DNA of 64,000 bases from Acidobacteriota bacterium (GCA_947503365.1 CANNDT010000007.1:18812-82811); one strand, 5' to 3'; numbered from the stretch's first letter, positions 1 to 64,000 are shown. The notes: a model not told the origin generated them from the letters alone. Translations and numbers: made by a program.

Positions 1-495
1 GTAGCGCTTCGTCGTCCCGTACTTGAATGCGCGCGGCCCGCCGGCGCACTCCGCGACGTTGCCGCCAATCGACGACTTCTCGAGGCTCGCCGGATCGGGG
101 GGATAGAACAGCCCGACTTTCTCGACCGCGCGCTGCAGATCACCGGTGATGACATGGGGCTCGACGACCGCGAGCAGGTTCAGCTCGTCGATCTCGATGA
201 TGCGGTTGAGGCGCTCCATCGAGAGCACCACCCCGCCGCGCGTCGGCACGGCGCCGCCCGTGTAACCCGTGCCCGCGCCGCGGACGACGAGCGGTACGCG
301 CTGCTCGTTGCACAGCGTCGCGATCGCGGCGATCTCTTTCGTGTTGGCGGGGGTGACGACGAGGTCAGGAAGATGCGAGATGCCGAGGGCATCGACGCCG
401 TATTGCTCGAGAGCCGAGGCATCCGAGCGAACGTGCGCGGCGCCGACCGCTTCACGCAGTCCGTCTTCGAAGCGCTTGGGTAATTCGGCAGACAT
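1..495 (-). CDS. FAD-linked oxidase, glycolate oxidase GlcD-like (3' end runs off the window)
   Basis: Manual translation from ATG at 495: MSAELPKRFEDGLREAVG...RGAGTGYTGGAVP...FYPPDPAS...SIGGNVAECAGGPRAFKYGTT, typical FAD_binding_4/GlcD motifs. Not in the ORF track. Confidence 0.85.
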   Translation of the reverse strand, partial: MSAELPKRFEDGLREAVGAAHVRSDASALEQYGVDALGISHLPDLVVTPANTKEIAAIATLCNEQRVPLVVRGAGTGYTGGAVPTRGGVVLSMERLNRIIEIDELNLLAVVEPHVITGDLQRAVEKVGLFYPPDPASLEKSSIGGNVAECAGGPRAFKYGTTKRY

Positions 496-508
496 TCACA
501 GCGACGAC

Positions 509-572
509 ACACCGAGGCTCCGAGGCACCGAGAACGTTTGGTAGGTACCTCGGTGTCCCGGTGCCTCGGTGT
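509..572. repeat. Intergenic inverted array of 8-bp units (CACCGAGG-like x3 / CCTCGGTG-like x3)
   Basis: ACACCGAGG-CTCCGAGG-CACCGAG, a spacer, then CCTCGGTG-TCCCGGTG-CCTCGGTGT; can fold into a long hairpin. Confidence 0.85.
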
Positions 573-578
573 CCCGTA

Positions 579-1790
579 TCAGCGGGAGGCGCCCGCCTTG
601 GCCGGTTGAAGCGACTCCGCAAACCTCAGGATGCGGGTCGCACCCTCGCGAAGCTGCTCCATCGACGTCGCGTACGAGATGCGCAGGTAGCCCGGCGCGT
701 CGAAGGCCTCACCCGGCGTCACGACCACGTATTCTTTCTCGAGGAGCTTCGCCGCGAAGTCGGCCGAGCTCGTCACGCCGTTCTCCGCGGAGAACAGGCC
801 GCGGATATCCGGGAACAGGTAGAACGCACCGCTCGGCTTGACGCACTTGATGCCGGGGTTCGCGGTCAGCCAGCCGTGGATGGCGTCGCGCCGCGTCCGG
901 TATTCGTTGAGCATCGCCACCACCGAATCCTGCGGACCGGAGATCGCCGTGAGCGCCGCCTTCTGCGTAATCGACGTGATGTTCGACGTCGTCTGGCCCT
1001 GGATCACGTTGAAGGCCGCGGTCAGCTCCTTCGGCGCAATCGTCCAGCCGCAGCGCCAGCCGGTCATGGCGTACGCCTTCGACGCGGATCCGGCCAACAC
1101 CGTGCGGTCGCGGTGCAGATCGAACAGCACCTTCGGCAGGTTGTGCGGCACCGGCTCGTAGATCAACTGCTCGTAGCAGAGATCGACGATGACCCAGATC
1201 CCCTGCGCCTTCGCTGCCGTGACGATCGTGGCGGTCGTCGATTCGTCGACCAGCGCGCCGGTCGGGTTGCAGGGCGAGTTGATGATGATGCCCTTGGTGC
1301 GCGGCGTGATGGCCGCGATCATCTGCTCGGCGTGCACCGCGAACCCGTCGTCGGGCCGGGACGCGACGATGACCGGGGTGGCGCCCACGAGCTTGATCTG
1401 CTCGGGAATCGTCGGCCAGTACGGCGCGTGCGTGATGACCTCGTCGCCTTCTTCGAACAGCGCGAGCGCGGCGTTGAAGAGCGCCTGCTTACCACCGGCG
1501 GTCAGCAGCACTTCGGCCGGACCGAACTCGATGCCGTAGTCGCGCTTGTAGCGGGCGCAGATCGCCTCGCGCAGCTCGGGAATGCCGGCGGCTGCGGTGT
1601 AGCGCGTGAAATTGGCGTCAATCGCGTCCTTGCCCGCCGTCTTCACGTGCTCTGGCGTCGTGAAATCCGGCTCGCCGGCGCTGAAGTCGACGACGTCGAA
1701 TCCGGCGCGGCGAAGGCGCTCGGCCTCCGCGGCCACCTTGAGGGTGGCTGACACTGATACTTGCGCGAGTCTCTTTGCGAACATACCCAT
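579..1790 (-). CDS. PLP-dependent aminotransferase class I/II (aspartate aminotransferase family)
   Basis: GEPDF, NSPCNPTG and SKAYAMTGWRCG (PLP-lysine) motifs. Confidence 0.92.
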   Translation of the reverse strand: MGMFAKRLAQVSVSATLKVAAEAERLRRAGFDVVDFSAGEPDFTTPEHVKTAGKDAIDANFTRYTAAAGIPELREAICARYKRDYGIEFGPAEVLLTAGGKQALFNAALALFEEGDEVITHAPYWPTIPEQIKLVGATPVIVASRPDDGFAVHAEQMIAAITPRTKGIIINSPCNPTGALVDESTTATIVTAAKAQGIWVIVDLCYEQLIYEPVPHNLPKVLFDLHRDRTVLAGSASKAYAMTGWRCGWTIAPKELTAAFNVIQGQTTSNITSITQKAALTAISGPQDSVVAMLNEYRTRRDAIHGWLTANPGIKCVKPSGAFYLFPDIRGLFSAENGVTSSADFAAKLLEKEYVVVTPGEAFDAPGYLRISYATSMEQLREGATRILRFAESLQPAKAGASR

Positions 1791-1794
1791 TCTT

Positions 1795-1849
1795 CCCCCT
1801 GCTCCCTAACCCCTGCTCCCTAACCCCTAACCCCTAGCCCCTAGCCCCT
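1795..1849 (-). repeat. Heptamer tandem repeat (TTAGGGG/CTAGGGG/GCAGGGG-like), 8 G-tracts on the mRNA strand
   Basis: Minus strand AGGGGCTAGGGGCTAGGGGTTAGGGGTTAGGGAGCAGGGGTTAGGGAGCAGGGGG, spanning the coaD stop to the aminotransferase start. Confidence 0.9.
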
Positions 1850-2359
1850 GACCGCTAGTTCGTTGTGCTTTCTACGCATCCACGTCTCGACGGGCGCCGG
1901 CACGAGGCCGCGCACTTCCCCGCCAAGCTTGAAGACTTCCCTGATCAGCCGTGAGCTCACAAACGTGTACTGCTCCGCCGGCATCATGAACACGGTTTCG
2001 AGCGAGGGCTCGAGATGCCGGTTCATCAACGCCATCTGAAACTCGTACTCGAAGTCCGACACCGCGCGAAGTCCGCGGACGATGGCGCTGGCGCGGCGTT
2101 GGCGCGCGTACTCCACCAGCAGGCCGCCAAAGCTGTCGACCTCGACGTTGGGGTATTCGTGAAACACCTCACGAATGATCTCCACGCGCTCGGAGGTCGT
2201 GAACAGCGGCTCTTTCTCCGCGTTGATCAGCACCGCGACCACGATCCGCTCGAACAGGTGCGCGCTGCGCAAGATCAGATCGACGTGCCCATTGGTGAGC
2301 GGGTCGAACGATCCCGGAAAGATGGCGAGGCGTCCGGAGGGCGCGCCCGAAGGTATCAT
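1841..2359 (-). CDS. coaD: Pantetheine-phosphate adenylyltransferase
   Basis: FPGSFDPLTNGH and RGLRAVSDFEYE motifs; adjacent to rsmD. Confidence 0.97.
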   Translation of the reverse strand: MIPSGAPSGRLAIFPGSFDPLTNGHVDLILRSAHLFERIVVAVLINAEKEPLFTTSERVEIIREVFHEYPNVEVDSFGGLLVEYARQRRASAIVRGLRAVSDFEYEFQMALMNRHLEPSLETVFMMPAEQYTFVSSRLIREVFKLGGEVRGLVPAPVETWMRRKHNELAVRG

Positions 2360-2898
2360 CGTGGCCTCGTCATGAATGTCAGCGTGCTGTCGCCGGACTT
2401 GACGTCGCGCACGCGCGTCAGTGCGGCAGGAACCTCGGGCTCGCGCCGGGTGGCGCGCTCGAGTACCACCAGACCATCCGCACTGAGCACGGCGGCGGCA
2501 GCCTCGAGCGCCGGCATCACCGAATCAGCATCGTACGGGGGATCCAGGAAGATCAGGTCGAATGCCGCGCCAGCCGGGAGACGTCGCAGCACGGTGGCTA
2601 CGTCACCCCGATGAATAGTATAGCCTCGCTCCACGCCGCAGAGCGCGAGGTTGGCCTCGATCAACGCCGCCGCGCGGGCATTCTTCTCGACAAACGTGAC
2701 TTCCCTGGCGCCACGGCTCAAGGCCTCGATGCCCACGGCGCCCGTGCCCGCGTATCCGTCGAGCACGCGCGCATCCGCGACGCGGGCCGCGAGGATATTG
2801 AACAGCGTTTCGCGCAGCTTGTCGGAGGTCGGCCGCAGGCCGTCCCACGTCGGCGCCTTGAGGTGGCGACCCTTAAAAATCCCGGCGATTACGCGCAT
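2356..2898 (-). CDS. rsmD: 16S rRNA m2G966 methyltransferase
   Basis: MRVIAG...RPTSDKLRETLFN, DGYAGTG, FLDPPY. Start moved to 2898 because the ORF-track extension runs through a repeat. Confidence 0.95.
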   Translation of the reverse strand: MRVIAGIFKGRHLKAPTWDGLRPTSDKLRETLFNILAARVADARVLDGYAGTGAVGIEALSRGAREVTFVEKNARAAALIEANLALCGVERGYTIHRGDVATVLRRLPAGAAFDLIFLDPPYDADSVMPALEAAAAVLSADGLVVLERATRREPEVPAALTRVRDVKSGDSTLTFMTRPR

Positions 2899-2907
2899 GT
2901 CTCTTTT

Positions 2908-3010
2908 GCCACGAAGACCACGAAGACAAGGCCACGAAGGCACGAAGAAACCATTTTGAGGCTTCGTGATCTTCGTGACCTTCGTGGCTGGTCTTCGTGA
3001 CCTTCGTGGC
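2908..3010. repeat. CACGAAG/CTTCGTG ~9-bp tandem inverted element, copy A
   Basis: 4 CACGAAG units followed by 5 CTTCGTG units; abuts the recG stop codon. Confidence 0.92.
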
Positions 3011-5097
3011 TAACCAACTTCGATCAACCCGAACTGCTGCTGCCAGCGCTCCAGCACGAACTGCAGCAGCTCGCCGCTCAGGCCGCCCTGCTCGACGATC
3101 CGCCGCGCCTCACGGTGGGCGTCTTCCATGACATCGCGGTCGCGCACGAGATCGCCCGTCCGCAGCGTCGGCAACCCGGACTGGCGCGTGCCAAAGAAAT
3201 CGCCGGGGCCGCGCAGCTCGAGATCGCGTTCGGCAATCACGAAACCATCGTTTGAGTCCGCCAGCGCCTTCAACCGTTCCCGCGCATCGTCGGTCCACGG
3301 TGACTGGTAGAGCAGCACGCAGTGCGACTCCCACTGGCCGCGGCCGACGCGGCCACGGAGCTGATGCAACTGCGACAGCCCGAACCGCTCCGCGTGCTCG
3401 ACGACCATCACCGAGGCGTTCGCCACGTCGACGCCGACTTCAACGACCGTCGTGGAGACGAGGATGTGGATCTGCCCGGCGGCAAACGCCGACATGACGC
3501 GGTCCTTGGCGTCCTGCTTCATCCGGCCATGCAGCAGCGCCACGCGGTAGGCGGGGAAGATCTCGGCCTGCAGGTGATCCGCCATCTCGGTGGCTGACTT
3601 CAGATCGATCTTTTCGGAGCCCTCGACGAGCGGATAGATGATGTACGCCTGGCGGCCGGCGTCGAGTTGATCCCGAATGAGCTGATAGATCTCGTCGCGG
3701 CGCGACTCGGGCTTGACCCACGTGCGGATCGGCGTCCGCCCCGGCGGCAGGTCAGGGATCTTCGAGACGTCGAGCTCGCTGTAATCGGTGAGCGCCAGCG
3801 TCCGCGGAATCGGCGTCGCGGTCATCAGCAGCACGTCCGGCCTCAGCCCCTTGCCGCGCAACGCCGCGCGCTGCGCCACGCCGAATCGATGCTGCTCGTC
3901 GATGACCACCAGCCCGAGCTTGTGAAACGTGGTTGATTCCTGGACGAGCGCGTGGGTGCCGACGATCAGGTTCGTGGTGCCCCGCTCGATGTGCGCATAG
4001 AGCGTGTGCTTGTGCAGCGGCGGCGTGCTCCCCGTCAGGAGATCGACGCGGAAGCGCGACTGCGACAGCAGCCGCGCGATGTTGCCGTAGTGCTGCGACG
4101 CCAGGATCTCGGTCGGCGCCATGAACGCCACCTGCAGGCCGTTTTCCATCGCGACAATCGCCGCCAGCAGCGCGACGATCGTCTTGCCGGCGCCGACATC
4201 GCCTTGCAGCAGCCGATGCATCGGTTGCGGCTCGAGCATGTCCTCGACGATCTCTTTGAGCGCCTGCCGCTGCCCCGGCGTGAGCTTGAACGGAAGGATC
4301 TTGGCCGCCGAGGAGCGGATGCGGTCGTCCACCTTGAGGACAAACGGCTTCGGGTCCGCGCTCGTCGCATGGCGGCGCCAGGCGTGACCCACCTGGTAGA
4401 GGAAGAACTCTTCGAAGATCATCCGGCGCTGCGCCGGCGTCCTGAAGGCATTGAGCTCGTCTACCGCCGCGTCGTTCGGCGGGAAGTGTGAGGCCTCGAT
4501 CGCCGCGCGGCGCGGCAGCAAGTGGAGGCGTTCTCGAATGTCGGCGGGCAGGAGGTCTGGAATCTCCGCGGGCAGCTCGTCGAGCGCCTGGCGCACCAGC
4601 TTGCGCTGCATGTTCGGCGTGACCGTGCCGGTCTTCTCGTAGAACGGCACGACGCGCCCCGTGTGGAGGCCGGTGAGATCGTCGGTGACGAGCTCGTACT
4701 CGGGGTTCATGAAGTGCAGCCCGGACGAGTCGAGCTTGACGTCGCCAAAGATGACGACCTGCTGGTGCGGCACCAGGATGTCCGCGAGATACGCCTGGTT
4801 CATCCACGTGCAGCGAATCGCGCCGCTCGCGTCGCCGATGACCGCGTTGAAGATTTTGAAGCCTCGACGACGAGTGATGGAGAGCTTGCAGCTCTTGATC
4901 TCGCCAAGCACCGCAGCCTTGTTGCCGGGTCGCAACGAGACGATCGGCTGCATCTTGCTGCGATCCTCGTAGCGGAACGGCAGCCGATAGAGCAGGTCTT
5001 CGACGGTGAGCAGGCCGGCGCGTGCGAGATCCGCCGCTTTGCGCGGTCCTACGCCTTTGAGAAATTGGAGCGGAGTCGAGAGGAGATCGTCGCGCAA
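3010..5097 (-). CDS. recG: ATP-dependent DNA helicase RecG
   Basis: QGDVGAGKT, DEQHRFGV, MTATPIPRT, QLRGRVGR and RGPGDFFGTRQSG motifs. Confidence 0.97.
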   Translation of the reverse strand: MRDDLLSTPLQFLKGVGPRKAADLARAGLLTVEDLLYRLPFRYEDRSKMQPIVSLRPGNKAAVLGEIKSCKLSITRRRGFKIFNAVIGDASGAIRCTWMNQAYLADILVPHQQVVIFGDVKLDSSGLHFMNPEYELVTDDLTGLHTGRVVPFYEKTGTVTPNMQRKLVRQALDELPAEIPDLLPADIRERLHLLPRRAAIEASHFPPNDAAVDELNAFRTPAQRRMIFEEFFLYQVGHAWRRHATSADPKPFVLKVDDRIRSSAAKILPFKLTPGQRQALKEIVEDMLEPQPMHRLLQGDVGAGKTIVALLAAIVAMENGLQVAFMAPTEILASQHYGNIARLLSQSRFRVDLLTGSTPPLHKHTLYAHIERGTTNLIVGTHALVQESTTFHKLGLVVIDEQHRFGVAQRAALRGKGLRPDVLLMTATPIPRTLALTDYSELDVSKIPDLPPGRTPIRTWVKPESRRDEIYQLIRDQLDAGRQAYIIYPLVEGSEKIDLKSATEMADHLQAEIFPAYRVALLHGRMKQDAKDRVMSAFAAGQIHILVSTTVVEVGVDVANASVMVVEHAERFGLSQLHQLRGRVGRGQWESHCVLLYQSPWTDDARERLKALADSNDGFVIAERDLELRGPGDFFGTRQSGLPTLRTGDLVRDRDVMEDAHREARRIVEQGGLSGELLQFVLERWQQQFGLIEVG

Positions 5098-5104
5098 CGA
5101 GAAA

Positions 5105-5713
5105 TCATTGCACGATCACTGCGTGCCCCTGGCCCACTTCGATCTGCCGGATCTTCGATGGCAGCGCGAACGCATCGTCCATCGACACGCCCTCGGGGTG
5201 CTTGGGAGTCTTCGAGTACTGGCTGACAAGCTCCTGCAGCAGTGTCTTTGGCACCGGCACGCCGGCGATGTCGGCGCTTTGCAGCTCGAAGCGCGCCATG
5301 CCGTCGCGCGTGTGCAGGATGCCGATGACGTTCACCGGTACGCGGCCGCCGACGAGGCTCCACGGATCGAACGTGCCGCCGGTGGCGCGCTTCTTCGCGA
5401 CCGCCTCGAGATCAACAGTCGCCTGTCCCGCGACCTTGCCCTCGCCGACGATCGTGATCTTCGGTTGCGTCAACCCGTTGGGGAGCAGCGGCTGCGCCTG
5501 GTAGGTGAACCAGGAGTTGAGCTCGTCTTCGCTGAGTGGCGTCCGCCGTGCGGCAGCCGTGGACTTGGTGCTGACTTCACCCTGCTTTTGAATCAGCGCA
5601 ACTTTTTTCGAGAAAGAGGCGGCGTTCTGTTGAGAGAGGGTTGCCGCCTGAAGCGGTACAAGGGCGATAAGTACTAGAAGAATCAGGGCGCTACGGGATG
5701 ACGGCATAACCAT
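5105..5713 (-). CDS. Exported hypothetical protein (possibly DUF2993/LmeA-like fold)
   Basis: Signal-peptide-like N-terminus (SALILLVLIALVPLQA); fills the gap upstream of recG. Fold guess is weak. Confidence 0.65.
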   Translation of the reverse strand: MVMPSSRSALILLVLIALVPLQAATLSQQNAASFSKKVALIQKQGEVSTKSTAAARRTPLSEDELNSWFTYQAQPLLPNGLTQPKITIVGEGKVAGQATVDLEAVAKKRATGGTFDPWSLVGGRVPVNVIGILHTRDGMARFELQSADIAGVPVPKTLLQELVSQYSKTPKHPEGVSMDDAFALPSKIRQIEVGQGHAVIVQ

Positions 5714-5755
5714 GGACGGCCCTTTCTGGACTACTTTTCGAGTGTAGCATCCTTC

Positions 5756-5786
5756 TTGATCTTCGCCTTCTGTTCGCATATAGTTT
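5756..5786 (+). promoter_or_regulatory. lexA sigma70 promoter overlapped by putative LexA boxes
   Basis: TTGATC(5756)-17 bp-TATAGT(5779), overlapped by CTTC-N7-GTTC-N7-GTTT (5761-5786), matching the GTTC-N7-GTTC type of SOS box. Confidence 0.7.
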
Positions 5787-5846
5787 CGCCAGCTCGGCGG
5801 CCGCTCTAAATAACTCTGGGCCGAGCAGTCGACAGGAGGATGTGCC

Positions 5847-6458
5847 GTGCTTCCGCTCACCAAACGTCAGCGTGAAATCCTGGACTACCTCAATGAGTTC
5901 ATCCAGCAGCACGGCTACGCGCCGAGCCTCGAAGAGATCGGCCGGCGTTTCAACCTCTCTTCGCTCGCAACCGTCCACAAGCACCTCACCAACCTTCAGG
6001 AAAAGGGCTTCATCCGGCGCGCCTGGAATCGCAGCCGATCGGTTGAGCTCGTGCCGACGCGCGCGGGCGGACGCGCGGTCGAGCTGCCCCTGCTCGGCTT
6101 CGTCGCCGCGGGCGTGCCGATCGAAGCCGTCGATCCCGCCAACAGCGAGACGATTGCGGTGCCCGAAGCGCTCATCGGCAAGGGCGACAGCTACGTGCTG
6201 CGCGTCAAGGGCGACTCGATGATCGACGAGCAGATTCGCGACGGCGACTTCGTCATCGTCGAGAACCGCAAGTCGGTGGACAACGGCGAAATGGTCATTG
6301 CCCTGCTCGGCGGCGTCGACGTGACGCTGAAGAAGTTCTATCGCGAGAACGGCAGGGTGCGCCTGCAGCCCGCCAACCCCGCGATGCAGCCGATCATGGT
6401 CGGACCCAACGACGTCGAAGTGCAGGGCGTCGTCGTCGGCGTCATGCGCAAGTATTAG
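5847..6458 (+). CDS. lexA: SOS repressor LexA
   Basis: LTKRQREILDY winged HTH, VAAG cleavage site, GDSM catalytic Ser, TLKK. Confidence 0.97.
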   Translation: MLPLTKRQREILDYLNEFIQQHGYAPSLEEIGRRFNLSSLATVHKHLTNLQEKGFIRRAWNRSRSVELVPTRAGGRAVELPLLGFVAAGVPIEAVDPANSETIAVPEALIGKGDSYVLRVKGDSMIDEQIRDGDFVIVENRKSVDNGEMVIALLGGVDVTLKKFYRENGRVRLQPANPAMQPIMVGPNDVEVQGVVVGVMRKY

Positions 6459-6484
6459 GCTTCAGGGTTCAGGCCTCAGTTCAG
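6458..6484 (+). repeat. Short heptamer tandem repeat after the lexA stop (GGCTTCA-GGGTTCA-GGCCTCA-GTTCA)
   Basis: 7-bp periodicity starting at the stop codon. Confidence 0.55.
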
Positions 6485-6511
6485 CGCTGGTCACGAGTAG
6501 AATCGTTGACC

Positions 6512-6835
6512 ATGAGCGACCAACAAGAGCCCAAGCAGGTTAACTTCACGATCATTCCCGACGAGCAGGGCGGACAGCCGCGTATCTACGCCAACTTCTG
6601 CTCGATCGCGCATACCCCCTTCGATTTCACGCTGACCTTCTGCGAAGTCATGCCGTTGTCTGAACAGGAAGTGCGCGCGGCCGAGACGAACCACATCGTC
6701 AAGGCACCGGTCAAAGCGCGCGTCGTCGTCCCCGTCCAGTTCATCCCGAATCTCGTGGCCGCCCTCCAGGAACACATGCGCGTGTTCTCTGAGTCCTACT
6801 CGAACGTGGGCTGGAGCAAAGGTCCGGTTCACTGA
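6512..6835 (+). CDS. DUF3467-like small protein
   Basis: IYANF...HTPFDFTLTF...ARVVVP pattern of this family. Confidence 0.75.
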   Translation: MSDQQEPKQVNFTIIPDEQGGQPRIYANFCSIAHTPFDFTLTFCEVMPLSEQEVRAAETNHIVKAPVKARVVVPVQFIPNLVAALQEHMRVFSESYSNVGWSKGPVH

Positions 6836-6836
6836 G

Positions 6837-7553
<717 letters not shown>

Positions 7554-7897
7554 GGCCGTCGATCTCATTCCGAAACGCTTCCGGCGCGAAATGAAGAACC
7601 TCGCGCTGGTGGTCGAAGACGCGCCGAGCGCCGAGCTTCTCGAGGATATGGAGATCGAGCCGCCGGACTCTCTCTACGGCCTTTACCATGGCACTCCCCT
7701 GCCGGAGCGGACCTGGGGCTTTGGCAACAACCTTCCCGACCGCATCACCATCTACCAGCAGCCGATCGAAGAGGATTGCGACGACGAGGACGAGATGCGC
7801 ACGATGATCGGCGAGACGCTCATCCACGAGGTCGGTCACTACTTCGGCATGAGCGAGGAACAGATCGAGGACATCGAAGAGCGCTACTGGCGAGGCG

Positions 7898-8713
7898 ATG
7901 TCGACGACCAATAGCCCTGGCAAGCACCGGGCGAGGAAGCGCTTCGGCCAGCATTTCCTCGAACCGGCCTGGGTCAACAAGCTCATTGCCGCGGTCAACC
8001 CGTCGACTGACGACACCTTTCTCGAGATCGGTCCGGGCCGCGGTGCCCTGACCAAGGCGCTGGCCCCGCTAGTCGGACGGATCGTCGCCGTGGAGATCGA
8101 CCGCGACCTCGCCGCGGCGCTGCCGGCCCAGGTCCCTCCCAACGTCCGGGTCGTCGAGGGTGACTTTCTCCACGTCGATCTCGACGCGGTGCTGCGGGGC
8201 GAACAGGTCCCGATGCGCGTCATCGGCAATCTGCCCTACAACGTGGCCTCACCCATCCTCTTCGCGCTGCTGGACGCGGCCGACGATGGCCGACGGTTCG
8301 TGGATGCCACGCTGATGCTGCAGAAGGAGGTCGCGGACCGGCTCGTCGCCGAACCCGGCTCCGACGACTACGGGGCGCTGGCGATCCAGGTGTCGCTGCT
8401 GGCCCGGGTGGATCGGATCCTGACGTTGCCACCAGGCGCCTTCCGTCCCCCGCCCAAGGTCACGTCCGCCGTCGTCCGTCTCCAGTTCCACCCGCCACGC
8501 GAAGACGTGGGCAACCGGGCGACGTTTGAACGGGTGGTTCGGGGCGTCTTTCTCCAGCGCCGGAAGACCCTTTTGAACGCCCTCAAGCCCGTGGCCGATT
8601 CCTTCAGCCGATCCGCCTCGGAACTTATTGAGCGGGCGGGGGTTGATGGCTCCAAGCGTCCCGAGGCGCTGACCCTCGCCGAAATGGCACGGCTTGCACG
8701 AGCTGTGCTATAG
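7898..8713 (+). CDS. rsmA: 16S rRNA adenine dimethyltransferase RsmA/KsgA
   Basis: KRFGQHFL, EIGPGRG, GNLPYN, QKEVA, FRPPPKVTS. Confidence 0.96.
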   Translation: MSTTNSPGKHRARKRFGQHFLEPAWVNKLIAAVNPSTDDTFLEIGPGRGALTKALAPLVGRIVAVEIDRDLAAALPAQVPPNVRVVEGDFLHVDLDAVLRGEQVPMRVIGNLPYNVASPILFALLDAADDGRRFVDATLMLQKEVADRLVAEPGSDDYGALAIQVSLLARVDRILTLPPGAFRPPPKVTSAVVRLQFHPPREDVGNRATFERVVRGVFLQRRKTLLNALKPVADSFSRSASELIERAGVDGSKRPEALTLAEMARLARAVL

Positions 8714-8842
8714 TTTTCCCCGGAAGTCGTTGACCCTGCCCGCTTTTCAGGCGTTCCCAGCGTCCTGATCCACCGATTCGCCGACCCGCCAGGGCCGATG
8801 GACGGTTTTGAAGAATTCAGTTCTCGTTTTGCTGGGCTCCTA

Positions 8843-10537
8843 ATGAATCAGTCCGCGCTACCTGCGGTGTCTCCGGCCACCCTCGAGGTCGTCGCCCTTG
8901 GCGGCCTTGGCGAGTTCGGCATGAACATGATGGCCGTGTCATGGGAGGACACGACTGTCCTGATTGATGCGGGCGTGATGTTCCCGGACCCGGACCAGCT
9001 TGGCGTCGATCTGATCATCCCGGACATGGCCTATGTCGAGGCCCGGAGCAAGCAGGTCAAGGCGCTGATTCTGACGCACGGCCACGAAGACCACATCGGC
9101 GGCGTCGCCCACGTCATGCCGCTCTTCGACGGCCCGGTCTACGGCACCGCGTTCACGCTGGCCGTGCTCGAGCCGAAGCTCGAAGAGCACGGCATCGGGC
9201 CCGAGCGGCTGACCACCGTCCAGCCCCGCGACACGATCACGGTCGGTCCCTTCACGATCGAGTTCATCCGCGTGACGCACAGCATGCCTGACTGCGTCGC
9301 GCTCGCCATCACCACGCCTGCCGGCATCATCATCCACACCGGCGACTTCAAGATCGACCAGACGCCGATCGACGGCCAGCACTTCGACCTGCACCGCTTC
9401 GCCGAGTTGGGCCAGCAAGGCGTGCTCGCGCTCTTTGCCGACAGTACCAACGTCGATCGCAAGGGCTTTACCGGTTCAGAAGTGGAGGTCATCGAGGCCT
9501 TCGAAGAGATCTTCACGAGCACGCACGGCAAGCTGGTGGTCGCCTCGTTCTCGTCGAGCATCTACCGGATGCAGGTGCTGGTCGATCTCGCCGTGCAGTT
9601 CGAGCGCAAGGTCGCGTTTGTCGGCCGCAGCATGATGAGAAACGCGGAGATTGCCCAGCGCCTCGGATACCTGCGGGTGCCGGCGGGTGTGCAGATTCGC
9701 GATTCAGACGTGAGCAACTACGCCTCGCAGGACATCCTGTGCCTCGCCACCGGATCGCAGGGCGAGCCGCGCGCCGCCCTGGCCCGCATCTCGATTGACG
9801 ACCATCGCTTCGTCAAGCTCGGGCCCGAAGACACCGTCGTCCTCTCCGCGCGCGCCATTCCCGGCAATGAGAAGGCGATCGCCCGCACCATGAGCCACAT
9901 CGCGCGCCGCGGCGCGGACGTGATCACCGACAACATGAAGCACGTTCACGTCTCGGGCCATGGCAGCGCCGAGGAGCTGAAGCTCGTGCTCTCGCTGGTC
10001 CGCCCGCGCTACTTCGTCCCCGTGCACGGCGAATACCGCCAGCTCTCGCAGCACGCGCGGATCGCCGAGCGCGTCATGAGAGGCACCGACCGGAAGGTGC
10101 AGTCGCTGCTCGCGACCGACGGCGACATCATCCAGTTCGATCAGCACGGCGCGCGGATCGCCGACAAGGCGCCGACCGGCCGCGTGCTGATCGACGTGAC
10201 TCGCACGGGCGAAGTGGGCGACGAGGTGTTGCGCGATCGGCGTCACATCGCCGGCGACGGCGTCGTCGTCGCGGTCGTCACGATCAGCCGCCAGACGGGG
10301 GTCCTGATTGGCGAGCCCGAACTGGTGGCCCGCGGATTTGTCGTTGACGAGCGCGACAGTGGGTCGTTGTTTGACGATGCGGCGGGCGTCATTGCGGCGT
10401 GCATCGAGTCGTCCAGCGTCGAGGAACGTACGGATCAGGGGCTCATGACGGAAAAGCTTCGCGGTGAGCTGCGAAGATTCTTCAAGAAACGTTCGGGGCG
10501 CCGGCCCATGGTGTTGCCGGTACTCATGGAGATCTGA
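8843..10537 (+). CDS. rnj: Ribonuclease J
   Basis: LGGLGEFGMN, THGHEDHIG, HTGDFK, HVSGHG, PVHGE; start uncertain (8798 or 8843). Confidence 0.95.
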   Translation: MNQSALPAVSPATLEVVALGGLGEFGMNMMAVSWEDTTVLIDAGVMFPDPDQLGVDLIIPDMAYVEARSKQVKALILTHGHEDHIGGVAHVMPLFDGPVYGTAFTLAVLEPKLEEHGIGPERLTTVQPRDTITVGPFTIEFIRVTHSMPDCVALAITTPAGIIIHTGDFKIDQTPIDGQHFDLHRFAELGQQGVLALFADSTNVDRKGFTGSEVEVIEAFEEIFTSTHGKLVVASFSSSIYRMQVLVDLAVQFERKVAFVGRSMMRNAEIAQRLGYLRVPAGVQIRDSDVSNYASQDILCLATGSQGEPRAALARISIDDHRFVKLGPEDTVVLSARAIPGNEKAIARTMSHIARRGADVITDNMKHVHVSGHGSAEELKLVLSLVRPRYFVPVHGEYRQLSQHARIAERVMRGTDRKVQSLLATDGDIIQFDQHGARIADKAPTGRVLIDVTRTGEVGDEVLRDRRHIAGDGVVVAVVTISRQTGVLIGEPELVARGFVVDERDSGSLFDDAAGVIAACIESSSVEERTDQGLMTEKLRGELRRFFKKRSGRRPMVLPVLMEI

Positions 10538-10539
10538 CC

Positions 10540-12807
10540 TTGTCCGAGTCCACCTTGCCTCGGCGCATCAGCGAATTCGTCGGCGTGGCGCTCTTCGCGC
10601 TCGCGCTGATCTGGCTGATTGCGCTCGTCACCTACGACGCCACAGACCCGGTCTGGTTCTTCACGACCGGCGCCACGCATGCGCCCGCGAATTTCGTGGG
10701 CCAGGTCGGCGCGTTTCTCTCGGAGCTGTCGTTTCAGCTCTTTGGATACACGTCGTACCTGATCCCTGGCGTCATCGCCGTCGTGGGATGGCATTACTTC
10801 TGGTGCCAGCCACCGGACGCGGCCTATACGAAGGTCTTCGGGATGACGCTCTTCTTCGCCTGCGCCACCTCGTTTCTGAGCCTGATATTTGGCAGCACCG
10901 AGGTCGCGGGCAAGACGTTCTACGCCGGCGGTTCGCTCGGCAACTGGCTCGGATCGATACTGTCGGAGTACTTCAATCGCACGGGCTCGATCATCATCCT
11001 CCTGACGCTGATTGCCCTCTCGACGGTGCTCTCGACGCAGGTCTCGCTCGGCCGCCTGTTCTCGACGGCAAGCGACGGCTCGAAGGATCTGTCGGCGCGC
11101 GGCATCGGCCGGGTGCGCGCGTGGCTCGATGAGCGGCGCAAGCAGAAGCAGCGGCAGGACGTCATCGCCAAGCACACGAAGAAGGCGGCCTCGACGACCC
11201 TGAAGGTCGAGAAGGAGGCCATCACGGTGGCTGCCGCCGAGCGCGATGCTGACGAAGCGCCGAGGCCGGCTGCCCCGGCCGTGGTGGCCCGCAAGCGCGC
11301 CGAACCGGTACTACCCCTCACGGAGCCCGACCAGCCGAGACCACAGCGTCGTCAGGGCGCCTTCACGTTGCCGCCGTCGTCGCTCCTCGATGCGCCGAAG
11401 GTCGAGCAGAAGATCGATGAGCGCGACCTGATGGAAGCCGCCAAGCTGCTCGGGGAAAAGTGCCGGGAGTTCGCGGTCGAGGGCCAGGTGGCGCAAATCC
11501 ATCCGGGTCCTGTCGTCACGACCTACGAGTTCAAGCCCGACGCCGGCGTGAAGTACAGCAAGATCACGAGCCTCGCCGATGACCTGTGCCTGGCGATGCG
11601 GGCCGAGTCGGTATTAATCGATCGCATCCCCGGCAAGTCGACGGTAGGTATCCAGATTCCGAACGCGAAGCGCGAGAGCATCTCGTTGCGCGAGCTGCTC
11701 GAATCGGATGGGTATCAGAGGTCCGCCTCGAAGCTGACGCTGGCCCTCGGCAAGACGATCCACGGCGAGCCGTACTTCACCGATCTTGCAACCATGCCGC
11801 ACCTGTTGATTGCGGGGTCCACCGGCACGGGCAAGTCGGTGGGTTTGAACTCGATGCTGACCAGCATCCTCTACCGCGCGACGCCCGACGACGTGCGACT
11901 CATCATGATCGACCCCAAACGACTGGAGCTGGGCATGTACGAGGACATCCCGCATCTCCTCACGCCGGTCGTCGTCGACCCCAAGAAGGCCGCCAACGCG
12001 CTCCGCTGGGCCGTGCGGGAGATGGAAGAGCGCTACAAGACGCTCGCCGCCGAAGGCGTGCGCAACATCGAGCAGTACAACCGCAACATCCGCCTCGCGC
12101 TCGCCGAGAACAGCGGCAACGACGACATGCCCAAGCCGCTGCCGTTCGTGGTCGTCGTCATCGACGAGCTCGCCGACCTGATGATGGTGGCCAGCAACGA
12201 GGTCGAAGAATCGATCTGCCGCCTGGCGCAGATGGCCCGCGCGGTCGGCATTCACCTGATCCTCGCGACGCAGCGTCCGTCGGTTGATGTCATCACCGGC
12301 CTGATCAAGGCCAACCTGCCGTCGCGCATCTCGTTCCGCGTGTCATCGAAGACCGACTCGCGCACGATTCTCGACGCCAACGGCGCCGAACAACTGCTCG
12401 GCAAGGGCGACATGCTATTCCTGCCGCCGGCTTCGTCGCGCTGCATTCGCCTGCACGGGCCGTACATTTCCGAGCAGGAGAGCGCGCGACTCGCCAGCTT
12501 CCTGCGCAAGCAGGGCAAGCCGACCTTCGACGAGACGATTACCGCCGAGGACGAGAAGACCGGCCCTGGCGGGATCGAATACGAGAAGGACGAGCTCTAC
12601 GACGAGGCCTCGCGCATCGTCGTCAGCAGCGGCCAGGTGTCGATCTCGTACCTGCAGCGGAAGATGCGGATTGGATTCAGCCGCGCCGCGCGGCTGGTGG
12701 ACATGATGGAGGCGGAAGGGCTCGTCTCCCCCGGCGCCGGCGGCAAGCCGCGCGAGGTGCTGGTGGATCGTGGCTACTTCGAGGAGGTGGATGCGCAGCT
12801 TCGCTAG
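10540..12807 (+). CDS. ftsK: DNA translocase FtsK
   Basis: N-terminal TM segments, PHLLIAGSTGTGKS, IDELADLM, LATQRPSVDVITG, C-terminal gamma domain. Confidence 0.97.
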   Translation: MSESTLPRRISEFVGVALFALALIWLIALVTYDATDPVWFFTTGATHAPANFVGQVGAFLSELSFQLFGYTSYLIPGVIAVVGWHYFWCQPPDAAYTKVFGMTLFFACATSFLSLIFGSTEVAGKTFYAGGSLGNWLGSILSEYFNRTGSIIILLTLIALSTVLSTQVSLGRLFSTASDGSKDLSARGIGRVRAWLDERRKQKQRQDVIAKHTKKAASTTLKVEKEAITVAAAERDADEAPRPAAPAVVARKRAEPVLPLTEPDQPRPQRRQGAFTLPPSSLLDAPKVEQKIDERDLMEAAKLLGEKCREFAVEGQVAQIHPGPVVTTYEFKPDAGVKYSKITSLADDLCLAMRAESVLIDRIPGKSTVGIQIPNAKRESISLRELLESDGYQRSASKLTLALGKTIHGEPYFTDLATMPHLLIAGSTGTGKSVGLNSMLTSILYRATPDDVRLIMIDPKRLELGMYEDIPHLLTPVVVDPKKAANALRWAVREMEERYKTLAAEGVRNIEQYNRNIRLALAENSGNDDMPKPLPFVVVVIDELADLMMVASNEVEESICRLAQMARAVGIHLILATQRPSVDVITGLIKANLPSRISFRVSSKTDSRTILDANGAEQLLGKGDMLFLPPASSRCIRLHGPYISEQESARLASFLRKQGKPTFDETITAEDEKTGPGGIEYEKDELYDEASRIVVSSGQVSISYLQRKMRIGFSRAARLVDMMEAEGLVSPGAGGKPREVLVDRGYFEEVDAQLR

Positions 12808-14506
12808 AGCGATGGCGGCCGCGGCCGTGCTCGCCATCGCGGCGTTCGCTGTCGATCTCCGCGCGCAGACCGCCGAAGCCGTCTACAACGACGTCCTCGC
12901 GCGTGAGGGAGATCTGCGGCGCGAGCTCGATCTCGCGCCGCAACTGAGGGCGCAGCCGCCCGGCACGGCGTCGGCTGCCCTGCTCAGGCGCGTCCGTGCA
13001 ACTGTCGACGCCTATGAGGATATCGTTCGCCGTTTCCCGCGCGGCGGCAGCAGCGACGACGCGCTGTGGCACGGGGCGGGGCTCGCGGCGGACGCGTTCT
13101 GGCAATTCGGCGACGCGCGCGATCGGATCACCGCGCTCCGCCTGTTCGAGTTCCTCGTCGCGCAGTATCCGAAGAGCACGTTCGCCAAGCAGGTGGTCAG
13201 CCCGACGGCGCGCCTCACGGCTGCGGAAGCGGCGAGCTCGCCGCAATCAACGCTCAAGGCGATCCGCCGCGAGGTCCTGCCGGATACGCTCCGCGTGACC
13301 CTGGAGCTCGAACGCGAAGCCGCGTTTCACGAAGAACGGATCGACGGTCCACCCCGGGTATTCGTCGATCTGAAGAACACCCGCGCCATCGACGAGCTGA
13401 AAGACGCCACGCTCGCCTTCCCGGACGATGTCGTTCGCCAGATTCGCGTCGGCCGCCAGCTCGACGCCCGAACGCGAGTCGTCTTCGACCTCCAGGCCAC
13501 CGCGCGCTACAGCGTCTACTCGCTCTACAACCCGTACCGCCTGGTCATCGACTTCGAACGAACACCTGTCGCGCCCGCCTTCGCTGAAGCTACGGCGCGC
13601 AAGCCCGCCCCGGCTGAAGCTACGGCGCGCAAGCCCGCCCCGGCTGAAGCTACGGCTGGCAAGCCCGCTACGTTGCCCGTTGCAGCGGCGTCGCTTCCTC
13701 CATCTCCACCACGTGAGAGCGCGGTCGTCGCGGCGACCATGAGTACGCCACCGCCAGGTTCGCCGTCGGCCAATTCGCGGGGCGGGTATTCGCTCTCGAG
13801 ACAGTTGGGGCTGGGGGTGGCGAGAGTCGTGATCGACCCAGGCCATGGCGGCCATGATCCCGGCGCCAAGGTGAAGGGCCTGCTGAGTGAGGCGGCGCTT
13901 GTGCTCGACGTCGCGCAGCGGCTCGAAAAGCTCCTGCTGAAGCAAGGCGTCGAGGTGGTGCTGACGCGGGCGGCCGATGTGTTCGTGCCGCTCGAGACCC
14001 GCACCGAGATCGCCAATCGTGCCGGAGCCGATCTCTTCCTCTCGATTCACGCCAACGCCAGCTCCGACACGGCGGCACGCGGCTTCGAGACCTATTTCCT
14101 CAGCTTTGCTCCCAACGCGCAGGCCGAGGCGATCGCCGCACGCGAGAACGCCGCATCGGCCAGGACGATGAGGAGCCTGCCGGACATCGTGAAGGCGATC
14201 GCGCTCAACAACAAGATCGATGAGTCGCGTGATTTTGCGTCGCTGGTGCAGGCGTCGCTGGCGGATCGGCTGAAGAAGGTCGACAAGAGTGCCCGAAGCC
14301 TCGGCGTCAAGCAGGCGCCCTTCATGGTGCTGATCGGCGCCACCATGCCAAGCGTACTGGCGGAGATTTCCTTCCTGACGAACCGCCGGGAAGGAAATCT
14401 GCTCAAGACCCAGAGCTACCGGCAGCAGGTCGCCGAGGCGCTGTTCGCCGGCGTCATGAACTACCAGCGCTCTCTCAAAAAAGCAGCAACAACCGCGTCG
14501 CGCTAG
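12791..14506 (+). CDS. N-acetylmuramoyl-L-alanine amidase (TPR-like + AMIN + Amidase_3)
   Basis: IDPGHGGHDPG, SIHANA, PSVLAEISF; GAGGAGG RBS before ATG 12791. Confidence 0.92.
   Translation: MRSFARAMAAAAVLAIAAFAVDLRAQTAEAVYNDVLAREGDLRRELDLAPQLRAQPPGTASAALLRRVRATVDAYEDIVRRFPRGGSSDDALWHGAGLAADAFWQFGDARDRITALRLFEFLVAQYPKSTFAKQVVSPTARLTAAEAASSPQSTLKAIRREVLPDTLRVTLELEREAAFHEERIDGPPRVFVDLKNTRAIDELKDATLAFPDDVVRQIRVGRQLDARTRVVFDLQATARYSVYSLYNPYRLVIDFERTPVAPAFAEATARKPAPAEATARKPAPAEATAGKPATLPVAAASLPPSPPRESAVVAATMSTPPPGSPSANSRGGYSLSRQLGLGVARVVIDPGHGGHDPGAKVKGLLSEAALVLDVAQRLEKLLLKQGVEVVLTRAADVFVPLETRTEIANRAGADLFLSIHANASSDTAARGFETYFLSFAPNAQAEAIAARENAASARTMRSLPDIVKAIALNNKIDESRDFASLVQASLADRLKKVDKSARSLGVKQAPFMVLIGATMPSVLAEISFLTNRREGNLLKTQSYRQQVAEALFAGVMNYQRSLKKAATTASR
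13573..13668. repeat. 30-bp tandem repeat x3 (REP-like unit) in frame in the amidase linker
   Basis: GCCCGCCTTCGCTGAAGCTACGGCGCGCAA plus two variants, encoding PAFAEATARK-PAPAEATARK-PAPAEATAGK. Confidence 0.9.
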
Positions 14507-14547
14507 AGCGCGTCCAGCCTCCGCGACGACCAGTGGATCGAACGGTA

Positions 14548-14787
14548 CTAGCTCTGGATTCTCAGCTTTGCGTGTCCGGGATCGGTTGGCGGGGCGACCG
14601 CGTCGCGGCGGCGCTTGATGTAGATGGCGATTGCGCCCACGAGCAGGCCCGTGGCGGCGGCGATGGCCATGATGATCCCCACCATGCCCACGGCGCCGAG
14701 CACGACGTCGCCCACCGTGATCGGGCGCGCGATCGGCGGCTGCTTGAGGACCTCGACGACGATTGGGTCTTGCTGAAACGCGAACAT
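14548..14787 (-). CDS. Small single-pass membrane protein (79 aa)
   Basis: MFAFQQDPIVVEV...VVLGAVGMVGIIMAIAAATGLLVGAIAIYIKRRR; start overlaps the pepA stop (TAATG). Confidence 0.7.
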   Translation of the reverse strand: MFAFQQDPIVVEVLKQPPIARPITVGDVVLGAVGMVGIIMAIAAATGLLVGAIAIYIKRRRDAVAPPTDPGHAKLRIQS

Positions 14788-16301
14788 TACCCTTTTTGCC
14801 AGGCCTCCGCGTCGAGCGCGAGCTCGGCGAGCGTGCGGACGCCGACGCCGGTGGCGCCCCGCGGCTGGTACGGCTTGGCTTCCTCGGCCCAGGCGGTTCC
14901 GGCGATGTCCATGTGCACCCACGGGAGATCGCCGGTGAATTCCTTGATGAAGAGCGCGCCGGTGATCGCGCCGCCGCCGCGGCCGCCGGTGTTGGCGAAG
15001 TCGGCGATGTCGCTCTTGAAGAGCTCGCGGTAGTCGTCGAAGATCGGCATCGGCCACGAGCGATCGCCACCACGCGCGCCCGCCCGCTGCACGTGCTTCA
15101 CCCACGAGTCAGGCGTGCCAAACAATCCGGTCGTCGTCTTGCCAAGCGCCACGACGCACGCACCGGTCAACGTGGCGACGTCCACCAGATGGGTGGCGCC
15201 GAGCTGACGCGCATACCAGACGCCGTCGCCGAGAACGAGGCGTCCTTCGGCGTCGGTGTTGAGGATTTCAACGGTCTTGCCTTCGGCGCTCCTGAGCACG
15301 TCGCCCGGCTTGAACGCCTTGCCACCCGGCATGTTCTCGGTGGTGGGAACAATGCCGATGCAGCGGATCGGTGCGTTGAGACGCGAGATCGCCGCCATCG
15401 CGCAGATCACCGCCGCGCCGCCGGACATGTCGTCCTTCATCTTGTCCATGTTCTCGGCGGGCTTGATCGAGATACCTCCGGTGTCGAAGGTGATGCCCTT
15501 GCCGACGAGACCGAGGACCGGACCGTTCACCGCGTGCGTGGGCTCGTGACGCATCACGAGCACACGCGGCGGCTCGACGCTTCCGCGCGCGACACCGAGG
15601 AGCAGCCCCATGCGCAGCTCGGCAATCCGCTTCTCGTCGAGGATCTCGACCTTGAGCCCGGCGTCCTTGGCAATCTTCGCGCCGCGATCGGCGAACTCCC
15701 TCGGTGTGAGGCTGTTGCCAGGCTCGTTCGACAGCGCGCGCGACAGGTTGCTGCACTCGCCCAGGACGCGTCCGCGTTCGAGCGCGCGCTCGAGGGCCTT
15801 TGACTCCCCCGCCACGCGCAGCTCGACGGACTCGACCCAGGGGCGCGGCTGCTCCACGGTCTGATACGACGCGCCCTCGAAGTTGGCCAGGACGACGCCC
15901 TCGGCCAATACCTGCGCGGCCTGTTCCGACGTCACTGACGTTCCCGGACGGTGGACGATGGCAATGCGTGGGATGCGGCGCTGGCGGGCGGCCAGTCCGG
16001 CCGTGACAGCGATGCGGCGCACGCTGTCGGTCGAGCAGTCCTTCCTGGACCCTGCGCCGATCAGCATCACGCGCGGGGCCTTCCAGCCGCGCACGGGAGT
16101 GATGAACAGATCGAACAGCTTGCCCTTGAACTCACCACGGCCGCGCGCCAGGGCAATGTCGCCGCCCGACGCCGCTTCCAGCTCGGATTCGTCCGCGAGG
16201 TCGTCGTCTTCGAAAACAGGGATGACGAGGAGGTCGGTCTCGATGTCGCGGGAGGAGCGGGTTGTCAGGCCGACAGTGGGGGTACTGTGAACCGTATGCA
16301 T
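14787..16301 (-). CDS. pepA: Leucyl aminopeptidase (M17)
   Basis: GKGITFDTGG, MKDDMSG, NTDAEGRL, HMDIAG. Confidence 0.96.
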   Translation of the reverse strand: MHTVHSTPTVGLTTRSSRDIETDLLVIPVFEDDDLADESELEAASGGDIALARGRGEFKGKLFDLFITPVRGWKAPRVMLIGAGSRKDCSTDSVRRIAVTAGLAARQRRIPRIAIVHRPGTSVTSEQAAQVLAEGVVLANFEGASYQTVEQPRPWVESVELRVAGESKALERALERGRVLGECSNLSRALSNEPGNSLTPREFADRGAKIAKDAGLKVEILDEKRIAELRMGLLLGVARGSVEPPRVLVMRHEPTHAVNGPVLGLVGKGITFDTGGISIKPAENMDKMKDDMSGGAAVICAMAAISRLNAPIRCIGIVPTTENMPGGKAFKPGDVLRSAEGKTVEILNTDAEGRLVLGDGVWYARQLGATHLVDVATLTGACVVALGKTTTGLFGTPDSWVKHVQRAGARGGDRSWPMPIFDDYRELFKSDIADFANTGGRGGGAITGALFIKEFTGDLPWVHMDIAGTAWAEEAKPYQPRGATGVGVRTLAELALDAEAWQKG

Positions 16302-16393
16302 AGCGATTTCGAATTCAGCCTCGTGCTAATTGCTTGTCCGCTCGAAGGATGCGGGCTTAGAATCAGACAGGATCACCACCAACGGGGAATAAT

Positions 16394-16843
16394 ATGGCCC
16401 ATTCAAGACGGGCGTTTTGCACGCTGGCTGCGGTATCGGCTGCCGCTCTTCTGGCGTCCACGCATGCCACGGTCGCGCAGCAGCGGGACTCTGACGACAA
16501 GAAGCCAAGTCTATCACTCAAGGTGACGCCACCGTTGGGATTCTCCCCGCTCCGGGTGCGGGCGGTGATCGATGTACGCGGCGGTGCGGACGACAACGCC
16601 GAGCTCTATTGCGCGGGCCTGGAGTGGGATTGGGGCGATGGCACCGTGTCGGAGAGTTCCAGTGACTGCGATCCGTACGAGGCCGGCAAGAGCACGATCA
16701 GGCGGCGCTACACCGGTGACCATACGTTCCAGCAGCAAGGCAGCCATAAGATCGTGTTCCGCCTGAAGCAGAAATCGAAGGTCGTCGGCGCCGCGATCGC
16801 TACCATCCAGGTGCGTGCCGGGCAGGGCGAGTTCGATCGGTGA
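16394..16843 (+). CDS. Exported PKD-like domain protein
   Basis: Signal peptide (SRRAF...ATVA), WDWGDGT motif, H-T-F-x3-G. Confidence 0.75.
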   Translation: MAHSRRAFCTLAAVSAAALLASTHATVAQQRDSDDKKPSLSLKVTPPLGFSPLRVRAVIDVRGGADDNAELYCAGLEWDWGDGTVSESSSDCDPYEAGKSTIRRRYTGDHTFQQQGSHKIVFRLKQKSKVVGAAIATIQVRAGQGEFDR

Positions 16844-17292
16844 CGGAGGCCGTCGTCTCCGCCGATGCCGTCATGGCGGAGCTGCAGGGTCGCGTGCGCG
16901 AGCGCCTGCGGCTCCAGCTTCTGCAGAACGGCGGATCGAAGGCGTTCGAAGATCCCGCGCTCTTCGCTGAAGTGGAAGCGTTGCTGCAGGCGGCCGCCAA
17001 CACCAGCCCCACGTCGACGCTGCTCCTGCCGGAGCTCCTCGGCGACCCGGCCACCTGGCGCCTCAGCACGAAGCCTCCCTATCAATCGCATCGGTCGGCT
17101 GGCGCCGCCTCCGCCATTCTGTTCCTGAAGCAGCGCGTGATGATGCCGGTGCTGCGATGGCTGTTCGAGTACAGCCGCGACAACTTCGAGCGGCAGCGCC
17201 GCGTCAATGACGTGATGTTCGCCTGCGTCCAGGAGCTGGCCGCCGAAACGGCGCGGCTCCGGCAGGAAGTCCGCCGCCTCTCCTCGAAGTGA
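16840..17292 (+). CDS. Hypothetical coiled-coil protein linked to a glycosyltransferase
   Basis: GTGA overlaps with both neighbouring genes. Confidence 0.7.
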   Translation: MTEAVVSADAVMAELQGRVRERLRLQLLQNGGSKAFEDPALFAEVEALLQAAANTSPTSTLLLPELLGDPATWRLSTKPPYQSHRSAGAASAILFLKQRVMMPVLRWLFEYSRDNFERQRRVNDVMFACVQELAAETARLRQEVRRLSSK

Positions 17293-18443
17293 AGCTCGCG
17301 TTCGTCGTCCAGCGATACGGCGCCGCCATTGCCGGCGGCTCCGAAGGACATTGCCGGCAACTCGCCGAGCGGCTTGCCCCTCGCCACGACCTCACGATCC
17401 TGACAACCTGCGCTCGCGATTACGTGACCTGGGAGAACGAGTATCCAGCAGGCGAGACGGTCGAACAGGGTGTGCGCGTCGTCCGCTTCCCGGTCGCGCA
17501 TCCGCGGCGTCTCAAGGCGTTCGCGGATGTGAGCGATGAGGTGTTCGACGGCGGCGCGTCACGCCAGCGCGAGGAAAGCTGGTTCCTCGAGAACGGCCCT
17601 GACTCGCCGGCGCTGCTCGATCACTTGCGAAGCCACGGCGCCACCTACGACCGCATCCTCTTCTGGACCTATCGCTACGCACCCTCCTACTTCGGGCTGC
17701 CGCTCGTGGCCGATCGCGCGATCCTCGTTCCCACCGCGGAAGAGGATGCGGCGATCACGCTGAAGGTGCTGTCAGAGTTCTTCGAGCGACCGGCGGGCTA
17801 CCTGTTTCTCACCCCCGAGGAAGAAGCACTCGTGTCGAGCCGCGCGGGCCGGCCGCTGACGCCGTCGGCGACCATTGGCATCGGACTCGATCCCGAGCCG
17901 GCCGCCGCGACGTCGCGGGCCGCGCTGGACGAGCTCGGCATCCGAGGCGACTACGTCCTCTATCTCGGTCGCGTCGATCGGAACAAGGGCTGCGACACGC
18001 TGCTCGAATATTTCGAAGCGCACACGGCGAATGACGTGACGCTGGTGCTCGCAGGTCCGGCGAAGATGCAGATCCCTGAGAACCCGCGCATTCGCGCGCT
18101 GGGCTACGTGTCCGACCACGCCAGGCGGACGCTTCTGACGCATGCGCGGGCGCTGATCGTCCCGTCGCCGTATGAAAGTCTCAGCATCGTGCTGCTCGAG
18201 GGGTGGAACCATGCGGTGCCGGCGCTGGTCAACGGCCGGTGCAAAGTGCTCGCAGGCCAGGTCTCGCGCGCCGACGGCGGACTCTCGTATCGGTCCGCCG
18301 CCGAATTCGACGAAGCACTGTCATATCTGCTCTCCCACGCGGCCGAGCGCGACGCGCTCGGCCGCCAGGGACTTGCCTACGTGGAGCGCGAGTACCGATG
18401 GCCAACCGTGCTGGCCAAGGTCGAAGCGCTGCTCGTGTCGTGA
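17289..18443 (+). CDS. Glycosyltransferase family 4
   Basis: GGSE, YLGRVDRNKG, PSPYESLSIVLLEG (E-x7-E). Confidence 0.92.
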   Translation: MKLAFVVQRYGAAIAGGSEGHCRQLAERLAPRHDLTILTTCARDYVTWENEYPAGETVEQGVRVVRFPVAHPRRLKAFADVSDEVFDGGASRQREESWFLENGPDSPALLDHLRSHGATYDRILFWTYRYAPSYFGLPLVADRAILVPTAEEDAAITLKVLSEFFERPAGYLFLTPEEEALVSSRAGRPLTPSATIGIGLDPEPAAATSRAALDELGIRGDYVLYLGRVDRNKGCDTLLEYFEAHTANDVTLVLAGPAKMQIPENPRIRALGYVSDHARRTLLTHARALIVPSPYESLSIVLLEGWNHAVPALVNGRCKVLAGQVSRADGGLSYRSAAEFDEALSYLLSHAAERDALGRQGLAYVEREYRWPTVLAKVEALLVS

Positions 18444-18528
18444 ACAGCCGATGCGTCTTGCGGTGTGCCAATCAATGTCGGTGGAGCGCCACAAAACGGC
18501 AGCGCCAACGTGCGATTACAGCACATGC

Positions 18529-18554
18529 GGAGGCGAGCGTTCAGACTCGCCTCC
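18529..18554. terminator. Hairpin between convergent genes
   Basis: GGAGGCGAG-N8-CTCGCCTCC with outer CAGCAC/GTGCTG arms; no U-tract. Confidence 0.5.
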
Positions 18555-18569
18555 ACGATCGCAGTGCTG

Positions 18570-19487
18570 CTATGGAAGCATGTACGCGCCGATTGAGTTC
18601 TCATTCATATGCGGCACGATCATGTGGCCCGGCATGACGCCGAAGTCGGCGGAGCCTGGCTTGAACTGCGCCACGACCTCGCTCTTGCCGTCCGCCGACA
18701 CCCGCATAATCTGTCCCTTGAGGTAGTCGCTAATCAGGTAGTTGCCCTTGCCGTCCATCTCGAGACCGTCGATGTTGCCAATCGGCTCGGCGGTGATCAG
18801 CGTCTTCTGCTTTGTCTGCCGATCGATCGCAAACAGGTGTCCTGGTACGTCCGTGGTGAAATCGGCCTTCGGCTCACTGCCCCACCCGCCTACGATCAGA
18901 CGATTACCATCCACGAGCAGACCATTCGCATGCTCGACCTGGTCGCCCTCGATGAACACGTCCGCCTTGCCGCCCTTGATGGCATAGATCCGGTTCGCCG
19001 GCATATCCGAGACATAGACCGTTCCGTCAGCGGCGGTAGCCACGTCGTTGAGGCCCTTCGCCCCTGCAATCTTCACGCGGGATGTCACCTTGCCGCTGGT
19101 GATGTCGATGCCGACGACCTCATCGAGGTCCGCCGTCCAGAGCGTGCCGTTGACGGCACGCAGCCCCTTGGGCGCGTTGAGACCGGTCGTGAACGTTGCC
19201 GATACCACCTTGCCGCTGACATCGAGCTTGACGATGCGCCCATTGCCGTCACGGCCGTCGGGAGCACCGTCGATCTGCGACGCGAAGATGAATCCCGAGG
19301 CGGGGTCGAAATACACGCTCTCGGGCGTCTTGATTCCCTCGGTCACGGTCCACATCGCCTGGGGAGCAGCCGGAGTCGCCTGCGCCTCGGGGGCTGGGGC
19401 GGGTGCTTCCGCAGGGGCTGGAGTTTCAGTACGTCCGCACGAAGCGATCACCATCGCTGCCGCAATCACGAGTCCTGCACGTCGCAT
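18570..19487 (-). CDS. SMP-30/gluconolactonase-like beta-propeller lipoprotein
   Basis: Lipobox VIASC, Pro/Ala linker, TPESVY, NAPKG, LNDV, IDGL motifs. Confidence 0.82.
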   Translation of the reverse strand: MRRAGLVIAAAMVIASCGRTETPAPAEAPAPAPEAQATPAAPQAMWTVTEGIKTPESVYFDPASGFIFASQIDGAPDGRDGNGRIVKLDVSGKVVSATFTTGLNAPKGLRAVNGTLWTADLDEVVGIDITSGKVTSRVKIAGAKGLNDVATAADGTVYVSDMPANRIYAIKGGKADVFIEGDQVEHANGLLVDGNRLIVGGWGSEPKADFTTDVPGHLFAIDRQTKQKTLITAEPIGNIDGLEMDGKGNYLISDYLKGQIMRVSADGKSEVVAQFKPGSADFGVMPGHMIVPHMNENSIGAYMLP

Positions 19488-19918
19488 CAACACACCTCCA
19501 TCGTGATGGGTGTCATCCCATCATTGGTCAACCGGTACGCGTTCGTGACGACGTTGTCAGCGTCCGCGGGACCGGCAATTACGTAGACAAAATCCTGAAA
19601 CGCCTGTTCAATGTCGGTCGGCGACGGTTCCGCCGCACTTCTGGGATGCGAGTGGTAGGCGCCAATGACGTCATGCGGCTTGCCACTCTCGCCGGTCAGG
19701 GTTCGGCATCGTCGAATCTGGCGAATGTGCTCGATCGGCGGAATTTCAAAATGCCGGACCGGATCGGCCGCGCCGTTGGTGGTGGCGACCGCCTCGATGA
19801 TCAGGTCGCCTGTCCCGATGAGCAGCCCGCAGCATTCGCGCGGGCGCTCCGCGCGCGCATGGGCCACGATTGCCTCGAGTGCGGCAGCCCGGATTCGCAC
19901 GGCGCCTTCAGGCGTCAA
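19487..19918 (-). CDS. M67 family (JAB/Mov34) metallopeptidase
   Basis: ECCGLLIG and YHSHP-x4-PS-x2-D JAMM motif. Confidence 0.9.
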   Translation of the reverse strand: MTPEGAVRIRAAALEAIVAHARAERPRECCGLLIGTGDLIIEAVATTNGAADPVRHFEIPPIEHIRQIRRCRTLTGESGKPHDVIGAYHSHPRSAAEPSPTDIEQAFQDFVYVIAGPADADNVVTNAYRLTNDGMTPITMEVC

Positions 19919-21101
19919 CCTCGATGACCATGGCGATGCCCATGCCGCCGCCGATGCAGAGGGCGGCGACCCCTTTCCCGCCGCCCCTTGCCCGCAGCGC
20001 GTAGATCAGCGTCGTCAGGATGCGGGCGCCGCTGGCGCCGATCGGGTGGCCGAGCGCGATTGCGCCGCCGCGGGTATTCACCTTCGCCAGGTCGAGCCCG
20101 AGCTCACGGGCCACGGCAAGCGACTGCGAGGCGAACGCTTCGTTCAGCTCGAACAGATCGATCTGCGCGATATCGAGACTCGCGCGCTTCAATGCCTTGC
20201 GGGTGGCCTCGACCGGACCCATCCCCATGATCGCGGGATCCACGCCGGTCGTCGCGAACGACAGGACGCGCGCCAGGGGCTTGGTGCCGATCTGACGGGC
20301 GCGCGCGGGCGTGGTGAGAACCAGCGCGGCGGCGCCGTCGTTGATGCCCGAGGCGTTGCCCGCCGTCACGCTGCCGTCCTTCTTGAATGCCGGTCTCAGC
20401 GCCGCAAGCTTCTCGACGGTCGTCCCCGCTCGTGGGTATTCGTCCGTGTCGAAGCGAATCGGATCGCCCTTCTTCTGCGGAATGTCGACGGCGACGATCT
20501 CCTCCTTGAAGGAACCGTCACGGACCGCCGATTCGGCGCGCCGCTGGCTTTCGGCCGCGAACGCATCCTGATCGCCGCGGCTGATCGAAAACCGCGTGAC
20601 GATCTCCTCGGCGGTGATCCCCATGTGACAGCTGTTGATCGCGCAGGTCAGGCCTTCCTGGACCATCGTGTCGTAAAGCTGGGCGTTGCCCATCCGGTAG
20701 CCCCAGCGGGCGCCGGTGAGGATGTAGGGAGCATTGCTCATCGACTCGGTGCCACCCGCCAGCATCACCTCGGTGTAGCCGACGCGGATCGCCTCGACCG
20801 CGTGCACCACGGCCTGCAGCCCGGATCCGCAGACCCGGTTTATCGTCTCGGCAGGAATGTCGTAGGGCACGCCGGCTTTGAGCGCCGCCTGCCGTGCCAC
20901 GTTCATGCCGACGCCAGCCTGCAGCACGCAGCCCATGATGACGTCGCCGAGATCCCTGGCTTCGACGCCGGCGCGGCGTACCGCTTCACGAATGACGACC
21001 GCTCCAAGATCGGCGGCCGAAAGGTCCTTCAGTGCACCGCCGAACGAGCCAATCGGCGTACGGCAGGCGCTGATGATGACTGCGGGTTCGTAATCAGGCA
21101 T
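19908..21101 (-). CDS. Acetyl-CoA C-acetyltransferase (thiolase)
   Basis: [25 protein letters not shown]. Confidence 0.96.
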
Positions 21102-21103
21102 GG

Positions 21104-21750
<647 letters not shown>

Positions 21751-21751
<1 letters not shown>

Positions 21752-22452
21752 TACGCCGCCGATGTCCTGGTGGTCCGGCGCTCGATCAGCTTCTCGTATG
21801 CGCCGCCATGAAGAATGTGTTTGACGAAGATCCCTGGCGTGACCACGGTCTCGGGATCGATCTCGCCGGGCTCGACGAGATGCTCGACCTCGGCGATGGT
21901 GATCGTGGCCGCGGTCGCCATCACCGGATTGAAATTCCTGGCGGTCTTCCGGTACACGAGGTTGCCCAGCCGGTCACCTCGATACGCCTTGACCAACGCG
22001 AAGTCGGCGTGAAGCGGCGCTTCGAGGATGTAGGGCCGGCCATCGATCATGCGCGTCTCTTTGCCTTCGGCGACGACGGTGCCGTAGCCGGTCGGGGTGA
22101 AGAACCCGCCGACGCCGGCGCCACCCGCCCGGATGCGCTCGGCAAACGTGCCCTGCGGCACCAGCTCGAACGCCAGCTCCCCGCTCAGCGCCTGCCGTTC
22201 GAACTCCTTGTTCTCGCCGACGTAGGTTGCGATGATCTTCTTGATTTGCTTCGCATACAGCAGCACGCCGGCGCCGTAATCGTCGATGCCGGCGTTGTTG
22301 CTGATGATCGTCAGATCCTTGGTGCCGCGGGCGTGCAGCGCGTTGATCAGTTTTTCGGGCACGCCGCAGACGCCAAATCCGCCGACCATGATCGACGCCC
22401 CGTCGGGAATCATCGCCACCGCTGCGGCGGCGCTCTCGAGCACCTTGTTCAT
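21751..22452 (-). CDS. scoA: 3-oxoacid CoA-transferase subunit A
   Basis: MNKVLES...[25 protein letters not shown]; start at 22452 with TATAAT 6 nt upstream. Confidence 0.93.
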
Positions 22453-22559
22453 CAGCTGATTATAGGTCGCGGGACCATCTGCTCGACTCCGGCGCATCCG
22501 AAGGACATGCATGCTGCTGACACGCCGTGACGCGACCGGCCGAACGTGAGGCCGGATCG

Positions 22560-22652
22560 GGCTCGAGACGCTCTCCCAGGCGCTGCAGGCGCGCATGGTC
22601 GCGTCATCGCGGCACCAGTCGGTGATGAGAAGCGCTCCTCCCGGTCGCAGCT
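22560..22652 (-). pseudogene. Fragment of a class I SAM-dependent methyltransferase
   Basis: QLRPGGALLITDWCRDDATMRAC resembles the LxPGG-x-L-x-I-x-DW segment of UbiE-like methyltransferases; no N-terminal part is present. Confidence 0.5.
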
Positions 22653-22684
22653 GGTATTTGTCGGCTGCTTGAGGCATTCCGCTC

Positions 22685-22708
22685 ATGCGGCTACAATTGT
22701 AGCCACAT
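22685..22708. promoter_or_regulatory. Putative antitoxin operator overlapping a -10 element
   Basis: Perfect palindrome GGCTACAATTGTAGCC (22689-22704) containing TACAAT, 14 nt upstream of the antitoxin ATG. Confidence 0.7.
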
Positions 22709-22718
22709 CGAGGTTGTC

Positions 22719-22976
22719 ATGAAGATTGGGATTCGGGATCTCAAGGCGCGCGCCCCCCAGGTGATCCGCGAAGTTCGTGAAACGGGCGAAAGCGTGGAAA
22801 TTACCTATCGCGGTACGGTCGTCGCCAGGCTGACCCCGGCCCAAGACTCCCGCGGCTACGGCGATTTCGCGACCGCCTGGAAGCATTTCGACGACGTGGT
22901 TCGGGAGATCGGGAAGCGGACCAAGGGCCGGAAGCCCAAGGTCAAGGGCAGCGCCGCCTGGCGACGAGACCTGTGA
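22719..22976 (+). CDS. Phd/YefM family antitoxin
   Basis: MKIGIRDLK...VEITYRGTVVARLTP. Confidence 0.88.
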   Translation: MKIGIRDLKARAPQVIREVRETGESVEITYRGTVVARLTPAQDSRGYGDFATAWKHFDDVVREIGKRTKGRKPKVKGSAAWRRDL

Positions 22977-23392
22977 GCATCGTCCTCGACGCCAGCATCT
23001 GGGTCAGCGCGTCGATTCCCGCTGATGCCCACCATCACTCAACCCGCTCCTGGCTGGCCGGATTGTCGGCCCGCGTCACGCTGGTCAGCCCGGCGCTGGG
23101 ACTCGTGGAAACAGCTGGTGCCGTGTCGCGGCGAACCGGCTCCCCGACGCTCGCGCGTCAGATCGTCGCCGCGATCGAACAGCTGCCAAATGTCATCATC
23201 GTGATCCCCGATGCGGAGCTGTGGACGCTCTCGATCGAGAGCGCGGCCGGCCGCCGCCTGCGGGGATCCGACGCCATGTACGTGGCGCTCGCGCACGCGC
23301 TTCGCCTTCCGCTGGCGACATGGGACGCCGATCAGCGGAAGAAGGCGGCGCCCCACGTCCGGGTGATTACGCCCGCTCCGGCATCACCGTAA
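22973..23392 (+). CDS. vapC: VapC/PIN toxin
   Basis: IVLDASIW, conserved E, DAMYVALA, LATWD; GTGA overlap with the antitoxin. Confidence 0.9.
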   Translation: MSIVLDASIWVSASIPADAHHHSTRSWLAGLSARVTLVSPALGLVETAGAVSRRTGSPTLARQIVAAIEQLPNVIIVIPDAELWTLSIESAAGRRLRGSDAMYVALAHALRLPLATWDADQRKKAAPHVRVITPAPASP

Positions 23393-23396
23393 TCCG

Positions 23397-24137
23397 CTAC
23401 TGCAGCGGCACGTCGGGAACGGTGGGATGGCTCGGCAGCGTGTAGGGGTCCATCGGCTTCAGCGCTGTCTGCTTCTCGTCCCGGTTGTGAAAGATCCAGT
23501 CGTAGAAGCCGGCGGTGGTGACGCGCAGGGTCACCGGCTGATCGCTCGTGTTCTCCCAGAACCAGCCGTGGACGCCGGTGCTCGGCGCGACGAACGTGCC
23601 GTGCCCCTCGCTCTTGCCGTCGCCGTAGTCGAGGTCGTAGCTCTCGAAGTAATCGGACCCGCCGCCGGGCGGCGTGACATCGGGCTCGCCGTGGAACTCG
23701 AAGCGGACGTTCCTGCTGGTTTCCCAGGAATAGACGAGTCCACTCCCCTTCTTCATGTTGTATTTGATTTCCATGCCCTCTTTGGGCGCGAGCGTCATCT
23801 CCCTCGAGTCGACCTGGTAGCGGCTCGGTCGTGCGATCAACGCGCCCTTGACCTTGGGGGCCTCGCCTGCCTTTCCTGCTTCGAGGACCGGCATGATGGT
23901 CGCGTCCGGAGTGGCGGCTGACGCGACCGCCGCCGCCGGCTCCGGCTCCGCCTCGATCTCGCCGAGATTGCTCAAGCCGAGCGCCTGGCCGGTGCCGAGG
24001 GGATCGATGCCGTACTCCGCAGGCAGGACGGCGGTGACGAGCACCACTCCGGCCACGATGAGCGCCACGAGCACGGCCAGCCCGAGTTTCCGTCCTGCAA
24101 CCGCCTGCGCCGGCGGCATTCCTGTGGTGTCATTCAT
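23397..24137 (-). CDS. Membrane-anchored protein (LPAEYGIDPLG family), possibly metal-binding
   Basis: TM helix followed by VLPAEYGIDPLGTG; C-terminal FHGEP, GHGTF, GVHGWFW motifs. Confidence 0.78.
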   Translation of the reverse strand: MNDTTGMPPAQAVAGRKLGLAVLVALIVAGVVLVTAVLPAEYGIDPLGTGQALGLSNLGEIEAEPEPAAAVASAATPDATIMPVLEAGKAGEAPKVKGALIARPSRYQVDSREMTLAPKEGMEIKYNMKKGSGLVYSWETSRNVRFEFHGEPDVTPPGGGSDYFESYDLDYGDGKSEGHGTFVAPSTGVHGWFWENTSDQPVTLRVTTAGFYDWIFHNRDEKQTALKPMDPYTLPSHPTVPDVPLQ

Positions 24138-24142
24138 CGTCT

Positions 24143-25027
24143 CTACTCCCGGCCCTTCATCAGCTCCGCACGCCACTTGGCGGCCTCGTCGAAGATCGTG
24201 TCGATCGTGTCGCCCCGGTGCAGATTGTCTCTCATTTCGGTCAGACAGGCGATCATCAAGTCGAGGGCATCGCCGATGGCGTCCGCGTTGGTCGCGCAGA
24301 TGTCCCGCCACACGCTGGCGGGGCTCGACGCGAGCCGAGTCGTATCCGCAAGTCCCCGGCCGCCCATCCGGATGCCGCCCGGCGGCGTCGCGCGGCCGAC
24401 GACTTCCATCAGCGCGCTTGCCGTGAGTTGTGGGAGATGACTGACGAAGGCCATCAGGCGGTCGTGCTGATCCGCGTCCATGGTCGTCGGCGTCGCGCCG
24501 AGACCCGTCACGAACTGCGATAGCCGGGCAACGGCGTCGTCGCGTGAATCGCCGGCCCCAGGCGGCGGGGCGCCCGCTGGCGTGAAGATCCAGGGACGCC
24601 CTGCGAAGAGATCCGGCCGGGCAAATCCGAACCCGCCGCGCTCGGCGCCACTCAGCGGATGGCCGCCGACAAAGGTCGCCGAAAGCGGAAGCCCGCGCGC
24701 GGCATCGACGATGGCCCGCTTGGTGCCGCCGACATCGGTGATGACGACCTTGTCTGGACGATTGGATGCGAGCTGCTTCAGCAGCTCGATATTCTGATTC
24801 ACCGGGGCCGCAAGCACGATCAGATCGACCGCGGGCAGGGCGGCCACGCTCTCGAACGCCCGATCGATCGCGGCGCTCCCCATCGCGTGGGCAAGCACCG
24901 ACGGGGTATCCACACCTGCCAGGCGAGACGCCGGCCACCGCTCGCGCACAGCCAGCGCAATCGACCCGCCAATAAGGCCGAGTCCGACGATGGCGATGCT
25001 ATTGAACGGAGGGTCTGTGGGGGACAT
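24143..25027 (-). CDS. tyrA: Prephenate/arogenate dehydrogenase
   Basis: GLGLIGGS, TDVGGTK, GGHPLSG, SHLPQL. Confidence 0.93.
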   Translation of the reverse strand: MSPTDPPFNSIAIVGLGLIGGSIALAVRERWPASRLAGVDTPSVLAHAMGSAAIDRAFESVAALPAVDLIVLAAPVNQNIELLKQLASNRPDKVVITDVGGTKRAIVDAARGLPLSATFVGGHPLSGAERGGFGFARPDLFAGRPWIFTPAGAPPPGAGDSRDDAVARLSQFVTGLGATPTTMDADQHDRLMAFVSHLPQLTASALMEVVGRATPPGGIRMGGRGLADTTRLASSPASVWRDICATNADAIGDALDLMIACLTEMRDNLHRGDTIDTIFDEAAKWRAELMKGRE

Positions 25028-25032
25028 TCGTC

Positions 25033-25122
25033 AACTCCCAACTCCCAACTCCGCAACTCCCAAGTGATTGGGATTTCCTGGGAGTTGGGGATTGGGTATT
25101 GGGTATTGGGTATTGGGAGTTG
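25033..25122. repeat. Heptamer tandem inverted element (CAACTCC)n ... (TTGGGAG/TTGGGTA)n
   Basis: caactcccaactcccaactccgcaactcccaa-spacer-tgggagttgggattgggtattgggtattgggtattgggagttg between the aroF stop and the tyrA start. Confidence 0.88.
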
Positions 25123-26169
25123 TTACCGTGCCCATCCGCGGCGAGCCACCGGCTCGAGGCAGATCCCGCGTCCGATGGCCGGCGCGATGATCCGGAGCTC
25201 GGCCATCAGCCGATCGAACTGCGCCGGGAACATCGACTGCGCGCCGTCGCTCAGCGCGTGATCGGGATCGTTGTGCACCTCGATGATCAGGCCATCCGCC
25301 CCGGCGGCGACCGCCGCGCGCGCCAACTGCGCCACCATGTCGCGCCGTCCGGCGCCGTGGCTCGGGTCGGCCACGATCGGCAGGTGGCTCAACTTCTTGA
25401 CGACGGGGATTGCCGAGATGTCGAACGTGTTCCGCGTCGCCGTTTCGAAGGTGCGGATGCCGCGCTCGCACAGGATGACGTCGTTGTTGCCGCCTGCCAG
25501 GATGTATTCCGCCGACAGCAGCCACTCTTCGATCGTCGCCGAGATCCCGCGCTTCAGCAGCACCGGCTTGTGGTGGTAGCCGAGCTCACGCAGCAGCGTG
25601 TAGTTCTGCATGTTGCGGGCGCCGACCTGGAAGATGTCGCAGTACTTTTCGATCAGCTCGATCTGGCTGATGTCCATGACCTCGGACACGAGCTTCAGGT
25701 TGTGGGCGTCCGCGGCGCGCCGCAGCATCTGGAGCCCCTTCTCGCCGTGGCCCTGGAAGCTGTAGGGAGAACTGCGCGGCTTGAACGCGCCGCCGCGGAA
25801 GATCTTGGCGCCCGCGCGCTTGACGGCGGCCGCCGATGCCTGGCACTGCTCGTCGGTTTCCGCCGAGCAGGGACCGGCCATCACGATGACTTCATCGCCG
25901 CCTATTCGCACATCGTCGATGACGACGACGGTGTCTTCCGGGTGGTAGGTACGGCTGGCGCGCTTGTAGGGCTCGGAGATGCGCAGCACTTCGTGGACGC
26001 CGTCGAGAATTTCGATCATCTCTTTCTCGACTTTGTCGGTGCCGACCACGCCGAGCACCGTGCGGGTCGCGCCCGACGACCGGTGAACGTCCATTCCGAG
26101 CTCGATGAGGCGGGCAATCACCGCGTCAATCTGCAACTCGCTCGCCCGCTCGCTCATTACTACGACCAT
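25123..26169 (-). CDS. aroF: DAHP synthase class I-beta with N-terminal regulatory domain
   Basis: [42 protein letters not shown]. Confidence 0.95.
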
Positions 26170-26173
26170 GACA

Positions 26174-26482
26174 TTACTCTCCGGTTGAAGGACCGCTGCT
26201 GTCCCGGCGTTCGCTGACGACGCGCTCGGCGCGCCGCGCTTCATCGATAATCCGCTCGAAGATCCGGACGACCGCTTCGGCTGTCAGCGGTCCCGAGAGA
26301 TCCGTCGCCGACTTCCTCACGCTCGCCAGCACCTTGGATTCCCGGTCCGGCTGATAAATGGGCAGCCCCGCTTCGTGCTTCAGCCGCCCGACTTCCACGG
26401 CGCATGCGACGCGCACGTTGAGGAGGCGCACCAGCTGATCGTCGATGACGTCGATCCGGCCGCGCAGTTCCTCGATGCTCAT
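26174..26482 (-). CDS. Chorismate mutase (AroQ)
   Basis: [24 protein letters not shown]. Confidence 0.92.
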
Positions 26483-27267
26483 GACTTCAGCCACCGCACA
26501 TACTCCTCTACGCGTGTCGTCAGATCGTCTGATGCGCCGGCCTCGGCAATGACGTTCACGAGCGCGCTGCCGACGACGGCGGCGTCGGCCCATTGCCCCA
26601 CTTCGCGCACGTGTTCCGGCTTCGAGATGCCAAATCCGATGGCGATCGGCAGGGTGCTCACGGCCCGAATCCGCTCGACCATTTCCTGGGCGCCCGATGC
26701 CACCTGGTCGCGGGCCCCGGTCACGCCGAGCCGCGAGATCGCATAGAGAAAGCCGCTGCCAAGCGCCGCGGCCTTGCGCAATCGTTGGTCGGTCGTCGTC
26801 GGACTGAGCAGAAGAATTGTATCAATCCCCCGCGCCGCCAGCAGACCTCGAAAGCTGTCTGCCTCCTCGATGGGCAGGTCGAGCACCAGCACGCCGTCCA
26901 CGCCAGCCTCGCGCGCCCGATCCGCGAAACGCTCGGCGCCGAGCCGCAGGATGGGATTGGCGTAGCTGAAGATCACGATCGGCGCCCGCAGCTCAGCGCG
27001 CGAGCGCCCGATCAGGTCGAGCACGCCCGACAGGGTCGTCCCTGAGGCCAATGCCCGCTCCGTGGCTCGCTGGATCACCGGGCCGTCGGCCAGCGGATCC
27101 GAGAACGGCACGCCGACTTCGATGACATCTGCCCCGGCGCGATCGAGCGCGGACAGAATCCCCGCGGTCTTTCCGAGGTCCGGATCGCCGGCGGTGATGT
27201 AGGTGACCAGGCCGGTCTTGCCTTCGGCGCGCAGCCGCTCGAATGTCTCCGCCAGACGGCGGGTCAT
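26479..27267 (-). CDS. trpA: Tryptophan synthase alpha
   Basis: [26 protein letters not shown]. Confidence 0.97.
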
Positions 27268-28484
27268 TTCAACGCTTCCACGACGCTCTGCACGTCCTTG
27301 TCGCCCCGTCCCGAGAGGTTGATCAGGATGATCGTCCCCTCCTTGACCTCGCGCGCCAGCCGCATCGTGTAGGCGACGGCGTGCGCCGACTCGAGTGCCG
27401 GGAGGATCCCTTCGCGCCGGGCAAGCGTCTGAAATCCCTCGAGCGCCTCGGCATCCGAGATGTTCACGTATTCGGTGCGGCCCAGGTCACGGAGCCACGC
27501 GTGCTCGGGCCCAACCGCCGCGTAGTCGAGCCCCGCTGAAATGGAATGCGTCGGCTCGATGTTGCCGGCCTCATCCTGGAGGATGAAGGTTCGCGTCCCC
27601 TGCAGCACGCCGGTGCTGCCACCGGCGAAGCGAGCCGCGTGTCGTCCGGGTGCGATGCGCTCACCGCCGGCCTCGACGCCAATCAGTCGGACGGAGGGGT
27701 CGTCGATGAATCCGTCGAAGATGCCCATGGCGTTGCTGCCGCCGCCCACGCACGCCACGACAATGTCAGGCAGCCGTCCGACCTGGTCGAGCATCTGCTG
27801 GCGCGCCTCGCGGCCGATGACCGACTGAAACTCACGGACCATCAATGGATACGGATGCGGACCCAGCGCCGAGCCGAGCAGGTAGTACGTGTCGGTGACG
27901 TTGGCCACCCAGTCGCGCATCGCTTCATTGATCGCGTCCTTCAGGGTGCAGCTGCCGGCGGTGACCTCGCTGACGGTGGCGCCCAGCAGGCGCATCCGGA
28001 CGACGTTCAACGCCTGGCGCCGCATGTCCTCGGAGCCCATGTAGACGACGCACTCGAGGCCGAGGAGCGCGCAGGCGGTGGCGGTTGCCACACCGTGCTG
28101 CCCCGCGCCCGTTTCAGCGACGACGCGGCGCTTGCCCATGCGCTTGGCAAGCAGCGCCTGCCCCATCGCGTTGTTGATCTTGTGCGCGCCCGTGTGCGTG
28201 AGGTCCTCGCGCTTGAGGAGCACGCGAACGGGCGCATCCACGAGACGCCGCGTCTCGTAGAGCGGCGTGGGACGTCCCACGTAATGCGCCAGCAGGTCGT
28301 CGAGCTCGTCGCTGAAGGCCGCGTCGGCGCGCGCCGCGAAGTATCCGGCCGTGAGCTCCTCAATCGGCGCCACCAGCGTCTCCGGCACGAACCGGCCGCC
28401 GTAGGCGCCAAAGTACCCACGGGCGTCGGGATCCCGCCGGCCGAACAGCGGCCGGTCCGCGATCGCCGAACTATCTTTTTCCAT
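27264..28484 (-). CDS. trpB: Tryptophan synthase beta
   Basis: [28 protein letters not shown]. Confidence 0.97.
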
Positions 28485-29097
28485 GTTCTTCAAATGCATG
28501 CCGCGCGTTCTCCAGAAATCGCGCTACCTTGTCAAAGTTCTTCACGCCGGGCGACTCTTCGACACCCGATGACACATCCACACCAAACGGCCGCACGGCG
28601 CCGATCGCCTGCGCCACGTTGAGCGGCGTCAGCCCGCCGGCCAGGACGACGCGCCGCGCCTGCGCAATCTCCGCCGCCTTGATCCAGTTCACACTCTCGC
28701 CGGTACCGCCCCGCCGCACGGGATCGATCGTGTCGAGCAGGAACGTTGTTTCTGCCGGCCACGCGCCGCACATCTCGCCGGCGTCCGCGACGGTCAGCGC
28801 ACGAAACACCGGCCATTCGAGCGCGTCGGCATAGATCGGCAGCTCCTCGCCATGCAGTTGGACGGCGTTGATCCCCGCACGCGCCACGACCGCTCGTATG
28901 CCGTCCACCGGTTCGTTCACGAAGACGCCAACGGCGGTCGTGCCCGAGGGCAGCTCGGCGATGATCTCTCGCGCGCGCTCCGGGGTGACGAACCGGGGGC
29001 TATGCGGCCAGAACACGAACCCGAGCGCCGACGCGCCCTGCTGCACGGCGTGAAGCGCGTCGGTGAGGCGTGTAATGCCGCAGATCTTGATGAACAT
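28471..29097 (-). CDS. trpF: Phosphoribosylanthranilate isomerase
   Basis: IKICGIT, QLHG, LAGGL, DVSSGVE. Confidence 0.96.
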
Positions 29098-29105
29098 CGC
29101 TAGAA

Positions 29106-29960
29106 CTACACAGTGCGGGGCGGACCTTCACGGTCCGCCTCGCGAGCCGTAAAGGCTCGCGCCGCATCGAGCTGGGTCAGACTTCGAATCGCTCCCGCTG
29201 GATCCGGATCCGTCATGAACCGCTCGCCGATCAGGAAGGCGCGATAGCCGGCCGCCGCGAGCCGTTCCAGATCCGCACGTGACTTGAGTCCGCTCTCGCT
29301 GACGCCGACGACGCCGCGGGGCAGCATCGCCGCCAGCTCGAACGACGCGTCCACGGCGACCGTGAGCGTCCGCAGGTTGCGATTGTTGACGCCGATGACG
29401 CGCGCCCCGCTATCGATCGCTCGCGTCATCTCCTCCTTGTCGTGCACCTCGACCAGCGTGGCGAGTCCGAGATCGCGAGCCTTCTCCTGCAACCGGACGA
29501 GATCGGCCTGCTCGAGCGCAGCGACGATCAGCAGCACCGCGTCCGCACCCACCGCGCGCGCCTCGAACAACTGGTATTGGTCGACGATGAAGTCCTTGCG
29601 CAGGATCGGCGTGTCGACGACGGCGCGAACGGCGGTGAGGTGCTCGAGTGCCCCATCAAAGAAGGTGGGCTCGGTGAGCACCGAGATGGCCGCGGCTCCG
29701 CCACGCTCGTACTGGCGGGCGATCGCGACCGGGTCGTAGTCGGCGGCCAGCACGCCCTTCGACGGAGACCGTCGCTTGCACTCAGCGATAACGTTGATGC
29801 GACCGGCCCGGCCTAGTTCGGCCTCGAAACGAGCACCCCGAGGCGACGCCAACCCCGCTCGCTGTTCGAGCGCCGCCAACGGCTCACGCTCGCGGCGCGA
29901 CGCCGTGATGCGCTCCGTGGCTGCGACGATCGTCCGCAGCAGGTCGGGCCCGGTACTCAT
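29106..29960 (-). CDS. trpC: Indole-3-glycerol phosphate synthase
   Basis: IAECKRRSPSKG, LRKDF, GVNNRNL, SESG. Confidence 0.96.
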   Translation of the reverse strand: MSTGPDLLRTIVAATERITASRREREPLAALEQRAGLASPRGARFEAELGRAGRINVIAECKRRSPSKGVLAADYDPVAIARQYERGGAAAISVLTEPTFFDGALEHLTAVRAVVDTPILRKDFIVDQYQLFEARAVGADAVLLIVAALEQADLVRLQEKARDLGLATLVEVHDKEEMTRAIDSGARVIGVNNRNLRTLTVAVDASFELAAMLPRGVVGVSESGLKSRADLERLAAAGYRAFLIGERFMTDPDPAGAIRSLTQLDAARAFTAREADREGPPRTV

Positions 29961-30975
29961 ACGGCCCCTGACTGCGAGACGCTCACCATCTTCTCGAGCG
30001 TCGCGCGCGCGGCACCCGAATCAATGGCAGCGGCGGCACGCGCGATTCCAGCGCGCACGTCGTTCACCTTCCCTGCCACGAAAAGCGCTGCACCGGCGTT
30101 GAGCAACACGACATCGCGGGGCGCACCCTTCCTGCCGTCAAGGACGCCACTCACGATCGCGGCGTTGGCGGAGGCGTTACCACCCTTCAAATCGACGGGT
30201 AACGCCTTGGTGATGCCGAAGTCAGCGGGATGGACGTAGAACGTGTGGACGGCGCCGGCCCGGCACTCGGAGACCTTGGTGTGACCGGTGCTGGAAATTT
30301 CGTCGATGCCGTCGGCGCCGTGCACGACCCAGGCGCGGTCGGAGCCGAGCAGCATCAGCGCCCGGGCCAGCAACTCGGTCAACTCGGGCCGCGGGACGCC
30401 GACGATCTGGCGACTCGCGCCGGCAGGATTCGTCAACGGCCCAAGCAGGTTGAACGCCGTGCGAATGCCAAGATCCTTCCGGACCGGGCCCGCATGCTTC
30501 ATCGATGGGTGAAAGGTCGGCGCGAAGAAGAAGGCGATGCCGGCGTCGTGCAGCGTCCGCTCGACGACGGCGGGAGTCGCCGCGATGTTGACGCCAAGCG
30601 TCTCGAAGACGTCCGCGCTGCCGCACTGACTCGACACCGACCGATTGCCGTGCTTTGCGACCTTGACGCCGCACGCGGCGACTACGATCGCCGCCGCCGA
30701 TGAAATGTTGAACGTGCCCGACCGATCGCCGCCGGTGCCGCAGGTGTCAAACACCTCGCCCGCTGGAGCCGACAGTTTCACCGAATGCTCTCGCATCGTC
30801 CGCGCAAACCCGACGATCTCCGCCGGCCGCTCGCCCTTCATCACCAGGCCGACGAGAAGCGCGCCGATCGCCGCTGCCGGTGCGCGGCCTTCCATCACCT
30901 CGCGCATGGCGGCCGCCGCCTCATCTTCGGTGAGGTCTTCGTGGCGGACGAGCTTCTCGAGGAGCGGGGTGAACA

Positions 30976-30979
<4 letters not shown>
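29957..30979 (-). CDS. trpD: Anthranilate phosphoribosyltransferase
   Basis: DTCGTGGD, NISS, KHGNR, FNLLGPL. Confidence 0.97.
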
Positions 30980-31542
<563 letters not shown>

Positions 31543-31545
31543 GGA

Positions 31546-33012
31546 TTACAACCCGCGCTGTGCCAGTTCGAGCGCCTGGATCACCGCGCGAGCCTTGTCG
31601 CGCGTCTCTTCGTATTCGGCCGCGGGATTCGAGTCGGCCACAATCCCCGCGCCCGCCTGGACGTAGGCATTCCCGCCTTCAATCACCATCGTCCGGATGG
31701 TGATGCAGAAATCGAGATTGCCGGCGAAGTCGAGGTACCCCACCGCGCCCGCATAGACGCCGCGCCGGCGGTTCTCGAGCTCCGCGATGATCTCCATGGC
31801 GCGAACCTTTGGAGCGCCTGAGACGGTCCCCGCCGGAAAACAGGCGACCAGCGCATCGAGCCGGTCGTGCTCGTCCGACAGGCGCCCCTCGACAATCGAG
31901 ACCAGGTGCATGACGTGAGAGTAGCGCTCGAGCGTCATGTAGGTTGGCACTTTCACCGACCCGTATGTCGCGACGCGCCCGATGTCGTTACGGCCGAGAT
32001 CGACCAGCATGACGTGCTCGGCGCGCTCCTTCTCGCTGCGCTTGAGCTCATCGGCCATCCGCAGATCTTCTTCCTCGGTCTTGCCCCGCGGCCGCGTGCC
32101 GGCGATCGGATGTGTCTGGATCTTGCGTCCTTCGACCCGCACCAGCATCTCCGGCGAGGAGCCGACAATCGAGCGGTCTCCCATCCGGATGAAATACATG
32201 TAGGGCGAGGGGTTGACGTGGCGCAGGGCGCGATAGGCGGTGAACGCATCGCCGCCGAACTTCGCCGCGAATCGCTGCGAGAGCACCACCTGGTAGACGT
32301 CGCCGGCCGCGATGTATTCCTTGGCCGTGCGCACGTTCCGCTCGAACTCATCCTGCGTCACGTTTGACGTGATCGTCAGCGGAGCGCCTTCGGCGGGGGC
32401 CGTCTTCGAGAGCGGCCGGTCGAGCTCGCGCTCGACGAACTCGATCTTGGCGCGGGCGAACTGATAGAGCGACTCGAGATCGTCATCGCCCGTGATCCGG
32501 GCATTCGCGATGATCAGGATGCGATGCCGCACGTGGTCGAACGCCAGCACCGTATCGAAGAGCATGAAGCCGGCTTCGTCCTCGTCCGGCGCCTCGCCCT
32601 GCAGCGTCACCGGCTCAAACCAGGCGGCCGCGTCGTAGCCGAGGTAACCGACGGCGCCGCCGGTGAAGCGCGGCAGGCCCGGCACGAAGGGCGAATTGAA
32701 CTTCGCCATCAACGTGCGGAGCATCGGGATGAACGGCTCGTCAGACTCGGACGTCACGCCCGCGCGGTCGACGATCGTCTTGCCGCCACGCGACCGAAGG
32801 ATCAGAAACGGATCCTTGCCCAGGAATGAGTAACGCCCGACCTGCTCGCCGCCTTCAACCGATTCCAGGAGAAACGCGTAGTCGGAGTGCTCGGCGATCT
32901 TCAGGAACGCCGAGACCGGCGTCAGCAGATCCGCGACGATCTCCTTATAGACGGGGACGAACGTGCCCCGCTGCGCCAGTTCCTTGAATTGCTCGAATGT
33001 CGTTATGTGCAT
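31546..33012 (-). CDS. trpE: Anthranilate synthase component I
   Basis: LLES, NPSPYM, PIAGT, EHVMLVDLGRND, GTVSGAPK. Confidence 0.97.
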   Translation of the reverse strand: MHITTFEQFKELAQRGTFVPVYKEIVADLLTPVSAFLKIAEHSDYAFLLESVEGGEQVGRYSFLGKDPFLILRSRGGKTIVDRAGVTSESDEPFIPMLRTLMAKFNSPFVPGLPRFTGGAVGYLGYDAAAWFEPVTLQGEAPDEDEAGFMLFDTVLAFDHVRHRILIIANARITGDDDLESLYQFARAKIEFVERELDRPLSKTAPAEGAPLTITSNVTQDEFERNVRTAKEYIAAGDVYQVVLSQRFAAKFGGDAFTAYRALRHVNPSPYMYFIRMGDRSIVGSSPEMLVRVEGRKIQTHPIAGTRPRGKTEEEDLRMADELKRSEKERAEHVMLVDLGRNDIGRVATYGSVKVPTYMTLERYSHVMHLVSIVEGRLSDEHDRLDALVACFPAGTVSGAPKVRAMEIIAELENRRRGVYAGAVGYLDFAGNLDFCITIRTMVIEGGNAYVQAGAGIVADSNPAAEYEETRDKARAVIQALELAQRGL

Positions 33013-33013
33013 G

Positions 33014-33949
33014 TCAGCTCGCTGTCTCGTTGTCGGCGGCCGCGGCCATCACACCGGCTGCAGGTGCTTCGCCGGTCCACCACTCGAACTGGCGCTCGGC
33101 CCGGGCGATCAGTACGGCGAGGTCGAGGGTATCTTCCAGGTAGCCGTCGACGATGCTCATCGTGTCGGCAAAGGTGATGAAGTCCGCGAAGTCGGCGGCG
33201 GCCAGCGGGACGCATACCGCATCAATGCCACCGGCAGTGAACGCGGCGTTGTGCATCACGGCGGAGAGCGAATGGATTCCCTTGGCGCTGACGACGCCGA
33301 AGACACTGGTGTCGTCGCCGATGTCGCGGAAGCGGAACTGCTGCAGCATCCGCCGCGCGGGCACCTGGCCCGGCGCCACGCCCCTGCCGCCATACGTCCA
33401 GCGGGATCCGAACCGGGACGCGAGCAACCTGGTCGGCACACCGGCCTCGCCCATGCCGATGACGACGGCGTCTCCTTCTTCGGCGATGTCGATGAGCGGG
33501 AGTGTATCGGTGAGGCGAGCGGGTGTGATCGCGACCTTGATCACCGCCGCGCCCGTCTCGCGCATCGCGTCGACGCGCGATGACAGGTCCTCCGGGACGC
33601 CATCGAAGTCGTGCGACGACACGATGACCTTGTCGGGATGAGCCGCGATCAGCCGCTCGAAGCCGGCCGTGAATTCGACGTCGACATACTCGGCCCCGAG
33701 GTCGAGCGCCTTCCGGAGGATGACCTCGCGCGCGCCCTCGGAGCCGTCGAAGTGACCGCCCTCCCACGTCGGGCGGCATGTGACGATGACCGGCTTCTTC
33801 CGGCCAGCGAGGGCCATGGCGACGTCCAAATCAGTAACGCTGTCGAGGCGGAGCTCGACAAGGTCAGCGGCGTCGGCCGCGTTACGTGCCCGGGTCAGCT
33901 CGGCCGTTGTCCGGCCCGTAACCGTCTCGCAGAGAAGTGATGTGCTCAT
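33014..33949 (-). CDS. aroD: Type I 3-dehydroquinate dehydratase fused to an internally deleted shikimate dehydrogenase
   Basis: VELRLD, EGG, YVDVE, SSHDF, VIKVA (AroD), then HSLSAVMHNAAF and AERQFEWWTG (AroE ends) without the catalytic core or Rossmann domain. Confidence 0.85.
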   Translation of the reverse strand: MSTSLLCETVTGRTTAELTRARNAADAADLVELRLDSVTDLDVAMALAGRKKPVIVTCRPTWEGGHFDGSEGAREVILRKALDLGAEYVDVEFTAGFERLIAAHPDKVIVSSHDFDGVPEDLSSRVDAMRETGAAVIKVAITPARLTDTLPLIDIAEEGDAVVIGMGEAGVPTRLLASRFGSRWTYGGRGVAPGQVPARRMLQQFRFRDIGDDTSVFGVVSAKGIHSLSAVMHNAAFTAGGIDAVCVPLAAADFADFITFADTMSIVDGYLEDTLDLAVLIARAERQFEWWTGEAPAAGVMAAAADNETAS

Positions 33950-33950
33950 G

Positions 33951-33991
33951 AAAATAAAAACGCCCCTTCAACCGGTGGCTGAAGGGGCGTT
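33951..33991 (-). terminator. Attenuator intrinsic terminator
   Basis: Minus strand AACGCCCCTTCA-N9-TGAAGGGGCGTT followed by TTTATTTT, 1 nt before the aroD ATG. Confidence 0.9.
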
Positions 33992-34022
33992 GGTAACTGC
34001 TGAGTTCCTGTATCTGTTCGTC

Positions 34023-34118
34023 TCAGATGCTGGACGCCGCCCCTTCAATCGCAGTCCCGTGCCACCACCAATAGCTGGCGGAAAACGGGGCGGCAAAGGG
34101 GCTAAAGCGGTTGGACAT
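34023..34118 (-). CDS. Aromatic amino-acid attenuator leader peptide (TrpL-like), 31 aa
   Basis: MSNRFSPFAAPFSASYWWWHGTAIEGAASSI*; three tandem TGG codons followed by the antiterminator segment TTGAAGGGGCG. Confidence 0.88.
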   Translation of the reverse strand: MSNRFSPFAAPFSASYWWWHGTAIEGAASSI

Positions 34119-34140
34119 CTGCGTATCTGACGGAGTCTGC

Positions 34141-34170
34141 ACAGTAACCCAGCAGCGCCGAGACTGTCAA
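34141..34170 (-). promoter_or_regulatory. sigma70 promoter of the leader/supraoperon
   Basis: TTGACA-18 bp-TACTGT on the minus strand, 22 nt upstream of the leader ATG. Confidence 0.65.
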
Positions 34171-34241
34171 CTAAAACGGCCGCAGGGCCTTGCAGTTTCA
34201 TGGGTTTACCCGTATCTTCAACCGTGAGCCACACTATGTAT

Positions 34242-36080
34242 ATGCGAGCCTTTGCCGTTATTGGTGCATTCCTACTCTTCTTCGCGGCGGGCCTGCCGGC
34301 GCAGAGCCGCACATTCCCGGTGGACGAGCTCCGCGTCGGCATGGTCGGCGTGGGCAAGACGGTCTTCGAGGGTGATCGACTGGACGAGTTCAAGGTCCAC
34401 ATCCTCGGCGTCCTGAAGAACGTCATCGGCACGCGCCGCAACCTGATCCTGGCGCGTCTCGAAGGCGGACCGCTGGCTGAAACCGGCGTCATCGCCGGCA
34501 TGAGCGGCAGCCCGGTCTATATCGATGGCCGGCTCGTCGGCGCCGTGTCGTATTCCCTCGGCCAGTTCTCCAAGGAGCCGATCGCCGGCATCACGCCCAT
34601 CGGCGAGATGACCGAGGCGGCGACATTCGCGGGGCCTCGCCGCCAGGTGGCGCGCGCTGAACTGCAGCTGCCGCTGACCAACGATGGGCTGCGCAACTCG
34701 CTGCGCCAGGCCTTCTCCTGGATGCGCCCGTTCGCGGACAGCCCCAACGACGTGCAGGTGCTCGGAGACGGCGGCCTGAACGCCGGCATCGGGACGATGC
34801 TGCGGCCGATCGCGACGCCGCTGACGCTTGGCGGGTTTGATGCGAGCTTCGCGGATCCGATCGTCTCGGCGTTTCGCGACCAGGGCTTCATGCCGGTGAT
34901 GGCGGGCGGCCTCGCCGGACAGCAGTCGGTCCGGTCGGGAGCGAGTAATCCGCTGCGTCCAGGCGACCCCGTCGGCGTGTCCCTGATGACCGGCGACATG
35001 GAGCTGGGCGCGACCGGCACGGTGACCGAAGTCGACGGCAACCGCGTCTACGCGTTCGGCCATCCGTTCTACGGGCTCGGGCCGACGCAGTTTCCGATGA
35101 CGCGCGCCTACGTCCACGTCATCCTCCCCAGCATGATGAGCTCGTCGAAGATCGCGAGCACCGGCGAAGTCATCGGCACCGTGTCGCAGGATCGCGCCAC
35201 GACGATCGCGGGCACGCTCGGCGCGGGCCCCACGCTCATCCCGGTGAAGCTGAACCTGACGTCGGAGCGCGGCACGAAGAAGACCTTCGAGATGGCGATG
35301 GTCAACGACCAGCTGTTTACGCCGCTCCTGGCGTATCTCTCCATCCTGAACACGCTGCAGTCGTACGAGCGCCAGAACGGCGCGGCAAGCTACGTCGTCC
35401 GCGGCAGCGCCAGCGTCAAGAAGTACGGGACGATCGCGTTCGAGGACCTCTTCACCGGTGATCAGGGCTCGGTCGGGGCGGCAGCCTATGTCGTGGCGCC
35501 AATCAATTTCCTGATGCGCAACGCATTCGAGGATGTCGAGCTCGAAGGCCTGACGCTCGACATCGACGCCAGCGAGGAGCCGCGAAGCGCCACCATCGAG
35601 CGGGTGTGGATCGACGGCGCCCGGCCAAAGGCGGGCACGAAGGTTGATCTCAAGATGCTGCTGCGCACGTATCGGGGCGAGGAAATCACGCGCACGCTGC
35701 CGATCGACATCCCGGCCAACGCGCGCGGTGCCCAGCTCTCGATCATGGTGTCGGACGGCAACCGGCTGACGCAGTGGGAATCGCGCGAGCTGCAGATTCA
35801 GCCGCTGCAGACCCGCGGCCTGCCGCAGATGATGCAGGTGCTCAACAGCGCACGAAAGAACAACCGCCTCTACGTCCGGCTCCTCGGGCGCGATGGCGGC
35901 GCCGTCGTCAAGGGTGAGTCGATGGCCGCCCTGCCCCCGTCCGTTCTCGCGGTGATGGAGTCTGATCGGAACGGCGGAAGCTTCAGGGCGCTGCAGAACG
36001 CGACGCTCGGCGAATGGGACATCACCACCCCGTACGCCGTCGCCGGTTCGCGCACGCTCACACTCGACATTCAGGACTAA
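34242..36080 (+). CDS. Exported SpoIVB-like peptidase S55 domain protein
   Basis: Signal peptide; GVIAGMSGSPVYIDGRLVGAVS and GTVT...YAFGHP motifs. Confidence 0.85.
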   Translation: MRAFAVIGAFLLFFAAGLPAQSRTFPVDELRVGMVGVGKTVFEGDRLDEFKVHILGVLKNVIGTRRNLILARLEGGPLAETGVIAGMSGSPVYIDGRLVGAVSYSLGQFSKEPIAGITPIGEMTEAATFAGPRRQVARAELQLPLTNDGLRNSLRQAFSWMRPFADSPNDVQVLGDGGLNAGIGTMLRPIATPLTLGGFDASFADPIVSAFRDQGFMPVMAGGLAGQQSVRSGASNPLRPGDPVGVSLMTGDMELGATGTVTEVDGNRVYAFGHPFYGLGPTQFPMTRAYVHVILPSMMSSSKIASTGEVIGTVSQDRATTIAGTLGAGPTLIPVKLNLTSERGTKKTFEMAMVNDQLFTPLLAYLSILNTLQSYERQNGAASYVVRGSASVKKYGTIAFEDLFTGDQGSVGAAAYVVAPINFLMRNAFEDVELEGLTLDIDASEEPRSATIERVWIDGARPKAGTKVDLKMLLRTYRGEEITRTLPIDIPANARGAQLSIMVSDGNRLTQWESRELQIQPLQTRGLPQMMQVLNSARKNNRLYVRLLGRDGGAVVKGESMAALPPSVLAVMESDRNGGSFRALQNATLGEWDITTPYAVAGSRTLTLDIQD

Positions 36081-36083
36081 CTC

Positions 36084-38327
36084 ATGCGATTGAAGCGTGT
36101 CATACCCGCGGCGCTCGTACTGTGCGCCGCGGCGGCGGTGGTCGTCCAGGCCGCCCTGCCGACCTTCTGGCAAGTCTCGACCGAAAGCGAATTCCTGCAG
36201 GGTGAAGTCGAGAACCTGTCGATCGACAACTACGGCCGCCTGACACTCGGTCCGACGGCGGCGCCGGTCTACGAATCGAGCGCGCCGTTTCTCTGGACGC
36301 TCGTCAGCGCGCCTGACGGATCGACGTTCGTCGGCAGCGGCAACGAGGGCCAGGTCTACCGCATCGATAACGACGGCAAGGGCTCGGTGTTCTTCGATGC
36401 CGAGGAGCTCGAGGTCCACGCCATGGTGCTCGCGCCCGGTGGCGGCCTCTACGTCGGCACCTCGCCCGACGGCAAGATTTACAAGGTGGACGCCGCGGGC
36501 AAGGGGACGGTCCTCTTCGACCCGCCCGACAAGTACATCTGGAGCCTGGCGGTCGACAAGACGGGCAACGTCTTCGCGGGCACCGGCGACAAGGGCATCA
36601 TCTACAAGATCACCCCCGACGGCAGGGGCACCGCGTTCTACCAGACCAAAGCCACCCATGCGATGACGCTCGCCTTCGATGGCAGCGGCCGCCTGCTCGC
36701 AGGCACCGAGTCGCCGGGACGCGTCTTCCAGATCGATGCGGCGGGCAAACCGTTCGTGCTGCTCGACTCCCCCTACAACGAGATCCACACGCTGCGCGTC
36801 GACCCGAAAGGCGTGATCTACGCCGCCGCCGTCAGCGCACGCGCCGGCGCTACGCCGGCGACGCCGACGATCGACCTGCCGGCGGCGCCCGCAGGCCAGC
36901 CCGTGGCCTCGGTCTCAACCGAGATCACCGCCATCTCGATCGTGGCGGATGTCTCCACCACGGCGGCAGCGATTCAGGGAAACGCGCGGAGTAATACCGG
37001 CCCGGGCGCCGGCGCCATCTACCGGATCATGCCGGACGGCGCGTGGGACATGGTCTGGCAACTGCGCGAGGACTCGCCCTACGACATCGCGTTCGACACC
37101 GACGGCAGCCTCACGGTGGCGACCGGCAATGAAGGCAAGATTTATCGTCTGAGCGGCGATCCGCTTCAGCCGATGCTCGTCGCGCGCGCCAGCGTGCAGC
37201 AGATCACGGCGCTGGTTCCCGACCGCTCCGGCCGCATCCTCTTCGCCACCTCCAACCCCGGCAAGGTGTTTCGCCTCTCGCAGACGCGCACCGACAAGGG
37301 TACCTACACCTCCGATGTCCGCGACGCGCAGACCGTGGCAACGTGGGGAGCGATCAAATGGCAGGCGACGGTACCGACAGGCACCAAGGTCGAGGTCTCG
37401 ACCCGTTCTGGAAACACGCGGACGCCGGATGAGACCTGGAGTGACTGGAGTCCCGCGTATCCTGCGCGCGAAGGCAGCGGCATCAGCAGTCCACGGGCGC
37501 GGTACCTGCAGTGGCGCGCGGTGCTGAGCGGCACGCGAACCGAGGCGCCCGTTCTCACGTCTGTCGTCGCCGCGTACCTTCCGCGCAACACGCGTCCGCG
37601 CGTGACGTCGATCACGATTCACCCGCCCGGCACCGTCTTCCAGCGTCCCTTCCCCACTGGCGATCCTGGCCTGGCCGGCTTCGAGGGAGAAACGCCGGAT
37701 CAGCGCGCCGTGGCCCAGACCCAGCAGGGCGGCAACCAGGCGAACCTCGGCCGGCGCTCCTATCAGCGCGGGCTGCTGACCTTTGTCTGGCGCGCGGAAG
37801 ACGACAACCGCGACGACCTGACGTACGACGTCCAGTACCGCCGCGAAGGCGATGACACCTGGCGCCCGCTGAAGCGCGCGGTCAACGACCCGATCCTGGT
37901 GTGGGACACGACCTCGGTGCCGAACGGCCGCTATCTCCTCCAGGTGGTGGCGTCTGACGCCCGGTCGAATTCACCGGCGACGGCGCTGACCGGCTCGATG
38001 GAAAGTACGACATTCGACATCGACAACATGCCGCCGACGATCGTCGTCACGGCGGTGCGTCGCGACGGTCCGCGCAGGGTGATTGTGTTCGACGTGCGGG
38101 ATGAGGATTCCGCGGTGGTGAAAGCCGAGTACTCACTCGACGGCGATCGGTGGCAGGCGATCTATCCGAGGGATGGGATTGCCGACTCCCGGTTCGAGCA
38201 GTTCGAGCTGCCGCTCGACGGCGAAGCCGCCAGCCGCGCCGTGGTGATTCGCGCGACCGACTCGCTGAACAACGTTACAAGCGCCCGCGCCGAGGCACCG
38301 GCACCGGCAGCGGCGGCGAACCGCTGA
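36084..38327 (+). CDS. Exported beta-propeller protein with C-terminal Ig/FN3-like domains
   Basis: Signal peptide; repeated G-x-x-(F/Y)-x-GT-x-x-x-G-x-I-Y-x-(I/V) blades; WDTTSVPNGRY. Confidence 0.8.
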   Translation: MRLKRVIPAALVLCAAAAVVVQAALPTFWQVSTESEFLQGEVENLSIDNYGRLTLGPTAAPVYESSAPFLWTLVSAPDGSTFVGSGNEGQVYRIDNDGKGSVFFDAEELEVHAMVLAPGGGLYVGTSPDGKIYKVDAAGKGTVLFDPPDKYIWSLAVDKTGNVFAGTGDKGIIYKITPDGRGTAFYQTKATHAMTLAFDGSGRLLAGTESPGRVFQIDAAGKPFVLLDSPYNEIHTLRVDPKGVIYAAAVSARAGATPATPTIDLPAAPAGQPVASVSTEITAISIVADVSTTAAAIQGNARSNTGPGAGAIYRIMPDGAWDMVWQLREDSPYDIAFDTDGSLTVATGNEGKIYRLSGDPLQPMLVARASVQQITALVPDRSGRILFATSNPGKVFRLSQTRTDKGTYTSDVRDAQTVATWGAIKWQATVPTGTKVEVSTRSGNTRTPDETWSDWSPAYPAREGSGISSPRARYLQWRAVLSGTRTEAPVLTSVVAAYLPRNTRPRVTSITIHPPGTVFQRPFPTGDPGLAGFEGETPDQRAVAQTQQGGNQANLGRRSYQRGLLTFVWRAEDDNRDDLTYDVQYRREGDDTWRPLKRAVNDPILVWDTTSVPNGRYLLQVVASDARSNSPATALTGSMESTTFDIDNMPPTIVVTAVRRDGPRRVIVFDVRDEDSAVVKAEYSLDGDRWQAIYPRDGIADSRFEQFELPLDGEAASRAVVIRATDSLNNVTSARAEAPAPAAAANR

Positions 38328-39033
38328 CGGGCGCCGAGGTCAACCACACCATATCGACAGCCACGGCGCGATCGGACGGCGCTTCCGAGGGCGCGAACCG
38401 TGAGTGCCGCACGGCGTCGAGCAGTCCACCCACGTCGGCCGTCAACGCCGAGCCGTCACGGCGCCGCACGTTGGCCCGCTCGAGCTCGAGCATCCTGTAA
38501 TCCGCAATCCGTTGTCCGCGGGTGACCATGGTGGCCAGCGCGAAGACGGCTTCCTCTTCGGGCACGCCCTCGAGAATCCAGCCGGTCTTGATGCGGCTGG
38601 CATTCGCCGTCGACTCCATCACGCCGGCCATCGAGTCGCTCTCGCCGTTGGCTGCGTGCAGCACGCCGACCGCCGTGCAGAGGCAGGCGATCAGGGCAGC
38701 CGAGGCCCCAAGCGCCGGCCAGAAGAGGCGCATGTCCTCGAACGCGGTACGCACCCACACCCCAAACGATTGATCGCGCTCGGCGCCAATTCGCGTGAGT
38801 ACGGCAGCCTGCACCGCGATCATGGCGCGGGCTTCCTCGGGTTCGCGGGGTGGCCGCACCGCGCCAACGCGGAGCGACGCGCCAATCAGCCGCATGTCTT
38901 CGACGCGCGCGCCACATGTCCGGCACCAGCGGAGGTGCGCCTCCACCGCGACCTGGTCGGCCATGGCCAATTCGTCGTCGATGAACGCGTCGAGCATCGC
39001 GCGCGCGGTGTCGCAACCGAGGTACGGCGTCAT
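38275..39033 (-). CDS. Anti-sigma factor with zinc-finger (ZAS/zf-HC2) and TM helix
   Basis: C...HLRWCRTC (H-x3-C-x2-C); TM LGASAALIACLCTAVGVL; ATGA overlap with the ECF sigma gene. Confidence 0.85.
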   Translation of the reverse strand: MTPYLGCDTARAMLDAFIDDELAMADQVAVEAHLRWCRTCGARVEDMRLIGASLRVGAVRPPREPEEARAMIAVQAAVLTRIGAERDQSFGVWVRTAFEDMRLFWPALGASAALIACLCTAVGVLHAANGESDSMAGVMESTANASRIKTGWILEGVPEEEAVFALATMVTRGQRIADYRMLELERANVRRRDGSALTADVGGLLDAVRHSRFAPSEAPSDRAVAVDMVWLTSAPVSGSPPLPVPVPRRGRL

Positions 39034-39683
39034 GACCGCACTCCCAGCAGATCGGCGCGAAGCGCCTGTCGCGCGCGCGTCAGGCGCGATTTCACGGTGC
39101 CGATGGCGATGTCGAGCGAGAAGGCGATTTCTTCGTAGCGAAGGCCGTCCACCTCGCGCAGGATGAGCGCCGTGCGCTGATCGAACGGCAGCCGGTCGAG
39201 CGCCTGCCAGATATACGTCGCGGTCTCCTTGCTGGCGAGCAACCGATCGGGGAGCACGTCCTGCTTGCCCTCGAGCTCGCCGGAGTGCTTCAGGTGCTCA
39301 TCGAGCGACACTTCGTCGCCGCGACAGCGCCGGCGCCACCAGCGCTGCCGGTTGCGAACCTGGTTGATCACGATCCGGTAGATCCAGGTGCGAAGGGCCG
39401 ACTGGCCGCGGAATCCCGAGAGGGTGCGGAAGACGCGGAGGAACACTTCCTGGGAGATGTCGAGGGCCTCGTCGCGATCGCCCAGCAGGTTGAGGGCGAG
39501 GCTGTAGACCATCCGTTGGTGGGTGGCGACCAGCTCCGCGCAGGCCGCTTCGTCGCCGGCGGCGCACCGCGCGATGAGCGCAGCTTCCCCGGAATCGACG
39601 TCTGACCAGCTGATGGCGCCAGCGTTCTTCACGAAATCTCCACGGAACGGTGTAAGCATGGAGTTTAGCATCAACGACAACAC
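39030..39683 (-). CDS. ECF RNA polymerase sigma factor
   Basis: DISQEVFL, TWIYRIVIN, LREVDGLRYEEIA, GTVKSRL; start uncertain. Confidence 0.93.
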   Translation of the reverse strand: MLSLMLNSMLTPFRGDFVKNAGAISWSDVDSGEAALIARCAAGDEAACAELVATHQRMVYSLALNLLGDRDEALDISQEVFLRVFRTLSGFRGQSALRTWIYRIVINQVRNRQRWWRRRCRGDEVSLDEHLKHSGELEGKQDVLPDRLLASKETATYIWQALDRLPFDQRTALILREVDGLRYEEIAFSLDIAIGTVKSRLTRARQALRADLLGVRS

Positions 39684-39746
39684 TGGCTCTGTAGGCTTTT
39701 AGACCCCGAAGTGGCCCCGATGTTCCTTGGTAGAATCGCGTCATCC

Positions 39747-41024
39747 ATGAAACGCCTGGTCGTCGTATCCGTGGGCGTCGCCGCCCTCGTCGTCGGCATC
39801 CTGGTCGCCTGGTATTCCGTCCGCCAGGACCGCGAATTCCAGCGCCTGATCGCCGCCGGGGATGCCGCCGTCGTTCAGGACCAGACGTTTGTCGCGATCG
39901 AAGCGTTCAGCGGCGCGCTCGCGCTCAAGCCCGACTCCATGCTCGCGTATCTCAAGCGCGGCGATACCTACCGCCGCCGCAGCGAGCTGACGGCGGCGCT
40001 GCGCGACCTCCGCCAGGCCGCGACGCTGGATCCCGGCGCGCCCCGCCCGGTCGAGCTCCTCGGCGACGTCAACGTCGCGATGGGGCGGTACGAGAACGCC
40101 ATCGAGCAATACCGCCGATTCATCGCCCTCGACGACCGCGCGCCACGCGTCCTCTACAAGCTGGCGCTCACCTACTACCGCAACGGCCAGGCCGCGCTGG
40201 CGATCGAACCGCTCCGCCAGGCGGTCGCCTTCGACGATCGATTCGTCGAGGCGCATTACCTGCTCGGCATGTGCCTGCTCGAGCGCAAGCGCGACGCGGA
40301 TGCGCTTCGTTCGTTGACCCGCGCGATCGAGATCAATCCGACGTTCGCCGCGGCGCGCGAGGAGATGGCCGACATCTACACCCAGCGAGGACGCAGCCGC
40401 GACGCCATCGAGCAGCTCGAAGCGCTGGCGGCGCTCGAGCCCGCACGTGCCGAGCGGCTCGTCAGCGTTGGGCTTGCGTACGCGCGCCTGGGCCGCACTG
40501 ATGCCGCCATCCTCACGCTTGGCCGCGCGGCCGAACGTTTTCCAGAAGAACCGGTGGTCTATACCGCGCTTGGGCGTGTGTGGCTTGAAGCCGCGGAGAC
40601 GCGAGACGATCGCGTGGCCTTGAGCAAGGCGATTGGCGCACTGCAGCCCACGGCGGGCCGGGCAACCGCGTCGAGCGAAGCCCTCGCTTTGTACGGCCGC
40701 GCGCTCTATCTATCTGGAGAGATTGGCGGAGCCGAGCGGACGCTCCAGGAAGCAACCACGCGGATGCCGGTTGAACCGCTCGCCTTCCGCTACCTCGCGG
40801 CGGCAGCCGATCGCCTTGGCCATGTCGCGCCTGCCCGGGACGCGCTGCGCCGATACGTCGCGCTCATCGACACTCCCGATGCGCCGACGCTCGCCCTCCT
40901 CGCCGACGCGCACCGGCGGCTTGGCGAGCTCGCCGCCGCCCGCGCCACGGTTGCCAAGGCACTGGCGCTCGAACCCGAGAACGAGGCGCTGTTGCGGCTG
41001 CAGCGCCGAATCGGGCCGACCTGA
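39747..41024 (+). CDS. Membrane-anchored TPR repeat protein
   Basis: N-terminal TM segment followed by about 10 TPR-like helical repeats. Confidence 0.85.
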   Translation: MKRLVVVSVGVAALVVGILVAWYSVRQDREFQRLIAAGDAAVVQDQTFVAIEAFSGALALKPDSMLAYLKRGDTYRRRSELTAALRDLRQAATLDPGAPRPVELLGDVNVAMGRYENAIEQYRRFIALDDRAPRVLYKLALTYYRNGQAALAIEPLRQAVAFDDRFVEAHYLLGMCLLERKRDADALRSLTRAIEINPTFAAAREEMADIYTQRGRSRDAIEQLEALAALEPARAERLVSVGLAYARLGRTDAAILTLGRAAERFPEEPVVYTALGRVWLEAAETRDDRVALSKAIGALQPTAGRATASSEALALYGRALYLSGEIGGAERTLQEATTRMPVEPLAFRYLAAAADRLGHVAPARDALRRYVALIDTPDAPTLALLADAHRRLGELAAARATVAKALALEPENEALLRLQRRIGPT

Positions 41025-41027
41025 GGG

Positions 41028-41831
41028 TCAGGCCCGCCTGTCGCGGGTCATCGGATCGAGCCGATCCCGCAATCCATCTCCCAGGAAGTTGAACCCGAGC
41101 ACGAGCACCGCAATCGCGATGCCCGGAAAGATGGTCAGGTGCGGCGCGTCGAGCAGATGCCCTCGCCCGTAGCTGAGCATCGTGCCCCAGCTTGGCGTCG
41201 GCGGCTGCACGCCCAGACCGAGAAAACTGAGCGCCGCCTCCGCGAGGATCGCGCCGCCCATGCCCAGCGTGGCCTGCACCGTGACGGCGGGCAGCGTCGT
41301 CGGAATCACATGGCGCGCGAGGATCCGCGGCGTGGTCGCCCCCAGCGCCTTGGCCGCCTGCACGAACTCGAGCTCACGCGAGCGCAGCACTTGCCCGCGG
41401 ACCAGTCGCGCGTAGCCCACCCAGCCGATCAGCGACAACGCCAGCACCACGTTCGTCAGGCTCGGCCCAAGGACCGCGACGAGCGCGATCGCCAGCAGCA
41501 GGCCGGGAAAGGCCAGCAGGATATCCACGATCCGGCTGATCGCTTCGTCGATGCGTCCGCCGTAATACCCGGCGATCGAGCCGAGGACGATGCCGACGAG
41601 CGACGATACGCTGACGACGACGAGGCCGACCATCAGCGAGATGCGGGCGCCCGACAGGACGCGGGCGAAGATGTCGCGGCCCAATTCGTCCAGCCCGAAC
41701 CAATGCAAACCAGTTGGCCCCTCGAGTCTCAGCGCTAGTTCCTGCGACGCGGGATCGAACGGCGCGAGCCACGGTCCGAAGACCGCCGCGAGCACCGTCA
41801 CCAGGACGATGACGCCGCCTAGCCGCGCCAT
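41028..41831 (-). CDS. Peptide/nickel ABC transporter permease (DppC-like)
   Basis: GLDELGRD, EAA-loop (AAKALGA), LSFLGLGVQPPTPSWG. Confidence 0.93.
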   Translation of the reverse strand: MARLGGVIVLVTVLAAVFGPWLAPFDPASQELALRLEGPTGLHWFGLDELGRDIFARVLSGARISLMVGLVVVSVSSLVGIVLGSIAGYYGGRIDEAISRIVDILLAFPGLLLAIALVAVLGPSLTNVVLALSLIGWVGYARLVRGQVLRSRELEFVQAAKALGATTPRILARHVIPTTLPAVTVQATLGMGGAILAEAALSFLGLGVQPPTPSWGTMLSYGRGHLLDAPHLTIFPGIAIAVLVLGFNFLGDGLRDRLDPMTRDRRA

Positions 41832-41834
41832 CGG

Positions 41835-42755
41835 CTACTCATAGCGAATCCGCGGATCGAGCACGCCGTAGACCAGGTCGGTGAGCAGGTTCATCGCCAC
41901 GTAGGTCACGGCGATGAGCAGGATGCAGCCCTGCACGAGCGGGTAGTCGCGGAAGCCGATCGACTGAATGAGCAGACGGCCGATCCCCGGCCACGCGAAG
42001 ACCGTTTCGGTGATCACCGCTCCGGTCAGCACGGCGCCGAACTGGAGGCCGATCAGCGTGACGACCGGGATGAGGCTGTTCCGAAACGCGTGATGCATCA
42101 CCGAGCGCCAGCGGGAGGCGCCTCGAGCGCGTGCCGCCTGCACGTACGGTTCGCGCAGCTCCTCGAGAAGGGTTGCGCGGGTCATCCTCGCGAGGATGGC
42201 GGCCAGGGCCGCGCCGAGCGAGATCGCCGGAAGGATCAGGTGCGCAGGCGTACCACGGCCTGATACAGGCAGCCATCCGAGCTCGATTGAAAAGACGATC
42301 GCGAGAAGCGGACCGAGCCAGAAATTCGGCACCGAGACGCCGACCAGCGACAAGGTCGTGGCGGCGTGATCGATCGCCGTCCCCCGTCCCACCGCCGCCG
42401 CAATACCGAGCGGAATCGAGAAGGCGATCGACACCAGCATCGCCGCGGCCGCCAGCTCGAAGGTCGCCGGAAGCCGTTCGAGGATCGCCTGCGTGACCGG
42501 TTGGCTCGTCCGCAGCGAGGTGCCGAGATCCCCGCGCACGGCGCCGCCGAGAAAGGCGCCGTACTGCTCGAGCAGTGGACGATCGAGACCGAGCCTGGCG
42601 CGCAGCGCCGCGACATCCTCTTGCGACGCCGTCTCGCCGAGCATCGCCAGCGCCGGGTCGCCTGGTATCAGGTGAATCAGTGAGAAGACCAGCGTGGCGA
42701 CGCCGAGCAGCACCGGAATCGTGAGCACAAGTCGCCGTGCGAGAAACCGCAGCAC
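41835..42755 (-). CDS. Peptide/nickel ABC transporter permease (DppB-like)
   Basis: PGDPA, GDLGTS, PNFWLG, ETVFAWPGIG, LDPRIRY. Confidence 0.93.
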   Translation of the reverse strand: MLRFLARRLVLTIPVLLGVATLVFSLIHLIPGDPALAMLGETASQEDVAALRARLGLDRPLLEQYGAFLGGAVRGDLGTSLRTSQPVTQAILERLPATFELAAAAMLVSIAFSIPLGIAAAVGRGTAIDHAATTLSLVGVSVPNFWLGPLLAIVFSIELGWLPVSGRGTPAHLILPAISLGAALAAILARMTRATLLEELREPYVQAARARGASRWRSVMHHAFRNSLIPVVTLIGLQFGAVLTGAVITETVFAWPGIGRLLIQSIGFRDYPLVQGCILLIAVTYVAMNLLTDLVYGVLDPRIRYE

Positions 42756-42764
42756 GTCGTCATT

Positions 42765-43181
42765 CTACCGATCCCGGAACGGATTCAGGCAGTGGATCCC
42801 GGTCCGGGCGACGTCTTTCGTGTTTCGCGTCACGAGCGTGAGCCCATGTATCTTCGCCGTTGCCGCAAGAAGTGCGTCGATGACCGGCAGAGACTGCCCC
42901 GCGTTCATGCGTCCCCACTCCTCGGCAACGGCCTTGTCGACCGGCAGCAGTCGCTCGCTGAAGCCGTCGACAAGACCGCGCAGCCAGCGGTTGAGTACGC
43001 GCGCCGTATCAGGATCGCGCCGCTCGACGCTCTCGACGCCGCGCCGCAGCTCACCCACCGTGAGCACGCTCAGAAAGACATCGGCATCGGCCACCTCGGA
43101 GAACCAGCCGACTACACCCGCGTTCGCGCGCGGACCCTTGCGCAGTTCCGAAACGATGTTCGTGTCGACCAGGTAGCTCAC
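42765..43181 (-). CDS. vapC: VapC/FitB-like PIN toxin
   Basis: YLVDTNIVSE, DALLAATA, LVTRNTKD. Confidence 0.92.
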   Translation of the reverse strand: MSYLVDTNIVSELRKGPRANAGVVGWFSEVADADVFLSVLTVGELRRGVESVERRDPDTARVLNRWLRGLVDGFSERLLPVDKAVAEEWGRMNAGQSLPVIDALLAATAKIHGLTLVTRNTKDVARTGIHCLNPFRDR

Positions 43182-43411
43182 AAGCGAACCTTGCGCCCCT
43201 TGTCCTGCACGCGCGCGAAATCGGCGTCGTCGCCTCCGGCCGGCATATCAAGGAGGCACTCCTTGAATGACCGGTGCTTTCGATGCGTCAGCAGCGCGGC
43301 GCGCAGAATTTCCCGATGCTCCGCCTCGGTCGACCGGCCATGCTCCGCCGCCCGCCGGCGGAGCCGCGCCACGATCTCGTCGTCCAGGTCACGCACGATC
43401 AATTGCGCCAT
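43178..43411 (-). CDS. FitA-like ribbon-helix-helix antitoxin
   Basis: MAQLIVRDLDDEIVARLRRRAAEHGRSTEAEHREIL. Confidence 0.9.
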   Translation of the reverse strand: MAQLIVRDLDDEIVARLRRRAAEHGRSTEAEHREILRAALLTHRKHRSFKECLLDMPAGGDDADFARVQDKGRKVRL

Positions 43412-43428
43412 GCTATCAATGATAGCAT
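43410..43428. promoter_or_regulatory. FitA-type operator palindrome
   Basis: ATGCTATCA-A-TGATAGCAT overlapping the antitoxin start codon. Confidence 0.75.
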
Positions 43429-43446
43429 CGGTCAGCTGTCTATGGC

Positions 43447-46359
<2,913 letters not shown>

Positions 46360-46557
46360 GGTTCGTGACAATGCAACGGACGGTTCATGACGAAACGCTC
46401 GGAAATCTGGGGCTTGGGGCGGCGAGATCGCAGCTTTGGACGCAGCGTCATCGGCGCACGCGTTGCACTTTCTGCAAGCCTCGTGTCCTCTTGGCAGGAG
46501 GCGCGCGGGCCGGAGCGATCGGACTGGAAACGCTCCATTGAGTAAAATGAACGTCTG

Positions 46558-47763
46558 ATGCTCAGATTTCTCTCCGCCGGCGAGTCTCACGGCCAGGCGC
46601 TCGTGGTGACCGTCGACGGCATGCCTGCCGGTCTTCAACTCGACATCGACGCCCTCAACGCTCAGCTCCGCAGACGGCAGGGCGGCTACGGCCGCGGCCG
46701 CCGCATGGCCATCGAGAGCGACCAGGCCGAGATCCTCGCGGGGGTGCGCCACTCCCGCACCACGGGCGCGCCGATCGCCCTGCTGATTCGCAACCGCGAC
46801 TGGGTCAACTGGCAGCAGACGATGTACGTGGAGGCGGAGATGCCGGAGGGCGCGAGCGGGACCAAGCGCGCTGACGTCACCCGTCCCCGTCCTGGCCATG
46901 CTGACCTCGCCGGAGCCATCAAGTACGGTCACGACGACATCCGCGACGTCCTCGAGCGCGCCAGCGCGCGCGAGACCGCGGCACGCGTCGCCGCCGGGAG
47001 CCTGGCGCGGCAGCTCCTGGCCCAGTTCGGCGTCCAGATTGCCAGTCACGTCTCGGCGATTGGCGATGTCGTCCTGCCCGAAGACCGGATCGTGTCCTTT
47101 GCCGAAGCGGAAGGCATCCCCGAGGATGCACCCCTGCGGTGCGTGGACGCCGAGCTTCAGCAGCGCATGATGGCGTTCATCGACAACGCGCGCGAGGCGG
47201 GCGATACGGTGGGCGGCGCGTTCGAGATCATCGCCAGCGGCGTTCCTCCCGGCCTGGGGTCATACGTCCAGTGGGACCGGAAGCTCGACGGCCGCCTCGG
47301 CCAGGCGTTGATGTGCATTCACGCGATCAAGGCGGTGGGCATCGGCATCGGCCCCGACGTGGCGTTCCGGCCCGGCTCACGGGTTCACGACGAGATCCTT
47401 CCGCCCACGGGAACCACGGTCGCCGATCGTCCGACCAATCGCGCCGGCGGCCTCGAAGGCGGCGTCACCAACGGCGAGGACGTCAGGGTCAGCGCCTTCA
47501 TGAAGCCGATTGCCACGCTGATGAAGCCGCTCCGGTCGGTTGATTTGACGACGATGACCGAGGCGCCGGCGGCGATCGAGCGCAGCGACGTATGTGCCGT
47601 GCCTGCGGCCGCCGTCGTGGGCGAGGCGATGGTGGCATTCGTCCTCGCCGATGCCTTCCTGGAGAAGTTTGGAGGCGACTCGATCGACGAGATCGACGCG
47701 CACTACCGCGCCACCGCCGAGCAGGTCCGCCAGCGCTTCGCCGCACGCGGCAGCGTCGTTTAG
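46558..47763 (+). CDS. aroC: Chorismate synthase
   Basis: AGESHG, RPGHAD, ERASARETA, GGLEGG, RSDVC. Confidence 0.97.
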   Translation: MLRFLSAGESHGQALVVTVDGMPAGLQLDIDALNAQLRRRQGGYGRGRRMAIESDQAEILAGVRHSRTTGAPIALLIRNRDWVNWQQTMYVEAEMPEGASGTKRADVTRPRPGHADLAGAIKYGHDDIRDVLERASARETAARVAAGSLARQLLAQFGVQIASHVSAIGDVVLPEDRIVSFAEAEGIPEDAPLRCVDAELQQRMMAFIDNAREAGDTVGGAFEIIASGVPPGLGSYVQWDRKLDGRLGQALMCIHAIKAVGIGIGPDVAFRPGSRVHDEILPPTGTTVADRPTNRAGGLEGGVTNGEDVRVSAFMKPIATLMKPLRSVDLTTMTEAPAAIERSDVCAVPAAAVVGEAMVAFVLADAFLEKFGGDSIDEIDAHYRATAEQVRQRFAARGSVV

Positions 47764-48273
47764 GTGATTCGTCCCATCCTTCGCTACGGTGCGGACGTCC
47801 TGCACCGGCCCGCCGCGACGGTCGCGTCGATCACCGCGGAACACCAGCAGTTGATCGACGACATGATTCAAACCATGTACGCCGCCCCTGGCATCGGCCT
47901 GGCGGCAACGCAGGTCGGTGTCGGCCTGCGAATCTTCGTCGCCGACATATCGGTCGGCCGCAATCCGGCTGACCTGCTCGTGTTCGTGAATCCAGAGGTC
48001 ATCGAGCGAGACGGCATGCAGCTCGAGGAAGAAGGCTGCCTCAGCGTGCCGGGATTCAACGCCACCGTCGCTCGCCCGCAGAAGGTCGTCCTCAAGGGCC
48101 TCGACCGCGATGGCCATGAACGCACCGTCGAAGGCACGGGCCTGCTGGCGCGCTGCTTCCAGCACGAGATGGATCATCTCGACGGCACCGTCTTCGTCGA
48201 TCGACTGCGCGGCCTGCAGAAGGATCTGATCGTCCGCAAGATCAGGAAGATGACGAAGTCCGGCAAATGGTGA
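47764..48273 (+). CDS. def: Peptide deformylase
   Basis: GIGLAATQVG, EGCLS, QHEMDH. Confidence 0.97.
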   Translation: MIRPILRYGADVLHRPAATVASITAEHQQLIDDMIQTMYAAPGIGLAATQVGVGLRIFVADISVGRNPADLLVFVNPEVIERDGMQLEEEGCLSVPGFNATVARPQKVVLKGLDRDGHERTVEGTGLLARCFQHEMDHLDGTVFVDRLRGLQKDLIVRKIRKMTKSGKW

Positions 48274-49217
48274 CGCCGCTCCGAGTCGTGTTCTTCGGCA
48301 CGCCGCAGTTCGCCGTACCCACGCTGCAGCACCTGCTCGCGTCGCGCCACCAGGTTGTCGGCGTCGTCACGCAACCCGATCGTCCCAGGGGCCGCGGGCA
48401 GAAAGTCTCAGACTCGCCGGTCAAGACAGTCGCGTTGGAACACGGGGTGCCGCTCGTCCAGCCGGAGAAGCTCCGTCATCCTGATTTTGCGGCGGCGCTT
48501 CGATCGTGGCAGCCGGACCTGGGCGTCGTGGCGGCCTACGGAAGGATCATCCCAAAGGACATCCTGGCACTGCCCCGCCTCGGCATGATCAACGTCCATG
48601 GGTCTCTCCTGCCGAAGTACCGCGGCGCCGCACCGGTGCACCGCGCCGTGATCGATGGCGAGACGGAAACAGGCATCACGATCATGCGCGTCGAGGAGAC
48701 GCTCGACTCGGGACCGATGCTGGCCAAGGCGACACGGCCGATCGACCCGAACGAAACCAGCGACATCGTCGAACGCGATTTGTCGGAGCTTGGCGCCCCG
48801 CTGCTTGTCAGCGTGGTCGATGCGATGTCCGAGCGCGACGTGCCGGAGGAGCTGCAGGATTCGACGGCCTGCAGCTACGCGCCGAAGGTCACGAAAGAAG
48901 AAGGCCTGATCGACTGGAGCCTGCCGGGGATCGACGTCCACAACCGGGTGCGGGGCCTGTACCCGTGGCCCCACGCGTACACCTATCTCAACGGCCAACG
49001 CCTCATCGTGCTCAGAACGCATGTGGACAGCGGCACGACCGACGCCGAGCCCGGGACGATTCTCGATACCGCTGGAGACGCGATCCACGTCGCAACCGGC
49101 CACGGCGGACGGGTCGCGATCGACGAGCTGCAGCCCGAGGGCCGGCGTCCGATGAAAGCCCGGGATTTCCTGGCCGGCCACACGATCTCGCCAGGCGCGC
49201 GCCTGACCGGCAAGTAA
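48267..49217 (+). CDS. fmt: Methionyl-tRNA formyltransferase
   Basis: FFGTPQFA, TQPDRP, INVHGSLLPKYRGAAP. Confidence 0.97.
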   Translation: MVTPLRVVFFGTPQFAVPTLQHLLASRHQVVGVVTQPDRPRGRGQKVSDSPVKTVALEHGVPLVQPEKLRHPDFAAALRSWQPDLGVVAAYGRIIPKDILALPRLGMINVHGSLLPKYRGAAPVHRAVIDGETETGITIMRVEETLDSGPMLAKATRPIDPNETSDIVERDLSELGAPLLVSVVDAMSERDVPEELQDSTACSYAPKVTKEEGLIDWSLPGIDVHNRVRGLYPWPHAYTYLNGQRLIVLRTHVDSGTTDAEPGTILDTAGDAIHVATGHGGRVAIDELQPEGRRPMKARDFLAGHTISPGARLTGK

Positions 49218-49273
49218 TTCACCCTTCCGGCGTTCCTGTCGATTACTGGACTGAGCTGATCCGCTCAGCATCC

Positions 49274-50701
49274 ATGGCACAAGACCCGCCCGACACCCAC
49301 TTCAAAGCCCTCCAGGTCAACCTCGACCCGGTGCGATACGGCACGTTCGCGGAAATTGGCGCCGGCCAGGAAGTGGCCCGGTGGTTCTTTCGCGTCGGCG
49401 GCGCGGCGGGCACGGTGGCCAAGGCCATGTCGGCGTACGACATGACCTTCAGCGATGCCATCTACGGCCAGAGCGATCGCTACGTCAGCCGGGTACGCTT
49501 GGAGACGATGCTCGATCATGAGTACGAGCTGCTGATCGAACGTCTCAACAGCCAGCGCGGTGACAAGACCAGGTTCTTCGTCTTCGCCGACACCGTGGCC
49601 ACGCGCAGCTACTCGCGCAAGGAAGATGGCCACGGGTGGCTCGGCATCCGCTTCCAGGCCGAACCGCTCGGGCCGGCTTCGCAGATCACCATCCACGTGC
49701 GGCTCACGGCCGGCGAAACGGAACAGCAGCAGGAGGCGCTCGGCATCATCGGCGTCAACCTGGTGTACGGCGCGCTGTTTCATCACGCCGCGCCGACCGC
49801 GCTGATCGCGTCACTGCTCGACAACGTCACGGCGGCGCACGGCGAGATCGACATGATCGAGTTCAGCGGGCCGGCCTTCGCCGGCGTCGACAACCGCCTC
49901 ATGAGCCTCGAGCTGGTGCGCACGGGACTCACCGCCGCCGCGATGTTCGGCGCGGATGGGCGCGTCGTTCAGCCGTCGGATGCGCTCTACAAGAAGTGCG
50001 TGCTCGTGGAGCGCGGCAGCTTCCGGCCGGCGACCAAGGTGACGGTCGACATGCTCCGTTGCGCGCAATCGCAGTTCGTCCGGGAGCCTGGCGTTGCCGG
50101 CGAGGACGTCGTCGAGCTCTTCGAGATGACGCTCAAGAATCTGAGTGGAGACGCGGGCGATATCGACGCCCAGGATTTCCTCGACCGCGCCGACATCCTG
50201 GCGACGCTGGGCGGCACGGTGCTGATCTCGAACTACGGGGCGTATCACCGGCTGGCCGCGTACTTGTTCCGGCACACCAAGAAGCCGATCGGCCTGGTGA
50301 TGGGCGTGCCGACGCTGCGAGAGTTGTTCGACGAGCGGTACTACGCGGACCTCGAGGGCGGCATTCTCGAATCGTTCGGCAGGTTGTTCAAGAACGACCT
50401 GAAGATTTACGCCTACCCGGAGCTGGACGCGAAGACCGGCGTGCTCACCACAGCCAGCAACCTCCAGGTGGCGCCGCACCTCGGGCACCTGTGCGAGCAC
50501 CTGGTCGAGAACCACATGATCGAGGGCCTCGAGGGCGTCGATAGGCGGTGCCTGTCGATCCGCTCGCGCGACGTCCTCGCGCAGATTCGCCGCGGCGACG
50601 CCGGGTGGGAGGTCGCCACTCCCAACTCAGTGGCCAGGGCCATCAAGCGCCGCGGACTCCTGGGCTATTGCGCGCCACAGGCCCACCAGCGAGTCGCGTA
50701 G
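49274..50701 (+). CDS. Conserved cytoplasmic protein with a nucleotidyltransferase-like C-terminal half
   Basis: YGTFAEIGAGQEVARWFF N-terminus, RGSFRP motif; start moved to ATG 49274. Confidence 0.75.
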   Translation: MAQDPPDTHFKALQVNLDPVRYGTFAEIGAGQEVARWFFRVGGAAGTVAKAMSAYDMTFSDAIYGQSDRYVSRVRLETMLDHEYELLIERLNSQRGDKTRFFVFADTVATRSYSRKEDGHGWLGIRFQAEPLGPASQITIHVRLTAGETEQQQEALGIIGVNLVYGALFHHAAPTALIASLLDNVTAAHGEIDMIEFSGPAFAGVDNRLMSLELVRTGLTAAAMFGADGRVVQPSDALYKKCVLVERGSFRPATKVTVDMLRCAQSQFVREPGVAGEDVVELFEMTLKNLSGDAGDIDAQDFLDRADILATLGGTVLISNYGAYHRLAAYLFRHTKKPIGLVMGVPTLRELFDERYYADLEGGILESFGRLFKNDLKIYAYPELDAKTGVLTTASNLQVAPHLGHLCEHLVENHMIEGLEGVDRRCLSIRSRDVLAQIRRGDAGWEVATPNSVARAIKRRGLLGYCAPQAHQRVA

Positions 50702-50702
50702 C

Positions 50703-51815
50703 CTACTTCGCCGAATACGTCTTACTGAAACCGTTGCGGGTGTTCGTGACGGTGAACGTCCCGTCCTGCTGCGCCGAGATCACCAGGTAGTACGCCTTTC
50801 CGTTGTGCTCGGGAGCCGGAGGGGCCTGCTGCCCTTGCGGTGGCGCCACGAACGGCGCGACCGGCATCGCATCGAGCGGCTGATCGAAGCCGTTCGCGAT
50901 GAACATGCCCGGCACGGTGTATTCCTGGCCGCTCAACTGCGAGAAGTGCACCTGCCAGACATCCTCGACTCGAGGCGCACCAAAGAAGATTTTCATCGCC
51001 TCGGGCGCTGCGCCCTTGCGGGTGCCGTTGTTGGTGACGATGGCCCTCGGGTTGAGTGCATTCACCAGGAAGTCCGCATTGACGTTGCCGTGACGCGCCG
51101 CGAGTAACAGATCGACCGTGCCAAGGCGGTTGCTCGGGCACATGAGATCGAACTGCCGGTTCAGCGTCAGATCACCGAGGTGGATGGTGCGGAACTTTCC
51201 GAAGGTGATGACGCTCCCGAGAGACTGGTCGTCCTCGGTCAGGTTGACGCCTGTTTGAGGCGGAGCGGCCGGACACAGGCGATTCGGGATAGCCCTGCCC
51301 TGAAGCGGAGCCTGAACCACCTGCGCCGCTGACGTCGCTACCCGCCAGTCGACGCCTCCTACGGAAATCTTGTCGCCAGGCTTCGCGATGGTGTGCTTCG
51401 TCTTGGTGTAGAGCTCTCGGTAGCCCCCCTGCAGGAAGCCGTCGACAACCGGATTGGGCTGCGCATTGGGCCCATGGTCGATGAACTCCACGATCGGAAT
51501 GCGAGTCGCGAGCTCGGCCAGGCCGCCGACGTGGTCGTTATGGTAGTGGGTCGTGATCAGGTGATCGATCCTGGTCACCAGTGCGTCCTTGGCCGCCGCG
51601 ACAATCCGCTCGGCGTCGCGCACGGCGCCCGGGCCGCCATTGCCCGAGTCGATCAGCACCGATTCACCGGATGGCGTCACGAAGAGGACCGCGTTGCCGC
51701 CCTCGACGTCGATGACGTAAATGTCCAGCGTGGTTCTGGTGATACCGGTCTGTGCCGTGGCAACGGCCGCGGATAGCAGCAGGATGAGTGCAAGCGAGCA
51801 TGTGCGGGCGCGCAT
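50703..51815 (-). CDS. Exported MBL-fold hydrolase (ComEC/Rec2-like)
   Basis: Signal peptide, IDVEGG, THYHNDHVGG, GD, RHG. Confidence 0.85.
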   Translation of the reverse strand: MRARTCSLALILLLSAAVATAQTGITRTTLDIYVIDVEGGNAVLFVTPSGESVLIDSGNGGPGAVRDAERIVAAAKDALVTRIDHLITTHYHNDHVGGLAELATRIPIVEFIDHGPNAQPNPVVDGFLQGGYRELYTKTKHTIAKPGDKISVGGVDWRVATSAAQVVQAPLQGRAIPNRLCPAAPPQTGVNLTEDDQSLGSVITFGKFRTIHLGDLTLNRQFDLMCPSNRLGTVDLLLAARHGNVNADFLVNALNPRAIVTNNGTRKGAAPEAMKIFFGAPRVEDVWQVHFSQLSGQEYTVPGMFIANGFDQPLDAMPVAPFVAPPQGQQAPPAPEHNGKAYYLVISAQQDGTFTVTNTRNGFSKTYSAK

Positions 51816-51870
51816 AAGGGTTCTCCTCAACCGATACACAAATGAACGCCCTGATTGTAGAGTGGATGCC

Positions 51871-52638
51871 ATGAAGCTGATAGCGACCTGCGCGGTGCTC
51901 GCGACGGCCCTGACCCTCGCCGCGCCCAGCGTGTTTGCCGAGACCATGACCTGGACCGTCGCCGGCGACAAACGGCAGGCCATCGTCTATGCGCCAACCA
52001 AGGGGTCGCCAGCCGGGAAGGTGCCGCTGGTGCTGTCGTTCCATGGCCACGGCGACGACGCCGACAATTTTCAGCATGTCGACATGCACCTCGCGTGGCC
52101 TGAGGCTGTCGTCGTCTACTTTCAGGGGCTGCCCTCTCCCGACACGCTGAACGGCTGGCAAACGGAGAAGGGACAGGATAGCGACCGCGACCTGAAGCTG
52201 GTCGACACCGCGCTGGCATCGCTTCGCACGACGTTCAAGGTGGACGACGATCGGATTTACGCGACCGGCTTCTCGAACGGCGCGAACTTTACGTACCTGC
52301 TGTGGGCGGAGCGTCCGAGCGTGTTCGCCGCGTATGCGCCGGTGGCCGCGAGGCTTCGTCCGTCGGTGCACCTGACGCAACGCAAGCCGCTCTTTCATAT
52401 CGCGGGCAGGGCCGATCGCCAGATTGCGTTTGTCGACCAGCAGGCGGCGATCGAGGCGGCGATACGAGCGGACGGTGTCGCCGGCACGGGCACGTCGTGC
52501 GGAAACGAGTGCACGATCTACGGCAAAGATACGGCGGCGCCAGTCATGACCTGGATCCATTCCGGCGGTCACACGTATCCGACTGTCACGTCTGAACGGA
52601 TTACACAGTTCTTCCGCGATCACCCGCGGAAGCCGTGA
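51871..52638 (+). CDS. Exported alpha/beta hydrolase (PHB depolymerase/LpqC-like esterase)
   Basis: Signal peptide, FHGHG, TGFSNGA (GxSxG), G-x-x-D, GGH. Confidence 0.85.
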   Translation: MKLIATCAVLATALTLAAPSVFAETMTWTVAGDKRQAIVYAPTKGSPAGKVPLVLSFHGHGDDADNFQHVDMHLAWPEAVVVYFQGLPSPDTLNGWQTEKGQDSDRDLKLVDTALASLRTTFKVDDDRIYATGFSNGANFTYLLWAERPSVFAAYAPVAARLRPSVHLTQRKPLFHIAGRADRQIAFVDQQAAIEAAIRADGVAGTGTSCGNECTIYGKDTAAPVMTWIHSGGHTYPTVTSERITQFFRDHPRKP

Positions 52639-52639
52639 G

Positions 52640-54004
52640 GTGACCGCTCCCGCACGAACGGCCGCCTATCACGCCCTGCGCAGCGTCGCGCTCGAGCGCG
52701 CCGACCTGCCAACCGCCCTTGCCCAGAGCCGTCAGCACCTCGACGACGACCGCGACCGGGGCCTCGCGGCGGAGATCGTGGCGGGGACGCTGCGATGGCA
52801 GCGAGCGCTCGACCACCTGATCGCGCACTTTGCCAAGCGCGCACTATCGACCATCGATCCTGAAGTCGTCATCATCCTCAGGCTGAGCCTCTACCAGATC
52901 CTGCACCTCGATCGCGTTCCCGCGTCCGCGGTGGTGGACGACGCGGTCGATCTGACGCGGGGGGCGCGCAAGCGGAGCGCATCGGGGTTTGTGAACGCGG
53001 TCCTGCGCAACACCCTGCGACAACGCAACCGCCTGCCGTTGCCGGCGAGACCCGACAACCCTGCCGATAACGACGCCGATCGCGATGCCGCGCTCGCCTA
53101 TCTCGGCGTCACGCACTCGCATCCCGACTGGCTGGTGAGGCGCTGGCTGGATCGGTATGGGTTCGACGCGACCGAGCGGTGGGTCAGGTTCAACAACGAC
53201 ACACCCCGGCTGACGCTGCGCGCCAACCTGCTGCGATGCACGCGCGAGGAGCTGGCCGCTGCGCTCTCCGCCGACGAGGACGTCGAGACCGAGCCGAGCC
53301 TCCACGCTCCCAACGGCCTGGTCGTCACCTCCGGCAATCCGCTCCGGGTTCCGCAGGATGGATCCTTCTTCGTCCAGGACGAAGCCTCTCAACTGGTCAG
53401 CCTCGTCGTCGGCGCGCAACCCGGCGAGCGCATCCTCGATCTCTGCGCCTCGCCCGGTGGAAAGACGACGGCGATGGCGGCCGAGATGGGCGATAGCGGA
53501 CTGATCGTCGCGTGTGACGTTCGGCCGCGCCGCATGTCGCTGCTGAACGAGACCGTCGAGCTCAGTGGCGCCACGCACGTCGCACTCGCGCATGTCGCCC
53601 GGGATGGACCGCTGCCGTTCGCCACCGCCTTCGATCGCGTACTCGTCGACGCGCCCTGCTCCGGCCTCGGCACGATCCGTCGGGATCCCGATATCCGCTG
53701 GCGGCGGCACGAAGCCGACCTCCCTGCTCTCGCCACCGCACAGGTCGCCCTGCTGTCGAGAGCGGCGGAGACGGTCAAGGCGGGCGGCCGGCTGGTCTAC
53801 GCCACCTGCTCGAGCGAGCCGGAGGAGAACGAAGGCGTCGTGGATGCGTTCCTGGCGGCGCATCCCGAGTGGGCGCTGGTCGATCTCCGAACCAGTGGAG
53901 GACCATCGCTTGGCCCGCTCATCGATCCAAGAGGAATGATGCGGACCCTCCCCCACGAACACGCCCTGGAAGCCTTCTTCGCGGCGGCGCTGAGACGGCG
54001 CTAG
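52640..54004 (+). CDS. rsmB: 16S rRNA m5C967 methyltransferase
   Basis: NusB-like N-terminus, QDEAS, DLCASPGGKT, DAPCSG, YATCS. Confidence 0.96.
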   Translation: MTAPARTAAYHALRSVALERADLPTALAQSRQHLDDDRDRGLAAEIVAGTLRWQRALDHLIAHFAKRALSTIDPEVVIILRLSLYQILHLDRVPASAVVDDAVDLTRGARKRSASGFVNAVLRNTLRQRNRLPLPARPDNPADNDADRDAALAYLGVTHSHPDWLVRRWLDRYGFDATERWVRFNNDTPRLTLRANLLRCTREELAAALSADEDVETEPSLHAPNGLVVTSGNPLRVPQDGSFFVQDEASQLVSLVVGAQPGERILDLCASPGGKTTAMAAEMGDSGLIVACDVRPRRMSLLNETVELSGATHVALAHVARDGPLPFATAFDRVLVDAPCSGLGTIRRDPDIRWRRHEADLPALATAQVALLSRAAETVKAGGRLVYATCSSEPEENEGVVDAFLAAHPEWALVDLRTSGGPSLGPLIDPRGMMRTLPHEHALEAFFAAALRRR

Positions 54005-54137
54005 GCCACGAAGACGGTTGGCCACGAAGGGCACGAAGAACACGAAGCAGCTAAAGATCCTTCGTGACCTTCGTGACCTTCGTGGCCGGACCGTCTTCGT
54101 GAGCTTCGTGGCCAAGAGGACTTCGTGGCCTTCGTGG
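54004..54137. repeat. CACGAAG/CTTCGTG ~9-bp tandem inverted element, copy B
   Basis: Starts at the rsmB stop (TAGGCCACGAAG); 4 CACGAAG units then 7 CTTCGTG units. Confidence 0.92.
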
Positions 54138-54154
54138 TACGATTAACCGCTTTG

Positions 54155-54877
54155 ATGCAGTTGAAAACGCGGGTCTGGGGGCTGGGAAAGTTCCTGCTGC
54201 TCGCCGGCGCGCTCGCCGCGACGTTTTTCGTGTTTGCGGCGGCGGCGATGCGCGTGGCGCTTCGGGCGCGCGAGGTGCAGGTGCCGGTGCTCATCGGCCA
54301 CAGCGTGAACGAGGCGTCGCAGTCGCTTGCCACCCTGGGCCTGGCACTGCGGATCGATCCCAACCAGCGCGTGGACGACAAGGTGCCCGCCGGCCGCATC
54401 ATGCAGCAGGACCCGGCGCCCGGCGGGTCGGCGCGCCAGCAGCGCACCATTCGCGTCTGGGTCAGCTCCGGGCCGCGAGCGACCTCGGTGCCGGCCCTCG
54501 TGGGCCAGACCGAACGCACCGCGCGCATGCGCCTCGAACAGGACGGTCTCGAGGTCGGCTCGCTGACCGAGTTCCGGTCTCCTGACTACGCCGCCGACGC
54601 CGTCGTGGCTCAGGACCCTGCGCCGTCCTCGCGTGCGCCGCGCGTCTCGCTCCTGCTCAATCGCGGTGAGCAGGCGACGACCTACGTGATGCCCGACGTG
54701 ATTGGCATGAACGGCGAACGCGCAGCCGAAGCGCTCCGTACTCGCGGCTTCCGGGTGACGATTACCGGCTCGCAACCGTACGCCGGCGTCCCGCAAGGGA
54801 CCGTCGTTCGGCAGCAACCGGCCGGCGGCTTCAAGGTCGGCCCAGCCGATTCGATCTCCCTCGAGGTCAGCCGCTGA
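54155..54877 (+). CDS. Membrane-anchored PASTA-domain protein (3 PASTA, no kinase)
   Basis: TM helix; VPVLIG, VPALVG, MPDVIG repeats with Q-x-P motifs. Confidence 0.88.
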   Translation: MQLKTRVWGLGKFLLLAGALAATFFVFAAAAMRVALRAREVQVPVLIGHSVNEASQSLATLGLALRIDPNQRVDDKVPAGRIMQQDPAPGGSARQQRTIRVWVSSGPRATSVPALVGQTERTARMRLEQDGLEVGSLTEFRSPDYAADAVVAQDPAPSSRAPRVSLLLNRGEQATTYVMPDVIGMNGERAAEALRTRGFRVTITGSQPYAGVPQGTVVRQQPAGGFKVGPADSISLEVSR

Positions 54878-55548
54878 TGGTGCGCATCGCGCCGTCGATC
54901 CTCTCCGCCGACTTTGCCGCGCTCGGCCGCGACATCGCCCTTGTCGAGCGAGGCGGCGCCGATCTCATCCACGTCGACGTGATGGACGGACACTTCGTAC
55001 CCAACATCACCATTGGTCCGCCGGTCGTCCGCGCCATCAAGCGCGTCGCCACCAAGCCCCTCGACGTCCATTTGATGATCGAGGAGCCGGATCGCTACAT
55101 CGAAGACTTCGTCAACGCCGGCGCCAGCATGGTCTCCGTTCACGTCGAAGCGGTGCCGCACCTGCACCGGACGGTGCACTTCATCAAGAAGCTTGGCGCG
55201 CAGGCCGGTGTGGTGCTGAACCCGGCGACGCCCGCCGCCTCGCTCGAGGACATCGCGGGCGACCTCGACTTCGTGCTCGTGATGTCGGTCAATCCCGGAT
55301 TCAGCGGCCAGGCCTTCATCCGCCACAGCCTCGAAAAGCTCAGGGCGGTGCGCGGCGTCCTCGACCGGGCCTGGTCGTCCGCGGTGATCGAGATCGATGG
55401 GGGCATCGACCTCTCCAACGTGGGCGACGTCGTGTCGGCCGGCGCATCCATCCTCGTTGCCGGCAACGCCATCTTCGGGACACCGGATCCCGAGGGCGCC
55501 ACCCGCGCCTTGCGTGCCGCCGCAGTGGGCTCCCCGACCCGGGCATGA
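54877..55548 (+). CDS. rpe: Ribulose-phosphate 3-epimerase
   Basis: IAPSILSADF, HVDVMDGHFVPN, DVHLM, MSVNPGF, DGG. Confidence 0.97.
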   Translation: MVRIAPSILSADFAALGRDIALVERGGADLIHVDVMDGHFVPNITIGPPVVRAIKRVATKPLDVHLMIEEPDRYIEDFVNAGASMVSVHVEAVPHLHRTVHFIKKLGAQAGVVLNPATPAASLEDIAGDLDFVLVMSVNPGFSGQAFIRHSLEKLRAVRGVLDRAWSSAVIEIDGGIDLSNVGDVVSAGASILVAGNAIFGTPDPEGATRALRAAAVGSPTRA

Positions 55549-55961
55549 GCGATTCATCTGCGAGCGCCACAATCCGCCGGACGCGGGTGCGGGTGCGGTA
55601 TGCCGAAACCGACCGCATGGGCGTCGTGTACTACGCCAACTACCTGGTGTGGTTTGAAGTGGGCCGTACCGAGTGGCTCCGCACCACCGGATGGAGCTAC
55701 CGGGAAATGGAACAGGACGGCATCGCATTGCCGGTGATCGACGTGCGCTGCGAATACCTTCAGCCAGCGCGGTATGACGATGAGATCGAGATTCGGACGC
55801 GCGCGTCGATCCTGACGCCCATCCGCATCCGCTTCGACTACGACGTCGTTCGCATCAGCGACGAGGTCGTCGCGGCGACCGGTCACACCGTGCACGCCGC
55901 GCTCGACCCGAACGGACGCCCCTGCCGCCTCCCGGCGCGCGTGCGAGAGATGCTCGCATGA
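55545..55961 (+). CDS. Acyl-CoA thioesterase (YbgC/FadM family)
   Basis: VRYAETDRMGVVYYANY. Confidence 0.9.
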   Translation: MSDSSASATIRRTRVRVRYAETDRMGVVYYANYLVWFEVGRTEWLRTTGWSYREMEQDGIALPVIDVRCEYLQPARYDDEIEIRTRASILTPIRIRFDYDVVRISDEVVAATGHTVHAALDPNGRPCRLPARVREMLA

Positions 55962-56902
55962 AGGCGCTCGTCACCGGCGCCGCCGGATTCATCGGATCGA
56001 CGCTCTCCGAGCGGCTCATCGCGGATGGCGCCACGGTGACCGGCCTCGACTGCTTCACCGATTACTACCCGCGGGAGCGCAAGGAGCACAACCTGGCCCG
56101 CCTCCGGCAGTCACCCGGCTTCACCCTGGTCGAGGCCGCCATTGCCGATGCCGACCTGCCGGCGCTCCTCGAGGGGGTCACGCACGTATTTCACCTGGCG
56201 GCCCAGGCGGGGGTGCGGAAAAGCTGGGGACGCGATTTTCGCGTCTATACAGTCAATAACGTGGAGGCGACCCAGATCCTGCTCGAGGCGTGCGTCGGGC
56301 GCCGCCTCAAGAGCCTGGTCTATGCGTCCAGCTCCTCGGTCTACGGCGACAACGTCGCGCTGCCGATGACCGAAGACGCCCTGCCCCAGCCGGTGTCGCC
56401 CTACGGGGTCACCAAGCTGTCAGCCGAGCAGTTGTGCTACCTGTACCACGTGAATTACGCCGTGCCGGCTGTATCGGTACGCTATTTCACGGTCTACGGG
56501 CCGCGGCAGCGCCCGGACATGGGGTTTCACAAGTTCTTTCTCGCCGCCATGCGGGGCGAGCCGGTGCCGCAATTCGGCGATGGACGCCAGACCAGGGACT
56601 TCACCTTCGTGGCCGATGCCGTCTCGGCGACCGTGGCGGCTGCGACGCGCGGAACACCTGGGGGTGTCTACAATATTGGTGGCGGGTCGCGGGTGGAGCT
56701 GCTCGACGTCTTCAAGCTCATCCACCAGGTCACGGATCGCCCGCTGCGCATCAACCGGATCGACGCCCAGCCCGGCGACATGCGCGACACCTACGCCGAT
56801 ACGACCCGTGCACGCGCGGACCTCGGGTTCGCGCCAACCGTGTCGCTCGAGCATGGGCTTCGAGCGCAGTTCGAGTGGATGACCGAGGCCGGCCTCTTCT
56901 GA
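55958..56902 (+). CDS. NAD-dependent nucleotide-sugar epimerase/dehydratase
   Basis: TGAAGFIG, HLAAQAGVR, ASSSSVYG, YGVTK, RPDM. Confidence 0.93.
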   Translation: MKALVTGAAGFIGSTLSERLIADGATVTGLDCFTDYYPRERKEHNLARLRQSPGFTLVEAAIADADLPALLEGVTHVFHLAAQAGVRKSWGRDFRVYTVNNVEATQILLEACVGRRLKSLVYASSSSVYGDNVALPMTEDALPQPVSPYGVTKLSAEQLCYLYHVNYAVPAVSVRYFTVYGPRQRPDMGFHKFFLAAMRGEPVPQFGDGRQTRDFTFVADAVSATVAAATRGTPGGVYNIGGGSRVELLDVFKLIHQVTDRPLRINRIDAQPGDMRDTYADTTRARADLGFAPTVSLEHGLRAQFEWMTEAGLF

Positions 56903-56911
56903 TTGGTATTG

Positions 56912-57718
56912 ATGACTGAACGTGTGTCTTCCGTCGCTCGCGCGTCGCGCGCCCCTCGCATGCTGGCGCTGCTGGTGCTCCTCGTCGCGGCCGGCGGCTG
57001 CGGCAACAAGCAGCTCGGACCGCCCGCGGGCGCGGCCCAGCCCGATCGCTTCCTGTTTGACCGCGCCAATGAAGCGATCGTGAAGGAACAGTGGCTGAAC
57101 GCCCGCACCTACTTCATGCAGATCGTCGACAACTATCCGCAGAGCCCCTTCCGCCCCGACGCGAAGCTCGGGATGGGCGATTCGTACCTGGGGGAAGGGT
57201 CGGCGGAATCGTCGGTGCTGGCGGCCAATGAGTTCCGCGAATTTCTGACGTTCTACCCGACCAACGCCCGCGCCGACTACGCCCAGTACAAGCTCGCAAT
57301 GAGTCACTTCCGGCAGATGCGTGCGCCGGAGCGCGATCAGACCGAAACCCGCGAGGCGCTCAGGGAATTCGATACGTTCTTCCAGCGCTACCCGGATAGC
57401 GCGCTGACGTCGGAAGTGAAGCAGAACTGGCGCATCACGCGCGATCGTCTGAGCGATGCGTCCTACCGCGTGGGTCTCACCTACTACCGCGCCCGCTGGT
57501 ACCCGGGCGCGATCAGCCGCTTCCGCGAGGTCCTCGCGGAAGACCCCGGGTTCACCGGCCGGGACGGCGTGTACTTCTATCTGGCGGAGTCGCTGGCCAA
57601 GTCCGATAAGACGGTTGCCGAAGCCATTCCGTACTTCGCGCGCCTGATTGCAGAATTCGATCAGAGCGAGTTTCTCGAAGAAGCGAAGAAACGGCTCGAA
57701 ATACTGAAGACTCAGTAA
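56912..57718 (+). CDS. bamD: Outer membrane protein assembly factor BamD
   Basis: Lipobox AGGC, TPR helices, ERDQT, YPDS. Confidence 0.88.
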   Translation: MTERVSSVARASRAPRMLALLVLLVAAGGCGNKQLGPPAGAAQPDRFLFDRANEAIVKEQWLNARTYFMQIVDNYPQSPFRPDAKLGMGDSYLGEGSAESSVLAANEFREFLTFYPTNARADYAQYKLAMSHFRQMRAPERDQTETREALREFDTFFQRYPDSALTSEVKQNWRITRDRLSDASYRVGLTYYRARWYPGAISRFREVLAEDPGFTGRDGVYFYLAESLAKSDKTVAEAIPYFARLIAEFDQSEFLEEAKKRLEILKTQ

Positions 57719-57756
57719 CTTAGCTGGGTCTGGCAGACGATCGGGGCCAGACAGAT

Positions 57757-58521
57757 ATGAGATCCAGATACACGATTTCCGTGATCGCTGCGGCGGTGCT
57801 CACTGCGACGACCGTGGGCGCCCAGCGCGGCCCCGCTCCTGCCGGGAGCCATCTGCCGGCCGACGTCCTCGCCCTGGCCTGCGCGCCGAGCATGGTGTTC
57901 GAGCAGCCCCCCACCCCGCTTCGCATCACCGGCGGGCAGGACGCCTCCGCCCGGCTGACATTTGCGCCTGGCGACCTCCTGACCATCAATGCCGGCAGCG
58001 ACAACGGCATCGAGGTCGGGCAGGAGTACTACGTTCGGCGTGTGCAGGCCGCCGAGCGGCGCCCCGTGACCCGCGCCAACGCCGCCACCATTCGCACCGC
58101 CGGGTGGATCAGGATTTACGCCATCGACAAGGAAATGTCCCTGGCGACCGTCGTCCATGCCTGCGACACGATCAACGTGGACGACTTCCTCGAGCCGTTC
58201 GCGCTGCCCCAGGTCCCGGTGGCCGCCGACACCGGCGGCATCAAGGCGCAACGCGGCAACTACGGCAAGATCGTACTCGGCACCGATCGGCGCCGGAGCT
58301 TTGCCAAGGGTGACTTCTTCATCGCCAATCGCGGCAGCGATCACGGCGTGACGCTCGGCGCACGGTTCGTGATCTATCGCGATAAGCGAGTGGCCGAGAA
58401 CTTCCTGTATGAGCTTGGCGAGGCCGTCGCCGTGGACGTGAAGCCCGAAACCTCAACCCTGCAGGTCACGCTCTCCCGCGACGCCTTCCTCGCGGGCGAT
58501 TACGTGGCGATCCGGAAATAG
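57757..58521 (+). CDS. Exported hypothetical protein with duplicated beta domains (FlgT C-terminal-like)
   Basis: Signal peptide; repeated INAGSDNGIEVG / ANRGSDHGVTLG motifs. Confidence 0.7.
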   Translation: MRSRYTISVIAAAVLTATTVGAQRGPAPAGSHLPADVLALACAPSMVFEQPPTPLRITGGQDASARLTFAPGDLLTINAGSDNGIEVGQEYYVRRVQAAERRPVTRANAATIRTAGWIRIYAIDKEMSLATVVHACDTINVDDFLEPFALPQVPVAADTGGIKAQRGNYGKIVLGTDRRRSFAKGDFFIANRGSDHGVTLGARFVIYRDKRVAENFLYELGEAVAVDVKPETSTLQVTLSRDAFLAGDYVAIRK

Positions 58522-58670
58522 GCCACGACGCACACGAAGAACTAAGCCACGAAGAACACGAAGAACACGAAGATCTTTTACTTCGTGATCTTCGTGACCT
58601 TCGTGGCCAAACTCGTGATCTTCGTGGCTTTTTTCGTGACCTTCGTGGCTAATTTCGTGGACTTCGCGGC
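58521..58670. repeat. CACGAAG/CTTCGTG ~9-bp tandem inverted element, copy C
   Basis: Fills the whole gap between two convergent stop codons; about 5 CACGAAG-like units then about 9 (C)TTCGTG-like units. Confidence 0.92.
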
Positions 58671-59267
58671 TTAGCTGACTTTCCGGGCGCGGACGATGTT
58701 GACGTCTGTCACGCGGGCGTTCAGCAGCTGCTGGAATCGACGGTAGTAATCGATCGCCGACCAGATCGCCGTGATCATCACTACCCACAGCGCGACGTAT
58801 CCCATCGGCGCCAGCCACGGCAGCGAACGCCATCCCAGAATCAGCAACAGGATCGCGGTCACCTGCGATGCCATCTTGATCTTGCCCAGTTGCGAGGCGG
58901 GCATCGTGATGCCCTTGGTGTAGGCCAGGCTCCGGAGGCCCGTAATCGCGAATTCCCGGCCGATAATCAGCGCCACCATCCAGGCCGGGGCCAGGTCCAG
59001 CTGCACCAGGGAGATGAACGCCGCCGACGTCAACAGCTTGTCGGCGATGGGATCGAGGACCTGCCCCAGCCAGGTGACCTGCCGGCGCCGCCGGGCCAGG
59101 TAACCGTCCAGCCAGTCGGTCAGGGAGGCCAGGCCGAAAATGCCGGCGCCCACCAGCTCCTTGGGCATGCCCAGGATGAGGTGTCCTTCGAACTCGGTCA
59201 GCAGCACCACCACGAGCAGCGGCACGAGAAACATCCGCACGAGCGTGAGGGTGTTCGGGAGATTCAT
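58671..59267 (-). CDS. pgsA: CDP-diacylglycerol--glycerol-3-phosphate 3-phosphatidyltransferase
   Basis: MNLPNTLT, DWLDGYLAR...G-x-x-LDPIADK, GKIK. Confidence 0.94.
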   Translation of the reverse strand: MNLPNTLTLVRMFLVPLLVVVLLTEFEGHLILGMPKELVGAGIFGLASLTDWLDGYLARRRRQVTWLGQVLDPIADKLLTSAAFISLVQLDLAPAWMVALIIGREFAITGLRSLAYTKGITMPASQLGKIKMASQVTAILLLILGWRSLPWLAPMGYVALWVVMITAIWSAIDYYRRFQQLLNARVTDVNIVRARKVS

Positions 59268-59277
59268 CTGGATGGCA

Positions 59278-59300
59278 GGCATTCTACCATCTGCTAGAAT
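59278..59300. promoter_or_regulatory. Back-to-back extended -10 promoters for pgsA and the nucleotidyltransferase
   Basis: TGCTAGAAT on + (59292-59300) and TGGTAGAAT on - (59289-59281). Confidence 0.55.
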
Positions 59301-59311
59301 CGTGGTTTGCT

Positions 59312-60370
59312 ATGAAGGCGATCCTTCTGGCAGGGGGGAAAGGCAGTCGGTTACGCCCCCTGACCATACACACACCGAAGCCGATTGTTCCGATCTTCAA
59401 CCGGCCGTTTCTCCATTACCAGATCGATCTCCTGAAGCAGGTGCCGGAGATCGATGAGGTGATCCTCAGCCTGAATTACCAGCCCCGCCGAATCGAGGAA
59501 ATCTTCGGCGACGGCGCCGATCTGGGCATCAAGATCCGCTACGTCGTCGAACCGGCGCCCCTCGGCACGGGCGGCGCGGTCAAGTATGCCGGCGACAAGC
59601 TCACCGAGTCGGTGGTGGTCTTCAACGGCGACGTCCTCACCGAAATCGACCTCGGCGCCGTCATCCGCCTTCACCGCGAGCGCCGAGCCCGTGCCACCAT
59701 TGTCCTCACGCCGGTCGACAACCCGAGCGCCTACGGCCTGGTGGAGACCGACGCGGACAGCAATATCAAGCGCTTCCTCGAGAAGCCGAAGCCGGAAGAG
59801 ATCACCACGAACAACATCAACGCCGGCATCTACATCCTCGAGCCGGACACCTTCGACCGCATCCCGAGCGATGTCGCCTGGTCGATCGAGCGGAGCTACT
59901 TCCCGTCGCTGATCGAGCGCAACGAGACCTTCGTCGCCTACGTCTACAACGGCTACTGGATCGACATCGGCACGCCCGAGAAATACACGCAGGTACACCG
60001 CGACATCATGGATGGACGCTTTGGCGCGCTGCCCTTCCGCGACATGGCCGCGCCGCGGATCTGCATCGCCGATGATGCCCGCGTGGAAGAAGGGGCGATG
60101 ATCGAAGGCCCCTGCTTCATCGACGGAGGCGTGCTCGTCAAGACGGGCGCCCGCATCGGACCGTATTCGGTGATCGGCCGGCAGACGCAGGTAGACGAGG
60201 CAGCCAATATTGACGGGGCGATCATCTGGCCCAACTGCCGCATCAGCCGCGACGCCGTGGTCCGTAACGCGATCATCGGACGCAACTGCCACCTTGGACG
60301 CAACGTGACCGTCGAGGACAACGCGGTGCTCGGCGACAAGACGACCCTGACGGATTACACCCGCGCATGA
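59312..60370 (+). CDS. Sugar-phosphate nucleotidyltransferase (mannose-1-phosphate guanylyltransferase-like) with hexapeptide repeats
   Basis: LAGGKGSRLRPLT, NGD, FLEKP, WIDIGT. Confidence 0.92.
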   Translation: MKAILLAGGKGSRLRPLTIHTPKPIVPIFNRPFLHYQIDLLKQVPEIDEVILSLNYQPRRIEEIFGDGADLGIKIRYVVEPAPLGTGGAVKYAGDKLTESVVVFNGDVLTEIDLGAVIRLHRERRARATIVLTPVDNPSAYGLVETDADSNIKRFLEKPKPEEITTNNINAGIYILEPDTFDRIPSDVAWSIERSYFPSLIERNETFVAYVYNGYWIDIGTPEKYTQVHRDIMDGRFGALPFRDMAAPRICIADDARVEEGAMIEGPCFIDGGVLVKTGARIGPYSVIGRQTQVDEAANIDGAIIWPNCRISRDAVVRNAIIGRNCHLGRNVTVEDNAVLGDKTTLTDYTRA

Positions 60371-61722
60371 AAATAGACCCATCGATCTTCAAGGCGTACG
60401 ACATTCGCGGCCTCTACCCGGGCGAGATCAACGAGGAGGTGGCGCGGCAGATCGGGCGCGGATTTGTCGCCTACCTGAAGCCCACGCAGATCGCCGTCTC
60501 GCGCGACATGCGCGTGTCGTCACCCTCGATCGCCGCGGCGTTCATCGACGGTGCCCGCGAACAGGGCGCCAACGTCGTCGACTACGGCATGATGGCCACC
60601 GACATGCTCTACTTCGCCGTCGTCAAAGACTCGATGGATGGCGGCGCGCAGATCACGGCATCGCACAATCCTGGCCGCTACAACGGCATCAAGATGGTGC
60701 GCCAGGGTGCATCGCCGCTCAGCGGAGATGCCGGAATCGGCGATATCAGAGAGATGATCGCCAACGATCGCATTCCCCCTCCCGCGGGCACGCCCGGGTC
60801 GCTGACCACGCGCAACGTGCTGCCGGAATACGTCGAGAAGGTGATGTCCTTTATCGACCCGGCGGTGATCAAGCCGTTCACGGTCGTGCTCGACGCCGGC
60901 AGCGGCATGGGCGGCCTGGTTGCGCCTGCCTTGTTCGATCGCCTGCCGTGCAAGACGACGAGGCTGTGCTTCACGATCGACGGCACGTTTCCGAACCACG
61001 AGGCGAACCCGCTCATCGAAGAGAACCGCCGCGACATCACCGATGAAGTCATCCGCCAGAAGGCCGACATCGGCATTGCCTGGGACGGAGACGCCGACCG
61101 CTGCTTCTTCATCGACAGCACCGGCGAGTTCATCTCCGGCGACATGGTGACGGCGCTGCTCGCGGAAGCGTTCCTGCTGAAGCAGCCGGGCGCCACGGTC
61201 ATCTACGACCTGCGCGCCAGCCATGCCGTGAAGGATACGGTCGCGGCGCACGGCGGGAAAGCGTTAATGAACCGGGTCGGCCACGCGTTCATCAAGAAGA
61301 GGATGCGCGACGAGGACGCCATCTTCGGCGGCGAGGTCACGGGGCACTACTACTTCCGCGACTTCTACTACGCCGACAACGGCTTCATCCCGGCGCTGCT
61401 GATGCTGGAGCTGATGTCGAAGAAGAACAAGTCGCTCCACGAGCTGCTGGCGCCGTACCGTGAACGGTATTTCATCTCGGGCGAGATCAACACGACCGTC
61501 AAGAGCATGAACGAGATTCCCCAGAAGCTCGCCGCGATCGAAGCGCGCTACAAGGACGCCACGATCGCCAGGATGGACGGCATCTCGGTGGACTATCCCG
61601 ACTGGCACTTCAACGTGCGGGCGTCCAACACCGAGCCGCTGATCCGTCTCAATCTCGAAGCGGCCTCCCCTGCCATGATGGAACAGAAGCGCGAGGAGGT
61701 CCTTTCCATCATCCGAAGGTGA
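60367..61722 (+). CDS. manB: Phosphomannomutase/phosphoglucomutase
   Basis: FKAYDIRG, TASHNP, DGDADR, GEVTGH, RASNTEP. Confidence 0.94.
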   Translation: MKIDPSIFKAYDIRGLYPGEINEEVARQIGRGFVAYLKPTQIAVSRDMRVSSPSIAAAFIDGAREQGANVVDYGMMATDMLYFAVVKDSMDGGAQITASHNPGRYNGIKMVRQGASPLSGDAGIGDIREMIANDRIPPPAGTPGSLTTRNVLPEYVEKVMSFIDPAVIKPFTVVLDAGSGMGGLVAPALFDRLPCKTTRLCFTIDGTFPNHEANPLIEENRRDITDEVIRQKADIGIAWDGDADRCFFIDSTGEFISGDMVTALLAEAFLLKQPGATVIYDLRASHAVKDTVAAHGGKALMNRVGHAFIKKRMRDEDAIFGGEVTGHYYFRDFYYADNGFIPALLMLELMSKKNKSLHELLAPYRERYFISGEINTTVKSMNEIPQKLAAIEARYKDATIARMDGISVDYPDWHFNVRASNTEPLIRLNLEAASPAMMEQKREEVLSIIRR

Positions 61723-61735
61723 GAGATAGAATTAC

Positions 61736-61761
61736 GTAGGCCGGGTCCTTTGGGACCCGGC
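61736..61761 (+). repeat. GTAG-type REP-like hairpin (intergenic copy)
   Basis: GTAG-GCCGGGTCC-TTTG-GGACCCGGC, the same unit as 45340-45364. Confidence 0.85.
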
Positions 61762-61772
61762 ACTGGCAAGAC

Positions 61773-61846
61773 GCGGGCATCTTCTAGTGGCAAGAAAGAG
61801 GCTTCCCAAGCCTAGAACGCGGGTTCGATTCCCGCTGCCCGCTCCA
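61773..61846 (+). tRNA. tRNA-Gly (CCC)
   Basis: Acceptor stem GCGGGCA/TGCCCGC, anticodon loop TTCCCAA, T-arm GCGGG-TTCGATT-CCCGC, U discriminator and encoded CCA; 74 nt. Confidence 0.93.
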
Positions 61847-61857
61847 CCTTCTAATCG

Positions 61858-62568
61858 CTAACGGATCGATATTCCGGCCGACGCCGTCACGACGCGCGTT
61901 CTCGGCGTCCCGAGGACCTCGCCCTGGGCCTTTCCCGGTGACAGCAGGTGGAACCGGAGATCGAAGGTGAACGCCAGGTGATCTGACGTAAACCAGCGCG
62001 CCCCTCCCCCGAAATTCTGGCTCGTCACCTGGCCGCTCTCGAGGCGTGCCGCAACTCCCTTGTCGAACGCCGATCGCTCGCTGATGACCTGAGCCCGTCC
62101 GAGACCCGCGCTGATATAGCTCCACCCGGTGGAGGTGCCGAAGTTGAGGGACACCTGCGGCGCGACGGTCGTGATCGACACCTTCATGTCGGGCGTTGTC
62201 TGCGTCGTCGTCGATATGGAGGTCGGCGTCGACCCGCTCGTCACCGGTGCGGACGGTTTGGCGGTGCCGCGAAGGCGGAAGAGGTCGGCGCCAAGCCCCA
62301 CCCGAGCAGGGCCAAGCCGGAACAGATAGACGTGACCGCCGACATCCAGCCCGAACCCGCGCGACGGGATGCGTGTGCCGGTCGGCACCGCCGGATAGAA
62401 CCTGGCGGCATTGGGCGCGCCCGCCGTGGAGCCGCGAACGTCGATGACGTAGGGCCCAGGGGGCCCGGGGCCTGGTATTGGCACCGGCGCGGGAGCCGTC
62501 TGGGCGGCGGCAGGCGCAGCGACAGTTCCGGTGAGGATCAGGGCAAGAACCGCCGCGCGGACGATCAC
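61858..62568 (-). CDS. Putative outer-membrane beta-barrel protein
   Basis: Signal peptide, alternating beta-strand pattern (NFGGGARWF, FTFDLRF), C-terminal strand ASAGISIR. Confidence 0.7.
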   Translation of the reverse strand: MIVRAAVLALILTGTVAAPAAAQTAPAPVPIPGPGPPGPYVIDVRGSTAGAPNAARFYPAVPTGTRIPSRGFGLDVGGHVYLFRLGPARVGLGADLFRLRGTAKPSAPVTSGSTPTSISTTTQTTPDMKVSITTVAPQVSLNFGTSTGWSYISAGLGRAQVISERSAFDKGVAARLESGQVTSQNFGGGARWFTSDHLAFTFDLRFHLLSPGKAQGEVLGTPRTRVVTASAGISIR

Positions 62569-62593
62569 GTCGTTGCTTTCGCCTTCTCAGTCA

Positions 62594-63469
62594 TCAGTAG
62601 CCCTTCGCCCCAGCCGTCGGCTGCTGACCACGCGATTCCTGGACGATGCGCACGCCGGCGCTCGCGCCGATGCGCGTGGCCCCGGCGGCCACCATCGCCT
62701 TGAGTCCCTCGAGATCGCGAACGCCGCCGGCCGCCTTGACGCCCATCTCTTCACCAACGACGCGCCGCATCAGCGCGACATCGGCGGCCGTGGCCCCGCC
62801 GGAGGCAAAGCCGGTCGAGGTCTTCACGAAATCCGCCGCGGCCGCCTTGGCCAGCGTGCACGCCGTCACCTTCTCCTCGTCGGTCAGGAGCGCGGCCTCG
62901 ATGATCACCTTGCTGACCACGCCCGCCTCGCGACACGGCGTCGTCACCGCCTCGATATCGCGCTCGACGAGCCGAAGATCGCCAGACTTGAGCGCCCCGA
63001 CATTGATCACCATGTCGACCTCGCGGGCGCCGTCGAAGATCACGCGGCGCGTCTCGTAGTGCTTGGTGTCGGGAGTCGTCGCGCCGAGCGGAAAGCCGAC
63101 GACCGAGCACACCTTGACGCCCGAGTCGCGGAGCAACTGGGCACAGAGCGCCACCCAGGTCGGATTCACGCAGACGCTGGCGAACTTGTATTCCGCCGCT
63201 TCCCTGCAGAGCGTCTCGATCTCTTTCCTCGTCGCGTCAGGCTTGAGCAGCGTGTGGTCGATCATCGTCGACACGCCGCTGGTCGTCCCGCCGCCGGCAT
63301 ACAAGCCGATCCGCGTGGCGCCCGCGTCGAGAATGCCGCGGAGCCGATCGGGGCAGCACTCGTACAACACGGAGTGACACGCGCATCTCGACGGCGCCGG
63401 CGCGTGCGAGGCGGCGGCGATCTCCTCGACGATGATCTGGATGAGGCGGTGGATGTCTGGAGGCTGCAT
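62594..63469 (-). CDS. deoC: Deoxyribose-phosphate aldolase with ~70-aa N-terminal extension
   Basis: [40 protein letters not shown]. Confidence 0.95.
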
Positions 63470-63485
63470 CAGGGTTGAGCGGGCA

Positions 63486-64000
63486 TCAGACCCGGCGAGT
63501 CTCCAGGTCACGAATCTTGGCGAGCCGGCGGATGTAGCGGGCCTCGCGCATCGGCGTGCCGAGGAATGTGTCGACGATGGCCAGGGCGTCCGCGGGGGTG
63601 ACGAGGGTAGAACCGAGCGCCAGCACGTTGGCGCCGTTGTGCTGCCGCGCGTAGCGCGCCAGCGTCTCGTTGAGGCAATTGGCCGCGCGCACGCCCCGCA
63701 CCTTGTTGGCGGCGATGGTCGAGCCGAGGCCGGCCCCGTCGATGGCAATCCCCGCATCCGCTTCCCCGCGCGCGACCTGCACGGCCACCGCGCCAGCGGT
63801 ATCCGGGTAGTCGACCGGATCGGTGCTATCGGTGCCGAGGTCGTGCACGGTGATGCCGCGTCCCCGCAGGTGCTGGAGGATCGATTTCTTCAAGGCGAGC
63901 GACGTGTGGTCTCCGGCGATCGCCACCGTGCGGATGTCGGCGGCCGGCGCCAGCGAGGCGGCGTCGACGTCGGTGCTCTCGCTGACGATGGAAATGCGCC
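63486..64000 (-). CDS. rpiB: RpiB/LacA/LacB sugar-phosphate isomerase with N-terminal extension (5' end outside the window)
   Basis: [28 protein letters not shown]; the frame stays open upstream to the window edge. Confidence 0.88.

Follow-up and report, generated by a model that had tools for sequence, protein, structure and literature searches.

What are the short tandem repeats that fill the gene-end spacers in this DNA of an Acidobacteriota bacterium? In the window, by which we mean the whole stretch of 64,000 nucleotides that was analysed, the original prediction had listed five intergenic arrays with inverted arms and two one-armed arrays, most of them at or near a stop codon, and had proposed that they could be empty cassettes. 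The seven arrays were found where they had been placed, both by Tandem Repeats Finder and by direct reading, and according to our own gene calls every one of them, rather than most, abuts or overlaps a stop codon. Six lie between co-directional neighbours and fill the whole gap to 5-20 nt short of the next start, and the seventh (58521-58670) lies between convergent stops. Their positions in the window are as follows.

509..572, no strand assigned: two-armed element of period 8 (arms 510-532 and 544-576), read as CACCGAGG x3, a 13-nt loop and CCTCGGTG x3, and listed by part as (CACCGAGN)x3, 13-nt loop, (NCTCGGTG)x3; bounded by an aminotransferase stop (579-581) and, at 495, the start of the following gene, both on the minus strand.

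1796-1858, minus strand: one-armed array of period 7, CCCTAAC/CCCTGCT type, 7.7 copies; overlaps a coaD-like stop at 1841-1843 (minus strand) and ends 5 nt short of the aminotransferase start at 1790.

2908..3011, no strand assigned: two-armed CACGAAG element, mostly of period 9 (2908-2947 and 2962-3011), with four CACGAAG cores, a 14-nt loop and five CTTCGTG; between the recG stop at 3010-3012 (minus strand) and an rsmD-like start at 2898.

6457..6484, plus strand: short one-armed array of period 7 (6457-6479), AGGCTTC x3.3; begins inside the lexA stop codon at 6456-6458 (plus strand), upstream of a DUF3467 gene.

25032..25122, no strand assigned: two-armed element of period 7 (25032-25063 and 25085-25117), CAACTCC x4, a loop and TTGGGTA/GGGAGTT x5; fills the gap from the DAHP synthase stop at 25123-25125 (minus strand) to the prephenate dehydrogenase start at 25027.

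54004..54137, no strand assigned: two-armed CACGAAG element (54006-54047 and 54059-54137) with 4 units, a 12-nt loop and 7 units; directly after the rsmB stop at 54002-54004 (plus strand), ending 17 nt ahead of the next gene.

58521..58672, no strand assigned: composite CACGAAG element (58515-58573 and 58581-58672) between convergent stops at 58519-58521 (plus strand) and 58671-58673 (minus strand).

The inverted-arm design was confirmed in the five two-armed elements, with the qualification that their arms are unequal in unit number and that those of 25032..25122 are only partly complementary. Regarding the claimed unit sizes, the 7-mer and the 8-mer stand, whereas the supposed 9-mer is a 7-nt core with a spacer of mostly 2 nt, the polarity being always CACGAAG first. 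The number of units per array ranges from 2 to 18. Inside the arrays, Tandem Repeats Finder detected perfect duplications, 54059-54084 and 58548-58573 each comprising 2.9 identical copies, as well as higher-order repeats of 22, 21 and 42 nt, and 58521..58672 combines 21/42-nt repeats with an internal TAAGC/GCTAA punctuation. A contig that stems from a different sample covers the whole of 54004..54137, ungapped and with two base differences.

In our view a family of small cassettes, insertable and bounded by hairpin arms, is likely to account for the arrays: the five two-armed elements would be its gene-less members, and the one-armed pair probably its remnants or relatives. A cassette comprises a short terminal inverted repeat, 2-18 tandem units, each with a conserved 7-nt core and 0-2 variable bases, a loop or small gene, and the inverted array, and full cassettes carry GxxExxY (PF13366) or a four-helix-bundle protein (PF05635, '23S rRNA intervening sequence protein').

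To measure the abundance of the design, we searched for any 7-mer present in two or more copies and followed by two or more copies of its reverse complement. This gave 124 loci with units, loop and inverted units genome-wide, versus 22, 16 and 6 in three Markov genomes (fifth order, equal in size). As many as 107 of them are built from 18 recurrent unit words, and 55 belong to the CACGAAG type, dispersed loci that all have a common core and 5-nt terminus, so the dispersal that had been predicted held in a test set beforehand. Arrays of period 7-9 occupy 292 of 3907 intergenic gaps; in a genome that is 89% coding, 143 period-7 arrays are intergenic versus 73 coding, and 151 versus 53 for period 8. 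The 107 elements are found between co-directional (69), convergent (23) and divergent (8) genes, divergent gaps accounting for 27% and convergent gaps for 14% of the intergenic bases. When a CACGAAG terminus faces a stop codon, it starts 1-2 nt past it in 24 of 64 cases and within 12 nt in 39 of 64. Apart from units, termini and a weak motif in the loop, copies within the genome have little in common, and no more than 5 pairs can be aligned over at least 80% of their length, which suggests that the proliferation is old or did not proceed by ordinary copy-and-paste.

The assembly contains three cargo genes, of which two encode GxxExxY and one a four-helix-bundle protein, and each is enclosed by arms of a family that also occurs empty.

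Contig C80: GxxExxY gene with CACGAAG arms.

Contig C21: GxxExxY gene with CACCGAG arms.

C64:15625-16029: four-helix-bundle gene (PF05635) with GGGTTCG-type arms, flanked by an array of eight perfect 14-mers.

The association with TIGR02436 and GxxExxY genes, which the original prediction had brought up, is thereby borne out, as is its statement that the 64-kb window itself holds no cargo gene, the cargo lying on these three contigs. The CACGAAG elements at 2908, 54004 and 58521 match the C80 arms in unit family and termini, and the element at 509, of the CACCGAG family, matches the C21 arms with flanks included. For CAACTCC (25032), CACAGAG/CACGGAG, GGTAGCT and AGTTGTC, no filled copy was found in the 95%-complete assembly. 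In the 401-genome phylum set, C[AG]CNNAG units form the arms at 30 of the 30 best GxxExxY loci and at 0 of 30 four-helix-bundle loci, so that arms and cargo are linked and the kind of unit is specific to the cargo class. The inverted C[AG]CNNAG arms at GxxExxY were recognised by script in 24 of the 30 and by eye in the remaining 6, one locus (L152) having a single clear arm; four-helix-bundle loci show inverted arms in about 28 of 30, with diverse units, none of the CACNNAG type. An alignment of 30 GxxExxY sequences revealed a retained PD-(D/E)xK nuclease site, with D76 and K88 invariant, E86 at least 90% conserved, and G34, E37 and Y40 kept; the structure model has a pLDDT of 93.7. Those three of the proteins whose genes have CACGAAG arms group together in a single clade (support 97/94).

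Across the phylum, the hairpin pattern was matched in 130 of 401 genomes, in a patchy way, and a reversed-pattern control gave about 0 matches. GxxExxY was present in 70 of 85 hairpin-rich genomes (at least 5 pattern matches) versus 51 of 271 hairpin-free ones, an odds ratio of 20 for which Fisher p-values overstate the evidence because the genomes are related. Empty hairpins and GxxExxY thus co-occur across genomes, and the four-helix-bundle gene does so more weakly. Two groups of genomes count against the cassette reading, namely the 15 of 85 hairpin-rich ones with no match to the one GxxExxY query used, and the 51 with GxxExxY and no hairpin match; one GxxExxY-negative genome, 83% complete, has 295 pattern matches. 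The CACGAAG unit family is also spread over phyla, an exact 28-base hairpin pattern occurring in at least 123 stretches. Among the matches listed, record titles name Methylobacter, Acidobacteriota, Desulfobacteraceae, Binatia, Verrucomicrobiia, Planctomycetota, Chloroflexia, Gemmatimonadetes, Bacteroidales, Heliobacteriaceae and others, and the termini of these listed matches share T-T-[C/A]-A-C ahead of the first core.

Orthologous junctions in related genera proved to be empty, to carry remnants or to carry other unit families. In 3 of 11 relatives that of the 2908 element (recG/rsmD-like) is empty, the gap measuring -4 to 6 nt, and at the lexA/DUF3467 junction (6457) relatives have other arrays. 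At the 54004 junction one relative (G003) keeps a single CTTCGTG unit and two have gaps of 2-6 nt, a native motif of the relatives, TGTAGTACAT, which adjoins the 54137 end, resembling the unit. The 58521 junction measures 6 nt in G003 and 16 nt in G010, and contains a different hairpin, of unit CTAGAAG, in G006. The 25032 junction has a same-type element in two other genera (L215, L217); one type at the same place in three genera fits long vertical persistence, perhaps with a use for the host, and fits mobility as well. Scarcity of copies, junctions uniform among relatives and lack of cargo genes, the outcomes that the original prediction had named as contrary to it, were not what we observed, and its reading of the arrays as empty cassettes is supported.

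The predicted hairpins are very stable: the 69 elements folded, about 100 nt in length, average -55.5 kcal/mol. Folding of the sense and antisense strands showed no G-U asymmetry (39 vs 29, p = 0.37) and thus gave no sign of selection at the RNA level, and low-coverage RNA contigs yielded no usable ends. Of the spacer bases between cores, only 29 of 113 in this genome are Watson-Crick complementary to their mirror partners, as are 134 of 295 elsewhere; the core is constrained beyond the needs of pairing. Interrupted every 7 bp by mismatched 2-nt spacers, the stem would suit RNase III less well than an unbroken helix, which counts against processing. No excess of 3-6 nt direct repeats was detected at offsets 0-8 around 55 local and 122 foreign copies, in a test in which a 2-nt GC or TA duplication is indistinguishable from an inverted repeat.

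According to the mechanism that we propose, cassettes, which we infer to be mobile, would enter short gene-end spacers, often directly past the stop and without target duplication, and would be transcribed within the host operon. Paired with each other, the arms would form a long hairpin in which the stop upstream and the start downstream come to lie next to one another again, and RNase III may cleave this hairpin, by analogy with the ORF-bearing 23S rRNA intervening sequences (IVS). An insertion between tightly coupled genes would then do little harm. The core heptamer, conserved more than pairing demands, would serve for recognition, most probably by the protein that the cassette itself encodes, and slippage would change the number of units in the arms. 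Such elements would link unexplained bacterial repeats of 7-9 bases to inserts found in some ribosomal RNA genes.

The hairpins could instead be RNA elements that serve the host, selected between cistrons as mRNA stabilisers, as RNase III or RNase E sites or for translational coupling, and merely exploited by small genes. They do fill stop-to-start gaps of housekeeping operons (recG-rsmD-coaD, DAHP synthase-prephenate dehydrogenase, rsmB), and the stability of the fold, the junction occupied alike in three genera, the tendency towards U-rich loops in the sense orientation (22 vs 11, p = 0.08) and the GGGAG in the last, start-adjacent unit of 25032..25122, 7 nt ahead of the ATG, all agree with such roles. 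However, orthologous junctions work without any element in several genera (gaps of -4 to 7 nt), the CACGAAG unit appears in unrelated contexts across phyla, the stability lacks strand asymmetry, spacer complementarity is not maintained and the distribution in the phylum is patchy, so we regard these host roles, taken together, as unlikely. Replication slippage alone, by which chance heptamers would have grown in place and acquired an inverted arm by fold-back copying, without movement, would account for the perfect recent duplications in the arrays, the eight 14-mers beside the C64 gene, the variable unit number, the other units at the same junction in relatives and the unit-like native motif by the 54137 end. 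It is very improbable all the same: core and terminus are common to 55 dispersed loci and recur in many phyla, polarity is invariable, arms are specific to the cargo class, and the mirror spacers are not complementary, which indicates that the arms are not fold-back copies.

We give hardly any credence to ordinary transcription terminators or REP/RAYT-type palindromes. The location downstream of stop codons, the enrichment at convergent junctions (23 of 107 elements vs 14% of intergenic bases) and the presence of RAYT-like genes (two PF01797 matches) speak for them, but most elements are within operons immediately ahead of the next start, and Rfam gave no family match. Intrinsic terminators were rejected for lack of a U-tract, TTTT being found within 15 nt past the 3' arm in just 5 of 115 tails. 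REPs mobilised by RAYT were rejected as well, as neither RAYT-like gene is flanked by the repeats described here: the C2 copy, the only repeat-flanked one, has a different, classical 33-nt REP, and the C9 gene has no arrays. The suggested RAYT association is not supported, and the statement that the arrays are not classical REPs proved right. A further reading, which we regard as improbable, is confined to those one-armed arrays that are G-rich (1796-1858 and its kin) and takes them for G-quadruplex heptamers acting on gene expression. It is favoured by the G-rich, G4N3-like sequence of 1796-1858 on the transcribed minus strand, by 64 period-7 arrays with at least 3 G3/C3 runs genome-wide, many from other unit families (13 of the 64 reach to within about 100 nt of where a contig stops), and by Xanthomonas repeats, likewise near stops and between aligned ORFs in the available text of PMC4692102. 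Nevertheless, the strand bias is weak, the sense strand between co-directional genes being G-rich in 23 and C-rich in 15, and C19:6303-6401 is a two-armed pair, G-rich and then C-rich. Inverted pairs here and the 70-75 convergent, hairpin-capable pairs per Xanthomonas genome (PMC4692102, available text) make the arrays look like one element class.

Returning to the cassettes, they were compared with known systems. As stated in the original prediction, they are not CRISPR arrays, which were rejected given units of 7-9 nt with 0-2 nt between cores, versus repeats of 24-48 nt with unique spacers of like length. REP/BIME are dispersed extragenic palindromes without target duplication, presumably mobilised by a RAYT gene flanked by inverted REP copies. 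The elements described here are similarly extragenic and free of target duplication, with a small gene between inverted copies of a repeat that it may mobilise, yet their cargo is not a Y1/HUH transposase and their arms are arrays of 7-9-nt units and not single palindromes of 20-40 nt. MITEs, and the subterminal repeated transposase sites at the ends of Ac/Ds, En/Spm, Tn7 and Mu, offer another parallel, in that gene-less copies outnumber gene-bearing ones and the inverted ends consist of repeated short motifs; MITEs were rejected because no 3-6 nt target-site duplication was seen at any offset examined, and, unlike in such transposons, no known transposase is present and copies share almost nothing but units and termini. 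Free-standing homing genes between conserved genes, such as phage T4 seg/mob and the PD-(D/E)XK enzyme I-Ssp6803I, resemble the cassettes as optional small nuclease-type genes with patchy presence/absence alleles. Homing genes are not known to have repeat arms or gene-less hairpin derivatives, both of which are found here, where GxxExxY is a putative nuclease. Heptamers of the STRR class are known from cyanobacteria (Calothrix, ref. 39 of PMC4692102), and the traits of the SSR/STRR class are found in our arrays: tandem ~7-nt units, intergenic, near stops, rare between divergent genes and often in convergent pairs.

In the available text of PMC4692102 (Rehm et al. 2015), intergenic heptamers, GGGNATC in Xanthomonas and GGGGA(C/T)T in Nostoc, overlap the stop codon or lie within 50 bp of it, favour gaps between aligned ORFs and seldom occur between divergent ones, are transcribed, and were proposed as G-quadruplex elements; that text does not link them to cargo genes, 'four-helix' occurring 0 times. 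In contrast, the commonest units here (CACGAAG, CACCGAG) have no G-tracts, and periods of 8 and 9 occur too. The 23S IVS of Coxiella burnetii contains an S23p ORF preceded by tandem heptamers whose number varies among strains, its stem is cut in vitro by recombinant RNase III, and the sporadic distribution of 23S IVS suggests horizontal transfer (PMC4990558, available text). Like that IVS, the PF05635-family gene of C64 is inside terminal inverted repeats forming a long stem. The window elements differ in lying between protein genes in mRNA operons and not in rRNA helix 9, 25 or 45, and the assembly has no 23S rRNA gene for comparison. Most copies here are gene-less, none of the window elements carrying a PF05635/S23p ORF, the second cargo is a GxxExxY nuclease-like protein, and the arms are whole unit arrays. 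The proposal of an undescribed system thus stands in part: heptamers were known already (PMC4692102, PMC4990558), and the available text of neither paper links them to gene-less copies or to GxxExxY.

Every array listed in the original prediction was found with Tandem Repeats Finder and by direct reading, in such a way that the window holds five two-armed elements (tandem units of 7-9 nt, a loop and the inverted units) starting at 509, 2908, 25032, 54004 and 58521, and two one-armed arrays at 1796 and 6457. On direct reading, the apparent 9-mer unit is a 7-nt core, CACGAAG, plus a spacer of mostly 2 nt, the 8-mer consists of CACCGAG and one further nt, and the 7-mer element has CAACTCC in one arm and TTGGGTA/GGGAGTT in the other. 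None of the arrays matched an Rfam family in a search of the window, where a tRNA gene (61773-61843) was the sole match. According to our own gene calls for the source assembly, G000 (codon-usage caller, 4096 genes, 89% coding), all seven arrays touch a stop codon; six of them fill gaps between co-directional housekeeping genes, and one lies between convergent stops.

Co-directional gaps of the window filled by arrays (own gene calls)
recG / rsmD-like
coaD-like / aminotransferase
aminotransferase / next gene
lexA / DUF3467
DAHP synthase / prephenate dehydrogenase
rsmB / PASTA-domain gene

A run search detected the stretch in public runs labelled as lake and freshwater metagenomes, and DNA contigs from two other samples cross the elements at 54004 and 58521 with 2 and 0 base differences, both gap-free. 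The two RNA runs with the stretch gave few, short contigs. Apparent joints between 54047 and 58580 turned out to be other copies of the repeat.

The G000 assembly (4.69 Mb, 65.4% G+C, 189 contigs) was scanned for loci in which two or more copies of a 7-mer precede two or more copies of its reverse complement. This yielded 124 two-armed loci, versus 22, 16 and 6 in three fifth-order Markov genomes; 107 of the 124 belong to 18 recurrent unit words, and polarity is constant in every unit family (CACGAAG, for example, is invariably first).

Unit families of the G000 two-armed scan
CACGAAG: 55 loci
CACCGAG and variants: 11 loci
CACAGAG/CACGGAG/GAGACAC: 15 loci
GGTAGCT/GCTGGGT: 10 loci
AGTTGTC/GTTGTCA: 4 loci
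CAACTCC and kin: 5 loci
GGGTTCG/GGTTCGG/CGTTCGG: 5 loci
CACGAAA: 2 loci

Arrays of period 7-9 with at least 2.8 copies were placed by Tandem Repeats Finder in 292 of the 3907 intergenic gaps of G000 (262 of 1968 among gaps of at least 40 nt). Period-7 arrays are mostly intergenic (143 versus 73 coding), as are those of period 8 (151 versus 53), and period-6 arrays are mostly coding (163 versus 19 intergenic), as expected of codon repeats. In the 8-nt families, an inverted flank of 8-11 nt outside the units is also common to the copies, which are therefore discrete elements and not bare microsatellites. Of the 64 period-7 arrays that contain three or more G3/C3 runs, 13 end no more than about 100 nt from a contig end, and seven of these touch its very end; examples of arrays at contig ends are C123:1-34, C162:1-29, C177:1-25, C69:1-30, C44:1-27, C104:15404-15429 and C51:31553-31578. 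Long arrays of this kind thus seem to break the assembly, so that their true number is under-counted.

Of the 107 elements with recurrent unit words, 69 lie in co-directional, 23 in convergent and 8 in divergent gaps; another 6 are within gene calls, and 1 is at the edge of a contig. Divergent gaps make up 27% of the intergenic bases of G000 and convergent gaps 14%. The five bases preceding the first core are T-W-A-R-C on both sides of the CACGAAG family, and of its 64 termini facing the 3' end of a gene, 24 start 1-2 nt past the stop codon, and 39 do so at a distance of no more than 12 nt. The terminal 6 nt include a stop triplet in 37/64 stop-facing versus 15/38 start-facing termini, and the terminal TAR therefore belongs in part to the element. 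Only 5 of 115 tails have TTTT in the 15 nt past the 3' arm, and the elements are thus not terminators of the canonical kind. Target-site duplications of 3-6 nt, at any offset, were not found, a result that speaks against transposition of the staggered-cut DDE type.

The hairpins are very stable (mean of -55.5 kcal/mol). G-U asymmetry as a sign of selection at the RNA level was absent (sense more stable in 39 versus antisense in 29, p = 0.37), and arm length showed no asymmetry relative to transcription (14 versus 12, with 8 equal). The spacer bases between cores are Watson-Crick paired with their mirror partners in 29 of 113 cases in G000 and 134 of 295 in other genomes. As the spacers are non-complementary, the stem consists of successive 7-bp blocks, the arms did not arise by fold-back copying, and conservation of the core goes beyond the needs of pairing. 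Copies have little in common apart from units, termini and a weak loop motif in either orientation, with only five pairs aligning over at least 80% of their length; loops have a median of 20 nt and 47% G+C. Slippage is ongoing, as shown by perfect internal duplications and by higher-order repeats. Elements span from the upstream stop to just short of the next start, and the base of the folded stem would bring stop and start together, as at empty junctions, an apposition that would make insertions tolerable between tightly coupled genes. The elements are presumed to be mobile, and their RNA may be processed.

Four junctions of the window were followed in relatives, all of other genera, with around 75% DNA identity in the flanking genes.

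Junctions occupied in G000
recG / rsmD, window 2898-3010: 111 nt
rsmB, window 54004-54155: 150 nt
convergent junction, window 58521-58671: 149 nt
DAHP synthase: 95 nt

In three genomes the recG/rsmD gap measures -4, 5 and 6 nt, and the stop codon has kept its position. The same junction holds a CACGACG hairpin in G016, a CAACGCC/GGGAGTT hairpin in G013, a one-armed CTCCGTG/CTTCGTG remnant in G003 and other inserts in the rest of the genomes. The rsmB gap is 2 and 6 nt in two genomes, and G003 has there one CTTCGTG unit and then the same GTACGAT flank; its rsmB frame appears to be without the usual stop and to run through the leftover unit to a TGA seven codons on, which looks like the footprint of a lost element. 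At the convergent junction, G003 and G010 have gaps of 6 and 16 nt, and G006 has a 1325-nt insert with a (CTAGAAG)n/(CTTCTAG)n hairpin directly past the stop and an extra opposite-strand gene. At the DAHP synthase junction, an element of the CCCAA/GGGAG type is also present in G010 and G003, and the gap is around 7 nt in G006. Empty, remnant and other-family states, together with the same type of element at this last junction, therefore indicate that both turnover and long persistence occur. The RecG tree of 12 genomes was star-shaped, with 6 of its 9 inner branches open. In G018, the recG/rsmD junction carries a 315-nt insert whose two ends are a GGCCTCA array and a TTCGTGA/TCAAGAA hairpin.

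The G000 assembly encodes two GxxExxY proteins (TIGR04256/PF13366) and one four-helix-bundle protein (TIGR02436/PF05635), none of them inside the window, and inverted arrays enclose all three genes.

Cargo genes of G000 and their arms
C80, GxxExxY gene: arms of CACGAAG
C21, GxxExxY gene: arms of (CACCGAGG)x3 and inverse, with the same flanks as the empty copies, including the window element at 509
C64, four-helix-bundle gene: arms of long GGTTCTGGGTTCGC arrays and inverse

The four-helix-bundle ORF (C64:15625-16245, L138:326-946) has no stop ahead of the right arm and its frame continues through the repeat, giving 206 aa with a tail of (EPRTG)-like repeats. At C102:8783-9829 (L139), a CACGAAG arm of five units and a CTTCGTG arm of four enclose a 293-aa ORF whose start resembles a signal peptide; the ORF matched no Pfam family, and may represent a third cargo type or a gene trapped between two half-elements. 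An association with RAYT genes, which had also been suggested, did not hold, as neither of the two RAYT-like genes (PF01797 matches at C2 and C9) is flanked by arrays. That of C2 (C2:11581-12417) has a classical 33-nt REP, GTCGCCTGTAGCGCGCGCCCTTTAGGGTGCGAC, in tandem copies on its flanks; this is a second repeat system of G000, unrelated to the arrays.

Across 401 genomes of the phylum (an unpublished one, G076, being included in counts only), relatives of GxxExxY were found in 142 and of the four-helix-bundle protein in 97. Among the 30 best GxxExxY loci, inverted arms were recognized in 24 by script and in the other six by eye, one of the latter (L152) having one clear arm only. All units at these 30 loci fit C[AG]CNNAG (CACGAAG, CACAGAG, CACGGAG, CACCGAG, CACAAAG, CGCAGAG, CGCCGAG and CGCCAAG), with reversed polarity at two. 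Inverted arms are present at around 28 of the 30 best four-helix-bundle loci (L190 and L198 being doubtful cases), with diverse units, including GGGTTCG, GGTTCAC, GGAAGTCT, GGTGCTGA, GTTTCAA, GGGTGAAT and others, and CACNNAG-type units at none of the 30. Two four-helix-bundle cassettes (L180 and L193, from other genomes), with arms of the TTGCGTC/GACGCAA type, sit directly between tRNA genes, so cassettes enter RNA gene clusters besides mRNA operons. In the tree of the 30 GxxExxY proteins, the three CACGAAG-armed ones and L152, whose clear arm is CTTTGTG/CTTCGTG, form one clade (97/94), the remainder being poorly resolved.

Empty hairpins were counted with the pattern CACNRAG-N1-2-CACNRAG-N8-38-CTYNGTG, which catches short-looped copies only. 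It matched in 130 of the 401 genomes, with G000 at the top (313 overlapping matches), and its reversed control gave almost no matches. GxxExxY was carried by 70 of the 85 genomes with at least five matches, 21 of the 45 with one to four and 51 of the 271 with none (odds ratio of 20 for the first versus the last group); p-values of this co-occurrence overstate the evidence, because the genomes are kin. Fifteen of the hairpin-rich genomes (at least five matches) lacked a GxxExxY match by this query. The four-helix-bundle gene showed a weaker association (odds ratio of 4 overall and 1.8 among GxxExxY-positive genomes).

Beyond the phylum, an exact pattern of 28 bases (two CACGAAG and two inverted units, loop of 8-38 nt) occurred in at least 123 stretches in 596 billion bases, versus around 5e-4 expected by chance according to our estimate (28 fixed bases, two strands, 31 gap lengths). 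Among the matches listed, record titles include Gammaproteobacteria, Desulfobacterota, Acidobacteriota, Binatia, Verrucomicrobiota, Planctomycetota, Chloroflexota, Gemmatimonadota, Bacteroidales, Nitrospinota and a Heliobacteriaceae MAG; in these stretches, T-T-[C/A]-A-C precedes the first core and loops are variable and A+T-rich. The link between cargo and arms, the junction states and the co-occurrence support the original prediction that gene-less copies are empty cassettes.

In the alignment of GxxExxY proteins, G34, E37, Y40, D76 and K88 are invariant and E86 is conserved in at least 90%, so that the PD-(D/E)xK site is complete. The protein had no match by sequence in the PDB. Its predicted structure (pLDDT 93.7) gave as best Foldseek matches Cas4 SSO0001 (E = 3.7e-3), lambda exonuclease and Hjc, none at E <= 1e-3, and the fold is thus generic PD-(D/E)xK, with no indication of the substrate.

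Tandem heptamer repeats in bacterial intergenic DNA have been known since 1990, ORF-bearing inserts occur in 23S rRNA genes, and we know of no function for the two very widespread small protein families of the cargo; these long-separate puzzles are here seen as one system. Among experimentally studied systems, the ORF-bearing 23S rRNA intervening sequences are the nearest kin. That of Coxiella is described as having a PF05635 ORF within a 28-bp terminal stem cut by RNase III in vitro, and tandem GACAGAT heptamers in variable number ahead of the ORF (PMC4990558). The 23S rRNA gene is absent from the G000 assembly. Intergenic heptamer arrays of Xanthomonas and Nostoc, often in convergent pairs, near stop codons and rare between divergent genes, have been interpreted as G-quadruplex elements, in work that does not mention cargo genes (PMC4692102). 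In the open-access literature we found no published link of heptamer arrays, 23S inserts and cargo, nor GxxExxY in such a role; the papers found on GxxExxY do not deal with repeats, those on PDDEXK_3/PF13366 cover classification only, and none was found on TIGR02436 or on four-helix-bundle proteins in connection with intergenic tandem repeats.

It is possible, though on balance rather unlikely, that each unit array offers the cassette's own protein a stack of recognition sites, in which case GxxExxY would be the nuclease of a hitherto unrecognised class of prokaryotic mobile elements (small PD-(D/E)xK enzyme, repeated-heptamer ends, no target duplication, insertion at gene ends) that mobilises both gene-bearing and gene-less copies, with ORF-bearing 23S rRNA intervening sequences and STRR heptamers as special cases. 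What is new here is that each cargo class has its own kind of unit, that empty hairpins and GxxExxY co-occur at the genome level, that one unit family spreads across phyla, that target duplication is absent and mirror spacers are non-complementary, and that orthologous junctions show empty, remnant and other-family states. With more than 100 empty hairpins and three gene-bearing ones, G000 offers numbers large enough for testing. In practical terms, the arrays seem to break assemblies, may be misread as terminators or small RNAs, and are located within essential operons.

Three other repeats were observed in the window. A small perfect hairpin (GCCCCTTCA ... TGAAGGGGC) between divergent genes, at 33961-33992, lacks the tandem-unit design, and tandem repeats of 30 nt (13583-13668, 2.9 copies, 96% matches) and 24 nt (45288-45360, 3.1 copies) lie in coding regions and are unrelated to the intergenic arrays.
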